A stretch of DNA of 64,000 bases from positions 1 through 64,000 of the forward strand of contig QPGO01000115.1 in NCBI GenBank assembly GCA_008632985.1, given 5' to 3'. This document shows positions 1 to 64,000 of the stretch, in pieces. Numbering within the stretch: the stretch's first letter is position 1; every line of letters starts with the position of its first letter. A program made the translations under genes and the position numbers. This DNA comes from Psammoneis japonica (taxonomy: Eukaryota). The notes under the pieces are model-generated. The model made no database searches. It was given only the letters and a program-made list of their open reading frames with translations, and was not told the origin of the DNA.

Positions 1-178
1 ACATCGGTATAACAAGTCACCGCCTGGCCGCCGCACCTTGAAGCCCAAACCTTTTATCTGTATTTTTGTTTTGAATTATTTGGACTGGTAGTCCTAATCC
101 AACCCAGCAGAGATTTTCGCTCCTTTATCAAAAAAAACGTTACTATACTTTCAACTCTTTGTTTCTTTTTAAAAAAGG

Positions 179-1183
179 CTACTTATTCTTAAACTCAGGG
201 TAAAGAATATCCCGCATCCTCGCCACATAGGCTACTAAATTCGTGCACGGACTGTCCTTGCTCTTGAGCTCCGACACCCAAGGTTCGGCTGCTTGAGATT
301 CGTCGTACAGAAGAAAAACAAGCCATGAATACACATCACAATCATAGCTGGTCGGATTCTTCGTTCCTAGGATATACTTTTCCTTCCCCAAGAGCTTACT
401 CAGAACGGCAACATCATCTTGTCCTTTTTTGCAAATGTCGACGTGGGCCATTCTACCAATGCCAGCGCCTACCAACATTAGACATTGATTGGATTGTAAG
501 AAAAGAATGAAACTGTGCCTTTTGACAAATAATGCAGCTCGCTTACCGTACAGATTCTTGTTCATATTCCGGAAAACGTGTTTTGAAATCAAGGTTGATA
601 CCACAGGTGGGAACTTCTCTTTCATTTCGTCACTAAACTTTTTTCTGCCGAATTCGGTGTTGAATTTTTGATGAAGCAATACCCAATAAAGGCTGCCTTG
701 GAGCATCTGTTGAATCAGATATCCCTGAGCTAGTTGCTCTTCGCTGAGAGACGAATCGACCGCGTTGCCAAACATGTTTTTTAGCATCGAAAGGATGCTA
801 GTGGAATCATCCACCATGTTTCCCTTGATGTTTGCAAAAGGGACCTTGCCGCGTGGGTTCTCCATCGCTCCTTTGCTCTCCAGCTTTGTGTAGGGCTGAC
901 GAATGAGACGCAGATAAGCTTCCACACGACTGACGTATGGAGAGGAATCGGATATGCCATGCTTCCAACCATGGCATGCATCCAAGACATCAAATCCCCA
1001 AACGGTAATGCTTTCGTTATCTCCTAGCTCAGGGATTTGTTTGGTACACATCCGTTGAATTCTTTCGACAGACGGTGCTTGGAAGAGCTTGTAAATTGCA
1101 TGCAGGGCGACGACGCCCAAGAAGACTACCAAGCTCATCAGCGTCGCATCCCTGTCCATCCCGAACGAAAAACGGTTACCCAT
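179..1183 (-). CDS. FAX/metaxin-like GST-fold protein with N-terminal membrane anchor; probable in-frame intron 469-546
   Basis: SSPYVSRVEAYLR and NPRGKVPF..DDSTSI motifs, plus LSKLLGKEKYILG..PTSYDC; GTAAGC...GGTAG intron of 78 bp restores NLYG-AGIGR. Confidence 0.8.
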   Translation of the reverse strand: MGNRFSFGMDRDATLMSLVVFLGVVALHAIYKLFQAPSVERIQRMCTKQIPELGDNESITVWGFDVLDACHGWKHGISDSSPYVSRVEAYLRLIRQPYTKLESKGAMENPRGKVPFANIKGNMVDDSTSILSMLKNMFGNAVDSSLSEEQLAQGYLIQQMLQGSLYWVLLHQKFNTEFGRKKFSDEMKEKFPPVVSTLISKHVFRNMNKNLYGKRAALFVKRHSFILFLQSNQCLMLVGAGIGRMAHVDICKKGQDDVAVLSKLLGKEKYILGTKNPTSYDCDVYSWLVFLLYDESQAAEPWVSELKSKDSPCTNLVAYVARMRDILYPEFKNK

Positions 1184-2076
1184 TTTCTTTAGCCAGTTGG
1201 TTTACGTAGCAGAACGATGATTGACGATTTGACGTTATACCGGTACAAGATCTATGATCTATCACCTGTCTTCTAAGGCTATCTGGGAGAGATGGGCGAT
1301 GAGCGAAGATCTGGATGAGTCTGCAAATCTGGATCTTCGAAAGATCCACAGCCGCGCGGGAGAGTCGCGCTGTCGTCTGTTGGCGCTGCGTTGGCTGCGA
1401 GTCTACTTCTCTCTCGCTCTCTCTAGTAGAGAGAGTAGAGACTATGATACTCTCCTCTACTCTACAGTAGCTCTTAGAGCTAGCTATTCGTAGCTAGTGC
1501 TCGAGCTACTAAAGAGTAGGGTCACGACTACTTCTAGTTGAGAGAATGCTCCAGCTGCGAAGCATCAGAGATCGTGGATCCACCCTCAAGTGTTTGAAGG
1601 TTGACAAAACCGAAAGTGCATTCATCTTTAGGTCAAACAGCCCTGACAGAGGGATCACATAGGGCCCGCGGCCGGGGGAATAGCCAAATCACGAGACATT
1701 CAAGATATCCCTCGATGCGGTAGCTAGAGCAGACTACAAGCACACATGACTTGTTTGAGTTGGTTCTCTGTTCTGTCGTGCTCCTCTCTACCAGAGACAG
1801 AGTAGCCAGAGCAGAAGCCATAAATAGATCTGCTAACGTTCTTGACGCCAAGTTACATTCGAGAAAGCATGTGTTTCAGCAGTGTGAGTGATTCAATCCA
1901 TTTGCATGTAACTTTTATAAAGCGTCTTATGCTTTTTAAAATGAACAACTTTTTACGCACATGGAACCAAGTACAAGGTCTCAATCACAGTACGATATCT
2001 CCGATGCAGTTGAGTACCATCTGTGCCCGGATGATGGTCGAATGTTCCGCTGGCGTGTTCCTCTTACCTCCTAAAA

Positions 2077-3664
2077 TCAATGGTTTGCCTTTGTCTTCTT
2101 TCCTTTCGGTGCACAGATGTTTTTGTGGCGTTTCCAATCGGATATTTGGCATTCTCTACTGCAGTAGAACACATTCTTGCATCTAGCGCAGCGCTGTAAT
2201 TTCTGACCTTCACCGAGACGCTCCTCTGGCTTACCACATGTTTGGCAAGCTCCTGTTGCCATTCCGCGCTCCATCGCTCGATGAATGGTCTCGCTCGACG
2301 TGTTTCCAAAAAGCACGCTCATCCAGTCTGTAGAATGGCCTGGATTAGGTATCATATCTTCTTTCCAAGCCTTCCGCATTGCCATTCTACCCAATTTGAG
2401 GCTGAACGAGGCTTCTGGGCCAACCAAACTGGTGTCTTGAGGGTATCCACCTTCAAAGCCTGGTTTTGCCGCATCACGCATCCATTCATAATTTGAATCT
2501 GTACCCGCAAGACGAAGCATCTCAAGACTTAAAGCGTAGGCCTTCGGGCCGCCGCAATCGTAGTCTCCGAAGTCGAGATAGTTGCTTTGGGGCAAACAAG
2601 CGCCTTTACCCCCCACCAACTGGGCCGCGCACTTTTCTCGTGGGACTAGATCAGTGAGGACGATTTCGGTTTTCCAGCCCGATATGGAAAGCACATGATA
2701 GAACTCCTGTCCGGGCTCCTGCATCAAATCAGCCAAACAAACGTCAGAGTCGTCTACGCGCATCGGATGAAGGCTCCGCACGGTCCCGTGAAAGCCATGA
2801 TTGCTGCTCATCGAGGGCGTTTTGGTGATTGCACCAAACACCACATCATTGGCAGGATTCATGGGTGGCTTCTTCATGTAGCCATGAGGATGAACAAGAA
2901 ACACAAAATCGTGGTAGCCGCGAGTCCAACCAAACGCCGGACAAAGGACTCGGTCATGAAATGCAGAAAGTGGAAGGTTTGCGGCAACGTGGAGGTCTCG
3001 TTCCGGAGCTATGCAGGCATCTAGCCCAGTTATCTTAGCCTTGAGGACCATAGTCATCTCTAACGCAGGCTTCACCTTGAGCTGGCGATTCGATCGGTTG
3101 CGTAGGATCATTTCCATGACCGCCTTTGGAATTCGCTGTCGGCCCGAGGTACTTGATTCTTCTTCCGCCCAACTGTGGAAAGCATATCAGACATACTTTC
3201 TGATCGCATTTGGTTGTCGCAATTAGCGAAAATAGTAAAGTGATAGTCCTTCTCGTAGAAAGGATGCTGGTACCCTTTGTCTGCATGGAACAGAGGAGGA
3301 CTGCACATAATCTTTTCGGTCAGCTCACCCTCTGTATAGGAGTCCTCATCCTCTTCTCCCTCATCGTCATCAGAAGAAGAATTATCACCCAAGTCTTCTG
3401 CACCTGATCCTTCCTCTTTGTCACTGCTGCGGGATCTGCTGTCGTCATCTTGGTTCAGAGTCTCCACTTCCCAACCCTCTTTGAGACAAAACTCCTTGAA
3501 TCTCTGCTGGTCGATAGCATCGATCTCGTATCCAATATCAGGATAGAAGGGGGCGCGACCGTCCCATTCGTACTCGTCCATCGGGGCACTTTCTAGGTGG
3601 TTGTCGCTGCTCTTCTCGATCTCTGTGAACCAATTGACGATTTTGTGCAATTGCATCGACATAG
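2077..3664 (-). CDS. pRiA4b-ORF3-like domain plus C-terminal MYND zinc finger; upstream acidic ORF (3664-3190) probably the same gene across a 1-nt frameshift near 3188
   Basis: CQTCG...CARCKNVFYCSRECQISDWKRHKNIC is a MYND finger; LSAFHDRVLCPAFGWTRGYH and GGKGACLP..DCGG resemble pRiA4b ORF3; the MYND frame stays open back to about 3187. Confidence 0.65.
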
Positions 3665-3762
3665 GATGAAGGCGCCTGCGAACAACGCAAGCTTCACATG
3701 AAACCTCAATTGGGAGGGGCTGCGCGATTTGTGCGGTCTTTGCATGTTCAATGTTAGGTTTA

Positions 3763-4833
3763 TTATGATGGCTTATCGGTGGCAGAAGCAGCCGGTTCTT
3801 TGCAGAAACCGGGGTTGTTCCAAAAGTCACTTGTAGTGAGGCTTTCCATGATTGACTCTGTCGGTGGCCTTGCAATAAAGTACGCATTCACATTCTGCTG
3901 CTTCTTGGTCTTTGTTTCTGTTGGACCAAATGGCTGTTGCGGCAAAAGCCAGCTCGAATCAACAACGAGGGATGATTCCTCCTGTACTTCACGAACGGCG
4001 CCTTCAAGACAAGTCTCGCCCAAATACCGTTTGCCTCCGGGAAGGTTCAACTCAAGCTTCCGCTTGCCATGAGAACTTTCGTTGTAGACAAGAATGAGCC
4101 AGAAAGCAACGTCAGCGTCAGTATCATCCCTAGTCATAAACAAAAGCTCCTTCAAGTGGTGACCAACAACAAATTGTGGAGCCTTATCGTCTATGTCGAT
4201 GGGAACATTGTTGTTTTCCGTCAATTCTCGTAAAAGTTGCCTCTCTGAATCCTCTTTGAGCGTTGCAGTACTTCGTGTTGTTTTAGTTGTGAGTGCCGCC
4301 AGCGTCCGTCGTGAAATTGTACACACAAAGTCAGCATGATCGGCATGTAGTGATCCCTGTGTTTCCAGAACCCGCTGCTTGCGTTGACGAGCCTGGTCAC
4401 GGGCAAGATTTACAACAGACCGAGACGGAGATGTCACGCACACAAAACCATTCGGATCGTTTCTTTGTAGCAGGCAAGCGGCGCACCTCACTTTATACGA
4501 AACATCCGTCTCGTCAGGAAACAGCTCGGACCTAAGCTTTCGTTCGGCCTCTAATGGATTCTTGTTAAACTCTGACGACTCGGTTCCAAGACACATATAG
4601 ACGCTTCGTGCTTTATTCTTTGAATCAGGAACCACCATTAATCCATCACCTGGTTTGACGCCTTTCGCTCGCTGAATTGATTCGTTTTGTAATGCCGTTC
4701 GTATGTTCTTTATTTTCGCACAGGAACAGTTCGGCGCGTGCACAGAATATCGAGAAGCATTGCATGTCTTGTGCATGACGGAAAAGTCGTCGGTGAACAA
4801 TTTAGGGGTCGACGGTGGTCTTGATCTTGGCAT
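3763..4833 (-). CDS. NUDIX hydrolase domain protein (start may be upstream at 5052)
   Basis: Nudix box LPGGKRYLGETCLEGAVREVQEESSL in a long ORF. Confidence 0.75.
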   Translation of the reverse strand: MPRSRPPSTPKLFTDDFSVMHKTCNASRYSVHAPNCSCAKIKNIRTALQNESIQRAKGVKPGDGLMVVPDSKNKARSVYMCLGTESSEFNKNPLEAERKLRSELFPDETDVSYKVRCAACLLQRNDPNGFVCVTSPSRSVVNLARDQARQRKQRVLETQGSLHADHADFVCTISRRTLAALTTKTTRSTATLKEDSERQLLRELTENNNVPIDIDDKAPQFVVGHHLKELLFMTRDDTDADVAFWLILVYNESSHGKRKLELNLPGGKRYLGETCLEGAVREVQEESSLVVDSSWLLPQQPFGPTETKTKKQQNVNAYFIARPPTESIMESLTTSDFWNNPGFCKEPAASATDKPS

Positions 4834-5384
4834 TGTATGGATGCTGTCGATAGTCGATCGCTGAGGCCCTGTCAGATTATTGAGTGAAGAGCTTCGTTCC
4901 GTTGCTGCTCCTCTTGGTAACGCCCGTGAATAGCGAAAGTGTCGTTTCGATGCTATCACTCGCGTTGATGGAACTGAACCCTGGTAATGTTTTGGTCGAT
5001 AGACGCTTTGGATTCTGTTGAGCAGCGCTTGTGGTGAAAAGGTCCTCCTCATGGCGGCGCTGGCTTTGTGCGCGGACGCTCCACGTTTCGCTCGCTCAAT
5101 CGCGCGTCCCCCTGTGCGCGACCACCTAACCGATATTCTTAGTCGTGAGCGTGACTGACATAAGTATGTTCCCGGGACTCAGGTAACGCTCGGGCGATTT
5201 TGGCGAGTGACTGAGTCTCACGTCTCGTGAACCTCGTTTGGTTGATCCGTGGTTGTGTGTCATTCATGGCCATGTGACAAGGAGAAGCTAATCGTGCACA
5301 TTGAAAACAAATAGAAACGAGTCATTCTTCCATAATAATCCAACGTTACTCGTACTTTAGCTACACGTGTTCAGTAATTCAAAG

Positions 5385-7400
5385 ATGCAGTTTAAGAAGG
5401 TGATGATTCATGTCGTCTTTCTTCTTTTCGCCGTTGTCGCCACAAGAGCCCGCCGTCTTGGCGGTCACCATCATCAACAAAGCCTTACAAAAGACAACAA
5501 AAGTGATGGATTCCCAAACATCTACACTGTGCGGTTCTCGTCACCACTGACAAAAGGTGCCGAGGCGTTTCTCGCGTCGCTGGATATACTCAAAACCAGC
5601 AGCGACGACGCGCAGAAGATGAGCAACGGTGTAACAGTTACGTTCATGGTTCATTCGGGAGAAGAGCTCAAGTTCATTCGTGATCTTGCAGCGAAAGAGT
5701 CAATCAAAAGCCTCGACCTTGATTTGGAGGCAACCAAGACGTACATGGCCAAGATCAAACCCGAGAACGATGTCGATGTCAAGAATACAGATTCGACTAT
5801 TAACAACTACCCCTGCTATCGAAATCTTGCAGGTATGGAAGCTCTCATGCAAGACCTGGTAAAGCAAGCCGAGTCAATACCGAATCTTGAAGTAACTCTT
5901 ACAGATATTGGGGATTCATACCTGAAGAGTCAAAACGCAACTCAAGGATATGACATTTGGGCGCTCAACATTACCGGGAGTGGAGTCAGCTCTCGTGGCA
6001 TGACAACAAAGAAAGGCGTTCTCTTTGGCATGACGGGTATTCACGCACGGGAATATGCACCACCCGAACTGGCCGCGAGATTCTTGGAAATGCTGGTGGA
6101 CGGGTACGGGTCTGATTCTCATGCGGATATTACATCCGTATTGGATCATACTGAAATCCATTGGGTGCTAAACTCTAATCCGGATGGACGATTTCAGGCT
6201 GAGCAATCGCCGTCGCTCTTTCGTCGAAAGAATTTAAATGGATCCCCTACTGTCTGTGGCGAGGGAGGTTACGGCGTGGATCTCAACAGGAACTTTCCGT
6301 TCAAGTGGGGTGGTAGCGGCTCCTCATCCTTCCCATGCTCGCAGACCTACCGCGGAGCTTCGCCCGCCTCAGAGCCCGAAGTCCAAGCTATTGTGAATTA
6401 CGTCTCGAGTATATTTCCGGAAGCGCAACGAAAGGATGATCCAGAGGAGAAAATTGACGAACCATTCAATGAAGATATTGCTGGCATCTTCTTTGACTTG
6501 CATAGTTTTGGCGAGATTATTATTTGGCCGTGGAGCTATGCCAACAAAGAGACAGGCAATGACCAGGATCTTGAAGCATTGGTCCAAAAATACCAGTCCT
6601 CTAACCGATATGACTTTTCGGGACCGAACAATAACTTCTTGTACCCGGCATCTGGTGTCACTGATGATTGGGCCTACGGCGTTCTTGGGATTCCAGGCAT
6701 GACATTTGAGCTAGGGACGGAGTTCTATCAAGATTGTGGCTACTTTGAAAACAATGTGGTACCACGCAATCTACCTGCTCTTCTTTACTCGGCAAAGACC
6801 GCAACAGCTCCCTTTTTGCTCTCCAAAGGGCCGGACGTGACAAGTCTTGTTCTATCACAAGAATCTCTTGAAATGAAAGATTCGTCTTCAGTTTCGATAA
6901 CCGCTGAAGTAAGCGATAGTGCACTATCATCTGCAGGCTTTCCTTCCGCACAACAGACGATAGCTTCCGTTCGGGTGTTTGTCGACACCCACCCGAATGA
7001 TGTTGTCAATGAAGGAAGAACTGCGGCTCCAGAAGGACTTGAGATGGAAAGTGCCTATGCTTCTGGGACTGAGACCGCCACTCTGTCTCTTACATTTGGG
7101 GACCTTAAAGATCTGATTCAAAAGCCCGTTTTGGGAAGGCACACGTTGTACGTACAAGCAACCGACAGCGAGGGCTATGCAGGTCCTGTCGCAGCAGTCT
7201 ACGTGGAAATTGTTGAAGACGCATTGACAAGTGAATGTGAGGACTCGGAAGAGACATTCATTGTTGATACAGATCTTGTTGGCGAAAGGAGCTGTGATTG
7301 GCTATCCATCAGCATGTTTCGTTTCAGCTATTTGTGCGACCGAATTGAAGTCGGAAGGCGCTGTCCAAAGACATGCAATCACTGTGATCTGTTTGGGTAG
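5385..7400 (+). CDS. Secreted M14 zinc carboxypeptidase with C-terminal ShK-like Cys domain (paralog 1)
   Basis: Signal peptide; HARE, RRKN, GVDLNRNF, DLHSF and TFELG motifs; C-terminal C..CDW..C..CPKTC..C. Confidence 0.9.
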   Translation: MQFKKVMIHVVFLLFAVVATRARRLGGHHHQQSLTKDNKSDGFPNIYTVRFSSPLTKGAEAFLASLDILKTSSDDAQKMSNGVTVTFMVHSGEELKFIRDLAAKESIKSLDLDLEATKTYMAKIKPENDVDVKNTDSTINNYPCYRNLAGMEALMQDLVKQAESIPNLEVTLTDIGDSYLKSQNATQGYDIWALNITGSGVSSRGMTTKKGVLFGMTGIHAREYAPPELAARFLEMLVDGYGSDSHADITSVLDHTEIHWVLNSNPDGRFQAEQSPSLFRRKNLNGSPTVCGEGGYGVDLNRNFPFKWGGSGSSSFPCSQTYRGASPASEPEVQAIVNYVSSIFPEAQRKDDPEEKIDEPFNEDIAGIFFDLHSFGEIIIWPWSYANKETGNDQDLEALVQKYQSSNRYDFSGPNNNFLYPASGVTDDWAYGVLGIPGMTFELGTEFYQDCGYFENNVVPRNLPALLYSAKTATAPFLLSKGPDVTSLVLSQESLEMKDSSSVSITAEVSDSALSSAGFPSAQQTIASVRVFVDTHPNDVVNEGRTAAPEGLEMESAYASGTETATLSLTFGDLKDLIQKPVLGRHTLYVQATDSEGYAGPVAAVYVEIVEDALTSECEDSEETFIVDTDLVGERSCDWLSISMFRFSYLCDRIEVGRRCPKTCNHCDLFG

Positions 7401-7699
7401 ATAATTTCAAGCCATTGTTGCAGTGCAAAAGCTCTTTTTTCCAGCTACACGGCATTCTAGTTCATATCGCTATGCGTACGCATCATCGAATTTTGTGACA
7501 GTGTCATCAGAGGAATGACTACTACCGGTAGACCCTAGAGAGTTTATCCACGTCCACTTCACACACGTAACCCATAACCCACACAATTCGTATAAGACTA
7601 TCTCGTAATGAACCACATTTTAACAACCATTATGCGGTGGAAAGGCATCTATTATGCAATCTGAACTCAGCCCTAGAAGTGCTGGTGTCTTTTCACCTC

Positions 7700-8380
7700 C
7701 AATCGTTTCACCATCGATCAGAAACCTCTAATGATCTTCACAATCTCCCAGGCCCTTCCGTTCCCTAAAAGCCATAAACACGTCAGAAAGTGGCTTTGTA
7801 GTCTGCAACATGAACCTAGTAATCTCAAAGGTTTCACTGTCTCTGATGGCGATCGGAATTATTTTATTAATAAGCTCTCATCCAGTCACTTCTTAGTCAT
7901 CAAAGAAGGACACAAAGACGCACATTCGAGTGGGGACATTTCTGATGGCAGCCAGAGCTGCAGTGGTCATCCAGCAACAAGTGTGACATTGACCGGACCT
8001 TTCATCTCAACTCAAAAGGCCTTGACGCTTGCATGCACAAAAGTGCGCTGGCACAAAATCAACCAAGCCATGGAATGGTTGAAAAAAACAGTCCTCTCTG
8101 TCACAACATTTCAGGTGCACAAGAAGGCTCCAAGAAGGTTCTCAGGTTCCTGCTGCAGATGACTGTGCAAGACAACACTGTTGAAGATTGTCATCACAAA
8201 ACATTGTTTTTAAAGCTGCGTGACAGAAATCTGGGCATGTGTCATGTGATTGCCCTCATGTCATCAGGCTTGAAAACAAACGGGTTGAGTTGTTTTGTGC
8301 ATGACAAAAAGACAGCACAAGTTCCAAACAGATCATTCTCAATGGAAAACAGTTTTGTGCATTGCTTGCTTGTTGAGATT
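7700..8380 (+). mobile_element. Degenerate Helitron-like fragment
   Basis: VRWHKINQAMEWLKK(N)SPLCHNI resembles the Helitron-associated VRxxKVxxALxWLKxxNPLYxDI motif, with a frameshift and Y->C. Confidence 0.4.
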
Positions 8381-8387
8381 GGCAACA

Positions 8388-8572
8388 TGCAAGATCTGGC
8401 TTGAGATGACTTGATAAAACAGGTTGTGAGAGAACCAAGAAGAGACCCGATCAGCACAATCACTGATCAGAACTGACTTCTGACGGCCTCTTGAATGTCC
8501 AACATGTCAGTTGATGCACATGTGTCAGAGAGGGCACACTTGGTCATGGAGCACATGTGCCTGTCTCATTCA
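8388..8572 (-). repeat. 3' LTR
   Basis: Near-identical to 12408-12594. Confidence 0.9.
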
Positions 8573-11500
8573 CTCTTCCCCTCCATGGCGCAAGAATCAT
8601 GCACACCATTGGAACCACTTGACTCAAATTTAAACTCCAAATGCACATGGAGAAGGGAACCCAGACATTGGGAAGAAACCCTCAACTCCGATGTGGCACC
8701 ATGCGATGAATGTCAATTCGCTCAATGACGTGTGGTGCTCACAGCACCGAAACTGTCCTGTTGGCGTGGACTTGCACAATTCAAAATGGACTGTGAGCTC
8801 AAGCTTCTAGCTTCGCTGGATCGACGGACTTGATCAACACATCTTGTCCCACCAAATGATCACAAGAATGACACTTCGCATTCTGTCGTCACAGGTTTTC
8901 ATTGATGAGCACTTGACAGTTGGCTTGAGTGGCAGCAAGATCAGAGAGAACAGGTGGATCCAAAATCATGTCTCGTTGGAATGCCAAAGCTCCACTTGAA
9001 ATGCCCATGGACCTTGAATGAGAGCATCGCAACGCAAAAGAGGCTGCAGCAAGGGCATCATCCACAATCTGCTTGGCCTGTTGAATGTTCAAAGGTGGGT
9101 CAGCAGCAACCACAGTTTGCAAAATGTCAGCTGCCAGTTGGTGCATTCGTTCACAAATGGAGTTGGCTGCAGGATTCCGTGAGGTTGTCGGAGCATCTTT
9201 GACACTGGCCTGGTTCAACGGCATCTGAAATTCCCAACCAATGAATTCACCGCCATCATCATGGACACATCAATTTGGTCTGGGATGATGAGCTGACCAA
9301 AGGTTGCGGAACTTGTTGGTGATGTGTTGAGAAGTTTTGTTGTCAGTGCGCACGAGTTCAGTCAGGCCAGCGACAGCATCAATGCAAGCAACGGCACTGA
9401 ATTTGATCTCTTGATCTTGAGTTGGCATTTTCCACGGCCCAATGAGATCAACTGCTGCTTCCGACCATGGAGCCAATGGTGCTTGGCATTCAGGCAATTC
9501 TCCACATCCCGGACCAAGTTGTTTGAAACGTTGACAGGTGTTGCATGCAAACTCATTACAACACCGATGCAATGCAGGGTGATGCATGTGAGTGCAAATG
9601 CTCTCGCACAAATGAACAACTCCACAATGGCCCAACACACGATGATGACACCACACGAGCATGTCAGGCAACAATGCAGTTGGAGTGCAAATTTTCCATG
9701 CTCCAGGTGGATCACTCAAATGCAGATGACAACATGTGAGAGGACACTGGTTCACAATCTTGACCACAAATTGCTGCGGGTTCTGTTGTCTCTGCTGACT
9801 CAGTTGCTGGTCCTCAAACTGGAGCTGTTGCACCCACAATGTCTTGGTGGGGCTTGGCATCTTGTCCAATGTCAGACAATTCAAAAAGCATTCTAACAAT
9901 TCAGGCTCATCAAGCAGAGAAGAAAAGGCATGAGACTCATCAGAGGAATTGACAGGAGCATGGCAACACTTGAACCTGCAAGCACCCAACTCCAAATCTT
10001 CTCTTCCTTGGCCTTGCTCAATTCACTGCCATCCAACTTTTTGAAATGAACAATTTTTCCTTTGCGTTTGCTGTCTGGCCCAAAAGGCTCTTCCCCTCCG
10101 AAGGTGGATCCATGCACGGGAGTCAAGAAAAACAATCGGCGAGCATGTTGTCCTTGCCTTCTGCATGTTCAAAAGTGGGCACGAAATCTTCAAGGAACAG
10201 ACGCCAATGAAGGATGCGCTGTGTGTTCAAAGTGCAAAAGGTGAGATTTTCATGGTCAGTGTGAACATTGATGTCAGCACCGAGCAACATTCACAACCGT
10301 CAACTCTTCTGGTCTTGTCGAATTCGGGTGGCACAATGTCACTCAGAGCCACCCAATGACCCGACTCTGGAAAGGACCTGCCACGGTTTGAAAGGCTTGT
10401 ACTCCATGCTCATCAATGGATGGCACAGCTCCATGAGGCAAAACTTGAGAAGAGATCACAGTGTGAGAGCCACCAGAATCAAACAATGCATGCATCACAT
10501 GATTCGACTCATGACGCTGGATCGATTTGGCAACTGGTGGGGTTGATGGAACCAATGCGGTGCGCGAGACTTGCGAACCCATTTTGGGGAGAGGAGTGTT
10601 GTGTTCAAATGCATCTTGATCGAATGCGTCCCCCTCTTCATTCATGTAATTTTCTGCAGCATCTTCAAATTCAATGGGCGACAATTCGTTGGGATTTTCA
10701 AAACAATCAAAAGCAAAACTTTCAGGTAAATTTTCAGGCATGATGCAATCATCTTCAACAAATGCTTCACATGTGGGCAATTGGGAGCATTCAGCTCCGG
10801 AGCACTCAGCTCCTTCTTCTCAGAACTGCCAAGGAAACTGCCCACCTGGCTGAAACCTCACCACACCTCCATGACGTGGAGGGCCTCGTCCGATCACATC
10901 GAAATGGTGCATGTCACCACGAGGAGCTTCTCAAGCCTGGTTGTCATTCATGTCATCTGCTTGAGCAGCACAACCATCAGCATGACCTTGGCCACCACGA
11001 TTGTTGTCATCATTGCAATGATGTTGGCCACCACCACCTTGGTTGCCATTGTCACTCTGACTCCCATTGTTGTTGTTGTTGTTGTTGCAATTGTTGCAAT
11101 GGGCACTGCGACCTCCTTGGTTTTGGTTGCCACGACCACCAAAGTGTCCACCACCACCATGGCCAGGACCACGGCCTCCTTGGAAGCAACCTCCGCCTCA
11201 ACCTCCACCACCACGACCTCCATCTTGACTGCCACGGTTTTGAGGTCCACGACAGTCAGGGTTGTTTGGATCATCACAGCACTGGCCCCATGCATGTCTT
11301 CCATGATGCCATGGGACCGGACACAGATCACCAGCCTTGGGTTGACCCTTGTTGTCCTTCTTGTCATGGCTGCCCTTCTTGTTGCTGGAGTTCCCTCCAT
11401 TGCCATTGTTGGACTTGCATTTCTTGTTTTCTTGACCATTGGCAAACACCTTCTCGTCACTCATGTGAGCTTGAATGTCCACCTTGGAGTCTGCAACAAG

Positions 11501-12407
11501 ATTCTTGCCCGCACGAATGTGGGGCTGCTGCCAGGTCAAAGGAAAGGTGCAGAAGATGACATTTTTCTGCTCCTGCTCTGTGAGTTCAGGGATGTTTCCA
11601 GGCAAGCAGTCAGCACAAAGAAACAAGGTTTCCATGCAATCAATGCAAGTTTCAGATTCCATGGAGCAAGGTTTCTTGCAAGCAGGCAAGCACATCTTCA
11701 TTGCATCACGAGCTGTCGGCTTCACATGACGCAGACAGCAGGCCGAGATGGCTTGATTAAACCGAGCTGCCGTCCTTTGATTCTGTTGGATGCCCGCTGT
11801 GACATTCTGCCATTTTGCCTCTGCAGTGCCTTGCAGGCAAGCCTCAAAAGCATCAAAAAGTTCCGCTCCGGCATCACAATCCAACTGTCTTGCTGCCTTC
11901 TGAAAATGGTCCTCCACATGCGACAGTGATTCAATTCCATGTTCTCCTGCAAAAATGGGACACATTTTTGAAAGTTTAGTTCCATCATCAAAGGTTTGAG
12001 CAAGCTTCACTTCCTGCAATTCAGAGTCCACAAATTTGGTTTTGTGCTCAATGCATGCTTTCTCCAAGGCTTCTTGACACATGCCGATGAACAATTTCAG
12101 CGATCAAGGAATCAATGATCCACACAATGGATGAAAAAACACGTTCCCAATTGATCCACACAATGAGAACAATCAATGACCAAACAAAAACAAATTCAAG
12201 TGTGGCAACATGAGCTTCACGTTTAAACAAATGCTGCTCTGAATCACCAATTTCACGAGCACAGTTGCGCTGAGGTTCCGATTGATTTCTGATGAAATTT
12301 TCTGCACGAGCATGCAAGTGAGCTTTCTCTCTTTTCACCAGCACTCTGCACATTGTCATGAAATGGATGACACAACAAGCAAGCCATGACAATGACTGCA
12401 ACCACAG

Positions 12408-12594
12408 TGCAAGATCTGGCTTGAGATGACTTGATAAAACAGGTTGTGAGAGAACCCAGAAGAGACCCGATCAGCACAATTGCTGATCAGAAATGACTTC
12501 CAATGGCCTCTTAAATGTCCAACATGTCAGTCAATGCACATGTGTCAGAGAGGGCACACTTGGTCATGGAGCACATGTGCCTGTCTCATTTGCA
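12408..12594 (-). repeat. 5' LTR, followed on the minus strand by PBS-like TGGTTGCAGTC
   Basis: Near-identical to 8388-8572. Confidence 0.9.
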
Positions 12595-14906
12595 ACAAGA
12601 TGACAAAACAAAGGTCATGTGATTGTTTAACGTCAATGACCTCCAAACAGAAAAATGGCTAATCGACTGGCCAGGAGTCGATCATTTTCCAACCAAAAAA
12701 TGACCCAGGCAATTCAAAAATTGGAGTCTTTTGTGTCAATGTGCAAAGTGATTTGCATGAAGTCCCGAAGCCTTCGAAAGTCACTGCACTCTGTTTCACA
12801 CACAAAGACCGCTTGCAAATTTGGTCTTTTTGAAAGTGGTCAACCCCAAACCCGCCCCAACTTTGTCTCACCCGTCTGTCTCCGGTCAGGGTCAGGGCAG
12901 GGGGGAGACACAGATGGATTTGTCAACTCATGTCCGACACCCCAGATGATGCTGACAAAAGAGAAAAAGAGGCCAACCCCAAAGCCAAGAAAGAGAACAC
13001 ACCACACCCAAGAATCATGAGATGGCTCCTGAAGAGGGTGGAGCTGTTGGGGAGGATGACAGTGCCTCTGGGGAAAGAGAGCAGTCGGAGGACAAGGGAG
13101 ACTCTGAGGGAGTCACTGTCCTGTCACAGGTCAATCCCGATTTGTCACCCAATGTCTTCAACTCGGATGCAGAACAACTCATTTGTGAGGTGTGCGGTGA
13201 GACATGCAATCCAAATGATGGCACTCATTTGAATGGTGGCACATTGGATGACCAAATTTGGCAAGAGTGTTGGCGCCGGCTGACACCTCACCCAACAGAA
13301 TGACGCGACGTTCCGAATGGCTCCGCAGGGAAGCACTTCATTGCAACATTGGCTGAGTTGCTCCGTGGAGTCAAGACATGGAAATGGAACTCAGAGAGAT
13401 TTGCAGTGTTCCAGATTGTCATTTTGCAGCGGGGGCACAATGCAAAAGGCGCAAAGGACATTGGGGCTCCACTCGCACAGTGCATGGATGATTGGGACAC
13501 AGACAAACACAAAATGCTGGTTGAATCTGCCAAGCGGCTGCTTGCAAGCAATCTCAAATCCACTCTGAAGGACGAGACACACCCGAGCAGCACACCAAAA
13601 CATTTGACAGAATGGCGCCACGAGGAAACCCAAGAGATGCAGTCAGGTGCATCACAGAGAGGGAAAAGGGCGGAGCCCTGTCCCTGGATGACATCGATGA
13701 CAAGACCAATGACGCAGCATTGGAGGTCCTGCAAAAGAAACATCCAAAGTCAAGGGTTCCAGAATGAGACCAATTTCCTGTGCACAGCAAACTGCCTGAG
13801 CTCCAGGATGTCACAAACGCCAACAGTGTTGTTGATGCAGTGTCAGAGAATGGCATCTCCATCATGAAAAAACCAGTTGATTGCTTTGAGAAGCCCATCA
13901 GGCTCTCATGGCAAAGAGGCTCACAGCGCCAGACAAAAATCCAGGCATCCATCCGGTTGGTGTGGGAGAGGTGTGGCAGTGAGCCACATGGCCAAAGCCG
14001 CTCTCCTTGTCTTGGGAGCAGAAGCCAAAGATGCTTGTGGCACTGACCAGCTTTGCGCGAGTTTGGAAGCCTGCACCAAAGGCGCCACTCACACAGCGTG
14101 TCTGCTCTGGGAACAACATGAGTTTGAGGATGACCCGCGGGTTTCTTTTTGTTGATGCATGCAATGGCTTCAACAAAAAGAACAGGGTGATCATGCCAGC
14201 TGTTTGTGGTGACCTTGGAATGCTCACGCTCCTCCACAGCAAGGATGGTGTCATGCAGGGCAACCCACTGGGCATGGCGACATGCAAGTTGGGCCTTCTC
14301 CCACAAATCCACAAGATGAGCAAGCATTTTCCAGATGCACTCACTCCTTGGTGTGGGAAATTTCAAGTTCTGCGCGATTGTTTTCCAGCTCCAGCCCACA
14401 AGCCAAAGGACCCAAGCGCAGCTGTTGCCCTGCCAACAACTCCAAAAACATTCTTGTTGTTCAACAGCACAGCCTGGAGAATGCCAAGAACTGCTTTGGG
14501 GACCTCAGCTTCACCATCAAAAGTGGCCGCCACTGCCCAGGAAGCTTCGTGGGCAAGAGAGAGGGCTCTCAACAATTTGATGGTGGACAAGACCAAGAAG
14601 TGGACCTGGGTTGTCCAGGGACTTGCCAAGACAGCAATTTGCCACCCACAGACAGCCTGTGCTGGCCTGCAGAAGTCTCCACAGCACAAGTGGCAGTGTG
14701 TTCAATGTGCAGCCAAGGACTGCAGCGACTCTTTTGCCAACGTGGAAGAAGCAATTAAATGCCAACCCCTGTTGGCACTTCCAGGCAAGACCCTGAAGGA
14801 TGATGACCCAAGGCTGCCAGCCCTTGCCTCACTGCCAATCAAATTTGCAGGACCATCTGTCCAACATCTGCTGGAGTCTGCAAACCAGGACTTTGAAGTG
14901 AGGGCT

Positions 14907-15302
14907 GACGCGTTCCAGCCCTAGGTGGGAGCTCGTAGTGCTGACGTGTGACAACAATAATTTTTATCATCCGTCGTATGTTTCGTACGTAGATTTCTAC
15001 GTGTGACATTTAAAAAAAATTGTCCAGACTCGCTGTTTTGCGAAGCCCCAGACGTTTTATATAACAAATTTATAGAAACAATAATGCGCCAGTTACATTC
15101 TTCAATGTCTGAAGAATGTAACTGGCTAAGTAAAAAATGATGTACTTCAATCATGTGCGAGTTTGTGCGTTCGCAAAATTGCCTCATTTTCTGTTGGCGA
15201 TCATTGACATTTTAATTACCGTATAATTTTACTACGGAGCTCGCACGTAGAAGTCTACGGGCCCAATGTCACACGGATTCCCACCTACGTCTGGAACGCG
15301 TC
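14907..15302. mobile_element. 396-bp MITE, intact (TA-containing) copy
   Basis: TIRs GACGCGTTCCAG..TAGGTGGGA / TCCCACCTA..CTGGAACGCGTC; 4-bp TSD GGCT (14903-14906, 15303-15306). Confidence 0.9.
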
Positions 15303-15685
15303 GGCTCTCATGTGCTCTCAGGTGATTGACTCACTCCGCGGTCACTTGAAATTTGCCACAGTGGTTCACAAGGACATGATTCATGAAGTGAGACCCGCAG
15401 CAGCCAAAAGGAAAGCCACAAAGCACAAGGAGACCCCAAAATCAATCCTCTGTGCACTCCCTGACATTGAAGCCACGCAGTGTGGTGCAGCACCAAGACT
15501 GGTGCTTGGTTGTCAGTGTGCCCTTTGGCACTGAATGAGAGCTCCCTGACTTGCCCAAGGCTTGCAATGGACGCAACTGTGAGTTCTTCATTCAACATGC
15601 TCTTCAGTGCAAGAAGGGTGGATTGGCCATCAAGATCCATGACAAGACAGGACTTTTTTGCACTTTGGCTCTCAAGCCAATTGCA

Positions 15686-16081
15686 GATGCGCTCCAGACG
15701 CAGGTGGGAATCCGCGCGACATTGGGCCCGTGGACTTCTACGTGCGAGCTCCGCAGCAAAATTGTGCGGCAATTAAAGTGTCAATGATCGCCAACAGAAA
15801 ATGAGGCAATTTTGCAAACGCACAAACTCGCACATGATTGAAGTGCATCATTTTTTACTTGGCCAGTTGCGTTCTTCAGACATTGAAGAATGCAACTGGC
15901 GCATTGTTGTTTCTACAAATTTGTCATGTGAAACGTCTGGGGCTTCGCAAAACAGCGAGTCTGGACAATTTTTTTTAAATGTCACACGCAGAAATCTGCA
16001 CACGAAACATGCGACGGATGACAAAAATTGTTGTTGTCACACGTCAGTGCTGCGAGCTCCCACCTGGGGCTGGAACGCATC
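15686..16081. mobile_element. 396-bp MITE, TA-converted copy in the opposite orientation
   Basis: Colinear with the reverse complement of 14907-15302; 4-bp TSD TGCA (15682-15685, 16082-16085). Confidence 0.9.
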
Positions 16082-17150
16082 TGCAGTGCACAATGAACCA
16101 CTCATCAACCCCACTTGTCACACCTCCAGAGAAGCCCAAGCACCAACAACAGTCAGCCTGACAGCCCATCAAGCCCCGTCACAACCGCCAACAAGCCCAG
16201 GGATGGCAGTCAAGGAGATCCATCAGCTCAAGGAGCTTTTGAACGCGGCACAGACCTGACCATGGGGGCATCAGAGCAGCCAACACTGACACAGCATCTC
16301 GCCCATCCAAGACCCCAGAACAAGTCCTGCAGGGCCACAAAAAGGAGAAAAAGCACAAGCGCCCAAGGCCCTGCCTTGAGCTGTGCCACCATTTTTCATC
16401 CACAGTGGTGTCATGCAATGGTTTGATTGGCAAAAAAACCAAAGCGGTCCTGCATCTTTGGCCAGAAAGATTTCAAGCAAGTGGCAGAGGCTGTGTTCCA
16501 AAGTTTGTGGCTTTGTGGGTGCAAGACTTGGTGTTGCAATTGCAAGGGCTGCTCATCTTGTGCCTTGGAGGCTCAGATGACCCACCTCAGATTGTGCTCA
16601 CAACAATGCCAGGCCAGGTGGAAGAGGACGAAATGTGAGATGAGTGTCCCGGCAAAAGTTGCGGCTCAAATTCTGTGTGCAGATTTTGCCAAAAATCACA
16701 CACAAAATTCCCTGTTTTCACGTCCACAATTGCACAAAAAAAACTTTTCCAAAAAAAACACACACACACACATTGAAGGTCATTGTTTCAATTGTCTGCA
16801 GCACAAACCCTGTTTTCCCATTTTGTGTTGACCTCTTTTCTTCATCCACTTGCATGCCCACAAGGACATTTGCAGCGGCAGAGCAGTCTGTCTGTGTGAA
16901 GGTTTCCCCACTGCACTCACACTTGGTGTTTTCATCTGCCCCTGCCACCTCCAGCACATGTCCAGCCAACCCCACTCCACCTGGATTGGGCTGGAGGTGG
17001 CAGGTGGCAATGCAGGGGCAGAAAAACACACAAAACATTTGCAGAAACCTTTGCAACAGATGGGCTGCCACCGAGGCTCTCCTTCTTGCTTGTGCCACCC
17101 ACAAGTGCCGACACCCACCAGGGTTCGGTTTTCAGTTTTCACACGATCTG

Positions 17151-17151
<1 letters not shown>

Positions 17152-17181
<30 letters not shown>

Positions 17182-17419
17182 NNNNNNNNNNNNNNNNNNN
17201 NNNNNNNNNNNNNNNNNNNNNNNNNNNNNNNNNNNNNNNNNNNNNNNNNNNNNNNNNNNNNNNNNNNNNNNNNNNNNNNNNNNNNNNNNNNNNNNNNNNN
17301 NNNNNNNNNNNNNNNNNNNNNNNNNNNNNNNNNNNNNNNNNNNNNNNNNNNNNNNNNNNNNNNNNNNNNNNNNNNNNNNNNNNNNNNNNNNNNNNTGTGT
17401 GTGTGTGTGTGTGTGTGTG

Positions 17420-17422
<3 letters not shown>
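17152..17422. repeat. (TG)n microsatellite spanning an assembly gap (N 17182-17395)
   Basis: Directly visible. Confidence 0.95.
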
Positions 17423-24489
<7,067 letters not shown>

Positions 24490-24812
24490 ATGTCCGAGCA
24501 CGTATCGTGCGTGTCTTATCTGGCTATTCGCCACCAACGCTGCTGGGGGGTGCGTCCCACTATATAGTTAGGAGGCGGTAGTTGGTGGTGTCAGCGCTTA
24601 TCCAGCAAATTTCTCGCTCAATGATCTTTCCGCGATCAATAAGTCATTTCTATGACTTATCCCTTTTGTAATAAAATAAGTCTTTGAAATGACTTACTGT
24701 AGTGTCAATTAAAGGTGTCTGGGTTCGGTTTCTGATCTCGAGCAACAACAATAACAACTGCTGCTAGCTAAGGGCCATACCTTATCAACCATCTATTGGA
24801 GCCAGTGGGCAC
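24490..24812 (+). repeat. LTR-like segment plus PBS-like motif, homologous to 17420-17710 but TA-containing
   Basis: gatcaataagtcatttctatgacttatcccttttgtaat versus gatcaacaagtcatttctgtgacttgtcccttttgcaat; tcaaccatctattggagcc versus tcaaccatccattggcgcc. Confidence 0.7.
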
Positions 24813-24955
24813 GATCAATCGAAAAAAATTGCGTCCAAAGTCCAAACGTCCAAACTCCAAACATTACTGTTCATCAAACGAACGTTCAAAAGCGTTAAGG
24901 TGTGCCATTCTTTTTCCCACGTGTTTGTTCTGCCTCTTTTAAAAACAACAACATA

Positions 24956-26881
24956 ATGAAGTTCGGGCCAAGTTTTCATCTAGTAGCAGTGTTGACGGCT
25001 TTCTTTTGGTCTTCAGGCGCGCATCCAAACCATGGAGAGCCAGTATTGCGAACGAGAACCCATCACATAGCTTTGGCTCATCAGGGCATTGACGATTTAT
25101 TTCCTCGAGTTTACACAACAGAAGTCCCATTGACTTTGTACTCAAATGCCACGTATGTTGTTGGGAGCTTGGATATCCTGAAAATTAGGCAGATCCGAGA
25201 ACAACTCCTGATTACGTTTCTCGTTCACAGCCATAAGGAGCTGAATCGTACCGTCAATCTTCTGAACAATGCCCCCCAACCAATTCGATATGATTTCGAC
25301 GAAGAAGCTACTCGGAACATTCACACTAAAAGAAGACATGGAAGCTTGCAGCAGCCACGAGCAATGGCTGAAAACAGAGGTGTTCAAGAAACATACTCAA
25401 CCATCAATGGCTTCCCGTGTTACCGCGATGTCGCAGGAATGGAGCAGTTCATCATTGATATGGTGGATAAAGCGCAATCGATACCCAACTTGCTTGTAAC
25501 GCTTGCTGATATTGGTGACTCGTATCAGAAAACGCAGAACGAAAGCAACGGGTACGATATTTTTGCTCTAAACATTACTGGGAATGGCGTTCAAGCACGT
25601 GGCGCGACCACCGAGAAAGGCGTCATGCTGGTATTGGCTGGCTTACATCCGAGAGAATATGCTCCACCTGAAGTAGGGGCTCGATTTGCCGAGCTGCTTA
25701 TCTATGAGTATGGCAATGATGCAGATGTAACGGCTCTTCTCGACCACACTGAAGTCCATTTGGTGCTTCAGTCCAATCCAGACGCAAGATTTGTCGCGGA
25801 AACGTCGCCATTTTTGTGGCGCCGCAAAAACATGAATGGCGATGCATATCTTTGTGGCGAAGCTAACTTTGGTGTAGATCTTAATCGAAACTTCCCATTC
25901 ATGTGGGGCCTCGATATTGGTTCATCATCCTACCCCTGTTCTGGGATATACAGAGGAGTCTCACCGGCATCAGAACCAGAGGTGAAAGCAATTGTTGACT
26001 ACGCTTCCGAAATATTTCCTTTGGAGCAGCGCAAGTCTGATCCAGTGGGACAAATCAATGAAGCCTATTCAGAGACTATAAAGGGGATCTTTGTTGACAT
26101 TCATTCCGCCGGCGAGTACGTTGTCTGGCCGTGGGCTCACAGAAACCGACGGACAAGCAATCATCGCGACTTGATAAGCGTTGTCGACAAACAGCTCTAT
26201 TTCAATAAACATGAATTCTCAGGACCATCTGTAAACTTCCAGTTCATTGCTTCCGGTGCCTCAGACGATTGGGCTTATGGTGCATTAGGAACCGCGGCTT
26301 TTACCTTTGAAGTTGGAACAAAATTCTATGAAGACTGTGACTACTTTGAAGCCTCAGTACTACCCGGTAACCTCCTCTCATTGCTTTATTCTGCAAAAAT
26401 TTCCAAGGCACCGTATCTTCTTTCCAAGGGTCCCGACGTGACGAAAGTAACCATCGTGCCGCAAGTCGTCGACACATCAATCGACTCAACTTTAACAGTC
26501 ACGGCGATTGTTAGTGACAGCGCCTATTCAACGGCAGGCTTGAGGTCCTCGAGACAGACGATTTCGTATGTGCAACTATTCATAGACAGACACCCGTATG
26601 ACCTTGTTGACGGCAATCCTATTGCTGGACTCGAAATGAGCTGCGAATGTGACAAGGGGACCGAGACTGCATCGTGGTCACTTTCAATGGCCAGACTTGC
26701 AAAAGAGCTCTCTTTCGTGTCACCTGGGCGGCATATGTTGTCCATTCAAGGGACAGACAGCAAGGGCTACACAGGTCCCGTCACCTCCGCCTTTTTTGAG
26801 ATTACTGAATCTGTTCCTAGCTTGGTGCCAACTGACGGTCCTTCCATGCCTGCTGCCACCATGCCTGGAGGTTCACCATAA
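24956..26881 (+). CDS. M14 carboxypeptidase paralog 2, C-terminally truncated duplicate of paralog 3
   Basis: HPRE, GVDLNRNF, DIHSAG and TFEVG motifs; TAA replaces TCG of paralog 3, and nucleotide homology continues to about 27006. Confidence 0.85.
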   Translation: MKFGPSFHLVAVLTAFFWSSGAHPNHGEPVLRTRTHHIALAHQGIDDLFPRVYTTEVPLTLYSNATYVVGSLDILKIRQIREQLLITFLVHSHKELNRTVNLLNNAPQPIRYDFDEEATRNIHTKRRHGSLQQPRAMAENRGVQETYSTINGFPCYRDVAGMEQFIIDMVDKAQSIPNLLVTLADIGDSYQKTQNESNGYDIFALNITGNGVQARGATTEKGVMLVLAGLHPREYAPPEVGARFAELLIYEYGNDADVTALLDHTEVHLVLQSNPDARFVAETSPFLWRRKNMNGDAYLCGEANFGVDLNRNFPFMWGLDIGSSSYPCSGIYRGVSPASEPEVKAIVDYASEIFPLEQRKSDPVGQINEAYSETIKGIFVDIHSAGEYVVWPWAHRNRRTSNHRDLISVVDKQLYFNKHEFSGPSVNFQFIASGASDDWAYGALGTAAFTFEVGTKFYEDCDYFEASVLPGNLLSLLYSAKISKAPYLLSKGPDVTKVTIVPQVVDTSIDSTLTVTAIVSDSAYSTAGLRSSRQTISYVQLFIDRHPYDLVDGNPIAGLEMSCECDKGTETASWSLSMARLAKELSFVSPGRHMLSIQGTDSKGYTGPVTSAFFEITESVPSLVPTDGPSMPAATMPGGSP

Positions 26882-29800
26882 AGCTTTCCTTATAAACTCT
26901 AACTTCAGTTTCCTCATCGACCTTTCCCTCCGTTGCCACATCCAGCTTGTCACCAACTGACCGGCCTTCCATGACTACGAACATACCCGGTGATTCACCA
27001 TCGAGCTAGCATGGAACAAAACATTGTAAAATGTGATGTTGCAACAAGAAATGAGAAGAGCCCCAATTTGACACAGGAATGAAGCACACAAATGACAACA
27101 GTTTTCAATCCCTTTGAATTCATCTGGAAATGCTGGCTCATGGTGTTGTTGGGTGCTGGTGTCATGCTGCTGTTTGCACATCAACATGAAGGACAGCAGA
27201 TCAATTTTGCTGACAGCACCATTGTTTTGTCAACAGTTGATGTTTTGCCACACACAATGTGAAGATGTTTTGAGAACAAGTGCTCTTCACGACAGAAATT
27301 TTTTCATGCAGATTCTAGACTTGCTTTGGGATGTTTGTTTGCAACATTTTTGAACAGATGCACGCAGACATTGAGGGGGTCGTCATCCCCACATTCATCC
27401 TGGAATTGCCATGGCATGGATTTGAACAAGGTCATTTGCAGTCTTTGCTTTTGAGTGCAAAAATTGTTCATCATGACCCATTCACACACGAAAACAAGAG
27501 ATCAGGCACCGCGATCAAAGCACGATGATGATGGCAATCTTGACATGAGTCCAAAATGCAAAATGGTGCATCCTCCTTAAACATTTGGTGTGTGTGTGAC
27601 CTTTGATGCACAACAAACACAAAACACATGAGAGTTGGAAGAAGACAGACCACCTCCTTCACAGACTTGTGGCTTGATGTTTTGCCAAGGTAAGGCATGG
27701 TGAAATTCAGGGAAAATTGTACAAATCACAAGCTGCTCAGCCAAACTCAAGCTAAAAAAGGGGCAAATGACCCCCCTTGAGACAAACACAAGAAATTTTA
27801 AGGATGTGTGAAAGCATGAGAGACTCCATCCAACAAATTTGCATTCCCTGCAGAGCTTGCAGATTGTGCGCCAGCAAAAATTCACCACCTCTCAACTCAC
27901 TCAGTGGTGTTTCTGCATGTCTTCTGCTTGCACTTCACATGTGCACACATGCCTGCACAGTCTGGCACCCGTGCACTGCATGCGCGAGATTGTTCAAGAA
28001 CGAGTGCAAGCATGCATGCCATTCGTTAAATTTTTTAAGCACAAACACCTGTTTCTCATTTCATGCAGGCCTCTTTTCTTCCTTCCCAGTGGGAAGAAGT
28101 CTCGGAAAGTGGAGGAGCATGGAAAAAGATGGTGGTCAAATTCTGTTGACACAGGGGCACCCACCAAAAAAGCTTTGGGTCATTGCATTGTGGTGGGGGC
28201 ACAACATGGCAAAAACACACAGATGTTTGCTCTGCAACAAAGTGGGCATTGTGCCGCCTTCAGGTCTCCCCATTTAGAGAGGGGGCGAACATTCATGTGA
28301 CCCAGATTTGCACCATGGGCTCATCAGGAGGAACCGCCATTGTCTGGTGCTTGCTTTGAAAAAAAGCAAATGTGGGTGCATTGGTGTGTGAACAAAATTT
28401 GCAATCTCCTCCCCATCTGGCACACACATGTGCACATTGTGCAAGACTCATCTGTTGCCAAACACATCAATTTGAAATGCCTGGTGCCACTCAGTTGCTG
28501 CAGCACCTCCAGCTGCAACCCACAATGATTGTGGTTGCAACTCCACCATTGGCTTTTGCTGCCAAGTTGTGGCAGTGGTTGCAACTCTGCTGTTGGCTTT
28601 TGCTGCCAAGTTGTGCTGACAGTGCAGCAATGGTTTGGCACTTTGTGTTGCTGCATTGCATCGCAGCTGGCAGCACGCTGACAAAGGCAGTCATCTCACT
28701 GGCTCTGAAGACAAATTTTGGTGGAGGGCACAAATGAACAGGTGGGGAGCAATTGTGGATGACAATGCAAACATGGAAGAACATGTTTTCAACAATGCCA
28801 AAAATCAGAGAAAAGGATGGGAATGGATGTGATGGGAGCAGACATGACAGGAATGAATCTGCGTGGGGACAACAACCACTGGAGCCCATGGTGCATGCTC
28901 AGCTGATCATTTGCAAGCTAGAGACATTCACTGCAAGGCTCAAGACAGAGAATGCTGAAAGCAAAGAAGCCATGCACTTGACCCTCTGGAGCGGGAGACT
29001 GGTGCATGCACCAATGAGCATGCACTTGTGCCTCTTGCAGTTTGTGTTGCTGACAACATGATTGCCAATGTGAGAAATCCAGTTGCAAAGACACCTCTCA
29101 AGCTGCACTGGAACCATCAAGAAAGGTCAGACAGCATTGAAGCATCTGTTGTTGAAAACTCCCACAAAAACAAAGGAGAATGACTGTGGCTGCAGGACAT
29201 TCAAGGACTTGTTCAACTGGCTGGTTCCTTGTTGATGATGGGCTTTTCTCTCACAGATGCAGATTGTGGTTCAGCACAGTTGCACAACATGAGGACCATT
29301 CACCTTGCATGCAATCAACATGCTTGAGAAGCTTGGCAAAGTCACAGCAATGATGTGCCAGGAAGAGTGCATCCAACAGAAACTTCTAGACTGGAGAAAC
29401 AAGAGTGCAAAAACAAGAGAAGCTGATTGCAATGACAGAAGGATTGAATGACTGGCAGAATCTTTGGTTGCCATGGCTCAAGAACAAGGGAAAAGAGCCC
29501 CTGAGCTGCGCGCACTGATTGCAAGAATTTCCCTGTAAAGTTCCTGGATTCCTTTCAAGAGACAACTGGAGCCCCAAAGGGGAGCTGGCTGAAGCATGGC
29601 ACAGATGCATTGTTGTGTAGACAAAGGGATTTCAGTTGATTGATGACCCCAGAGCTTGAGGTCAAGGAGCTGAACAAAGAGCACCAGCCCTGCTGTGTTG
29701 CACTTGAGACAATTGAAGATGCTGTGGGTTTCACAGTCAGTGACTGCAACATGTGGTCATTGTGGGGCACAAAGATGATCATGCCACTTGAGGGGGGGGG

Positions 29801-30849
29801 GGAACAGCATCCATCCCCAACATGACTTGTTGACATGGCTCCAAGGAGATGATGCAGCAATGTTGCAGTGAAGAAAAAGAAAAGGAAAAGGAAGAGTTCA
29901 AGCAAAGCAGATGTTGAAGGTCCCTTCAAGTTGAGTCACCCAGAGCACAAAGGCTCAATTTCTTAACCTTGGAGTCAAGTGGATGGACAGATGCAAAATG
30001 CCAGAACTGCTCTGCTCCATGGGCCATGATGCCCCTGTCACATGTGCTCTCTTTGGAGAGAGGCAAATGGCCATCTTGACAACCATGGCTGGGAGTGGCC
30101 AAAGACCCACCATCTGGCCAAGAAGTGAGAAGCAGATGCCAAACTGGGCAGCAGCAAATGCTGCAATTGCCATGGAGAGCATTCAGGGGCAGTTGCAAGA
30201 TGCTTGGCTGGACAGCATTCATGGAAGTTGTGCGGGCTTTGACGTCTGGCAGCAAAATGTTGATCTCTGCTGTGGATCTCATGCAAAAGGCACTCTTGTC
30301 TGTGACATCATTGGTTGTCTGCTGCAACACATTGCAGGTGACAATGTTGCTTTGCTGGAAACAAAAGACAAAGTTGTGGCCATGTCACTTGTGCTTTCAA
30401 ACTTTCTGAAAAAGCAGTGCAAGAACCATGTCCACCAGAATGATGGAGGGAAATCTTGAGTCCTGCAGCAATGCTGTCTTTGTCAATGAGCAAACAATCA
30501 GCTGGTCAAATGACTCATTTCTAAGAAGTTTTGCTCAAGTGTGACCAATGATGGCTGCCCCTCCTGATGGGCACATGAGGTGAATCTGGGTTGTGCAATT
30601 GTTCCTCTCTCCAAATGGGACCCAAAAAGGTGTCACAACATCCACTTTGTGGGAAAACATCCATGTTTTTGTCATTTGCATCTCTCTGGATGGAAAGTTG
30701 CATGGTGCCCCCATGCATCCTGTGTCATGCATTTGCCCTTTTTGTCATTCAAATTTTGACTGTGTGACAAAAACTTAAAAAAAATCAGTTTCAGCACAGA
30801 TGAAAAAAAGCATCTGAATGCAATGAAGCAGTGCTGCTGAGATGCCACA

Positions 30850-31780
30850 AGCATGTTGCAGCATTTTATGATCATGAGCCTGATGATGAACTCTGTGTTG
30901 CTCCCAGAATGCCTGGACAGCTTCAGTCAAGCTGTTTCAACAGCTTGAGATGGTTTGATCTGCTGCAGACACAAGCACCGTCCATCATCACTTGGCCCAA
31001 ATCTTTGTGATGGCAGAGGATGGACAATTTGGCATGCAAAATTGAGCATGACATCACAAGAGTCCTGCACCATGCCACCATGGCTCTGTGACTTTAATTT
31101 TCCATCATCTTTTCTAGATTGGGTGAAAAAGGTGTTTTTGCAGCACAAAAAACTCCATTGTCAACCTGAACCAGAGAAAAGCATCCACATGGTCTGTTGT
31201 CACAGGATGCGCAGACGAGCTTTTTGTTGATTTTTGGTGCACGACTTGGCCTTGAATCCAGTTGAAGCCAACACAAAAATTGTTCTCCTGCACACAGTTT
31301 GCAGCACAAATTCCACAGGGAAAAACCCGGGCGTGGACACTTTTTTACACTCCTGCCTGGCCTGTCTGGACAGAAAAGGGCTCAAGGCTGGATTGACCAG
31401 ATGCAGTCTGTTGTTGCACAAACTTGCATTTTTTGGAGAAAAACCCAGATTTGTCATGCTGGATGCACGCGCTTGCCAACAAAATGTTTTCAGGAGTGAC
31501 AGGCCAAACTGCCGGTGCGTCATTTGATCTCCCAAAGATGTTGAAAATGCTCCTTGTCTTGAGTTGTCTGAAACCTGCAATGCCTTGCCATTGTGAGAAT
31601 GTAGGAGGATTCCCAGCAGAAGGGCAAACGGTCTCAAAGAAGTCGTCAAATTGTGCGTGAAATTGCGGCGATGCAAGTCCAGTCTGCAAATTCAAAACCA
31701 AGGTGACTGAACCTGCGTGTCTTGTTGATGGTCCCAAATTGATCCCTAAACTCGATGGTTGTGACCATGCATGATGTTTG
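30850..31780 (-). mobile_element. Copia (diatom CoDi-like) pol fragment
   Basis: GINLGPSTRHAGSVTLVLNLQTGLASPQFHAQFDDFFETV (post-integrase motif) and DGKLKSQSHGG (degenerate KARLxxHGG). Confidence 0.75.
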
Positions 31781-32494
31781 GCTTGACAACCACCACAGAT
31801 GTGTCTGCAGCCAGTCAAGTGCCAATTGTTGGCATTTCCTGGAATGCTGTGGCTTGTCTTTCCTGAGCAGTGCGATTTTGGCAAAAAATGGTGGTTGTTC
31901 AAGTGCAACAACTGCACTGAATCCAACAATTGGCATTTGAAGGTTGAAATGTGCAGTTCACACAAAGGTCTGATGACCCTGATGGGGGCTGGACACACTC
32001 ACAAGTGTTTGGGGGTGCTCAGAGGCATCGCAAAACAACACAAGTGAAGCACAAGAAAATTGCAAAATGACAAGCTGGTTGAAGAAAAAATGCCTCATCT
32101 GGTTGATCCATGCATTCACTCCAGCAATCTTGGATGCCTGACAACATCAATGGAGAAATGCCACATGTGTCAGAATTGCTCTTGAAGTGGGAACAGACAT
32201 GCCTTTTTTGGCTGTTCGAGACATGTCGCAAAATCTGACACTGCAGTGCACCGCCAAAGCACCATCTGTGCCTGCACATGCCACCCCCCCCCCTCCAAGT
32301 CTTCCCATGGAATTTGCCAGTGGCCAAGAGAGCTTGAGCACAATTCAAGGTCATCACCCATGCCCATGCAACCAATTTAGAAAAACACCAGAAAAGAACA
32401 TGATGGGCACAGACAAAGGAGAGGTCAGGCACCATGGCAAGGGAAGCATCACAGGAGGAGACAAGTTTGCATTGGGAGAGATTAAAAAAATTGG

Positions 32495-32950
32495 CTGCAC
32501 CTTGCAAAACTGGTGCACCTGCAATTTGTTGCATCACAGTTCAGGCAAGAGATCTGCAGCTGCCAGGTCACACCTTGCAAAGCTGGTGCACCTGCAACAC
32601 ATTGCATCACAGTTGAGGCACAAGACCAGTGGCCAAGGGTCAACCATTGGAAAGAAATTTCCGCAGCCATGTTGTGTCCATTTTAGCAGGTCACAAAAGA
32701 ACAACCGTTGGAAGCCACTGTTGCTCCCACTGACCCCAGCAGCGGACAAACCGGGAAGTGGCAAACCAGGAAGCAGCCAGGCAACAGGAATTGCCAGTGC
32801 GCCAGCGACATTGCAGGTTGCACCTTGCAAAGCTTGCACACCTGCAATCTGTTGCATCACAGTTGAGGAACAAGATCAGCAGCCAAGGAGCAACCATTGG
32901 AAATGACATCTGCACCCATGTTGTGTCCATTTTGGCAGGTTGCAAATTTG
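32495..32950. repeat. Imperfect direct repeats: three copies of about 60 bp (caccttgcaaa.ct.gtgcacctgcaa...ttgcatcacagtt), two with a 60-bp extension
   Basis: Copies near 32498, 32571 and 32821. Confidence 0.75.
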
Positions 32951-34483
32951 CAACTGTTGCAAAGACATGCACATCACACCAGCAGTGGTTGATGATTGGT
33001 TTGGCTGTTGGCCAAATCAAAAAAGAGCTGCATGACAAGTGGCTGCTTGGTGTCCTGCCCATTGGCTTCAAACCAGTGCACGGCTCTTCACAGGTTTGGG
33101 GGGTGCAAATCATGCATTTCACAATGAATGCAGTCTGGCAGCTCAACACTCAACACGTTGATGATGCCCAAGGTGTCCATGCAAAAGAGAAATGGAATTG
33201 CAGCAGAGAGAGAGAAACAGATCTGCTTGTTGGTCAGACCCATTTCTTCTCCAACCTCTCCAATCAAAACCAGATGATCACAAATGGCAGGCATCATGCA
33301 GGGAGCTTCACCACAACCACGACAATGCACCCAGGGCATGATGCTGCCCTTTGTTGCCTTCACTGCAGTGTTGGCATCTTTGTCACTGTCCACAACTGTG
33401 GTGACACCATTGTTGGCAGGGACAAATGACACACTCGGAATGGACGCTTTGGAGCCGCTGTCAAATGCATCCCAGAATGATGCCACAACAGCAGCTTCAG
33501 ACATCAAAAAACAAGAAAAGCAGCCTGCAATTGGCGCAGCAATGACAGAGAAAATGGCAGAACTGCACTCAGCAGCAATCACAAAAGGATGCTTGCCCAC
33601 ACACGTCATCGTGCATGTTCTTCTGCTCATGTTCACTGTCTGTGTCAACAGTGCTCAATGCTTGATGCAAAAGCAGAAGAGCAGTGCAAACAATGCTTTT
33701 GACAACAAATGACAAGATGTCACACTGCTCTTCCAACGCTGGTTTTTCCCATGAAAATGACAACAAGACAATCTTCATTTTAAGAATTGTGGCAAATTTG
33801 CGGCCTGCATGTGGGTCACAAAAATTTGAGGACAAGAATTTTGCGGCCCAGATGTGGGCCACAAAATCATGCATCAAGCATCTGATGCAATTGTCATTGA
33901 GGATGGATCTGCATGCTGTGGTCTGTCTTTTGGGAGCTCACAATTTTCACAAAAACAACCCGGATGCATCGCAGCAAATGCGTGCACACATTCGCAAAAA
34001 AATGTTCAGCAATGGGCTGAACTTTGTCCGTTCGCCAAACACCACAGAATGCTTGAACAACAGGCATGACCACATGCGCAACTTTTGCCTCATCAACTGC
34101 AGACATCATGTCCGCAGCCAGTCAAGCGCCACTTCTTGTCGGCATTTCCTGGAAAGTTGCGGCTTGTCTCCCACAAGAAGCCCGATTTTGGCAACAATTG
34201 GCGGGTTTTTCGACCTGACAACAGGGCACAGGTCAACAAGTGGCATTTGAAGCACCAATTGTGCTGCTCTTAAAGCCGTCTAACGTGGTCTAACAGCCCT
34301 TGTGAGGGTTTGACGAACGCACAAGTGGTGTCGTGCGTGCGTGCTCGCTCTACATCTAAAATTCCACCGTCTTTCCGTGTCTCCTTCCCAGTAGCTAGAG
34401 TAGAGTAGAGTAGTACCGGTAGAGTAGAGAGGGCCTCTTGGTACGGTAGTAGCAAGAGTACACACAAGAACCTCCATAGCACC

Positions 34484-35239
34484 ATGACATTCGCAGGCCA
34501 CGCAATTCCCGCCGCCTTCTTTCTTGGCTTCGGAGTCTACCTCCTGTGTCTTACTCTCCACCGCGCAAGACACCAGAGTGGTTCGATCGCTCGTTTTATA
34601 CCCGAAAGAGACGTCAAAATACTACGCAACAATGGCGTTTTGATTATTGTAGCGACTCTCTTGGGCATGACATATGAAGCCGGTGCTGGTATTCGCATAA
34701 ATCAACCACTCCGACATATTCTTCACTTGACGCTATACTTTGCGTTTGCTGTTGTGGCGGTGGTGTTACTGCTGGAGTCACGTAGACGACTGCCTCCAGA
34801 CTCGCATCGTATTGCTCTTGTCTTGGCCTTTGCGGTGGAGTATATTCTTTGGACCGAACACGCATCCATGAAGAGCGGTGTTGAAGAGAGAACGCACTTG
34901 ATTATGGGACAGATTTGTGCCGTTGCGGCCTTGACCATGATCTTTTCGATATGTGTGCCGTCCAATGTTATTGCCTTTGTGGCGGGGTGGGCACTCATGG
35001 TTGTGCAGGCTGCCTGGCTCTTTACTTTGGGCATTTGCGACATGGGAAATTGCTTTCGAATGGATAGGGTTGGATCATATTTTTGCCTAGAAGTGCTGAT
35101 TATCACCATGATTCTTGTTGTAGTGACGGCATGTGTCTACAAGGGCGAAGACGAAACACAGAACCATGCTATTGGGAAAGCAACCTCCAAGTCGACGAGA
35201 GAGGAAGAGTATCAAAGTTTGGCACTTTCTGAAGATTGA
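34484..35239 (+). CDS. TMEM45/DUF716-like multi-pass membrane protein
   Basis: MTFAGHAIPAAFFLGFG start, several TM helices, conserved His residues. Confidence 0.75.
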   Translation: MTFAGHAIPAAFFLGFGVYLLCLTLHRARHQSGSIARFIPERDVKILRNNGVLIIVATLLGMTYEAGAGIRINQPLRHILHLTLYFAFAVVAVVLLLESRRRLPPDSHRIALVLAFAVEYILWTEHASMKSGVEERTHLIMGQICAVAALTMIFSICVPSNVIAFVAGWALMVVQAAWLFTLGICDMGNCFRMDRVGSYFCLEVLIITMILVVVTACVYKGEDETQNHAIGKATSKSTREEEYQSLALSED

Positions 35240-35560
35240 CTAAATCAAGACAAAAACAAACAGCTGGCATTCAACACGACAAACTGATATCAGTAGATGC
35301 AGGCGCAAAAAAAAAGAGTTGAATGTTCCGGTGTACGAAATTAAGGCCGACAGGGTACGATGCGGTCCTGTTGTGCTACAATCGATTGGTCTAGCAGGCA
35401 TACTGCTGTACTATGTGCAGCGGCCAAAAAATGTGAGACAGGATCAAATCGAACAACTGTGACAGAAATGGACTCGATCTCTTGGTTTGACGGTAGGTTT
35501 TTAATAGAAATGATGCGACAACAGGTCTTCGGATAATTCTGTTTATTTACAACTTTATTT

Positions 35561-36800
35561 CTAGTGTTTGTAGCTTGGCGCCGAACTACAGTATCGGCTG
35601 CTTTCTTCGGCGCTCTCCTGACCTTCGAGATCCACATCTTGTGACGTGTTAGAAAGGTTTCCACTTTGTTTTTCATAATCTGAGACTGCTGCAGCGTCCA
35701 ATTCATGTAAGCAAGCAACAGCGTCGTGTGATCTCAAAAATCTCCAAGGGATTGCGCTACTTGTAGTCCACTCGATCGAAACCGTTGCATAACCGTGACG
35801 CTTGGATTGCAAAAGCAGAGTTGAATTGATTGCTCCTTGTAGAATTCCAGCATATCCATGAGCACATGCAAGCCGCTTGTGTCGACATGTGGCACAGGAC
35901 TCAAGTCAAGAATCACAAACTTGACACTGACACCCTTGCCCTCCTCCGCCAGCAACTTTTCGGACGCCGCTTCGCATTTTTTCAGCTTTTCCCGAACATT
36001 TTGTGTGTCCAAAAAGTGGATCAAAGCATCAATGTGAACCATGACAATCCCGTTGTAATGTTCTGCTTCTGGATGCTGTTTGACGTTGCGACACACAGCA
36101 GCCCCTGGCAACCGTCCCAACACTGCCGTGTGTGGACAAGCCGACTCGCAAATCACCAACAAGAGCAACAAGCAACACAATGACCGCAACAGCCAACCCA
36201 ATCTCGACGCCCAAAAACATGGCACCAAGACAGGCAACCAGCCAAATGAAAAAGTCAAATTTGTGAACTTTCCACAAGTGCATGGCCCCCTCACAATCCA
36301 AGAGTCCAATGACTCCGAAAATGACAATGGCGGCCAAGACGCAGAGCGGCGGGTGCTCAAAGATGGGAGTCAAAAACAACAAGACAAGTCCCACAAGACA
36401 TGCCATCACAATGCCACTGAAACCACTCTGGGTGTTGCTTTCGTTGTTGACAGCACTCTGGCTCTGAAGCTCCCGGTCACACTGGCTGGGTGTGCTTGAA
36501 ACATGGCGCCAAAGAAGTTTGCCACACGACTGAGTCCAATCAATTCAAGTGAACTGTCCAACTCATGTTTGTGTTTGGCCACCAACTGTTTTGCCATTGC
36601 AATGCTTTCCACATGCCCAAGAGAATTGCAATGGTGACCACAACCATCATGAGTGATCCAAAATCATTGATTGGCATCCAAAGTTGGCAGCAAAGTTGGG
36701 CAGTCCCAAGGGAATGTCACCAACAATGAGAATGCCCTTGTCCTCAACATCACTGGCCCAAGCAACATTCATTGATAGAACCGTGACTGTTGATGGCCCG
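35561..36800 (-). pseudogene. SulP/SLC26 sulfate transporter (STAS) pseudogene, 5'-truncated, frameshifted and TA-converted
   Basis: ELDSSLELIGL..ANFFG, VTGSF, VLAAIVI.GVIGLLD, LGVEIGLA, LGRLPG, VILDLSPVPHVDTSGL. Confidence 0.85.
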
Positions 36801-38440
36801 ACATGAGGCAAATGCAGGCCTGTGGTTCTGATGCTGGTGGTGGCAGCATGCACTGAGCTCTTCCTGCACCGCTTCCCAGTTTCCAGGGGTTCACCCAGAT
36901 CTTGAAGAGTCAGCCCAGCTCACAGCATGAGTCACCCTCCTTCTTGCTGCCACAGCAAAGCTTTGTCGCACCATCTGGAGAGCACAGGGAAGCTGGCAGG
37001 ACTGCTCAAACCCACACATCACACAACCAAGAGTGCCAGCAGGAAGGGGTTGCCACTGTCACAAAATCCCAGGCCAAAGCTGGAGATGGAAGGAGCTCCT
37101 GTTGGCACCACATGTTGCTGCAGCTGAAAAATGGTGTGTGAGCCTGCTCTCACCACTGATGCTGCAAAGATCCCAAGCCAAAGCTGGAGATGGCAGGAAC
37201 TCCGGCTGGCACCCCATGCTGCAGCAGCTGAAAAATGGTGTGTGAGCCTGCTCAAGCTTGTTTGCCAGACTGTGTGGGGCTGCTCCCTTTGAATGATGAG
37301 CACAAAAATGCTCTTAAATGGGCCATTCATTTCTTTCATGTCCAATGTCACCTCTGCCCATCGCCAGCATGCGTGCATTTGCATGAGATGCTTGCCCTCT
37401 TTTTGCCTCAGCCAGCAGCACACCTGCATGAAGCCACAGGGCTGAGTTGGCTCTGTCAACTGCTTGATGGAGATGCAGAGAAATGGTTGTTGCATGGTGA
37501 CAGCAAGCTTGAGAGGCTTTCCCCCATTGTTGACATGGCAGGAGAGCACCCACTTTTGCCAGCCAATGCACGATGTGTGAAACAAAAGTGCATGCTCCCA
37601 AACAACAGCCCATCATTGGAGATGCTTTCCACAGTGCACTGAGCTTGACTTGTGATGTGTCAACAGCAGCAGCAAAAAAAGAGTGGGGAACTCCAGGGCA
37701 TGTTGCCAGCAGCAGCAACAGACCACAGGCCCAGACAAGCATGAAAGTTCATGATCGTGCACCCGGCCAAGATGGTGGCACATTGGGCACACCATGCAAT
37801 TGTGGGTGGGGAGCATGACTCCATTTGCAAGTCAAGTGGTGTGCTCCCAAAGTGTGTGTGATCTGTGAGCAGTTGGGAGAAGCCTCCCTCAGCAAAGAGG
37901 GCAGCATTTTGGAGGTTGGAGGCACAGCCACCCTGGGCAACAAAGAGCCAACAAAATTCTGGCCCTGTTTGTGTGGTTGAAAGCAAAAAAGGTTTTGCCA
38001 AGGTTGGGTCTAAGAGCCATTGAGCATGCACCAGCTGTGACCACTCTCCTCTGCATGCATGGTGCTGCAGCAACACCTCTCGCTCTTTTCTCAAAAGCTT
38101 GCTCACCAGCACATGGTCCGAAGCAAGCAGCCACAAAACTGCAAAAGTTCTTCTTCTTCTCCCTGGCCCTTCCCAAAGAATGCAGCGTTTGAGTCAATGT
38201 GTGGTGCAGCTTGAGCAGCCAAGCCACACTGCAGGAGGAGAGCACTGGGGGCAGAGAGGGGAGCCGGCAGCTGGTGCCCTGGCTTGGCTCAAAGCAACTT
38301 TGGGGTGCTCAGCATGGGTGGCACACACCACTCCATGTCACATGTTCGCCCTGCAGCTGCAATGTGCACCCACCTTTCGTGCCTGCAACCACCCCAGATG
38401 ACAAAGAAGAAGCCAACAAATCTCTGGCCCTGCTCAGGGA
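35860..38440. other. TpA-depleted block 3
   Basis: Near absence of TA. Confidence 0.9.
37068..37253. repeat. Two direct repeats of about 82 bp with about 104-bp period
   Basis: gccaaagctggagatgg...gcagctgaaaaatggtgtgtgagcctgctc occurs twice. Confidence 0.85.
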
Positions 38441-38693
38441 CATAAATGTCGTCGAATCCCCTCCTTTTTTCCCTTTTCCTTTAGTCCGGCCAGAATGTGA
38501 AAAGCTCCAAAATTCCGTCTTTCCGTGTCTCCTTCCCCGTTCGCGGTTTTCAGTTTTCACTTCTCTCGCACACGATCCATCGCAAAAAACTGCGTCCAAC
38601 ATTTATTGTTCATCAACCGAACGTTTCCAAAAGCGTTGTTGGCGGAGGTGTGTCCTTCTTTTGCCCACATGTTTCTTCTGCCTTTTGCACATA

Positions 38694-41144
38694 ATGAAAT
38701 TCGGGCCAAGTTTTCATCTAGTAGCCCTAGGTCTAGTAGCAGTGTTGGCGGTTTTCTTTTGGTCTTCAGGCGCGCATCAAAAGCATGGAGGAGCATTTCC
38801 AAAGAGAACAACCCATCACGTGGCTTCGGCTCATCAGGGCATTGACGATTTATTTCCTCGAGTTTACACAACAGAAGTCCCATTGGCTTTGTACTCAAAC
38901 GTCACATATGTTGTTGGGAGCTTGGATATTCTGAAAATTAGGCAGATCCGAGAACAACTCCTGATTACCTTTCTCGTTCATAGCCATCAGGAGCTGACTC
39001 GTACCGCCAATCTTCTGAACAGTGCCTCCCAACCAATTCGATATGATTTCGACGAAGAAGCTACTCGGAATATTCACGCTAAAATAAGACATGGAAGCTT
39101 GCAGCAGCCACGAACAATGACTGAAAACAGAGGTGGTCGAGAAACATACTCAACCATCGATGGCTTCCCGTGTTACCGCGATGTCGCAGGAATGGAGCAG
39201 TTCATCATTGATTTGGTGGATAAAGCGAAAGTGATACCAAACATGCTTGTAACACTTGCTGATATTGGTGACTCGTATCAGAAAACTCTAAACGAAAGCA
39301 ATGGATACGATATTTTTGCTCTAAACATAACTGGGAATGGCGTTCAAGCACGTGGCGCGACCACCGAGAAAGGCGTGATGCTGGTGTTGGCTGGCTTGCA
39401 TCCGAGAGAATATGCTCCACCTGAAGTAGGGGCTCGATTTGCCGAGTTGCTTATCAATGGGTATGGCAATGACGCAGATATCACGGCTCTTCTCGACCAT
39501 ACTGAAGTCCATTTGGTGCTTCAGTCCAATCCAGACGCAAGATTTGTCGCGGAGACATCGCCATTCTTGTGGCGCCGCAAAAACATGAATGGCGATGCAT
39601 CTATTTGCGGCGAAGCTAACTTTGGTGTAGATCTTAATCGAAACTTTCCATTCATGTGGGGCCTCGATATTGGTTCATCATCCTATCCCTGTTCTGGGCT
39701 ATACAGAGGAGTGGCACCGGCATCAGAACCGGAGGTGAAAGCAATTGTGGACTACGCTTCCGAAATATTTCCTTTGGAGCAGCGCAAGTCTGATCCAGTG
39801 GGACAAATCGATGAAGCCTATTCGGAGTCTATAAAGGGGATCTTTATTGACATTCATTCCTACGGCGAGTACGTTGTCTGGCCGTGGGCTCACAAAAACC
39901 GCCAGACAAGCAACCATCGCGACTTGATAAGCATTGTCGACAAACAGCTCTATTTCAATAAACATGACTTCTCAGGACCATCTGTGAACTTCCAGTTCAT
40001 TGCTTCCGGTGCGTCAGACGATTGGGCTTATGGTGCATTAGGAACCGCAGCTTTTACCTTTGAAGTTGGAACAAGATTCTATGAAGACTGTGGCTACTTT
40101 GAAGCCTCAATACTACCTGGTAACCTCCTCTCATTGCTTTATTCAGCAAAAATTTCCAAGGCTCCGTATCTTCAGTCCAAAGGGCCAGACGTGACTAGTG
40201 TAACCATCGTGCCGCAAGTAGTCGACACATCAATCGATTCAATTTTAACAGTCACGGCGATTGTTAGTGACAGCGCCTATTCAACGGCAGGCTTGAGCTC
40301 CTCGGGACAGACGATTTCATCTGTGCAATTGTTTATAGACAGACACCCGTACGACGTTGTTGACGGCAATCCTATTGCTGGACTCGAAATGAGCTGCGAT
40401 TGTGACAAGGTGACCGAGACTGTATCGTTGACACTTTCAATGGCCAGAGTTGCAAAAGAGCTCTCTTTCGAGTCACCTGGGCGGCATATGTTGTCCATTC
40501 AAGGGACAGATAGCAAGGGCTACACAGGTCCCGTCACCTCCGCCTTTTTTGAGATTGCTGGATCTGTTCCTAGCTTGTCGCCAACTGACGGTCCTTCCAT
40601 GCCTGCTGCCGCCATGCCCGGAGGTTCACCATCGAGCTTTCCTTCAACTCTCACAGTTTCCTCATCGACCTTTCCCTCCGTTGCTACATCGAGCTTGTCA
40701 CCAACTGACGATCCTTCCACGACTACGAACATACCCGGTGGTTCACCATCGAGTTTTCCTTCGACTCTCACATCGGCTTCCCCGTCTTCTATTTCCTCCG
40801 TTGCTATGTCCAGCTCGCCGCCAACGGGTGATCCTTCTTTTGGACCTACGCAAATTCCTGCGGCTTCACCGTCCAGTTCTCCTTCAACTCTCAAGTCAGG
40901 TTTCCCCTTCACAAGTCGTCCTTCCATTCCAATATCCGGCTTTTCTCCGAATGGCGATCCTTCTTTCTCGCCTACAGTCAAGCCGGCAAGTCCCTCCCCA
41001 AGCTCTCCAACTTTAACTACAACTTCACCACCAAGCTCCTTCCCCAGCCGAGCTGCTCCTTCGTCAGGACCATGCCGTCCGAACGTCAGGGTATCTGTTC
41101 CACTTTTCATGATGATCGTGACAAACCTCTGGATCTATTACTAG
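38694..41144 (+). CDS. M14 carboxypeptidase paralog 3 with S/P/T-rich stalk and hydrophobic C-terminus (possible GPI/TM anchor)
   Basis: Signal peptide MKFGPSFHLV; catalytic motifs; repeated PGGSPSSFPSTL; C-terminal VSVPLFMMIVTNLWIYY. Confidence 0.9.
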   Translation: MKFGPSFHLVALGLVAVLAVFFWSSGAHQKHGGAFPKRTTHHVASAHQGIDDLFPRVYTTEVPLALYSNVTYVVGSLDILKIRQIREQLLITFLVHSHQELTRTANLLNSASQPIRYDFDEEATRNIHAKIRHGSLQQPRTMTENRGGRETYSTIDGFPCYRDVAGMEQFIIDLVDKAKVIPNMLVTLADIGDSYQKTLNESNGYDIFALNITGNGVQARGATTEKGVMLVLAGLHPREYAPPEVGARFAELLINGYGNDADITALLDHTEVHLVLQSNPDARFVAETSPFLWRRKNMNGDASICGEANFGVDLNRNFPFMWGLDIGSSSYPCSGLYRGVAPASEPEVKAIVDYASEIFPLEQRKSDPVGQIDEAYSESIKGIFIDIHSYGEYVVWPWAHKNRQTSNHRDLISIVDKQLYFNKHDFSGPSVNFQFIASGASDDWAYGALGTAAFTFEVGTRFYEDCGYFEASILPGNLLSLLYSAKISKAPYLQSKGPDVTSVTIVPQVVDTSIDSILTVTAIVSDSAYSTAGLSSSGQTISSVQLFIDRHPYDVVDGNPIAGLEMSCDCDKVTETVSLTLSMARVAKELSFESPGRHMLSIQGTDSKGYTGPVTSAFFEIAGSVPSLSPTDGPSMPAAAMPGGSPSSFPSTLTVSSSTFPSVATSSLSPTDDPSTTTNIPGGSPSSFPSTLTSASPSSISSVAMSSSPPTGDPSFGPTQIPAASPSSSPSTLKSGFPFTSRPSIPISGFSPNGDPSFSPTVKPASPSPSSPTLTTTSPPSSFPSRAAPSSGPCRPNVRVSVPLFMMIVTNLWIYY

Positions 41145-41501
41145 ACAGAGATCAGTAATTAGCTACCTCCAACTAGGACTACTCCCTATACTCTAGAGAG
41201 TATACTATACCTTTCTTTGACTGTACGTAGGCAAAGACAAGATGAAGAGGGATAGTAACTACTCTCTACTTCATAACCTTACTGTAGCGAGAGTATGAAG
41301 GGTAAAACCAAAAACGGCACCACTTGCACTCATCAGCTCGTTCGCGCGATCTGACGTCACAGCCGTGACGGACCGTTTTTCGCTCACATTTTTGCCCCGA
41401 GCGCGTTGAAAGAACAGAAGCCGGCCGCAACTGAAGATTTCAATGACCTGGTTCGCATCAAAAATCCATCGTCGTTCTAACATCATCTTCTGCAAAGCAC
41501 A

Positions 41502-42371
41502 ATGAAAGTCGACGTAGGCAACTCTTTTTCTACCCCACCTTGGAACCTCTTAGTCGGGTCTATTGACTCAGCTAGCATGGAGCAGGGCTGGGAAAGGGTG
41601 ATGAAGGAATGTGTACGTCCAGTCGTTTTCTTCTACATCCCCATGATTCTTGCCTGTTACGGCTTGACAGTGATGTTGATGAAGCGGACAAAGCCCGAGT
41701 GGACTGGAATCAAACTACAAAAGCTTGCTGGGCAGCTATCCATGTATCCTCCCTTCCTTGTGTTGATCTTCACTTCGCATGCAACCATGCTAGATCGTCG
41801 CTTCTGGACACTTGATTACGAAGAAAGAACCTACAAATCAACCTACATGTGTGATGTGTTTTGCAATTTTTATGTTGCAACTAACATTGTTCAGACGATT
41901 GGTCAAATCCAAACAGAAAAGCCTCCGTTGCTGTACCAACTATTGGCCCATCATGTGGTTTCCATCACGTGTCACGTTGGAGGTTTTTACTTTGACAGGT
42001 TCCGTTGGTGGACTGCTTTTGCTGGCTGCTGCGAAATTACAAATCTCTTTTTGGTTCCCGTGTTTGCCTGTAAAGAGTACTTCCCAGAATGGCGCAAGCA
42101 TACGTGGTACTTGTGGAATAGCAGGTTGCTGTGGTTGACCTTTGTCACGCACAGACTTATTCTTTTCCCTTGCTGGCTGACTCTTTGGATCTGGGACCGA
42201 TGGCAGGCTGCAGCAGCCGAGGGTGCGGATATTCATTTGGTCGAGGCTCTCCTTTATCCCAGTACTATCTTTGGCCTGTTGGTTCTTTCGACGATTTGGT
42301 TCCTCACAATTGACCGCGGACTCAAGAAACAAGTCGTTGCGTACATGCAAGCAAAGAAGAAGAACGAATGA
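41502..42371 (+). CDS. TLC (TRAM/LAG1/CLN8) domain membrane protein
   Basis: LLAHHVVS, CEITNLFL and TFVTHRL motifs with TM helices. Confidence 0.75.
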   Translation: MKVDVGNSFSTPPWNLLVGSIDSASMEQGWERVMKECVRPVVFFYIPMILACYGLTVMLMKRTKPEWTGIKLQKLAGQLSMYPPFLVLIFTSHATMLDRRFWTLDYEERTYKSTYMCDVFCNFYVATNIVQTIGQIQTEKPPLLYQLLAHHVVSITCHVGGFYFDRFRWWTAFAGCCEITNLFLVPVFACKEYFPEWRKHTWYLWNSRLLWLTFVTHRLILFPCWLTLWIWDRWQAAAAEGADIHLVEALLYPSTIFGLLVLSTIWFLTIDRGLKKQVVAYMQAKKKNE

Positions 42372-42617
42372 GTATCATCGGCCATCAACATGGCCTTTCT
42401 TAGACACCACAGCTGGTACGAGCAAAAGACCGGCTGCCGACATGCTGTTTTCACTTGACGCGTTCATTGTTATATTAAGATCACCTTATTGCTAGGCGTA
42501 CTTGAATGCAAGTACCACACCACATTTGAAAGGATCCATCGCAGTCGCTAGATCAATACGCATGACTTTCTAAAGAATTATTTACATGTCGTTTCTAAAT
42601 TTTGTTTATCTAAGGCT

Positions 42618-45386
42618 CTACAAGTCCATAGCTTCTGTCGTTTCCCAATTACTGTCTCCAACGTCAATCTGCATGGTTTCGTCAAAGAAATCAGGGGTCT
42701 GCTCTACTCTGTAGGAAAGTGTTCGCGCCTTCTTGAGCGGGACCCAATTGTCTTCATCAACCGAACCTTCCTCTGGATCTACCGCTTCAATGTGAACCGT
42801 AGATCCACTGGTAAGCTCTCCACTGATCAACATGCGGCTCAGAGTAGTCACTACGGTACGTTCAATGTATCGCTCCAGTGGACGAGCGCCGTATGCGTGA
42901 TCGTAGCTTGCATCCAGAATTGCTTTGGTGCCACTCTTTTCCAAAACAAGGCGTACACCTTGAGAGGCCAGACGCCTCTTGACACCCTTCATAGTCTTGT
43001 GACAAATCTTTTCAAGCTGACCAACACCCAGAGAATTGAACATGACGATTGCCGAAAGTCTGTTCAGGAATTCCGGCTTGAAGTGGGATCGCACTTGAGT
43101 CATGACGGCCTCGTGGATCATCTCTTTCTGTTTGGGTTCGCTTTCGGACAAACCGAGCAGGGCCTCAGCACCAATGTTCGATGTGAGAATAATCACGGTA
43201 TTTGTAAAGTCAACCGTGCGCCCTTTACTGTCAGTTAAACGTGCTTCATCAAGGATCTGGAGTAGCAACGTCAAGACTTGGGGATGGGCCTTTTCACACT
43301 CATCAAAGAGCACCACCGTGTAAGGCCTGCGTCGAACAGCTTCAGTGAGCTGTCCACCCTCATCGTGACCAACATAACCAGGTGGAGCTCCCACTAGACG
43401 AGCCACCGAGTGCTGCTCTGTATATTCACTCATATCGATTCTGACGAGATGACGCTCATCCCCATCATAAAGCTCACTGAATAGGGCTTTGCTAAGCTCT
43501 GTCTTGCCGACACCGGTTGGTCCGAGAAATAGGAACGATCCGGTAGGTTGAGAAGCTCGGGAAAGTCCGGCTTTGGATCGAAGGATACAGTCCACAACTT
43601 CTTGTATGGCGCCGTCTTGCCCAATCACTCTTTCTTTCAATCTCTCATCCAACTTCAGGAGTCGCTCCCGATCACTTTGGGATAACTTACTGACCGGGAT
43701 ACCAGTCCAGCGTGATATAATTTCGGCAATGTGCTGCGGAGTCACGATCTCGGATACCATGGTGTCGTCGTCGTCATCCTTCATAGCCAATTCAGCTTTC
43801 CGCTTTTCCTCTTCTTTGGTTATATTTTCCAAATGTGCCTTGATATCGGGAATTGCACCATATTTAAGGTCCGCGGCCTTCTCGTAGTCGCCAATTCGTT
43901 CCGCTGCAGCAGCCTTGGCTTCTAGCGTTGCAAGTTTTTCCTTTGCGTTCTTCAATTCGTCTGCGCGACCTCTATCAGCTTGCCACTTCTCATTCAGCGG
44001 TGCCAACTCCTCGCGAAGATTCGCAATCTCCCCCTTGATGGAGGTTCTGCGTGTTTTGGAGCCCTTATCCTTTTCTTTGAGAAGAGCGGTGGCTTCAATT
44101 TCTAGCTGCATAATACGCCTCTCGAGTTGGTCGATTCGCTCAGGTCGACTGTCCAACTGAACTCTTCGAGTTGCAGCAGCCTCATCAACCAAATCAATTG
44201 CTTTATCAGGTAGAAAGCGATTGGTAATGTATCGGTCGGAAAGCTGAGCCGCTGCAATAAGCGCCGCATCCGAAATGTGAACCCCGTGATGGGTCTCATA
44301 ACGGTCGCTCAAACCACGTAGGATCGAAATAGTAGCCTCAACACTGGGCTCTTTCACCAACACTTGTTGGAAACGTCGCTCAAAGGCACTATCCTTTTCA
44401 ATATGCTGTCTGTATTCTTCAAGCGTCGTGGCACCAACCATGCGCAATTCTCCTCGTGCAAGCATTGGCTTGAGGAGATTGGCCGCGTCCATGGCCCCAT
44501 CCGATTTCCCAGCGCCAAGAACCAGATGGATCTCATCTACAAACAGAATAATGTGACCATTGGCCTGCTTACATTCGTCCAGAACGGCACGAAGTCGTTC
44601 TTCAAACTCTCCACGATACTTTGCACCAGCCACTAAAGCGCCCATGTCCAATGTCCGAAGGGCAATTCCTTTGAGGGGTTCTGGTACGTCGCCCTCGAGA
44701 ATACGTCTCGCCAATCCTTCGACGATAGCGGTTTTACCAGTTCCTGGCTCACCGACCAAACAAGGGTTATTCTTTGTTCGTCGAGACAAAATTTGAATGA
44801 TGCGTCGAATTTCCTCGTCTCGCCCAATCACTGGATCGAGTTTGCCTTCTTCGGCCTCCTTGATCAGATCAATCCCGTATTTCTCGAGGGCTTCATAAGA
44901 TTCTTCGGCAGAAGCTGACGTGACCTTTCGTCCTCCTCTCATGTCCTCTAGCGTCTTTTCGACTACTTTCTTGTTGAATCCTGTTTCGTTGAGAGCAGCT
45001 CTGACTTCCTTGTCATCATACAATGCCATGACGAGATGATCGAGCGCGATAAGAGTATCGCCATTGGCTTTGGAAGCTTGGCTTGCTCGCTGTAGCAATT
45101 TTGACAATGCAGTTGATGGACTCGCTTCCAGGGGTGCCGGTGTTTGAGACGGTTTCTTAAGCAATAACTTCTGAAGAGAGCGTCGGAGCGCGTGCACATC
45201 CATGGCTGATGATTTCTCGTTCCCTTGACTTCTTGCACTCAATCGATTGCCAATGGAATCGTCACCTTGAAACAAGACAACGGCCAAATGCAGAGGGTCC
45301 GCCATGGCATGTCCATTGTCTCGAGCAAGTGCAAGTGCTTGCTCGATTGCCTTTGCCGTCGCATCTGTTACTGTTCTTTCTGTCAT
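42618..45386 (-). CDS. clpB: ClpB/Hsp101 AAA+ disaggregase
   Basis: Clp-N repeats, [29 protein letters not shown], middle domain, [20 protein letters not shown]. Confidence 0.95.
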
Positions 45387-46013
45387 CGTAATTTTTGCGT
45401 AAGTTTTGTGGAATTTGGAAATTGTGAGACAAAGGTATGCATGAGGCGGAATGAGACAACGAAGATGTTGATAGAATTCTTTTGCCTTCTTTTTTTGCCT
45501 CGATTTCTTTCTTCTTTGTTCTTTTTTTAATATAAATATATGTGATTGGATAGAGAGTATAGAAGGGAAGTACGACTGAACGGACTGAATTTCACGCGAC
45601 GTGCTTCTTTGCGCGCGCCAAGCCCCAGCGAGGCGAGATCAATCGTTGCGCGCGATATTGAAAGCTGCAAAGGGATAGCATGGTCGTCAAGCGTCGAACG
45701 GAAAGGAGTAGCGACGGATGGAAGTAACTAGCCTAGAGGCCCTATTCTGAATTGCGGCAGTGGGCGGAAGGGATTCGACGGGCTTTTGATGCAGGGCTTT
45801 TGGTGAAATCGCGCGATCTGCGAACACTCCAGATCTTCATACCTTTGGACATCTAATCAATGATGTCGAGCTCCGAGCTCGCAGGTTGAAGTGGATCCTC
45901 TCGAGCGCCATTTTGGAATTTTTGTTCAGCTGTTTTGGACGTTGCATTGCTCCCCATCTTTCCGAACATTCTGCTTCGTGTGTGTTGGGTGTGAACTACA
46001 ACGAAACGTTTGC

Positions 46014-46730
46014 ATGATGAAGGTCGCTGCCACTCTTATCGTTCTTGCCGGTTCCGCCGCTGCCTTTGCTCCTGCTACTCAGAGCAGTGGCTCTTCGGCC
46101 CTTGCTGCCAAACCATTTGCGGATGCGCTCGGTGCCCAGGCTCCTGTGAGTTCACACATAGTGCTGCAGTCGATCATTGTATGATTTTTTTTACAGTAGT
46201 TCCAACGTTTCACATCTTGTCATGTTATATTGGGTCATTTCTGGGTTATGTTTTCGATGATGAGGCAGCAATGCATGTCTTATGCGTACAAAGCAGCCTA
46301 TGTCTCTCACCTCCTTTTGTCTTGCCGGTTTCTCGATTGTTGATAGCTTGGTTTGTGGGATCCTCTCAACCTTATTGAAGATGGCGACCAAAATAGATTC
46401 GACCGACTTCGTGAGATTGAGCTAAAGCATGGACGTGTCTCCATGTTGGCAGTTGTCGGATACTTGATTACGGCCGCAGGAGTCCGATTCCCAGGCGCCG
46501 AGGACATTCCTGCCGGAATCAAAGCATTCCCAGCTCTTCTCGAAACGGATGATGGTATCCATGTCCTTATGCAAATGGCTGCCTTCTTTGCCGTTGCCGA
46601 GATTGTCAACCGTGATGCCGAATGGTTGGATAACGAGGCGGAATTTGTTGGTGACTACCGCAACGGCGCCCTTGACTTTGGATGGGACAAGTTTGATGAC
46701 GCTACCAAGCTCAAGAAGCGTGCGGTTGAA

Positions 46731-46763
<33 letters not shown>

Positions 46764-46826
46764 GTGGGCCTTGTCACTCATGAATTCTTGGGTGTCTCCA
46801 TTCTTCCAGGTGGCATCCTCCCCTAA
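46014..46826 (+). CDS. Fucoxanthin-chlorophyll a/c binding protein, Lhcf-type; intron 46146-46346
   Basis: AAAF-AP targeting motif, LGLWDPL, ELKHGRVSMLA, ELNNGRAAMMG; GTGAGT..GATAG intron. Confidence 0.93.
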
Positions 46827-47403
46827 ATGCGTCTACGGATGTAGCTAATCTGCTGACTTCCACAGAGAAAAGTGCACAGATCTCCTCAGGATATACCGTA
46901 TAGTGCGAGCATTAACGACAGCGTTGCATCTTTACTTTTATATCCTGCTCTCTCTCATTATTAGTTAGCACTACAGCATGCTACTGTACCGCCAAGGGCA
47001 TAGGACGTTCGCTGACCTTGTTGTGTATTCCTCCAGTCAAGCCCTCATCAACATGAAACATTCTCAACTAGGCTCACTGCAACTTTTCTTGGCATGATTC
47101 AATTGGGTTTCTGACAATGTGTATAAACCAACGGTATCAATTTGCAGTTCGTTCTGGTAGGGCCTAGTAGCTCTTTGTTTACACACCTGCACGTGAAATA
47201 TACCTACCGTAGGACCAAAACCAAATATTCGTCTCATGGTCGAGACTCTCGCGAATCATCGCGAATGCTCGCGCGTGCGTGCTCGCGTGGTCACTTTTTG
47301 GCGCGAAGGGCAAGGTTGAAGGTTGAAGTCGAATCCAAACGACGGCGCGAGTTTCAAGTTTCCCTCCAATTCCGAGTCCTTTATGTCAAAAACCACGTTC
47401 ACG

Positions 47404-48169
47404 ATGAAGGTCGCTGCCACGCTTCTCGCTCTTGCCGGTTCTGCCGCTGCCTTTGCTCCTGCTACTCAGAGTAGTGGCTCTTCGGCGCTTGCTGCGAAGC
47501 CGTTTGCGGATGCTCTCGGTGCTCAGGCTCCTGTGAGTACTTGTTCCTACTGTCGATCAGAATTTGATGATTAGCTCCTGTAGGAATAGTCACTCTCGAT
47601 ATGATTGCAGCAGTGCATGTCGATGTTTCAGTCTGACGTTGTCAAGCTCTCACCTCGTCTTCTCCTGCTTATGTCTCAATTGTTGATAGCTTGGCTTGTG
47701 GGATCCTCTGAACCTTATTGAAGACGGTAGCCAGAGAAAATTCGACGTTCTTCGTGAGATTGAGATTAAGCACGGACGTGTCTCGATGTTGGCAGTTGTT
47801 GGCTACTTGTGCACGGCCTACGGAGTCCGCTTTCCTGGCGCCGAAGACGTCCCAGCGGGTCTAAAAGCATTCCCATATCTTTTCACCTCCGAGACTGGCA
47901 TTAACGTACTTCTTCAGATGGGTGCCTTCTTCGTTGTTGCCGAAATTGTGAACCGTGACGCCGATTGGTTGGATAACGAGGCGGAGTTCGTTGGTGATTA
48001 CCGCAACGGCGTCCTTGACTTTGGATGGGACAAGTTTGATGACGCTACCAAGCTCAAAAAGCGTGCCATTGAATTGAACAATGGACGTGCTGCCATGATG
48101 GGCATCTTGGGTCTTATCGTGCATGAGAACCTAGGTGTCTCTATTCTTCCGGGTGGAGTCCTTCCGTAA
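47404..48169 (+). CDS. Tandem Lhcf-type FCP paralog; intron 47533-47689
   Basis: Same motifs and intron position as the upstream copy. Confidence 0.93.
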
Positions 48170-48584
48170 GCTGCCGACTTACTGCAGACAGATCGACACA
48201 TTATACGAATCAATACAATAGCAATCGTCCTCAACATAAAATATAGAGTACTGACGACAGCGTTGCTTCGGTCCTCAATATTATTCACCCGTTACTTGTT
48301 GACAAGAGTGTGCTAACATCGCAAAGGAGAGGATTTCGCTGATCTTGAGTGAGTCTGATCATGCTCGTCACTACCCGAGGCCTTATCTATATCCTCCTCT
48401 ACTTCCGTTCCTCTTTTCTCTTTCTTACCTTCAGTCAAGGGCATCAGACTCGCGACAATTCTTGTTGTGACTAGCTGCTCCCATCGTCGATGCGTTCAAC
48501 GGCATTTCATTCTAAGTCTTCTCGTATTTTCAGCGTGAAAGAGCTTGCACCATCAGTCCCGCACGTCAACGGTTGCTTATACCA

Positions 48585-51516
48585 CTACTCATCGCAGGTG
48601 CAGTTGGCCAGATCTAAAATGCTTGCCTGCAGCAAAACACGCTGAATCAAAGCATCAAGGGCAGGCTCTTCGCTTTGCAACAGGTGAAGGTCAGATCTTG
48701 TAATCCTGGCAACCGTTGTGTCATTCTGGCTGGACACCGCTCGAAAGGTTCGCGGTCGCTCCAAAAGGAAATCACAGTATCCAAAGACTCCTCCCACTGG
48801 CCATGCGCTTGCCACTATCACGTCGGACGCGTCACTATCACCTCTACCGGCATCCAACAAATTAGATGACGAAGGGGGTCGTTTGACTAGGCCAGCCCCA
48901 GATAGAATTTCTTTTCCGTGCCGAACTGAAAGGGGTCTGCGATCTTTTGCAGGATCAATGGCTACGGCAACGCTTCCCATGAGTACAGTGTAAAACGCGT
49001 CGGCATGCGTATCCTGCCTAAAGATTTCTTGTCCAGCCACGGGAAATTGTAGCTCGTCGTGATATCGTTTCCCGTCCAAGAGCCGCAATGTCCGCAACTC
49101 TTCTTCGGAAGTCGATCCAATAATTTTTGCAAAGACAGATGACAAAGAAGCGTCTCTTCCGAAACCTGGATGAAGAACAGGCACTCTACCAGATGGGCGT
49201 ACACTCCTGCTGTCCATTTGACGCAACAAAGCATTCTCACAAAATTCGAGTGCTTCGTGAATCGTTGCAAACAAAAGGATTCGTTCTGAAATAGCTGCAC
49301 GACTCGCCGATCGACTCTGGGACTCAGCCTTGACCTTGTCCTCTTCTTGTTTTGAATCGTACGCAATTTCATGTGATCGCAGCATCCATTCAATTCGAGG
49401 TGTAGCGCCGGCAGCGCATACCGTGATGCCTTTTTTACAGCACGCCTTGACTAGCTGCAAGAAACACCCCCGGGCTGCTGATGCGTCGAGATTGGCGAGT
49501 TGCGTCAAGTCAAGAGCCACAAACTTGGGTGTCCGAGGAATGAGAGAACGATGCGTCTGGCCACGATGACCTCCTGTTGCTTGTGTTTTTGTCAAGACAA
49601 AGGAAGGAGTTCGTCGAGGGCTTTTGAAAACGTTTGTATCTTGTGGTTCATCAGACGACTCCACGGACAAGTCCATTCCAATCTCTTCTGCCAGTCTCTG
49701 CAAGAGGTGAAATGCCGAGCCAAAAAAGACACTACCAGCAACCTCAAGCGTCATTATTTTGGGATGCGTCGGATGGTATCCCTGGTCTTGAAGGAGCCTG
49801 TATTCTTCTCGCGACCAAACTGCACGAGACTTTTTCAGGACTCGCGTGACACCCGAGGCATGCGCCGAAGCCACAACGTGGTCAACAATGGCGACCAAGA
49901 CTCCAATGATAATACCCGCATCAATACCGACAATATGAATGGCAATAAAGGTTGCCCAGACAATACAGTACTCGGTAAGAAAGACTTTATAACGAATCTC
50001 CACCAACCACTCATACAGGAGATCATAGCCAATGAAGATCAAGGTGGAACCGAGAAAAAAGGACGGTGCCACCTCCAAAATATTAATGGGCGAAGTCACA
50101 ATGTACATGAATACCACCATGATAAAGATACCAATCCATTTGCTGTGCACTCCGGTCCGGTATGTAAAGATTGTTTGCGAAAATATGTAACTCTGTTGCG
50201 ATCAACAAAGGTGCATTGTGGCGAAAGGAGATAAGTACAAACAAAGAAGGCAAAACATCACAAAGAGAGTAAACTTACACCAGTGTATCCCAATGTCAAG
50301 CCCGACATGAAGTTACAAATACCAACTGTGCGAAGTTCTTTGTTGGTATCTAGAGCTTCACCCATATCTATTGAAATTGCTGCTACATCCAGACAGGATG
50401 CAAATGACACGACAAACACCATTCCAAACCACGTTTGAAACACCTTGGATGCAACATGCCATTGCACCAAGTCAAAGTCCACCAGCTTGAACAAGTCCGT
50501 GACTGGAACAGACGGCGCTTCTTCTCCGACCCACCCGCCCTCTCGTGCTCCTTCCAATCCTGCACCCGTGGCATAAATGACTATGTAAAACAAGACGGGT
50601 ACCGCCACCATGGTTGCGGGGAGCGCTGCGGCCGACGTGGCTGTTCGAGAAATATACGTCAAGAGCAAGGCAGTTACCAAACCGGGTACAGCCAGCAAGA
50701 TGTTGTGTGGTTCCTTGAGATAGATCCAATCTCCCAATTCCACCATGGACTTGTCAATGCAAAGGCCCACCCCCGCTTCAAGACAAAAGTATCCTATAAA
50801 AGCCAGATACCCACCTGACATTGTGAAAGTAATGAAAATGGGTGTGAGCGTTTATGGTGCAATAGTACATGTAACAGGGACTCGACAGCAATAGAATACC
50901 CACCAATCACGGGCATTGGCAAGTACGCAACCGCATCGGCAAATCGAAAATGCCCCATAATCATGAGGACCACCCCCAAGGCTGCCGTGCCAAGCGAAAG
51001 CACCACTACGGCAGTCGAAACGACCTCTTCTTCGGTTCCACCCGTTTTTAAAATAGCGTCCGCCAAGGTGGAAGACATGGTGCTTAAGAAAATCAAACCC
51101 GCGTCTTGTACCGTGCCAATCGCAAAGGGCAGTGTCGAAAACAGCGCAAATCCCAATTGATGCATAAAGGAACTAAAAATGACCAGTTTGCTCAGCGCGT
51201 TCATGTGGTTGGAAAAGATGGGGTGATTGAAAATGACAGCGGCGTATCCATAGAGTCCTGGAGCGCTAATAATGACATTGACCAGGGCATAAATAATGTA
51301 AAGAATGAATCGACCTACACAACTTGTAGACGAATCGCTCTTTTTGGATTTTATAGTTTCCTTTTCGGTTGGTGGCGGTGGTGGAACGAGAGCTTTGGGA
51401 GTGCTACTGCCTTCGGATAACGACATGGCTCGCTTTCTTCGATTTGCTGGAGTCGATTCATCATGGAGAGATGCAGTCTGTGAACGAGCCAACAGCGGAT
51501 CGCCTTCGGACGCCAT
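48585..51516 (-). CDS. SulP-family transporter with STAS and cyclic-nucleotide-binding domains (Vsb1-like architecture); introns 50903-50815 and 50278-50193
   Basis: GTVQDAGLIF, YLPMPVIGGYLAFIG, spliced GYTGSYIFSQT, LEVAGSVFFG, LDASAA, EALEFCEN, GGVFG. Confidence 0.88.
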
Positions 51517-51729
51517 GGCGAGGATCTTTTTGCGTTCTCTTTTTGGTCGGTGCACTGACGTTTCGCGTACGACGGACAGAAAACATCTTCGCGTTTCTGG
51601 TGCTCTCGTCCGTGCGTCTTCCGCATTCTCTGTGCTGGATGACGTTGAGACCATCCAACCTTCAACCTTCTTTCCGCCGTGCATTTGCAATCAAAACTCA
51701 TTGGCTTGTTTAGTGGTTGTCGATGCATG

Positions 51730-53310
<1,581 letters not shown>

Positions 53311-53586
53311 AATGAAAACAGAGCGTTGCAGAGAAAATGTGTGAGAAGAAGTGTAAACGCATTTCGAAATTACGCAAAAAAAAGTCCGCGATCTTTTTTC
53401 TGCGCCGATTCGCCACGTGTCAGGTAAGTTCACTACCATAGATACGCGTATGTAGAACGCATATACAAGTTCTACACAACAGTGATCCAATTGCCCTCCG
53501 TCTGTCTTTCCCTCCGGTTCAGATTTTTCGGCTCGCTTCGTTCTGATCTCTGATCCTGTTTTCAGAAAAAAAGTCGCTGCGCAACC

Positions 53587-55204
53587 ATGGCCTCTGCCAA
53601 CAATGACGACGGCCCCTCGGATGAGGTGGTATCTCAGTTTCTCGCCTTTACCGGAAGTGCAGACGCTTCGAGTGCCGTTTCCTATTTGGAAATGAGTGGC
53701 GGTGATTTGGAAACCGCCGTGGGACTCTATATGGAACACCAACAGGGCGGCGGCACCGGTTCTGCTGTTCCTGTTGGTGGTGGTGTTATGGGTGGTACTA
53801 CGAGTGCGTCTCTGCCACCGCAAATGGATGACGTTCGTGCTCCGGATGCGACACGTACCATGCGTCTCATGGATGATGGTGGTGGTATTATGGGCGGTGG
53901 TGGTGCTGGTATGTTGCCCTTTATGGGACTCATGCAGGAAGCAGCGGCAGCCATGGATGCAGCGCCAGCGCCGTCTGCGTTTGCTTTTGGAGCTCCACCG
54001 GCTCCCGCAGATGTAAGGACAGCAATTAATAACGCGGCTGCGGCTGAAGAAAAAGACAACAACGACGATGAGGATGAAGAAGAGGATTATGTCTATGACG
54101 AAGAGGAGGATGACGACGATGTAGTCATGGTTCAACCCCCTGCAGCACCCACGCTCCAAGACATGTTTGCGGCACCGACTCACTTGATTCACACGGCCGG
54201 GGGCTTTCAGGGTGCCCGAGCCATAGCTAAGGATTCGAGGCGGTGGCTCTTGGTGAATTTACAACGAGATTCGGAGTTCTCGTGTCACGCCTTGAATCGG
54301 GATGTGTGGCGTGATGAATTGGTGGAGAACCTTATTCGGGAGGGATTTATTTTTTGGCAATGTGTAAGCAAGCATAATCCTGTGAAGTGTGTGTTGTCGT
54401 TGATTGTACAATCGTTCTCAACCCTTATGCTCTTCTTTCGCAACTTTCTACATATATTAGATGGACGATCAACCGGATGGACGAACTTATGCAGAACGGT
54501 ACAGCGTCTTGGAGTTTCCTCATGTAGCCATTCTCGATCCGCGCACGGGTCGGCTCATGTGGCGCAAGGAGGGTTGGACACAGGAACATGCCATGACGGC
54601 AGAAAGTTTTGCCGAACACGCCATGGATTTTTGTTCTAGACATTCCTTTGACAAGCCACCCGAAGCGCCTAGGAATGCGGCGGAGCGTCCAGCCAAGAAG
54701 CGATTCTTAACGGAACAAGAACAACTTCAAGAAGCCATGAGAGCGAGTTTGAAAAAAGATAATGACGACGACATGGATGATGATGAAGTTCAAGTGGTGG
54801 AGAAGCCAGAAGCAAAAGAGGAATCGAAAGAAGTCTCGCTTGTACAGGAATTGCAGCAGATGCAAGTCGGAGACGAACCAACGGAGGGTGGAGCTCGAAT
54901 TCAGATTCGAATGCCCGATGGGAAACGTCTTGTTCGGAGCTTTCGCAATGACCAAACCGTCAAGGTTATTTATGCTTTTGTTGTGGTGCGTACTGTACTT
55001 GTGTATTGAAAACTAGCTTATTTTCCTATCGTTTTCTTACACTACTCTTGCCCCTCGCTTGCAACACAGCAATCTAGCGCAGAACCCAAGGGCGAAGTGG
55101 AATTGAAGGCTGGTTTTCCACCCAAAGACTTGATGGCGAGCATAAATGAGACGATTGAGACTTGTGCGTTGGCGGGAGAATCCATCAATGCAAGGTGGAA
55201 GTAA
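53587..55204 (+). CDS. UBXN7-like protein (UBA-like, UAS, UIM, UBX); introns 54364-54460 and 54986-55069
   Basis: SQFLAFTG..YLEMSGGDLETAV, VRAPD, WLLVNLQ..EFSCHALNRDVW, RIQIRMPDGKRLVRSF, GFPPK. Confidence 0.9.
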
Positions 55205-55264
55205 ACCGAACTACAAACACTAACTTAGACAACGTGTCGTTTTGTGACCTAAACTGTACTGCTG

Positions 55265-56760
55265 CTATTCCATCCACGCTGTCCCTTCCTTGCTGCATTG
55301 CACCATGATGTTTCCCATGAGTACCAATGCTTCTGCTGCACGGATTCGTGCCTGCTTGGCGTCAATGGTTTGTCCGGTTGATCCGACCCATCCATCATCG
55401 CCTCGGCGACTCCAATCGGATCGCTTGGACGATGCATGCGACGGAAAGAAAAAGTAATTTCCGCTCAAGACTAAATTGCAAGCTTCTTGAATCGTCCTGT
55501 CCAGGTCAACCTTGCTAATCTTCCACAGCGCCTCCACTTGCAAGGCTTCAATGAGAGCCGTTTGGGCCTTTTGCTTTTCCAATTGCTTAATCTCCTCATT
55601 TGTTTGCAAGTGGTCTTCCACCAAATCATAGTCGTCTTCTCCAAGCAACTTTTGTATGGTAGCAAGCAAGCACGTAGCGGTTGAGTTAGGGAACTTACGC
55701 TTCACATATTGTACAACGAAGATAACGTACCTCGTCCAACAGTGAAGAATCGTCGAGATGGTGGTACCCAATCGCCTTTTGATCTTTATCCGTTTTCTTT
55801 TGAGGCTGCTTTCGCTTATTCGAATGCTCTGTCAAGATGTATCTTCCACTCGCCACAGCAGCAGTCGCCAAGTGCTTGGCGTGTCGGTACTTGTCGTGTA
55901 GATTGTCCGCCACGGTTCGATGCGCCTTTTTCTTGCTTGTGGTAGTACTACTATCGCGCAACACGCGTTGTCCCACATGACGATAGGCTCGTCCAATGCA
56001 TCGCAAGATTTGTGCTCCCAAGGGCAAACGTTTCAACACATCACATTCTCGTGCCACCACTTCGGCCAGCGTGGCATCCGAAATGGCACCCTCCACGAGG
56101 GGTCGAATCTTTTCCACCAAGTTGGCTGCCAAAAACAAAATCCGTTGCTCGTGTCGTTTGGTTTGAGGATTGAGTAATTTTGGTCCGAAACCCATTAAAT
56201 GCAACAATTGACGTTGCTCCTTGGTGGGTGATGCATGAGGAGATGTTCCTCCGGTAAGAATGTGTGCAGCTACACTTGTATCGGCCAAGCCATAGCGATG
56301 ATACAAGAGCCGGGTCTTGTCATTGTTGAGTATTTCATAAGCTTGTCTGACGGTATTCAATTTTTCATCCTCGTCGTTGTCATCCTTGTGTTTTTGTCGT
56401 CGTCTCCTCTTATCGGGATGCAGCTCTCGTGTCTTTCTGTGGTAAGCTTGGAAATCTGAGCCGCCGTTGCATTGGGAGATACGCCCAGAGTTTCATAACA
56501 CGAAACATCATGCGGGGGGTGCAACGTGTACAATCGATGCATTTTCAACACGGTGGACGACGCATCGGGTGTTTTCTTTCCTGATAGAATTGGAAGATTA
56601 GAAGAAGCGTCGACGAGGGGTGACACTGACAAAAGTATTTGAATCATAAGAGTAAAGACGAGACAATAATAGGAGCGACATGACTTCGACACGTGTATTC
56701 TTCGGTGCGGTTTCCTTTTTTCAAAATTCTTCTGCATTGATTTACTTATGGATGACATCT
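55265..56760 (-). CDS. DnaJ plus DnaJ-X domain protein; 1-nt frameshift near 56446 and an intron near 55730-55650; start uncertain
   Basis: YETLGVSPNAT..ISK / AYHRKTRELHPDK in the shifted frame; QAYEIL; ILRCIGRAY; LWKISKVDLDRTI..AC. Confidence 0.75.
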
Positions 56761-57107
56761 CTCGGCAGATTGGTTGTATCTTTAACGGCGTCAAGATTCA
56801 GTCCTTATAGTGTGCCTTGTTGAAGCGTTCTTGCTAGAAAACAGGTGCGTTCTCGAATCCCATAGTCACTTCCTTTTTGGACGGAGTCCATTCTCGCTTC
56901 TGACGCAAAGCGCGCATACACCGCGCGCTTCGTATGGTATCAGAAACGCGACCAATGTATACATCAATTAATTAAAATTTATTAAAGCACGGGACTGAAA
57001 CTCAAAAAAAATCGCCAGCCTCCTCGTCTCCCTGCTCATTTTCAATTTTCTGAGAGCAGAGATCGATATTTCTACACATCAGATAGTCAAGCATCGCAAA
57101 CACCACC

Positions 57108-60100
57108 ATGGAACGCTATGGCGACTTGCCTCAGAAGGAGCGGGCATTGGTGTGCGTTTGGTGGTCAAAGGCTCGATCGAACGATGAGCTTATCGCAAAG
57201 CTGTTGTCAGTTATTAATAACGGCATGTTTTCTGGCAATCGTAAGATGAAGGCCGAGATTGTGGATGTCTCACATGGGAAGACAGGAGTCTCCTTGCGTG
57301 GCTGTGGTGCTCATGAGGCAGCGGCGAGTCTCATTGCCCAAGGCCGAAGCAACTTATGGGATGACATTCGCGAGCACAGCACAAGCTGGTTCTGTCCACG
57401 AATTGCGTGGTAAGTTTCATACTTACTGTATTTTTATGTAGTATGATGACATATGTAGACTACTGGCCCGATGTCTTTGTGATTCGTACGTATGAACCGA
57501 CCTTATACACTTGCGTAATGTTTGCTCTTGATCCTGTTGTATATACAGCGTCGACATTGATCTCAACATTCAATGCGTCGCGACATGTCAGCATTGCGGT
57601 GCTTGCAGGCCAAGATCTCTACACGAGTCAGGTGAAATTTGGAGAGCAGAGATTCGCAGCGCTTGTGCCTTTGGTGCCGCTTGCCATCGAGAAACCGTCG
57701 CTGAGACTGAACCGGTCCAACAATCTCGTGTCGCCGCTGCTGGTATACCCGCTTCCAAAAAACGGCCAAGGCTTACGATCGACACCAATATGGTGGATAC
57801 ATCCTCCCATCCTCATGTCAATAATTATGAACGAGTACAATTGACAGTCTGGCAACCCATCATCCATGAACATGGACTCATTTCTGCCATCAAGTCAGCA
57901 TCCCACTTCTCTCGTGGCAACATTGAAATTGCTTCTGCGATCCCGGGCAAGACTGTAATTTGTCTAGTGGGAGCTGGCGCTCATGATGCTGCTCAAAAAC
58001 TGGTCACCGGAAAGGCTCCACGCAACCATGAGAACAAACGCGTGTGGAGGAGCATTACGGAGCATTACCGAGAGTGGCACTGTCCTCGTTTATCGTGTGC
58101 TGGACCATCAAGTTTGCTCAACATTGACGACTCCAATGGTAAACATCGGGAATTTGCTAAATGCAAGGGCTGTAGAGAGGCACGTCCGGCTAATCTGGCC
58201 GAATCGCGACGCATTTGGCTCGAGCAGCTTGAAAGCTGCTTCTTGGCGAAGCATGACTCGTCGCCACCAATTTTGAACAATAACGATACGGGAACTGCCG
58301 ATGCTCCGTCCAATGCTTCATCGTTTACCAGGCCCTCGACTGAGAGTGCAAATCAGAACACGATCGACGATACTGATCTTACGGGAACTGCGCACGCTCG
58401 TGTCATCTCTCGTTCCATTGCCTCATCCTCTACCGAGGGCTCGACTATCAGTACTGAACAGAACACGATTGACAATAGCAACAATAATACGGGAACTGCT
58501 GTCGCTGTCTACGCTCGAACCGTCACTCCGTCCAATGCCTCATACTTCGCCGGGCCATCAAACGTTAACAACATGGACCGGTGGCATAAACAACCCAAGG
58601 GTGAGTTTGGAATTTGGAAACAAGCGATTGATCATGCCGGATATACGTCATCCTCGCCTGAAGTTCTCTGCGACCACAAGATTTTCCTCAACTGGAGTAA
58701 GGATCTTGTCAAGGCGCTGTTAATCAAACCCGATAGTCGAATGTGGGCCTTTGACACCAATCCTAGAAATGGCGCCAAGGGTTGGATCTGGTCGGATTCG
58801 ATCGACACTTTTGTGGATACCTACCTTCATATTGCTCCCGCAAAGCGCCATGCCTACGAAGTTATTGTGCCGGATGTGCCCTGCCGGATGGCTTACGACT
58901 TGGACATGTACTGGTCACCGCGACATGCCGGAGACGGTGGAATCAACACGGACAGGAACGATGTTGAAATGACAAAATCAATCAGTGAGTACAAGATATT
59001 ATGCTTGATTGCTCATTTTTGAACCGTTTCTAATACTTATAGCTTCGACGATCGGTATCTCGCACAGTCAAGGAAACCCACCGATTAATTGAGACAAACT
59101 GGCCCTTTGATGACAAACCAAGCTTCAAGGACGAGATTCTTGTCGCCCATGGGCACAATAAGCGTTCGTATCACATCATTTGCACGACCTACAACAGTGA
59201 GGGAAAGGAGGTACTCATCAAGGACTTTGCTACGTGCAAAAAGATTGCTCTGGCGGTCAATGAAAAACTAGGCCCCGAAATCCAGGTAGATCGCAAACCA
59301 GGCCATGGTGGTAAATCCAATCCTGAACCATGTTCTTTCATTGACCTCGCCATCTACACGAAGGATCGTCCTTTCCGGCTGGTGCTTTCTTGCAAGATTA
59401 CGATTCCTGACCGCCCCTTTAAGGATGTGAAAGGAAGCGTGTTTGATGCTCGCGATGACAAGACCATGGTCATCGATACCCTCATAATTCCTCCAAAGGC
59501 CAACGAAATGCAACATATTGAAATCAACGTAGTCAATGGTGAGAGCTTGATCCCCGAACCTTTCGCTACTGTCAATACGGCCAGCTGCAATGCGACAGAC
59601 GGCAGAAGAGCTGAAGGTTTCACATTGGAGCTTGTTGGAGCCGAGAGTGAAATGAACACTAGACTACTAGATTCCTACAGGCTGATAATTTGGGTGAAAT
59701 AGATTACCCAGTAACAAGCTCGACTGCAGTAGCAGCAGTACCGGCAGTTCGGCCGAGTGCCTACACTCACGACGGGGATGATGTCGACTGTCCTCTTCTG
59801 GACTACGGCAAGGAAAAGGTATTATCAAAAATTTTTGGACGAGATGTACCAAGACCGTTCAGCACGTTGTTGCCGTGGATACATACGTTGGCTTCTAACC
59901 TTCCTGGTGCCAAAAAGATGGGGCAAGTATTCAATGAAGCTCGATACGAATACTCCGAAACTGAGGCGTATGTTCACTTCACTCTTAATCGTGGCTATGC
60001 CTCGTATTGTCACCATATCGGCCGTTCCCACGCAGAGAATAACATCATGATATCTATTGACTTGTGGAAAGGCGTCGCGTATCAACGATGCTGGTATCCG

Positions 60101-60223
60101 ACATGCAAGACCCCAGGGACCAGGGGGAGGGCCAAGAAGCTGCTTTCATGCGAGCCCCCAGACGGTGTCATGCCGTCTGTGGAAGCGATCAGTTTGTTCA
60201 ACCGGACCCGCATCAGCTTATGA
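57108..60223 (+). CDS. PrimPol-like primase-polymerase with a long N-terminal extension; introns 57410-57548 and 58985-59067; frame break near 59660
   Basis: HAYEVI..PCRMAYDLD (motif I), KRSYH (motif II), IDLAIYTKDRPFRL..SCK (motif III), C-terminal Zn finger YCHHIGRSH.ENNI...YQRC..PTC. Confidence 0.8.
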
Positions 60224-60339
60224 GAAGTATGATCCAGCTGAAAACTGCATAGCATGTTGTGTGTCTATGGTGCCACTTGATGGTTAGTTATTCTATTGGC
60301 GGATAGACTTTTCTCTTTCTCTAGCTAGTCGTCTATCCA

Positions 60340-63300
60340 CGGAGATTTGGAGGCAAGGAGCACACCTTGTTTGCCAGGAGCATGGGAGACCGGCGCCTCC
60401 ACTCGAGCATCGACGATGCCCGGACCTGCCAGCAGCTCCTCGGAGCGAGCTCAAGGCTGCACGTGAACACCTCCATCAAGAACAGCAGCCGGCAAGGTTG
60501 AGGGCGAGGTGTTCCGCTGCTGCCTGGAGGGTGATGACAGCTGCACAGATCTAGTCCCCTTCCTGGCACATGGCCATTGTGCTATCAGGCTCAAATCATG
60601 GATTCGAGGTACGAGCTCCACAAAAACATCACGAGAACAGTGCTCGACGAATGGTCAGCGGCCGTTTCCACCTGCAGTGCAGCTGCAAAAAAATGACCAT
60701 GCCACCACAAATGGAGGTCCAAACGAACAACACTACACCAATCCTCACCACATTGATGCACAAATGGATCCTGAGCAGCTTCGTCGCTGCAGTCAATGGA
60801 TCCATTGACTTGCTCCTCATGGCTCTCCTCTGTTTCTCTGGTGCCTCTCATTGAACTCTTCTTGCTTTTGAAAATTACAACTAGTTTCTCCTTGTTGTAC
60901 TGACCTTCACAAAGAAAGATGACACAGTCAACAAACATGATGGAGCACATTCTTCCGTCTTCGGAGGCTTCTTCGGCGGTGCCACGGTGCATCGTTTGTG
61001 TCGCATCGATGCGATGTGGGATCCCACGCAGGACGCAGCACTGATTCTACATGTGTGACGTGGAGGGCCTTAAATCATGACCATCCTGTCATCCTCGCTC
61101 TTCGGACATTTTGGTTCGCGCGACAAAACTCATCAACTGTGCGGATTTGAGAAAGTGGAATAATTTTTTTTCTGACAAGTTCAACGAGATCTTTCATGTG
61201 AACACATGAAAGTGCGAAATGCGCGTGCATTGTGTCGTCTTCATAGATGGAGTTCTTAGCCGGGCCTTAAATTGCGTTCTACTCTGCGGAAACGCACTTT
61301 TGGCAGCTCTTTTCTTCGCACAAAAAACACGCGTTTTGACGACTCGACCATGATGATGCCTCGTGGTGCTTCCCCATCGCCTTCCCAGGATGCCGGTCCT
61401 GCTGACACCGTTGCTGACAATGCCCACGCAACAGACAATGTCATCATTCCGGTTCTCGTGGGTGTGACACACACAAAATAAGATGCTACAAACTCACACT
61501 GTTGTTTGCACGCTGCACTGCCTCCCACAGACACTGTCACGAATTCCAATGCCGCACTTGCGTTTCGGCCCCCTGGCATGCCCGATGCTGTTGCTCCTGC
61601 CCTCATTGCCGCAGGTGCTGTTGATGCTGTCATTGTCTTTTGCCAATGACATCCACAATTGAGTGCTGGCATCTCACACTTTTTTTTTTCTCGCCGCGCC
61701 GCGTCCCAAAGACACTGCAATGAATGCAAACTCCGCACCTGCATTTTGGTCCACTGGCATGCCCGAGACTGTCACTCCTGCTGTTGCTGCCACAGGTGCT
61801 GTTGACGCTGTTGTCACATTTTGCTGACAACGTCCACAATGAAATGCCAGCAACTCACACTTTTTTCATTCTCGCCCCACCGCCTCCCACAGACACTGTC
61901 ACGAACTAAAACGCCGCACCTGCGTTTCGGTCCACTGGCATGCCCGAGACTGTTGCTTTTGCCCTCAATGACACAGGTGCTGTTGACACTGTTGTTGTTT
62001 TTGCTTTGGAAGGAGGACAATGGATGACAGCGGACCAGGAAACCCTCGCCACGGCCTGCTGATGGACGAGTGTTGGTGTTGTGGCACTTGTGCTTTCTGT
62101 GTTTGTTCATGGTTTTCCTCTTTGTCAGCTCTTGATTGTAGTCTGATCTTTAGAATGTGCAGACATGTGTGATGCAGCTCTCTGTAAATTAGAAACCTGA
62201 CAAGATTCTGATGGCAGGCATGCTTTCGCAGTTTTTTAGTTGGACAGGTTGGCGAGCCAGTCTTTGTTTGCAGGCGACTTGGCAAGGTTTCAAGTGAGTG
62301 GTGCATGTGACTTGGACACTGCTCCATTTGCCAGGACCAGGTCATCATCTGCAATTCCATAAGACGCCACTCTGCCATTTGAAATCTGCACATGATGTGC
62401 AACACACTGTTTTTGTAAGTTGCTAAAAAAGAGGCTGGCAGCAACTTGCTTTTGGCAAATGCTCGCTGTGTTTGTCACTGTTGGACCTTCTGAACCAGTG
62501 CCACATTGATGGCCATGCTGCTGCTTTGCATGCCGGCACCTTCTCTGCCAGCATTCCAATGGCTGCGTCCACCTTCATGTTGCTGCGGTTCATCTTGACA
62601 CCTGTTGTTGGCTCCGATTGGTTCCGCTGGGCTGTGGGTGAGTCTCAATCACCTCCAGATGGAGGAGCTTCTTCTTGGGAATCATCCTGAGAAATGCCAT
62701 TGCCACACCTCCTAGATGCTCCTCTGCCATGCCCATGCCCATGCAAGGAGCATCGACCAGTCCATTGGTGCTCGTTGATCCCATGCCTTCGTTGTCCCAA
62801 CCAGCATCGCCTCTGCCGCCTCCAGGCCCGCTTGCATCCACAGCAGTCGGAGCACGAGCAGGATTGTTTCTTGTTGTTGTTTTGTTGTGCTGGATTGTAG
62901 TGCTCAATGACAAATGGCAGCAATGTCGTCCACCGTCAATTTTGGATCTGGTGAAAATGGGCCCAAACTTCAGGATCGCAAATCTGCTGTGTTTGGGTTG
63001 TGACAGCAGGTGCAACGGTGCCGGCCAACACAGGAGGGACCATCGCATCAGATGTGGCAGGCGTGGATACGTCAGGTGGTGCAGGGGACGAAGAACGGGA
63101 GGTCATCATGGTCGAGTCGTCAAAACGCGCGATGTTTTGGTGTGTGCGCAGTCTTCCAAAAAGTGCGTTTCCGCACCCTCGGAGTTTGGAGGTCAGAGTT
63201 TCAGGGGAGCTGTGGAATGAGGATTTTCACTTGTGGAACACACACATTCATGTGGACATTAACATTGAAACTCAACGGACGGCGAAGCCGTGCGCACACA

Positions 63301-63460
63301 ACCACGAACACACGCACAGCTCCCCTGCCACAGGGGTGGGCTGGAACGCGTCTGTGGAAGCCACTGCCAGCTTTTTGTTTGACGTTTGACCCCCTGGGCT
63401 GCCCTGCAGCCCCCAGCCCAGCAAAAGTGTGATCCAGCTGAAAGCCACATGGCAGGGGTG
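60340..63460. mobile_element. TpA-depleted block 5: composite repeat with inverted arms (61285-61357 / 63103-63175) and a TIR-like end at 63338-63352
   Basis: tgcggaaacgcactttt...cgcgttttgacgactcgaccatgatga and its reverse complement; GGGCTGGAACGCGTC is identical to the MITE terminus. Confidence 0.55.
61490..62000. repeat. Three imperfect tandem repeats, about 180-bp period
   Basis: ctcacact...gacactg...ccgcac.tgc.ttt.gg.cc.ctggcatgcccga near 61493, 61673 and 61854. Confidence 0.8.
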
Positions 63461-63813
63461 TCTATCTATGATGGCACTTGACTGTTAGTCATTCTGCAGG
63501 CAGACATTCTTTTTCTCTTTCACTGGTCCCATTGGAAGGTGTGTGACAACATTCTGTTCGCGCAAGTCGCGCAGTAATCCCGCGTGTGACAACCTGCTTC
63601 TTGTTTCCTTGGTGAAACGCGACCAATGCATACGAGAATGAAGAAACTACAGTCGTACCCGTGACTGAAGTGCGAACTCCAACCGCTTTTTGGTGTCAAA
63701 CAGCTGCCGCGATGTGATGGCAATCTTCTCTGCGTTGCGGTCTTTGTTTCATTGTGACTACACTACACTACATTCGAATCGAAAAGAACACTGAAACACT
63801 TCTGAACCGCACC

Positions 63814-64000
63814 ATGATGAAGACCTTTCTTCTATTTGCTCTTGCTAGCACTGTGGCTGCCTTTGGAACAGCTCCGGCTTTCACGACGAAGAGGACGTCG
63901 TTGACGGTTCTCAACTACTACCCGGACTCCAAGTTTGCACGAGCTGTCAAGTGTGCCGAGAAATATGGTCAATGCGACCTGAGTGAGCTTGAGGAACTAG
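63814..64000 (+). CDS. 5' part of a probable plastid-targeted protein (runs off the window)
   Basis: MMKTFLLFALASTVAAF-GTAPAF signal/transit-like start; open frame to the window end. Confidence 0.6.
   Translation, partial: MMKTFLLFALASTVAAFGTAPAFTTKRTSLTVLNYYPDSKFARAVKCAEKYGQCDLSELEEL

Follow-up and report, generated by a model that had tools for sequence, protein, structure and literature searches.

Footprint of apparent A-to-G mutation at TpA, on both DNA strands, in transposon remains and a host-derived pseudogene of the diatom Psammoneis japonica

Across much of a 64,000-nucleotide stretch of DNA from the diatom Psammoneis japonica (positions 1 to 64,000 of contig QPGO01000115.1; hereafter the window), the dinucleotide TA has been almost entirely replaced by TG and CA. 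This pattern is consistent with a host process, of the type reported for Bigelowiella natans, that replaces the A of TpA by G, in place and irrespective of strand, a reading to which we assign a probability of about 75%. The changes form a consistent pattern with one direction, affect both strands, stop at regional limits and include targets that are not retroelements.

To describe the composition of the window, TA-depleted blocks (26,300 bases pooled) were compared with normal regions (31,104 bases pooled). TA occurs 70 times in the blocks (2.7 per 1000 dinucleotides) and 1240 times in the normal regions (39.9 per 1000), meaning that TA is about 15-fold rarer than in neighboring genes and that about 93% of it has been lost. 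The observed/expected (o/e) ratios derived from the pooled frequencies are 0.04 versus 0.59 for TA, 1.84 versus 1.17 for TG and 1.75 versus 1.16 for CA. CG is also depleted (18.3 versus 56.1 per 1000; derived o/e 0.31 versus 0.97). The combined deficit of TA and CG (75.0 per 1000 dinucleotides) is balanced by the combined excess of TG and CA (79.0 per 1000), and the G+C content is unchanged (0.486 versus 0.481). TG and CA are about equally numerous in every block. Diatom transposons are presumably CpG-methylated, and decay of 5-methylcytosine at CpG is likewise evident in the blocks. This decay explains the CG half of the deficit and about half of the TG and CA excess, whereas the loss of TA is outside its reach.

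The depleted tracts, none of which has an assigned strand, are sharply bounded. Block 1a (7895–14903; 17 TA in 8001–14800) begins where dense TA ends at position 7894, and the following TA dinucleotides are found only at 8211 and 8415. Block 1b (15306–24502) contains an assembly gap (17182–17395) and a (GT)256 repeat (23976–24488). Block 2 (27028–34270; 24 TA in 27001–34200) includes multi-copy segments, and block 3 (35854–38603; 8 TA in 35801–38600) has edges that were set from TA positions. Block 4 (51569–53306; 5 TA in 51601–53200) carries a (TG)56 repeat at 52193–52304, and block 5 (60335–63462), which is partially depleted, carries a 181-base tandem repeat at 61516–61995. The further edges lie at 27027|27316, 34271, 35853|36056, about 38443–38604, 51568|51711 and 53307, such that TA positions resolve the block edges to within 120 to 320 bases. 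Calculated per kilobase, TA o/e is 0.00–0.10 at 8–14.8, 15.4–20.4, 21–24.4, 27–34.2, 35.8–38.6 and 51.6–53.2 kb, 0.17–0.43 at 60.4–63.4 kb, and 0.43–0.82 across gene regions. A spared 1.6-kb gene island (34271–35853, forward strand; 77 TA in 34201–35800), consisting of a DUF716 gene (34409–35236; E = 4.4e-9) with short flanks, sits between two depleted blocks. Per-kilobase TA o/e thus confirms the observation of the first-pass annotation, which had described multi-kilobase TA-poor, TG/CA-rich blocks beside genes of normal TA content. The adjoining genes are normal, and the blocks themselves are presumed to be silent.

The effect of the change is most directly seen in two copies of a MITE-like element. 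Copy A (14904–15305, forward strand) is unmutated and has 29 TA, all within 14922–15286. No TA is present in the adjacent segments 14757–14921 and 15287–15738, and copy A is therefore an island of normal TA within depleted surroundings. Copy B (15683–16084, reverse strand) is hypermutated and has 5 TA. The two copies differ at 38 of 403 alignment columns, and 24 of these differences are TA in copy A and either CA (14) or TG (10) in copy B, corresponding to conversion of 24 of the 29 TA of copy A. Differences of the reverse type number zero, and A:T>G:C changes away from TpA number at most 3. CpG decay has been much slower, as copy B has 25 CG against 27 in copy A but retains only 5 of 29 TA. 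No target-site duplications were seen by eye around either copy. The presence of an unmutated copy inside a block means that location alone is insufficient for mutation, and fits either episodic action or a very recent insertion of copy A.

These observations bear on the proposal that the footprint reflects passive damage in unrepaired heterochromatin, such as UV photoproducts at TpA, and involves no targeted enzyme. Diatoms are exposed to light and silent DNA lacks transcription-coupled repair, which are points in favor of this explanation. We consider it very unlikely, because TA density falls so steeply over such short edges, because almost all TA has gone while the CpG of MITE copy B is nearly intact, and because an unmutated insert lies within a block. 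Moreover, atypical UV lesions are reported to give A>T and AC>TT changes rather than A>G (PMC10160025).

DNA that is free of TA lacks TAA and TAG stop codons, and long but false open reading frames (ORFs) consequently appear on both strands; the starts of 21 ORFs with at least 200 residues lie within 7.9–24.5 kb. A Pfam scan of the 137 ORFs overlapping the blocks detected no transposon family, and its two matches are the sulfate-permease families of the pseudogene described below. Protein family models thus overlook transposon remains in TA-free DNA, and the identity of the transposons came instead from homology searches. Block 2 (27–34.2 kb) gave no protein-family match, and just two short tblastx hits. 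A candidate ZIP transporter at 52.1–52.7 kb (E = 0.002–0.005) was judged spurious, since the follow-up matches were weak, unannotated and mostly without a BLASTP alignment.

The homology searches confirmed that block 1a contains a Ty3/Gypsy LTR element (8388–12590, reverse strand), recognized by tblastn, tblastx and its LTR pair, from which most of the reverse transcriptase region has been internally deleted. A gag-like region (about 11261–12070) and pol pieces (10666–10287, 10290–10087 and 9995–8688) are discernible, and residues 9–133, 617–684 and 712–1141 of the relative P0121 map to the element by tblastn. Relatives contain the rve, RVT_1 and RNase H families, and tblastx also matches metagenomic relatives. 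The names given earlier to this element and to the MITE-like element were therefore appropriate. The integrase-region ORF (9273–10022, reverse strand) has 0 Tyr in 250 residues. At all 4 conserved Tyr columns of this region the residue is Cys or His, and 7 of 10 conserved Arg columns have become His or Cys, as is expected from CpG decay. A second, divergent Gypsy-like pol remnant (19277–23953, forward strand; tblastn and tblastx) has 24–30% identity to P0121–P0125 at 19280–20251, 23034–23669 and 23837–23953.

The first-pass annotation had cited two motifs as examples of Tyr replaced by Cys or His, and these are partly upheld. The first, GPGCGELP, held up in that its equivalent is G[AP]GYGELP in 4 of 6 relatives and GAGFGELP in 1 of 6, with Cys present also in the remaining relative, P0122. 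The second, HPQTACAG, lies in an ORF (13983–14921, forward strand) that is reverse-transcriptase-like as a lead only: it has no Pfam match, and its Atlas feature search gave a top match of 0.94, with the RVT_1 set contributing 26 of 30 matches.

The two LTRs of the Gypsy element (8388–8570 and 12408–12590) are 94.5% identical over 183 bases, and nearly all of their TA is gone even though, TA-derived changes aside, only about 3 of the 183 sites differ between them. This would fit, indirectly, a mutation rate far above background. Three of the 10 mismatches are double differences in which one LTR has TG and the other CA, where CpG decay predicts 0.12. Such doubles indicate changes later than integration. 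TG-versus-CA doubles can also derive from ancestral CG, and 9 are found in the 181-base tandem repeat, where 3.5 are expected from that source.

A host-derived sequence is affected in the same way. A truncated SulP/STAS (sulfate permease family) pseudogene (35686–36802, reverse strand; STAS, E = 7e-20; Sulfate_transp, E = 2.9e-21) covers residues 321–694 of the 745-residue protein P0127 and contains two frame changes and in-frame stops. Tyr residues of P0127 correspond to Cys or His in the pseudogene at 9 of 13 positions. A block edge falls inside the pseudogene, whose last 170 bases contain five TA and whose remainder contains one (at 36056). The earlier description of the tracts as transposon blocks was thus too narrow. 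The possibility that the pseudogene was recently copied from the STAS/cNMP gene at 48.6–51.7 kb found no support, since tblastn gave no match between the two.

The Gypsy integrase region and the SulP pseudogene serve to polarize the change, and with their relatives as outgroups its direction is TA to TG or CA. We considered the reverse polarity, in which a RIP-type C to T change at CpA/TpG created the TA of TA-rich copies and the TA-poor sequence is ancestral or reflects its own composition. The comparison of MITE copies A and B does not by itself carry polarity and so leaves room for this reading. Against it, relatives of two unrelated proteins have Tyr where the window has Cys or His, and the ancestor of copy B would need to have had 5 TA in 402 bases. 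In addition, all 80 metagenomic Gypsy loci that were kept (of 301 confirmed) have ordinary TA, with o/e values of 0.43–0.96, such that none of these environmental relatives is TA-depleted or bears the hypermutation signature. The host-type SulP sequence is likewise TA-free. Reverse polarity is refuted by these sequence comparisons and retains virtually no probability. The same 80 loci uphold the earlier view that the footprint is not an element's own bias.

The MITE differences and the Tyr to Cys/His replacements in two proteins have A:T>G:C change at TpA as their predominant component. Together, the MITE pair, the integrase region and the SulP pseudogene corroborate the claim of A to G change at TpA on both strands of unrelated sequences in contiguous blocks. 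The basis for a sequence motif is 24 events and 70 surviving TA. The mutated A is followed by a pyrimidine in 19 of the 24 events, compared with 8 of 24 for the A of the other strand (Fisher p = 0.003); the context is T-A-C in 13 events, and a 3′ G is present in only 3. Of the surviving TA, 43 of 70 conform to YTAR, whereas the normal regions have 192 of 1240 in this context (p = 6e-17), and TTAA accounts for 24 of the 70 survivors but 47 of the 1240 normal occurrences, a 9-fold enrichment. Two sites in block 2, 31655 and 31673, share the T-A-C context and also speak for the direction TA to TG: the window reads TG at both, whereas the other genomic copies in run X1 have mostly TA at the former (depth 1172.7 of 1306.2) and TA at the latter (919.1 of 919.1).

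Deamination of A in T-A-Y would be indistinguishable by sequence from a change directed at T in R-T-A on the opposite strand. A thymine-directed process, wherein this T is modified (for example to 5-hydroxymethyluracil) and then mispairs with G or is misrepaired to C, would therefore have the same outcome. Enzymes of the JBP/TET type hydroxylate T to 5-hydroxymethyluracil, and in dinoflagellates this base is enriched at TpA. We know of no system, however, in which thymine modification drives near-complete conversion of T to C, and the authors of the B. natans preprint favor adenine deamination (bioRxiv 10.64898/2026.01.13.699255). We regard the thymine-directed route as unlikely.

Adenine deamination that reads as A to G and prefers a 5′ U is also characteristic of ADAR hyper-editing of double-stranded RNA from repeats. 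Editing of transposon RNA by an ADAR-like enzyme could have been fixed through reverse transcription and reintegration, and the targets do include two Gypsy-type retroelements. The favored 3′ neighbor of ADAR is G, which is infrequent among the MITE events. Moreover, ADAR acts on RNA and is strand-specific when fixed, whereas both strands were changed here within single elements and TG approximates CA in the blocks. The MITE-like element and the host pseudogene do not pass through RNA, an edge lies within the pseudogene, and the doubles between the LTRs arose after integration. Thus, action on both strands, on DNA that is not retroelement and with sharp edges, one of them intragenic, indicates that the change was made on chromosomal DNA and not on RNA. 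The ADAR explanation, whose support includes the match of a 5′ U/T neighbor to ADAR preference (bioRxiv 10.64898/2026.01.13.699255), is largely refuted, and we give it very little credence.

APOBEC3 enzymes act on cytosine in single-stranded cDNA before integration, and their mutations are for this reason strand-specific and limited to retroelements. Like the deaminase-type hypermutation that vertebrate APOBEC3 directs against retroelements (PMC4866542), the process described here may be a deaminase-type defense, but its target would be adenine.

RIP in Neurospora and other fungi, which is triggered by sequence duplication, provides a closer formal parallel, in that dense, directional and dinucleotide-specific transitions on both strands inactivate transposons in place. 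In RIP, the C of CpA becomes T and new TpA arises (PMC2621366, PMC7296669), whereas TA is lost here, a polarity that is opposite to judge from the outgroups and the 80 Gypsy loci. An M14 carboxypeptidase gene (24860–27005, forward strand; Peptidase_M14) adjoins block 2 and its duplicate (38598–40753) adjoins block 3. The two are 91.2% identical over 2174 bases and have kept 87 and 86 TA, indicating that duplication alone is not the trigger. Tracts of single-copy depth, including the host-derived pseudogene, are mutated, with the qualification that heavily mutated copies would fall below the 90% threshold that was applied. The term "RIP-like", in its repeat-induced sense, is for these reasons not suitable.

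A different concern is that a modified base in heterochromatin was misread at TA and that the true DNA has TA. In sequencing run X1, contigs built from 31-mers (word depth about 60-fold) agree with the blocks: one of 3891 bases departs from the window by 3 letters and 2 gaps, and another comparison gave 1 difference in 3049. Run X1 is probably from the assembly's own sample and thus is not independent support. The runs that match the stretch all come from one sample of unrecorded library type, as an artifact would allow. However, the blocks show independent marks of genuine decay, namely frame changes, in-frame stops, the loss of an internal segment and the replacement of Arg by His/Cys through CpG decay, and MITE copy A reads as normal TA within a block. 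A base-calling artifact is accordingly a highly improbable explanation. Word depth in X1 is about 60 except in block 2, where it reaches 771 at 27369–28035 and 1819 at 31371–32037. TA is involved at only 1 (29619) of 19 checked places where X1 and the window differ, which makes these differences uninformative regarding ongoing conversion. No RNA run is listed among those that contain the stretch; run X2 matches only gene regions and a few multi-copy segments, and run X3 matches nothing in the window.

The process had been called undescribed, but an identical TpA signature has been seen de novo. Mettrop et al. report that giant-virus and virophage DNA integrated in the B. natans genome is hypermutated at TpA. 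De novo mutations of two viral inserts were A>G or T>C in 230 of 231 cases, and the authors place all of these GC-biased mutations at TpA (bioRxiv 10.64898/2026.01.13.699255). As the preprint describes it, the hypermutation is apparently non-constitutive and confined to some lines, and the B. natans genome has TpA-poor clusters, rich in CpA and TpG, that are enriched in reverse transcriptase and DDE domains. As in that report, TpA becomes TpG and CpA regionally in the window, the neighboring genome is normal and foreign DNA is targeted. The host here is a stramenopile rather than a rhizarian, the affected sequences are transposon remains and a pseudogene of host origin rather than viral inserts, and CpG decay is superimposed. 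The loss is also nearer to completion, with TA o/e of 0.04 compared with a Rho of 0.45 given for a B. natans viral insert. The window shows a preference for T-A-pyrimidine and a sparing of TTAA; the words "trinucleotide", "flanking" and "TTAA" do not appear in the main text of the preprint. Finally, mutations were observed de novo in B. natans, whereas the diatom provides a footprint read from sequence. A full-text literature search, with subscription journals outside its coverage, found the signature only in the B. natans preprint and found no report of it in a diatom.

Our preferred reading, then, is that a host process turns the A of TpA into G on either chromosomal strand, yielding TG or CA. 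Its action would be confined to sharply bounded, presumably silent regions that contain the remains of transposons and a defunct host gene, where it would proceed nearly to saturation, with T-A-pyrimidine preferred, TTAA largely spared and conversion much faster than CpG decay. The trigger would not be duplication alone, and the action appears to be episodic. The underlying reaction may be the deamination of DNA adenine to hypoxanthine by an enzyme, for which an ADAT/TadA-type deaminase is a possible candidate, and chromatin state or small RNA may direct it to its targets. TadA acts on an anticodon-loop context, U33-A34-C35, that the T-A-C preference resembles. It is possible, and we suggest this tentatively, that diatoms and chlorarachniophytes share a chromatin-guided, T-A-pyrimidine-specific DNA adenine-deaminase defense that acts in episodic bursts to rewrite whatever DNA is silenced, including host genes, and is one of the main ways in which these algae inactivate transposons. 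Such bursts would possibly be tied to a life-cycle stage, for example a rare sexual phase.

A dinucleotide-specific A-to-G mutator of chromosomal DNA has been known from one 2026 chlorarachniophyte preprint. The sequence now places the same footprint, near saturation, in a diatom. This occurrence suggests a system that is widespread within a group of major importance to marine primary production, and its reach extends beyond viral inserts to transposons and a host-derived gene. The motif is a requirement for any candidate enzyme, and the question may shift to a group with genetic tools. A natural DNA adenine deaminase, if real, would be of interest to base editing, and a shared defense would be a natural counterpart to laboratory adenine base editors.

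One of the Gypsy relatives, P0122, comes from another assembly and has a Tyr content of 1.5%, compared with 3.0–3.8% in the other five. Its low Tyr content and the Cys in its GYG motif offer a lead that other copies may be partly converted.

The first-pass annotation described multi-kilobase, nearly TA-free tracts rich in TG and CA beside normal genes, and dinucleotide counts confirm them. In a per-kb scan of the window, the observed/expected ratio (o/e) for TA is 0.00 to 0.10 at 8 to 14.8, 15.4 to 20.4, 21 to 24.4, 27 to 34.2, 35.8 to 38.6, and 51.6 to 53.2 kb, with partial depletion (0.17–0.43) at 60.4 to 63.4 kb and values of 0.43 to 0.82 in gene regions. The pooled blocks (26,300 bases) hold 70 TA, or 2.7 per 1000 dinucleotides, versus 39.9 per 1000 in flanking DNA (31,104 bases). 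CG is also scarcer in the blocks (18.3 versus 56.1 per 1000), whereas TG (107.4 versus 73.8) and CA (116.5 versus 71.2) are more abundant, and the balance per 1000 dinucleotides is a fall of 75.0 in TA plus CG and a rise of 79.0 in TG plus CA. CpG decay occurs in the same regions as the TA loss and accounts only for the CG half of this pattern. Because G+C is alike inside (0.486) and outside (0.481), the blocks are invisible in a G+C plot.

The left edge is sharp: dense TA ends at 7894, and the next TA dinucleotides lie at 8211 and 8415. Between two blocks sits a 1.6-kb stretch with normal TA (34271–35853) that carries one DUF716 gene, and block ends fall approximately 140 to 600 bases away from open reading frames. 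The genes beside the blocks are ordinary and mostly have long open frames. Among them, a ClpB homologue has diatoms as its best named relatives (e.g., Thalassiosira pseudonana, 74%, and Seminavis robusta, 72%), which identifies the window as diatom DNA. Normal DNA also holds two paralogous segments that are 76% identical (46006–46826 and 47395–48169).

Pfam identified no transposon families in the 137 ORFs overlapping the blocks. Other searches place a Ty3/Gypsy element on the minus strand at 8388 to 12590, with 183-base LTRs that are 94.5% identical; it retains gag-like and pol fragments but has lost most of its reverse-transcriptase region to a deletion. Homology searches locate a second, divergent Gypsy-like pol on the plus strand (19.3–23.95 kb), and an Atlas feature search gives a reverse-transcriptase-like ORF at 13983 to 14921 as a lead only. 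Two MITE-like copies of about 400 bases each (14904–15305 and 15683–16084) carry roughly 15-base terminal inverted repeats, and repeat segments at 27 to 34.2 kb reach 12- to 30-fold the single-copy 31-mer depth in contigs of X1, a public read run. The minus-strand segment at 35686 to 36802 is a truncated SulP/STAS (sulfate-permease) pseudogene, host-type DNA rather than a transposon.

Because a comparison of two copies has no inherent polarity, outgroups were used to establish the direction of change. The Gypsy integrase region has no Tyr in 250 residues, versus 3 to 13 in the same stretch of six relatives, and all four conserved Tyr columns are altered (two Cys, two His). The Cys-for-Tyr example put forward in the first-pass annotation, GPGCGELP, holds against the four of six relatives that read G[AP]GYGELP, but not against the remaining two, of which one has Phe and the other, P0122, also has Cys. 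P0122, which is related to the Gypsy pol and comes from a different public assembly, contains 1.5% Tyr versus 3.0 to 3.8% in five relatives; with its Cys at that GYG position, it may represent partial conversion of a copy elsewhere. When the SulP remnant is aligned with P0127, a 745-residue SulP/STAS relative, a hand count of 13 Tyr in well-aligned stretches gives four Cys, five His, two Phe, and two kept, one of the latter in the TA-normal 3′ end. In a multi-copy repeat, the window has TG at positions 31655 and 31673, where the majority of other genomic copies have TA. Finally, TA o/e is 0.43 to 0.96 in 80 of 80 metagenomic loci encoding Gypsy-family relatives, a set kept from 301 confirmed matches by a search biased to intact copies. 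These outgroup Tyr residues, TA-rich repeat copies, and ordinary-TA relatives show that TA is ancestral and TG/CA derived. The TA loss is not caused by the elements' own composition, in line with the first-pass annotation, which had set aside an element's own codon bias.

Several observations locate the change. In each block, TG is about as frequent as CA, any local skews being mild. MITE-like elements and pseudogenes do not pass through reverse transcription, and one block edge lies inside the SulP pseudogene, where TA occurs five times within the final 170 bases and once across the other 950. The LTRs of a retroelement are identical at integration; those of the Gypsy element differ at 10 positions, six of which form three adjacent TG-versus-CA pairs. 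Such a pair can originate from one ancestral TA converted on opposite strands or from an ancestral CG. An origin from CG predicts 0.12 such pairs in the LTRs, whereas in a 181-base tandem repeat it predicts 3.5 of the nine observed, so these pairs are evidence of moderate weight. Across seven block repeat pairs (some overlapping), TG-versus-CA pairs account for 44 of 204 mismatched positions; the figure for two gene-region paralogue pairs is 2 of 320. Taken together, the TG/CA parity, the nature of the targets, the intragenic edge, and the LTR differences indicate that chromosomal DNA was changed after insertion, unlike the RNA or cDNA on which ADAR and APOBEC act.

The MITE-like pair is the clearest individual example. 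One copy (A) has 29 TA, all within 14922 to 15286. There are none in 14757 to 14921 or 15287 to 15738, and because both flanks are TA-free, this normal-TA island is exactly copy A. The other copy (B) has five TA. The two differ at 38 of 403 aligned columns, and 24 of these differences are TA in A versus CA (14) or TG (10) in B, with none reversed. Both strands were thus struck within 400 bases. CG is nearly unchanged (27 in A, 25 in B) while TA was mostly lost, so TA conversion greatly outpaces CpG decay. That copy A is unmutated within a block shows that position alone is insufficient; either its insertion is very recent or the process operates in bursts. The proposed host process of A-to-G change at TpA is supported by the outgroup polarity, the changes on both strands, and the normal-TA relatives.

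At the 24 MITE events, the 3′ neighbour of the mutated A is C (13), T (6), G (3), or A (2), whereas that of the opposite-strand A is A (10), G (6), T (5), or C (3). A 3′ pyrimidine therefore follows 19 of 24 mutated versus 8 of 24 opposite-strand adenines (p = 0.003). The contexts of surviving TA agree with this T-A-pyrimidine preference: TTAA makes up 24 of 70 survivors in blocks versus 47 of 1240 in normal DNA, and YTAR, in which both strands read T-A-purine, 43 of 70 versus 192 of 1240 (p = 6e-17). ATAC/GTAT accounts for none of the 70 and for 14.6% in normal DNA, and at both 31655 and 31673 a T-A-C became T-G-C. Deamination in T-A-Y would leave the same sequence trace as a change directed at thymine in R-T-A. 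As for T-A-Y deamination, the bacterial TadA substrate presents U-A-C in its anticodon loop, Y-A-C is favoured by early TadA-derived base editors, and a 3′ G is favoured by ADAR. By these preferences, the motif would point to a TadA/ADAT-type enzyme rather than to ADAR.

Altered letters could also stem from an artefact of consensus building or base calling. Three read runs were compared, all from one sample that is possibly the assembly's own, and the stretch is present in two. The 31-mer depth of X1 contigs is approximately 60-fold in genes as well as in blocks; one contig differs from the window by three letters and two gaps over 27650 to 31540, and another by one difference over 34226 to 37274. 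This match argues against an artefact, although it does not count as independent support. The artefact reading is further weakened by ordinary decay marks, which an artefact confined to TA would not produce: the internal deletion of the Gypsy pol, frame changes and in-frame stops in the SulP remnant, and Arg replaced by His or Cys in 7 of 10 conserved columns of the Gypsy integrase region, as predicted by CpG decay. X1 contigs also join 31777 to 34136, 31837 to 34146, and 31895 to 34209; these joins bypass approximately 2.3 kb flanked by direct repeats of 140 bases, so this piece is absent from other copies or the other allele (solo-LTR-like). A second run, X2, labelled "DNA?", may be a transcript library; its long contigs are confined to gene regions (34475–35532 and 38608–44458), and its presence in the blocks is limited to low depth and short fragments with loose ends at a few multi-copy sites.

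The label RIP-like is misleading. Two copies of an M14 carboxypeptidase gene share 91.2% identity across 2174 bases and retain 87 and 86 TA, even though they terminate right at block edges (27005 and 38598). Tracts of single-copy word depth are also mutated, but conversion itself would push copies below the 90% likeness threshold. Thus, duplication as such is not the guide; a putative guide is silent chromatin or small RNA. Fungal RIP runs in the opposite direction and is repeat-dependent. There are three M14 paralogues (5361–7397, 24899–26878, and 38193–41141), and the 91%-identical pair (2.1 kb) brackets an 11.6-kb stretch that includes the blocks at 27.0 to 34.3 and 35.9 to 38.6 kb.

The process had been considered undescribed, a view overtaken by one preprint, a mutation-accumulation study of the chlorarachniophyte Bigelowiella natans (bioRxiv 10.64898/2026.01.13.699255). 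In its lines, two viral inserts received 231 of the 302 nuclear single-nucleotide mutations; all but one of these 231 (230) were A>G or T>C, these GC-biased changes all being on TpA per the authors, at approximately 6e-7 per site per generation and in some lines only. The genome contains 124 TpA-poor, CpA+TpG-rich clusters, reverse-transcriptase and DDE domains are enriched in TpA-poor coding sequences, and the authors propose a hypothetical ADAT2-like DNA adenine deaminase (bioRxiv 10.64898/2026.01.13.699255). Full-text searches outside the subscription journals yielded no diatom report of the TpA signature and no description beyond this preprint, whose main text lacks the words diatom, CpG, trinucleotide, flanking, and TTAA. 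The diatom case is a further instance of this very recently described kind of process, in a different major lineage. In contrast to the viral inserts of B. natans, transposons and a host-derived gene are mutated here, near saturation, and the T-A-pyrimidine motif and post-insertion evidence go beyond the preprint's main text.

TA-free DNA lacks TAA and TAG stops, which results in long ORFs on both strands that are likely to be annotated as genes of unknown function. Within 7900 to 24500, 21 ORFs of at least 200 residues start on the two strands, and some overlap, as at 10730 to 11929 (plus) and 11198 to 12103 (minus). TG/CA-enriched DNA may also seed (GT)n microsatellites. Pure (GT)n arrays of 256.5 copies (23976–24488) and 56 copies (52193–52304) lie within the TA-free blocks, and another flanks and is split by an N run, an assembly gap, at 17182 to 17395.

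Follow-up and report, generated by a model that had tools for sequence, protein, structure and literature searches.

The states of the two long terminal repeats (LTRs) of a dead retrotransposon in the diatom Psammoneis japonica are very probably explained by two processes that acted on chromosomal DNA after integration, a TpA-specific A>G change and the decay of CG. In the family to which this element belongs, ancestral TA dinucleotides were converted to TG or CA on both strands after integration, with a dependence on chromosomal neighborhood, a preference for sequence context, and co-variation with the loss of CpG. The element lies in a window of 64,000 nucleotides (contig QPGO01000115.1, positions 1 to 64,000), and all coordinates below refer to that window. 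Its own LTR pair is a modest witness of the process, and the family is a strong one.

The window element is an RT-deleted Ty3/gypsy LTR retrotransposon on the minus strand. A direct repeat of 183 nucleotides, with 95% identity and a spacing of 4,020 bp, starts at 8388 and 12408. The polypurine tract and the orientation of pol assign the 3' LTR to 8388 to 8572 (185 bp, with one TA and two CG remaining) and the 5' LTR to 12408 to 12592 (185 bp, with two TA and one CG remaining); the original prediction had ended the element at 12594, 2 bp too far. The target-site duplication CAACA stands at 8383 to 8387 and 12593 to 12597. The polypurine tract (8573 to 8584) adjoins the 3' LTR, and most sister 3' LTRs have comparable sequence next to them; a putative primer-binding-site position (12390 to 12407) is suggested by text common to the neighbors of sister 5' LTRs. 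The broken pol comprises a protease region at 10299 to 10666 (tblastn with residues 9 to 129 of the relative P0001, which has a protease Pfam match at 64 to 152) and a remnant of the RNase H end and integrase at 8688 to 10290 (tblastn with P0001 residues 617 to 1141, and the P0001 Pfam domains), with five TGA stops within 8688 to 9998. In P0001 the Pfam domains are ordered protease, reverse transcriptase, RNase H, integrase, and the window copy is colinear with it over both stretches. Some 1.42 to 1.45 kb, including the reverse transcriptase, is missing at a junction (10291 to 10292) that no other copy shares in the 40 scored of 65 candidates. A gag-like region at approximately 10850 to 12100 is likely from its position and resemblance to sister copies; a Pfam search of it gave no match. 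The element is thus like Ty3/gypsy (Metaviridae-like) elements in its LTR pair, 5-bp target-site duplication, polypurine tract, and domain order, but differs in its 1.4-kb deletion of the reverse transcriptase and in lacking the canonical terminal dinucleotide of the 5' LTR, which reads TG on the plus strand at its outer end where sister LTRs read CA in 50 of 53. That the host is a diatom is borne out by 24 silicon-transporter matches in its genome, the best at 697 bits.

The two LTRs differ at 12 of 185 positions, and the four adjacent double transitions among these are far from a random scatter. The original prediction had quoted four differences, all present in the sequence, that cover 7 of the 12 positions; it missed 8437 (A/C), 8473 (C/A), and 8484 (C/T, CG-derived), as well as a further reciprocal CA/TG pair at the terminal dinucleotide (8571 to 8572 and 12591 to 12592). 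Its caveat that reciprocal TG/CA states could descend from CG was right for one of the three reciprocal sites that it quoted, 8461 to 8462 (CA/TG, partner 12481 to 12482), where CG is found in 20 of 24 sister LTRs and in 31 of 38 comparable ones. The other two derive from TA: among 53 sister LTRs, the TG/CA site at 8481 to 8482 (partner 12501 to 12502) has TA in 28, TG in 13, and CA in 12, the TG/CA site at 8512 to 8513 (partner 12532 to 12533) has TA in 32, TG in 15, and CA in 6, and CG occurs at neither. At the TG/TA site (8492 to 8493, partner 12512 to 12513), the TA had been taken as retained and the site as the only one able to discriminate. Neither reading survives comparison with the 38 comparable sister LTRs (15 non-aligning LTRs of a shorter subfamily excluded), which have TG in 36, TA in 2, and CA in none; the TA at 12512 to 12513 is therefore a fresh G>A change in the 5' LTR, and as a newly made TA it offers no proof of TA ancestry. 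The sister LTRs richest in TA also show TG there. The two TA-bearing sisters sit in near-duplicate stretches (99.9% identity over 2,408 bp), and one of them has a partner LTR that is richer in TA and shows TG at this site. Contigs of the probable source sample, a weak check that is not independent, gave no alternative letters in either window LTR.

The conversion was also traced in the internal regions, from whose alignments one copy with a nested insert (L043) was excluded. Relative to a TA-retaining sister (L032), the window copy has converted 134 of 147 aligned TA dinucleotides (91%), with 68 now TG, 66 CA, 9 still TA, and 4 in other states. In this comparison an A preceded by T had become G at 47 of 91 positions; for an A preceded by A, C, or G, the counts were 17 of 269, 17 of 245, and 2 of 230. 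Conversion of TAY outpaced that of TAR about 1.6-fold. The TAs that remain in the TA-poor parts of the window lie in YTAR at 36 of 59 sites, compared with 161 of 1,021 in its genic parts. Protein sequences from outside the family point to the same ancestor. Six public gypsy pol proteins have 23 conserved tyrosine positions in common, and the 211 cells that ten converted copies fill at these positions hold Cys in 109, His in 59, Tyr in 19, Phe in 18, and other residues in 6; the window copy has His or Cys at all five that it covers. Tyrosine codons that became Cys or His cannot have come from CG. The public relatives have Tyr-to-His/Cys columns of their own in P0002 (3 of 12), P0001 (2 of 21), and P0006 (2 of 14) and in none of the other three, counts too weak to use.

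CpG deamination does operate in these elements, and it accounts for 8461 and 8484. At 84 of the 144 CG sites of L032 (58%), the window copy has TG or CA, and a hand count of stops inside 76 pol matches gave 116 TGA, 3 TAG, and 3 TAA. As the sole cause of the reciprocal TG/CA sites, however, it is refuted by the tyrosine positions and by the TA found at 8481 and 8512 in most sister LTRs, and with an element TA o/e of 0.05 we consider it very improbable. A reversed polarity, in which TA-rich copies arose from TG/CA ancestors by RIP-like C>T at CpA, would suit the one new TA of the window pair, and diatoms are reported to have DNMT4 enzymes related to fungal RID (PMC9998398). Against it, TG and CA both occur among 12 copies at 164 of 200 TA-class internal sites, and in subfamily 2 private C>T changes are least frequent before A (0.4%). 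This polarity is refuted by the outside relatives, which have Tyr at positions that read Cys or His in converted copies, and we regard it as next to impossible.

The conversions also bear the marks of a process that acted after integration. Editing before that point, ADAR-like on RNA or on reverse-transcription intermediates, or reverse transcriptase error, would find candidate enzymes in two predicted ADAR/ADAT1-family deaminase genes in the genome, and one-strand editing of cDNA after copying could in principle make LTRs differ. Yet TG and CA are balanced on the sense strand of the window copy (68:66, P = 0.93). Ten copies taken together have TG over CA on that strand (999:739), an excess mostly explained by context, although a TG share of 0.55 persists in self-complementary contexts (P = 0.14). 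Target-site duplications are host-derived and never pass through RNA; nevertheless, 2 of 21 pairs have a TA/TG difference, and 2 more have a CG-type difference. Flanking non-element DNA is as TA-poor as the element, and the sparing of LTRs goes with the chromosomal flank. Neither the one-strand polarity nor the unchanged host flanks of ADAR/APOBEC-type editing were found, and an origin before integration is highly unlikely. The original prediction of chromosomal mutation after insertion, and not RNA editing or reverse transcriptase error, is borne out by this family evidence, not by the argument that it had offered.

The element and both flanks form a TA-poor domain (7896 to 14755) with 16 TA in 6,860 bp, a TA o/e of 0.035, and a CG o/e of 0.39. 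Genic DNA at 1 to 7894 has a TA o/e of 0.60 and a CG o/e of 0.96, and the TA o/e of genic DNA across the window is 0.58 to 0.60. The degree of conversion varies among family copies, from partial to nearly complete, in step with their flanks. From 57 LTRs we dropped a haplotype duplicate of a window LTR and one broken LTR, and one of the remaining 55 had no flank. With flank and LTR thresholds picked after the data were seen, at least eight TAs were kept in 15 of 22 LTRs beside a TA-normal flank and in 0 of 32 beside a TA-poor flank (P = 2e-8). Four of the first 12 elements had suggested a rule by which sparing is limited to the 5' (promoter) LTR. This was not upheld: beside a TA-normal flank, sparing was seen for the 5' LTR in 10 of 12 cases and for the 3' LTR in 5 of 10, with one element reversed. 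Seven LTR pairs differ by at least four TAs between partners, and by up to 12, in either direction. The other haplotype (contig C488, 98% identity) overlaps the TA-poor zone over just 712 bp, where it has one CG-type difference, and is uninformative on ongoing activity.

Retention of TA and of CG are correlated over the 55 LTRs (rho = 0.64), and TA loss goes with CG loss within six of the seven asymmetric pairs. That link is what would be expected if the A>G changes came from error-prone, polymerase-eta-like repair synthesis after T:G mismatches left by deaminated methylcytosine, with no DNA adenine deaminase involved. Mutagenesis of the polymerase-eta type has a WA motif and raises AA together with TA. 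Private A>G changes outside TA, however, reach only 1.0% after A (38 of 3,668), barely above the 0.6% and 0.7% that follow C and G, whereas conversion of TA stands at about 90%. Private transversions are low (0.3% from A). A WA-type signature is not seen in these private A>G classes, and we think the repair explanation unlikely.

For the window pair taken alone, the evidence on timing is more mixed. Both LTRs share the same state at 12 of 14 converted TA sites and are reciprocal at 2. In the 20 sister pairs, 70 such sites agree and 73 are reciprocal, a contrast with P = 0.008, or about 0.15 over 21 pairs. The window pair is therefore a weak witness of independent conversion of the two LTRs, which had been claimed from it. 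Chance, gene conversion, and a parent that was already converted are the candidate sources of the shared states. We give only slightly less than an even chance to most of the TA loss being older than the last common copy of the two LTRs, through a converted template copied in trans, or to LTR-LTR gene conversion after most of the hypermutation. Rarer states found in both LTRs, such as TG at 8547 (TA in 39 and TG in 6 of 53 sister LTRs), speak for this. On the other side, when heavily converted LTRs of different elements are paired, 20 of 655 pairs reach the same fraction, and the internal region matches the closest sampled copies at merely 62 to 64% of converted TA sites. No converted parent was found among 40 scored of 80 candidates, where only a haplotype duplicate has LTR identity above 90%, and no sister with the same reverse transcriptase deletion was found among the 40 scored of 65 candidates, both lower bounds. 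The claim that LTR-divergence dates are inflated held: divergence in the 20 sister pairs is 0.033 to 0.173 raw and 0 to 0.061 outside TA and CG sites, an inflation of about 5-fold, and that of the window pair is about 2-fold.

We propose that a family member integrates and that two mutation processes would then work on the chromosomal DNA of its silent domain. The first, specific to TpA, would change A to G on one strand or the other and turn TA into TG or CA until some 90 to 95% of TAs were lost, faster by about 1.6 times where the A precedes a pyrimidine; the second would be ordinary decay of CG to TG or CA. The window LTR pair carries two reciprocal sites from TA, one from CG, and a TG/TA site from a fresh G>A. 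The domain may be cytosine-methylated heterochromatin, and we rate at about even the idea that a TadA/ADAT-like enzyme deaminates adenine to inosine on DNA there. C5-methyltransferase matches are present in the genome, and young transposons are reported to undergo DNMT5-dependent methylation in Phaeodactylum (PMC9998398). Searches for deaminases with PF00383, PF14437, and PF02137 gave 9, 5, and 4 matches, among which nothing unusual was found beyond a second ADAT1-like gene. Presumably, these are ordinary metabolic or tRNA enzymes, which they resemble; a predicted ADAT2-like and a predicted TadA-like gene are present, in line with tRNA editing. The action of evolved TadA variants on A is not bound to one context (PMC10085711), looser than the strict TA targeting seen here. 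More tentatively, a dedicated diatom deaminase might act on DNA adenine, be guided to heterochromatin with methylated cytosine, and strip TA from transposon domains almost completely with a preference for TAY, as an A>G counterpart of RIP that is shared with, or convergent on, that of a rhizarian alga. Converted elements may even continue to be copied in trans, for which the unusually shared LTR states of the window copy leave room.

RIP prefers CpA. The ascomycete process is alike in making near-saturating, dinucleotide-specific transitions in repeats, on both strands, with coding capacity destroyed. The chemistry is opposite: fungal RIP is a C>T change (PMC7882544) that creates TpA, whereas here TpA disappears and Tyr codons turn into those for Cys or His. 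Decay of 5-methylcytosine at CpG on transposons, as described for DNMT5a in Phaeodactylum (PMC9998398), accounts for the CG-derived sites and the TGA stops but cannot convert TA, and it is less complete here (58%, compared with 91% for TA).

The closest likeness is with Bigelowiella natans, in which, according to a preprint, integrated NCLDV and virophage DNA is hypermutated at TpA (Mettrop et al., bioRxiv 10.64898/2026.01.13.699255). As reported there, the de novo rate is about 1,000 times background and the process is active in some lines only; an ADAT2-like enzyme is only proposed, and TpA-depleted coding sequences are enriched in reverse transcriptase and DDE domains. The main text of that preprint does not mention a diatom, LTR, or CpG. 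In both organisms A>G and T>C are restricted to TpA, giving TpG or CpA, and foreign or mobile silent sequence is targeted in chromosomal DNA. The diatom data agree in confinement to TpA (47 of 91 after T, compared with 1 to 7% after other bases), in both strands of chromosomal DNA being affected, down to target-site duplications, and in the sparing of host genes (TA o/e of 0.58 to 0.60, compared with 0.035 in the domain). They differ in that B. natans is a rhizarian with viral targets, and the diatom is a stramenopile with transposon targets. Conversion here is nearly complete (TA o/e of 0.03 to 0.05, compared with 0.45 in the B. natans NCLDV region described), prefers TAY, and co-varies with CpG decay. 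The mutation rate was measured in B. natans, and the diatom process is known from the sequences of one sample. Judged from those sequences, it matches the B. natans hypermutation, with the TAY preference and the link to CpG loss as new details. No paper on TpA hypermutation in diatoms was found in the literature searched, with most subscription papers outside its coverage and preprint supplements excluded.

Changes at TA and CG sites make LTR-divergence ages in this genome about 5-fold too high on average, and to an uneven degree. Conversion also hides dead elements from protein searches; the integrase frame of the window copy, for which a Pfam search gave no match, is an example. For near-saturating natural A>G change in chromosomal DNA, the literature found reports one alga only, and the diatom transposon case extends TpA hypermutation to a second SAR lineage. 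It would suggest that a deaminase of DNA adenine exists in nature, and since there are diatoms with gene-knockout tools, the enzyme and its guide become testable.

The element is bounded by a 183-nt direct repeat (95% identity, 4,020-bp spacing), with CAACA at both outer ends of the LTR pair. Its genes are encoded on the minus strand, which makes the right LTR (12408-12592, minus strand) the 5' LTR in gene orientation, and the left LTR (8388-8572, minus strand), which adjoins the polypurine tract, is the 3' LTR. The integrase frame is 42 to 54% identical to six public proteins. In the public gypsy pol protein P0001, the domain order is protease, RT, RNase H, and integrase, and the element aligns with residues 9 to 129 and 617 to 1141. 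Given this colinear match minus RT, the element is a Ty3/gypsy copy that lost its RT by a deletion of 1,420 to 1,449 bp (junction at 10291/10292). The junction was not found in any other of the 40 scored matches, from 65 candidates. The genome has 24 silicon-transporter matches (best, 697 bits), indicating a diatom host. Contig C488, at 6100-16008, carries the other haplotype of window positions 1719-8612 (98.2% identity); its final 225 bp, 3' LTR included, are identical to the window, and the haplotype stops there.

The surrounding domain (7896-14755) contains 16 TA dinucleotides in 6,860 bp, with observed/expected (o/e) ratios of 0.035 for TA and 0.39 for CG, versus 0.58 to 0.60 and 0.95 to 0.96 in genic DNA. 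TA-free blocks and normal DNA follow one another across the window with sharp boundaries. Three plus-strand M14 zinc carboxypeptidase genes (5361-7400, 24899-26881, and 38193-41144) have normal TA content, with TA-free blocks between them; these duplicated host genes are spared from TA loss. A small island of normal TA density lies within the TA-free domain at 14756-15290, and positions 17182-17395 are a run of 214 N.

The ancestral state of the lost dinucleotides was read from L032, a TA-retaining sister copy. Opposite 147 of its TAs, the window copy has TG at 68, CA at 66, TA at 9, and other letters at 4; opposite 144 CGs it has CG at 55, CA at 46, TG at 38, and others at 5. Relative to L032, A changed to G at 47/91 sites after T, 17/269 after A, 17/245 after C, and 2/230 after G. 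Where the public relatives have a conserved Tyr (23 positions), ten converted copies encode Cys 109 times, His 59 times, Tyr 19 times, Phe 18 times, and another residue 6 times. The two TA-retaining copies kept Tyr in 24 of 45 cases, which shows that they too are partly converted. Both TG and CA occur among copies at 164 of 200 internal sites. Together, the alignment, the Tyr positions, and the two-outcome sites rule out a CG origin of the converted TA sites, and likewise a reversed, RIP-like polarity. L032 and its neighbor L033 (contig C160, 113213-140630) are part-converted from end to end (TA o/e about 0.5), with TA-rich flanks and stops in both copies. By hand count, 76 family pol matches across the assembly contain 116 TGA, 3 TAG, and 3 TAA internal stops, an excess expected from CGA decay and loss of TA-containing stops. 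The public gypsy pol relative P0002, about 66% identical to the best long matches in the assembly, has few Tyr (1.5%) and is rich in His and Cys, which hints faintly that the process also occurs outside this genome.

The window LTRs differ at 12 of 185 positions. All seven positions listed in the original prediction are present, but five more were omitted: 8437, 8473, 8484, and the two positions of the terminal dinucleotide (8571-2/12591-2), which form a fourth reciprocal difference, CA/TG. No other letter was listed within the LTRs in contigs from the probable source sample, a weak result that is not independent. As the prediction had proposed, sister copies were retrieved and natural LTRs counted at each site; CG at the reciprocal sites was to count against it. 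CG occupies site 8461 in 20/24 sister LTRs, so the difference there is CpG decay, but CG occurs in 0/53 at sites 8481 and 8512, where TA is found in 28/53 and 32/53; these two sites are therefore TA-derived. The TG/TA site that had been offered as the discriminating proof of TA ancestry points the opposite way. Among 38 comparable sister LTRs (leaving aside 15 of a shorter subfamily, unalignable there), site 8492 has TG in 36, TA in 2, and CA in none. Because the TA-richest LTRs have TG and both TA-bearing LTRs lie within near-duplicate stretches, TA at the partner site in the window 5' LTR is a fresh G>A change. The 5' LTR terminus is TG versus CA in 50/53 sister LTRs, a change that would take two steps, via TA or via CG.

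Three results put TA conversion in the chromosome after integration, in line with the prediction. Target-site duplications are host DNA copied during integration; the two copies are identical in 16 of 21 pairs, whereas 2 pairs differ as TA/TG (one spanning 20 kb, paired by orientation and this duplication only), 2 show a CG-type change, and 1 differs otherwise. In seven LTR pairs the TA count differs by 4 to 12, the 5' LTR being richer in six and the 3' LTR in one. LTRs with at least eight TAs made up 15/22 beside a TA-normal outer flank versus 0/32 beside a TA-poor flank (P = 2e-8, with thresholds chosen post hoc on data already seen). Editing of RNA, which the prediction had excluded, or of one cDNA strand is spoken against by the TG:CA balance of 68:66 in the window copy (P = 0.93). 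Counting the other way, ten copies pooled show TG 999 versus CA 739 on the sense strand. Most of this excess is explained by context, and the TG share in self-complementary contexts is 0.55 (P = 0.14).

Independent conversion of the two LTRs is borne out by 20 sister pairs (converted TA sites: 70 same, 73 reciprocal), whereas the window pair (12 same, 2 reciprocal; P = 0.008 against sister pairs, about 0.15 taken over 21 pairs) is a weak witness. Its shared states may reflect chance, and 20 of 655 pairs of heavily converted LTRs from different elements reach its shared fraction. They may also reflect gene conversion between both LTRs or a template converted before copying; no copy with the element's conversion pattern was present among the scored matches (40 of 65; for LTRs, 40 of 80 candidates). 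The overall conclusion stands, though part of the site evidence offered for it was wrong.

LTR-divergence dating is inflated, as predicted. The 357 differences in the 20 sister pairs fall in TA columns (235), CG columns (73), and elsewhere (49), and divergence drops from 0.099 to 0.019 without TA and CG columns, a 5.2-fold inflation (5.5-fold with Jukes-Cantor, 6-fold in the first 12 pairs alone). The window pair gives about 2.3-fold (12/185 raw versus 4/137 masked). These ratios are approximate, since the column classes were drawn from the LTRs tested.

Conversion depends on context. Over 148 internal sites in 18 copies, TA retention was lowest in RTAY (2.6%), intermediate in YTAY and RTAR (9% each), and highest in YTAR (26%). 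Counted per strand, the hit level was 1.55 to 1.72 where a pyrimidine followed and about 1.0 where a purine followed; the 5' base had little effect. Residual TAs in TA-poor window parts agree independently (YTAR, 36/59 versus 161/1021 in genic parts). WA is the motif of a polymerase signature that could yield A-to-G changes; this source is argued against by AA being little raised (1.0% versus 0.6 to 0.7%). TA and CG retention correlate across 55 LTRs (rho = 0.64), and in 6/7 asymmetric pairs the TA-richer LTR is also CG-richer. The genome has C5-methyltransferase matches, and young transposons of Phaeodactylum undergo DNMT5a-dependent methylation (PMC9998398). From these observations, the simplest model would be a mutator restricted to methylated heterochromatin. 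A further paper, in its available parts, supports methylation limited to transposons in Phaeodactylum and leaves TpA unmentioned (PMC12344493).

Adenine deamination would be the simplest chemistry. Family searches of the genome returned dCMP-deaminase-, TadA-, ADAT2-, guanine-deaminase-, and RibD-like genes and two ADAT1-like genes, names that we assigned by reading the sequences. The two ADAT1-like genes (ADAR/ADAT1 family, PF02137) are separate loci, at 112674-113392 of contig C40 and 344558-345390 of contig C79, and each encodes an HAE motif; since one per genome is usual, the extra gene makes a weak mutator candidate. TA is called a favored motif of TadA8e (PMC11022790), but TadA variants are able to mutate A whatever its sequence context (PMC10085711).

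TpA-restricted A>G and T>C hypermutation has been measured in integrated viral DNA of Bigelowiella natans, with an ADAT2-like enzyme proposed; the available main text lacks the words diatom, LTR, and CpG (Mettrop et al., bioRxiv 10.64898/2026.01.13.699255). The literature searched, in which subscription papers are thinly covered, held no report of TpA hypermutation in diatoms. In its mode of change, the P. japonica process resembles that of Bigelowiella. TA conversion in P. japonica transposons is real, and is a new variant of this recently described kind.
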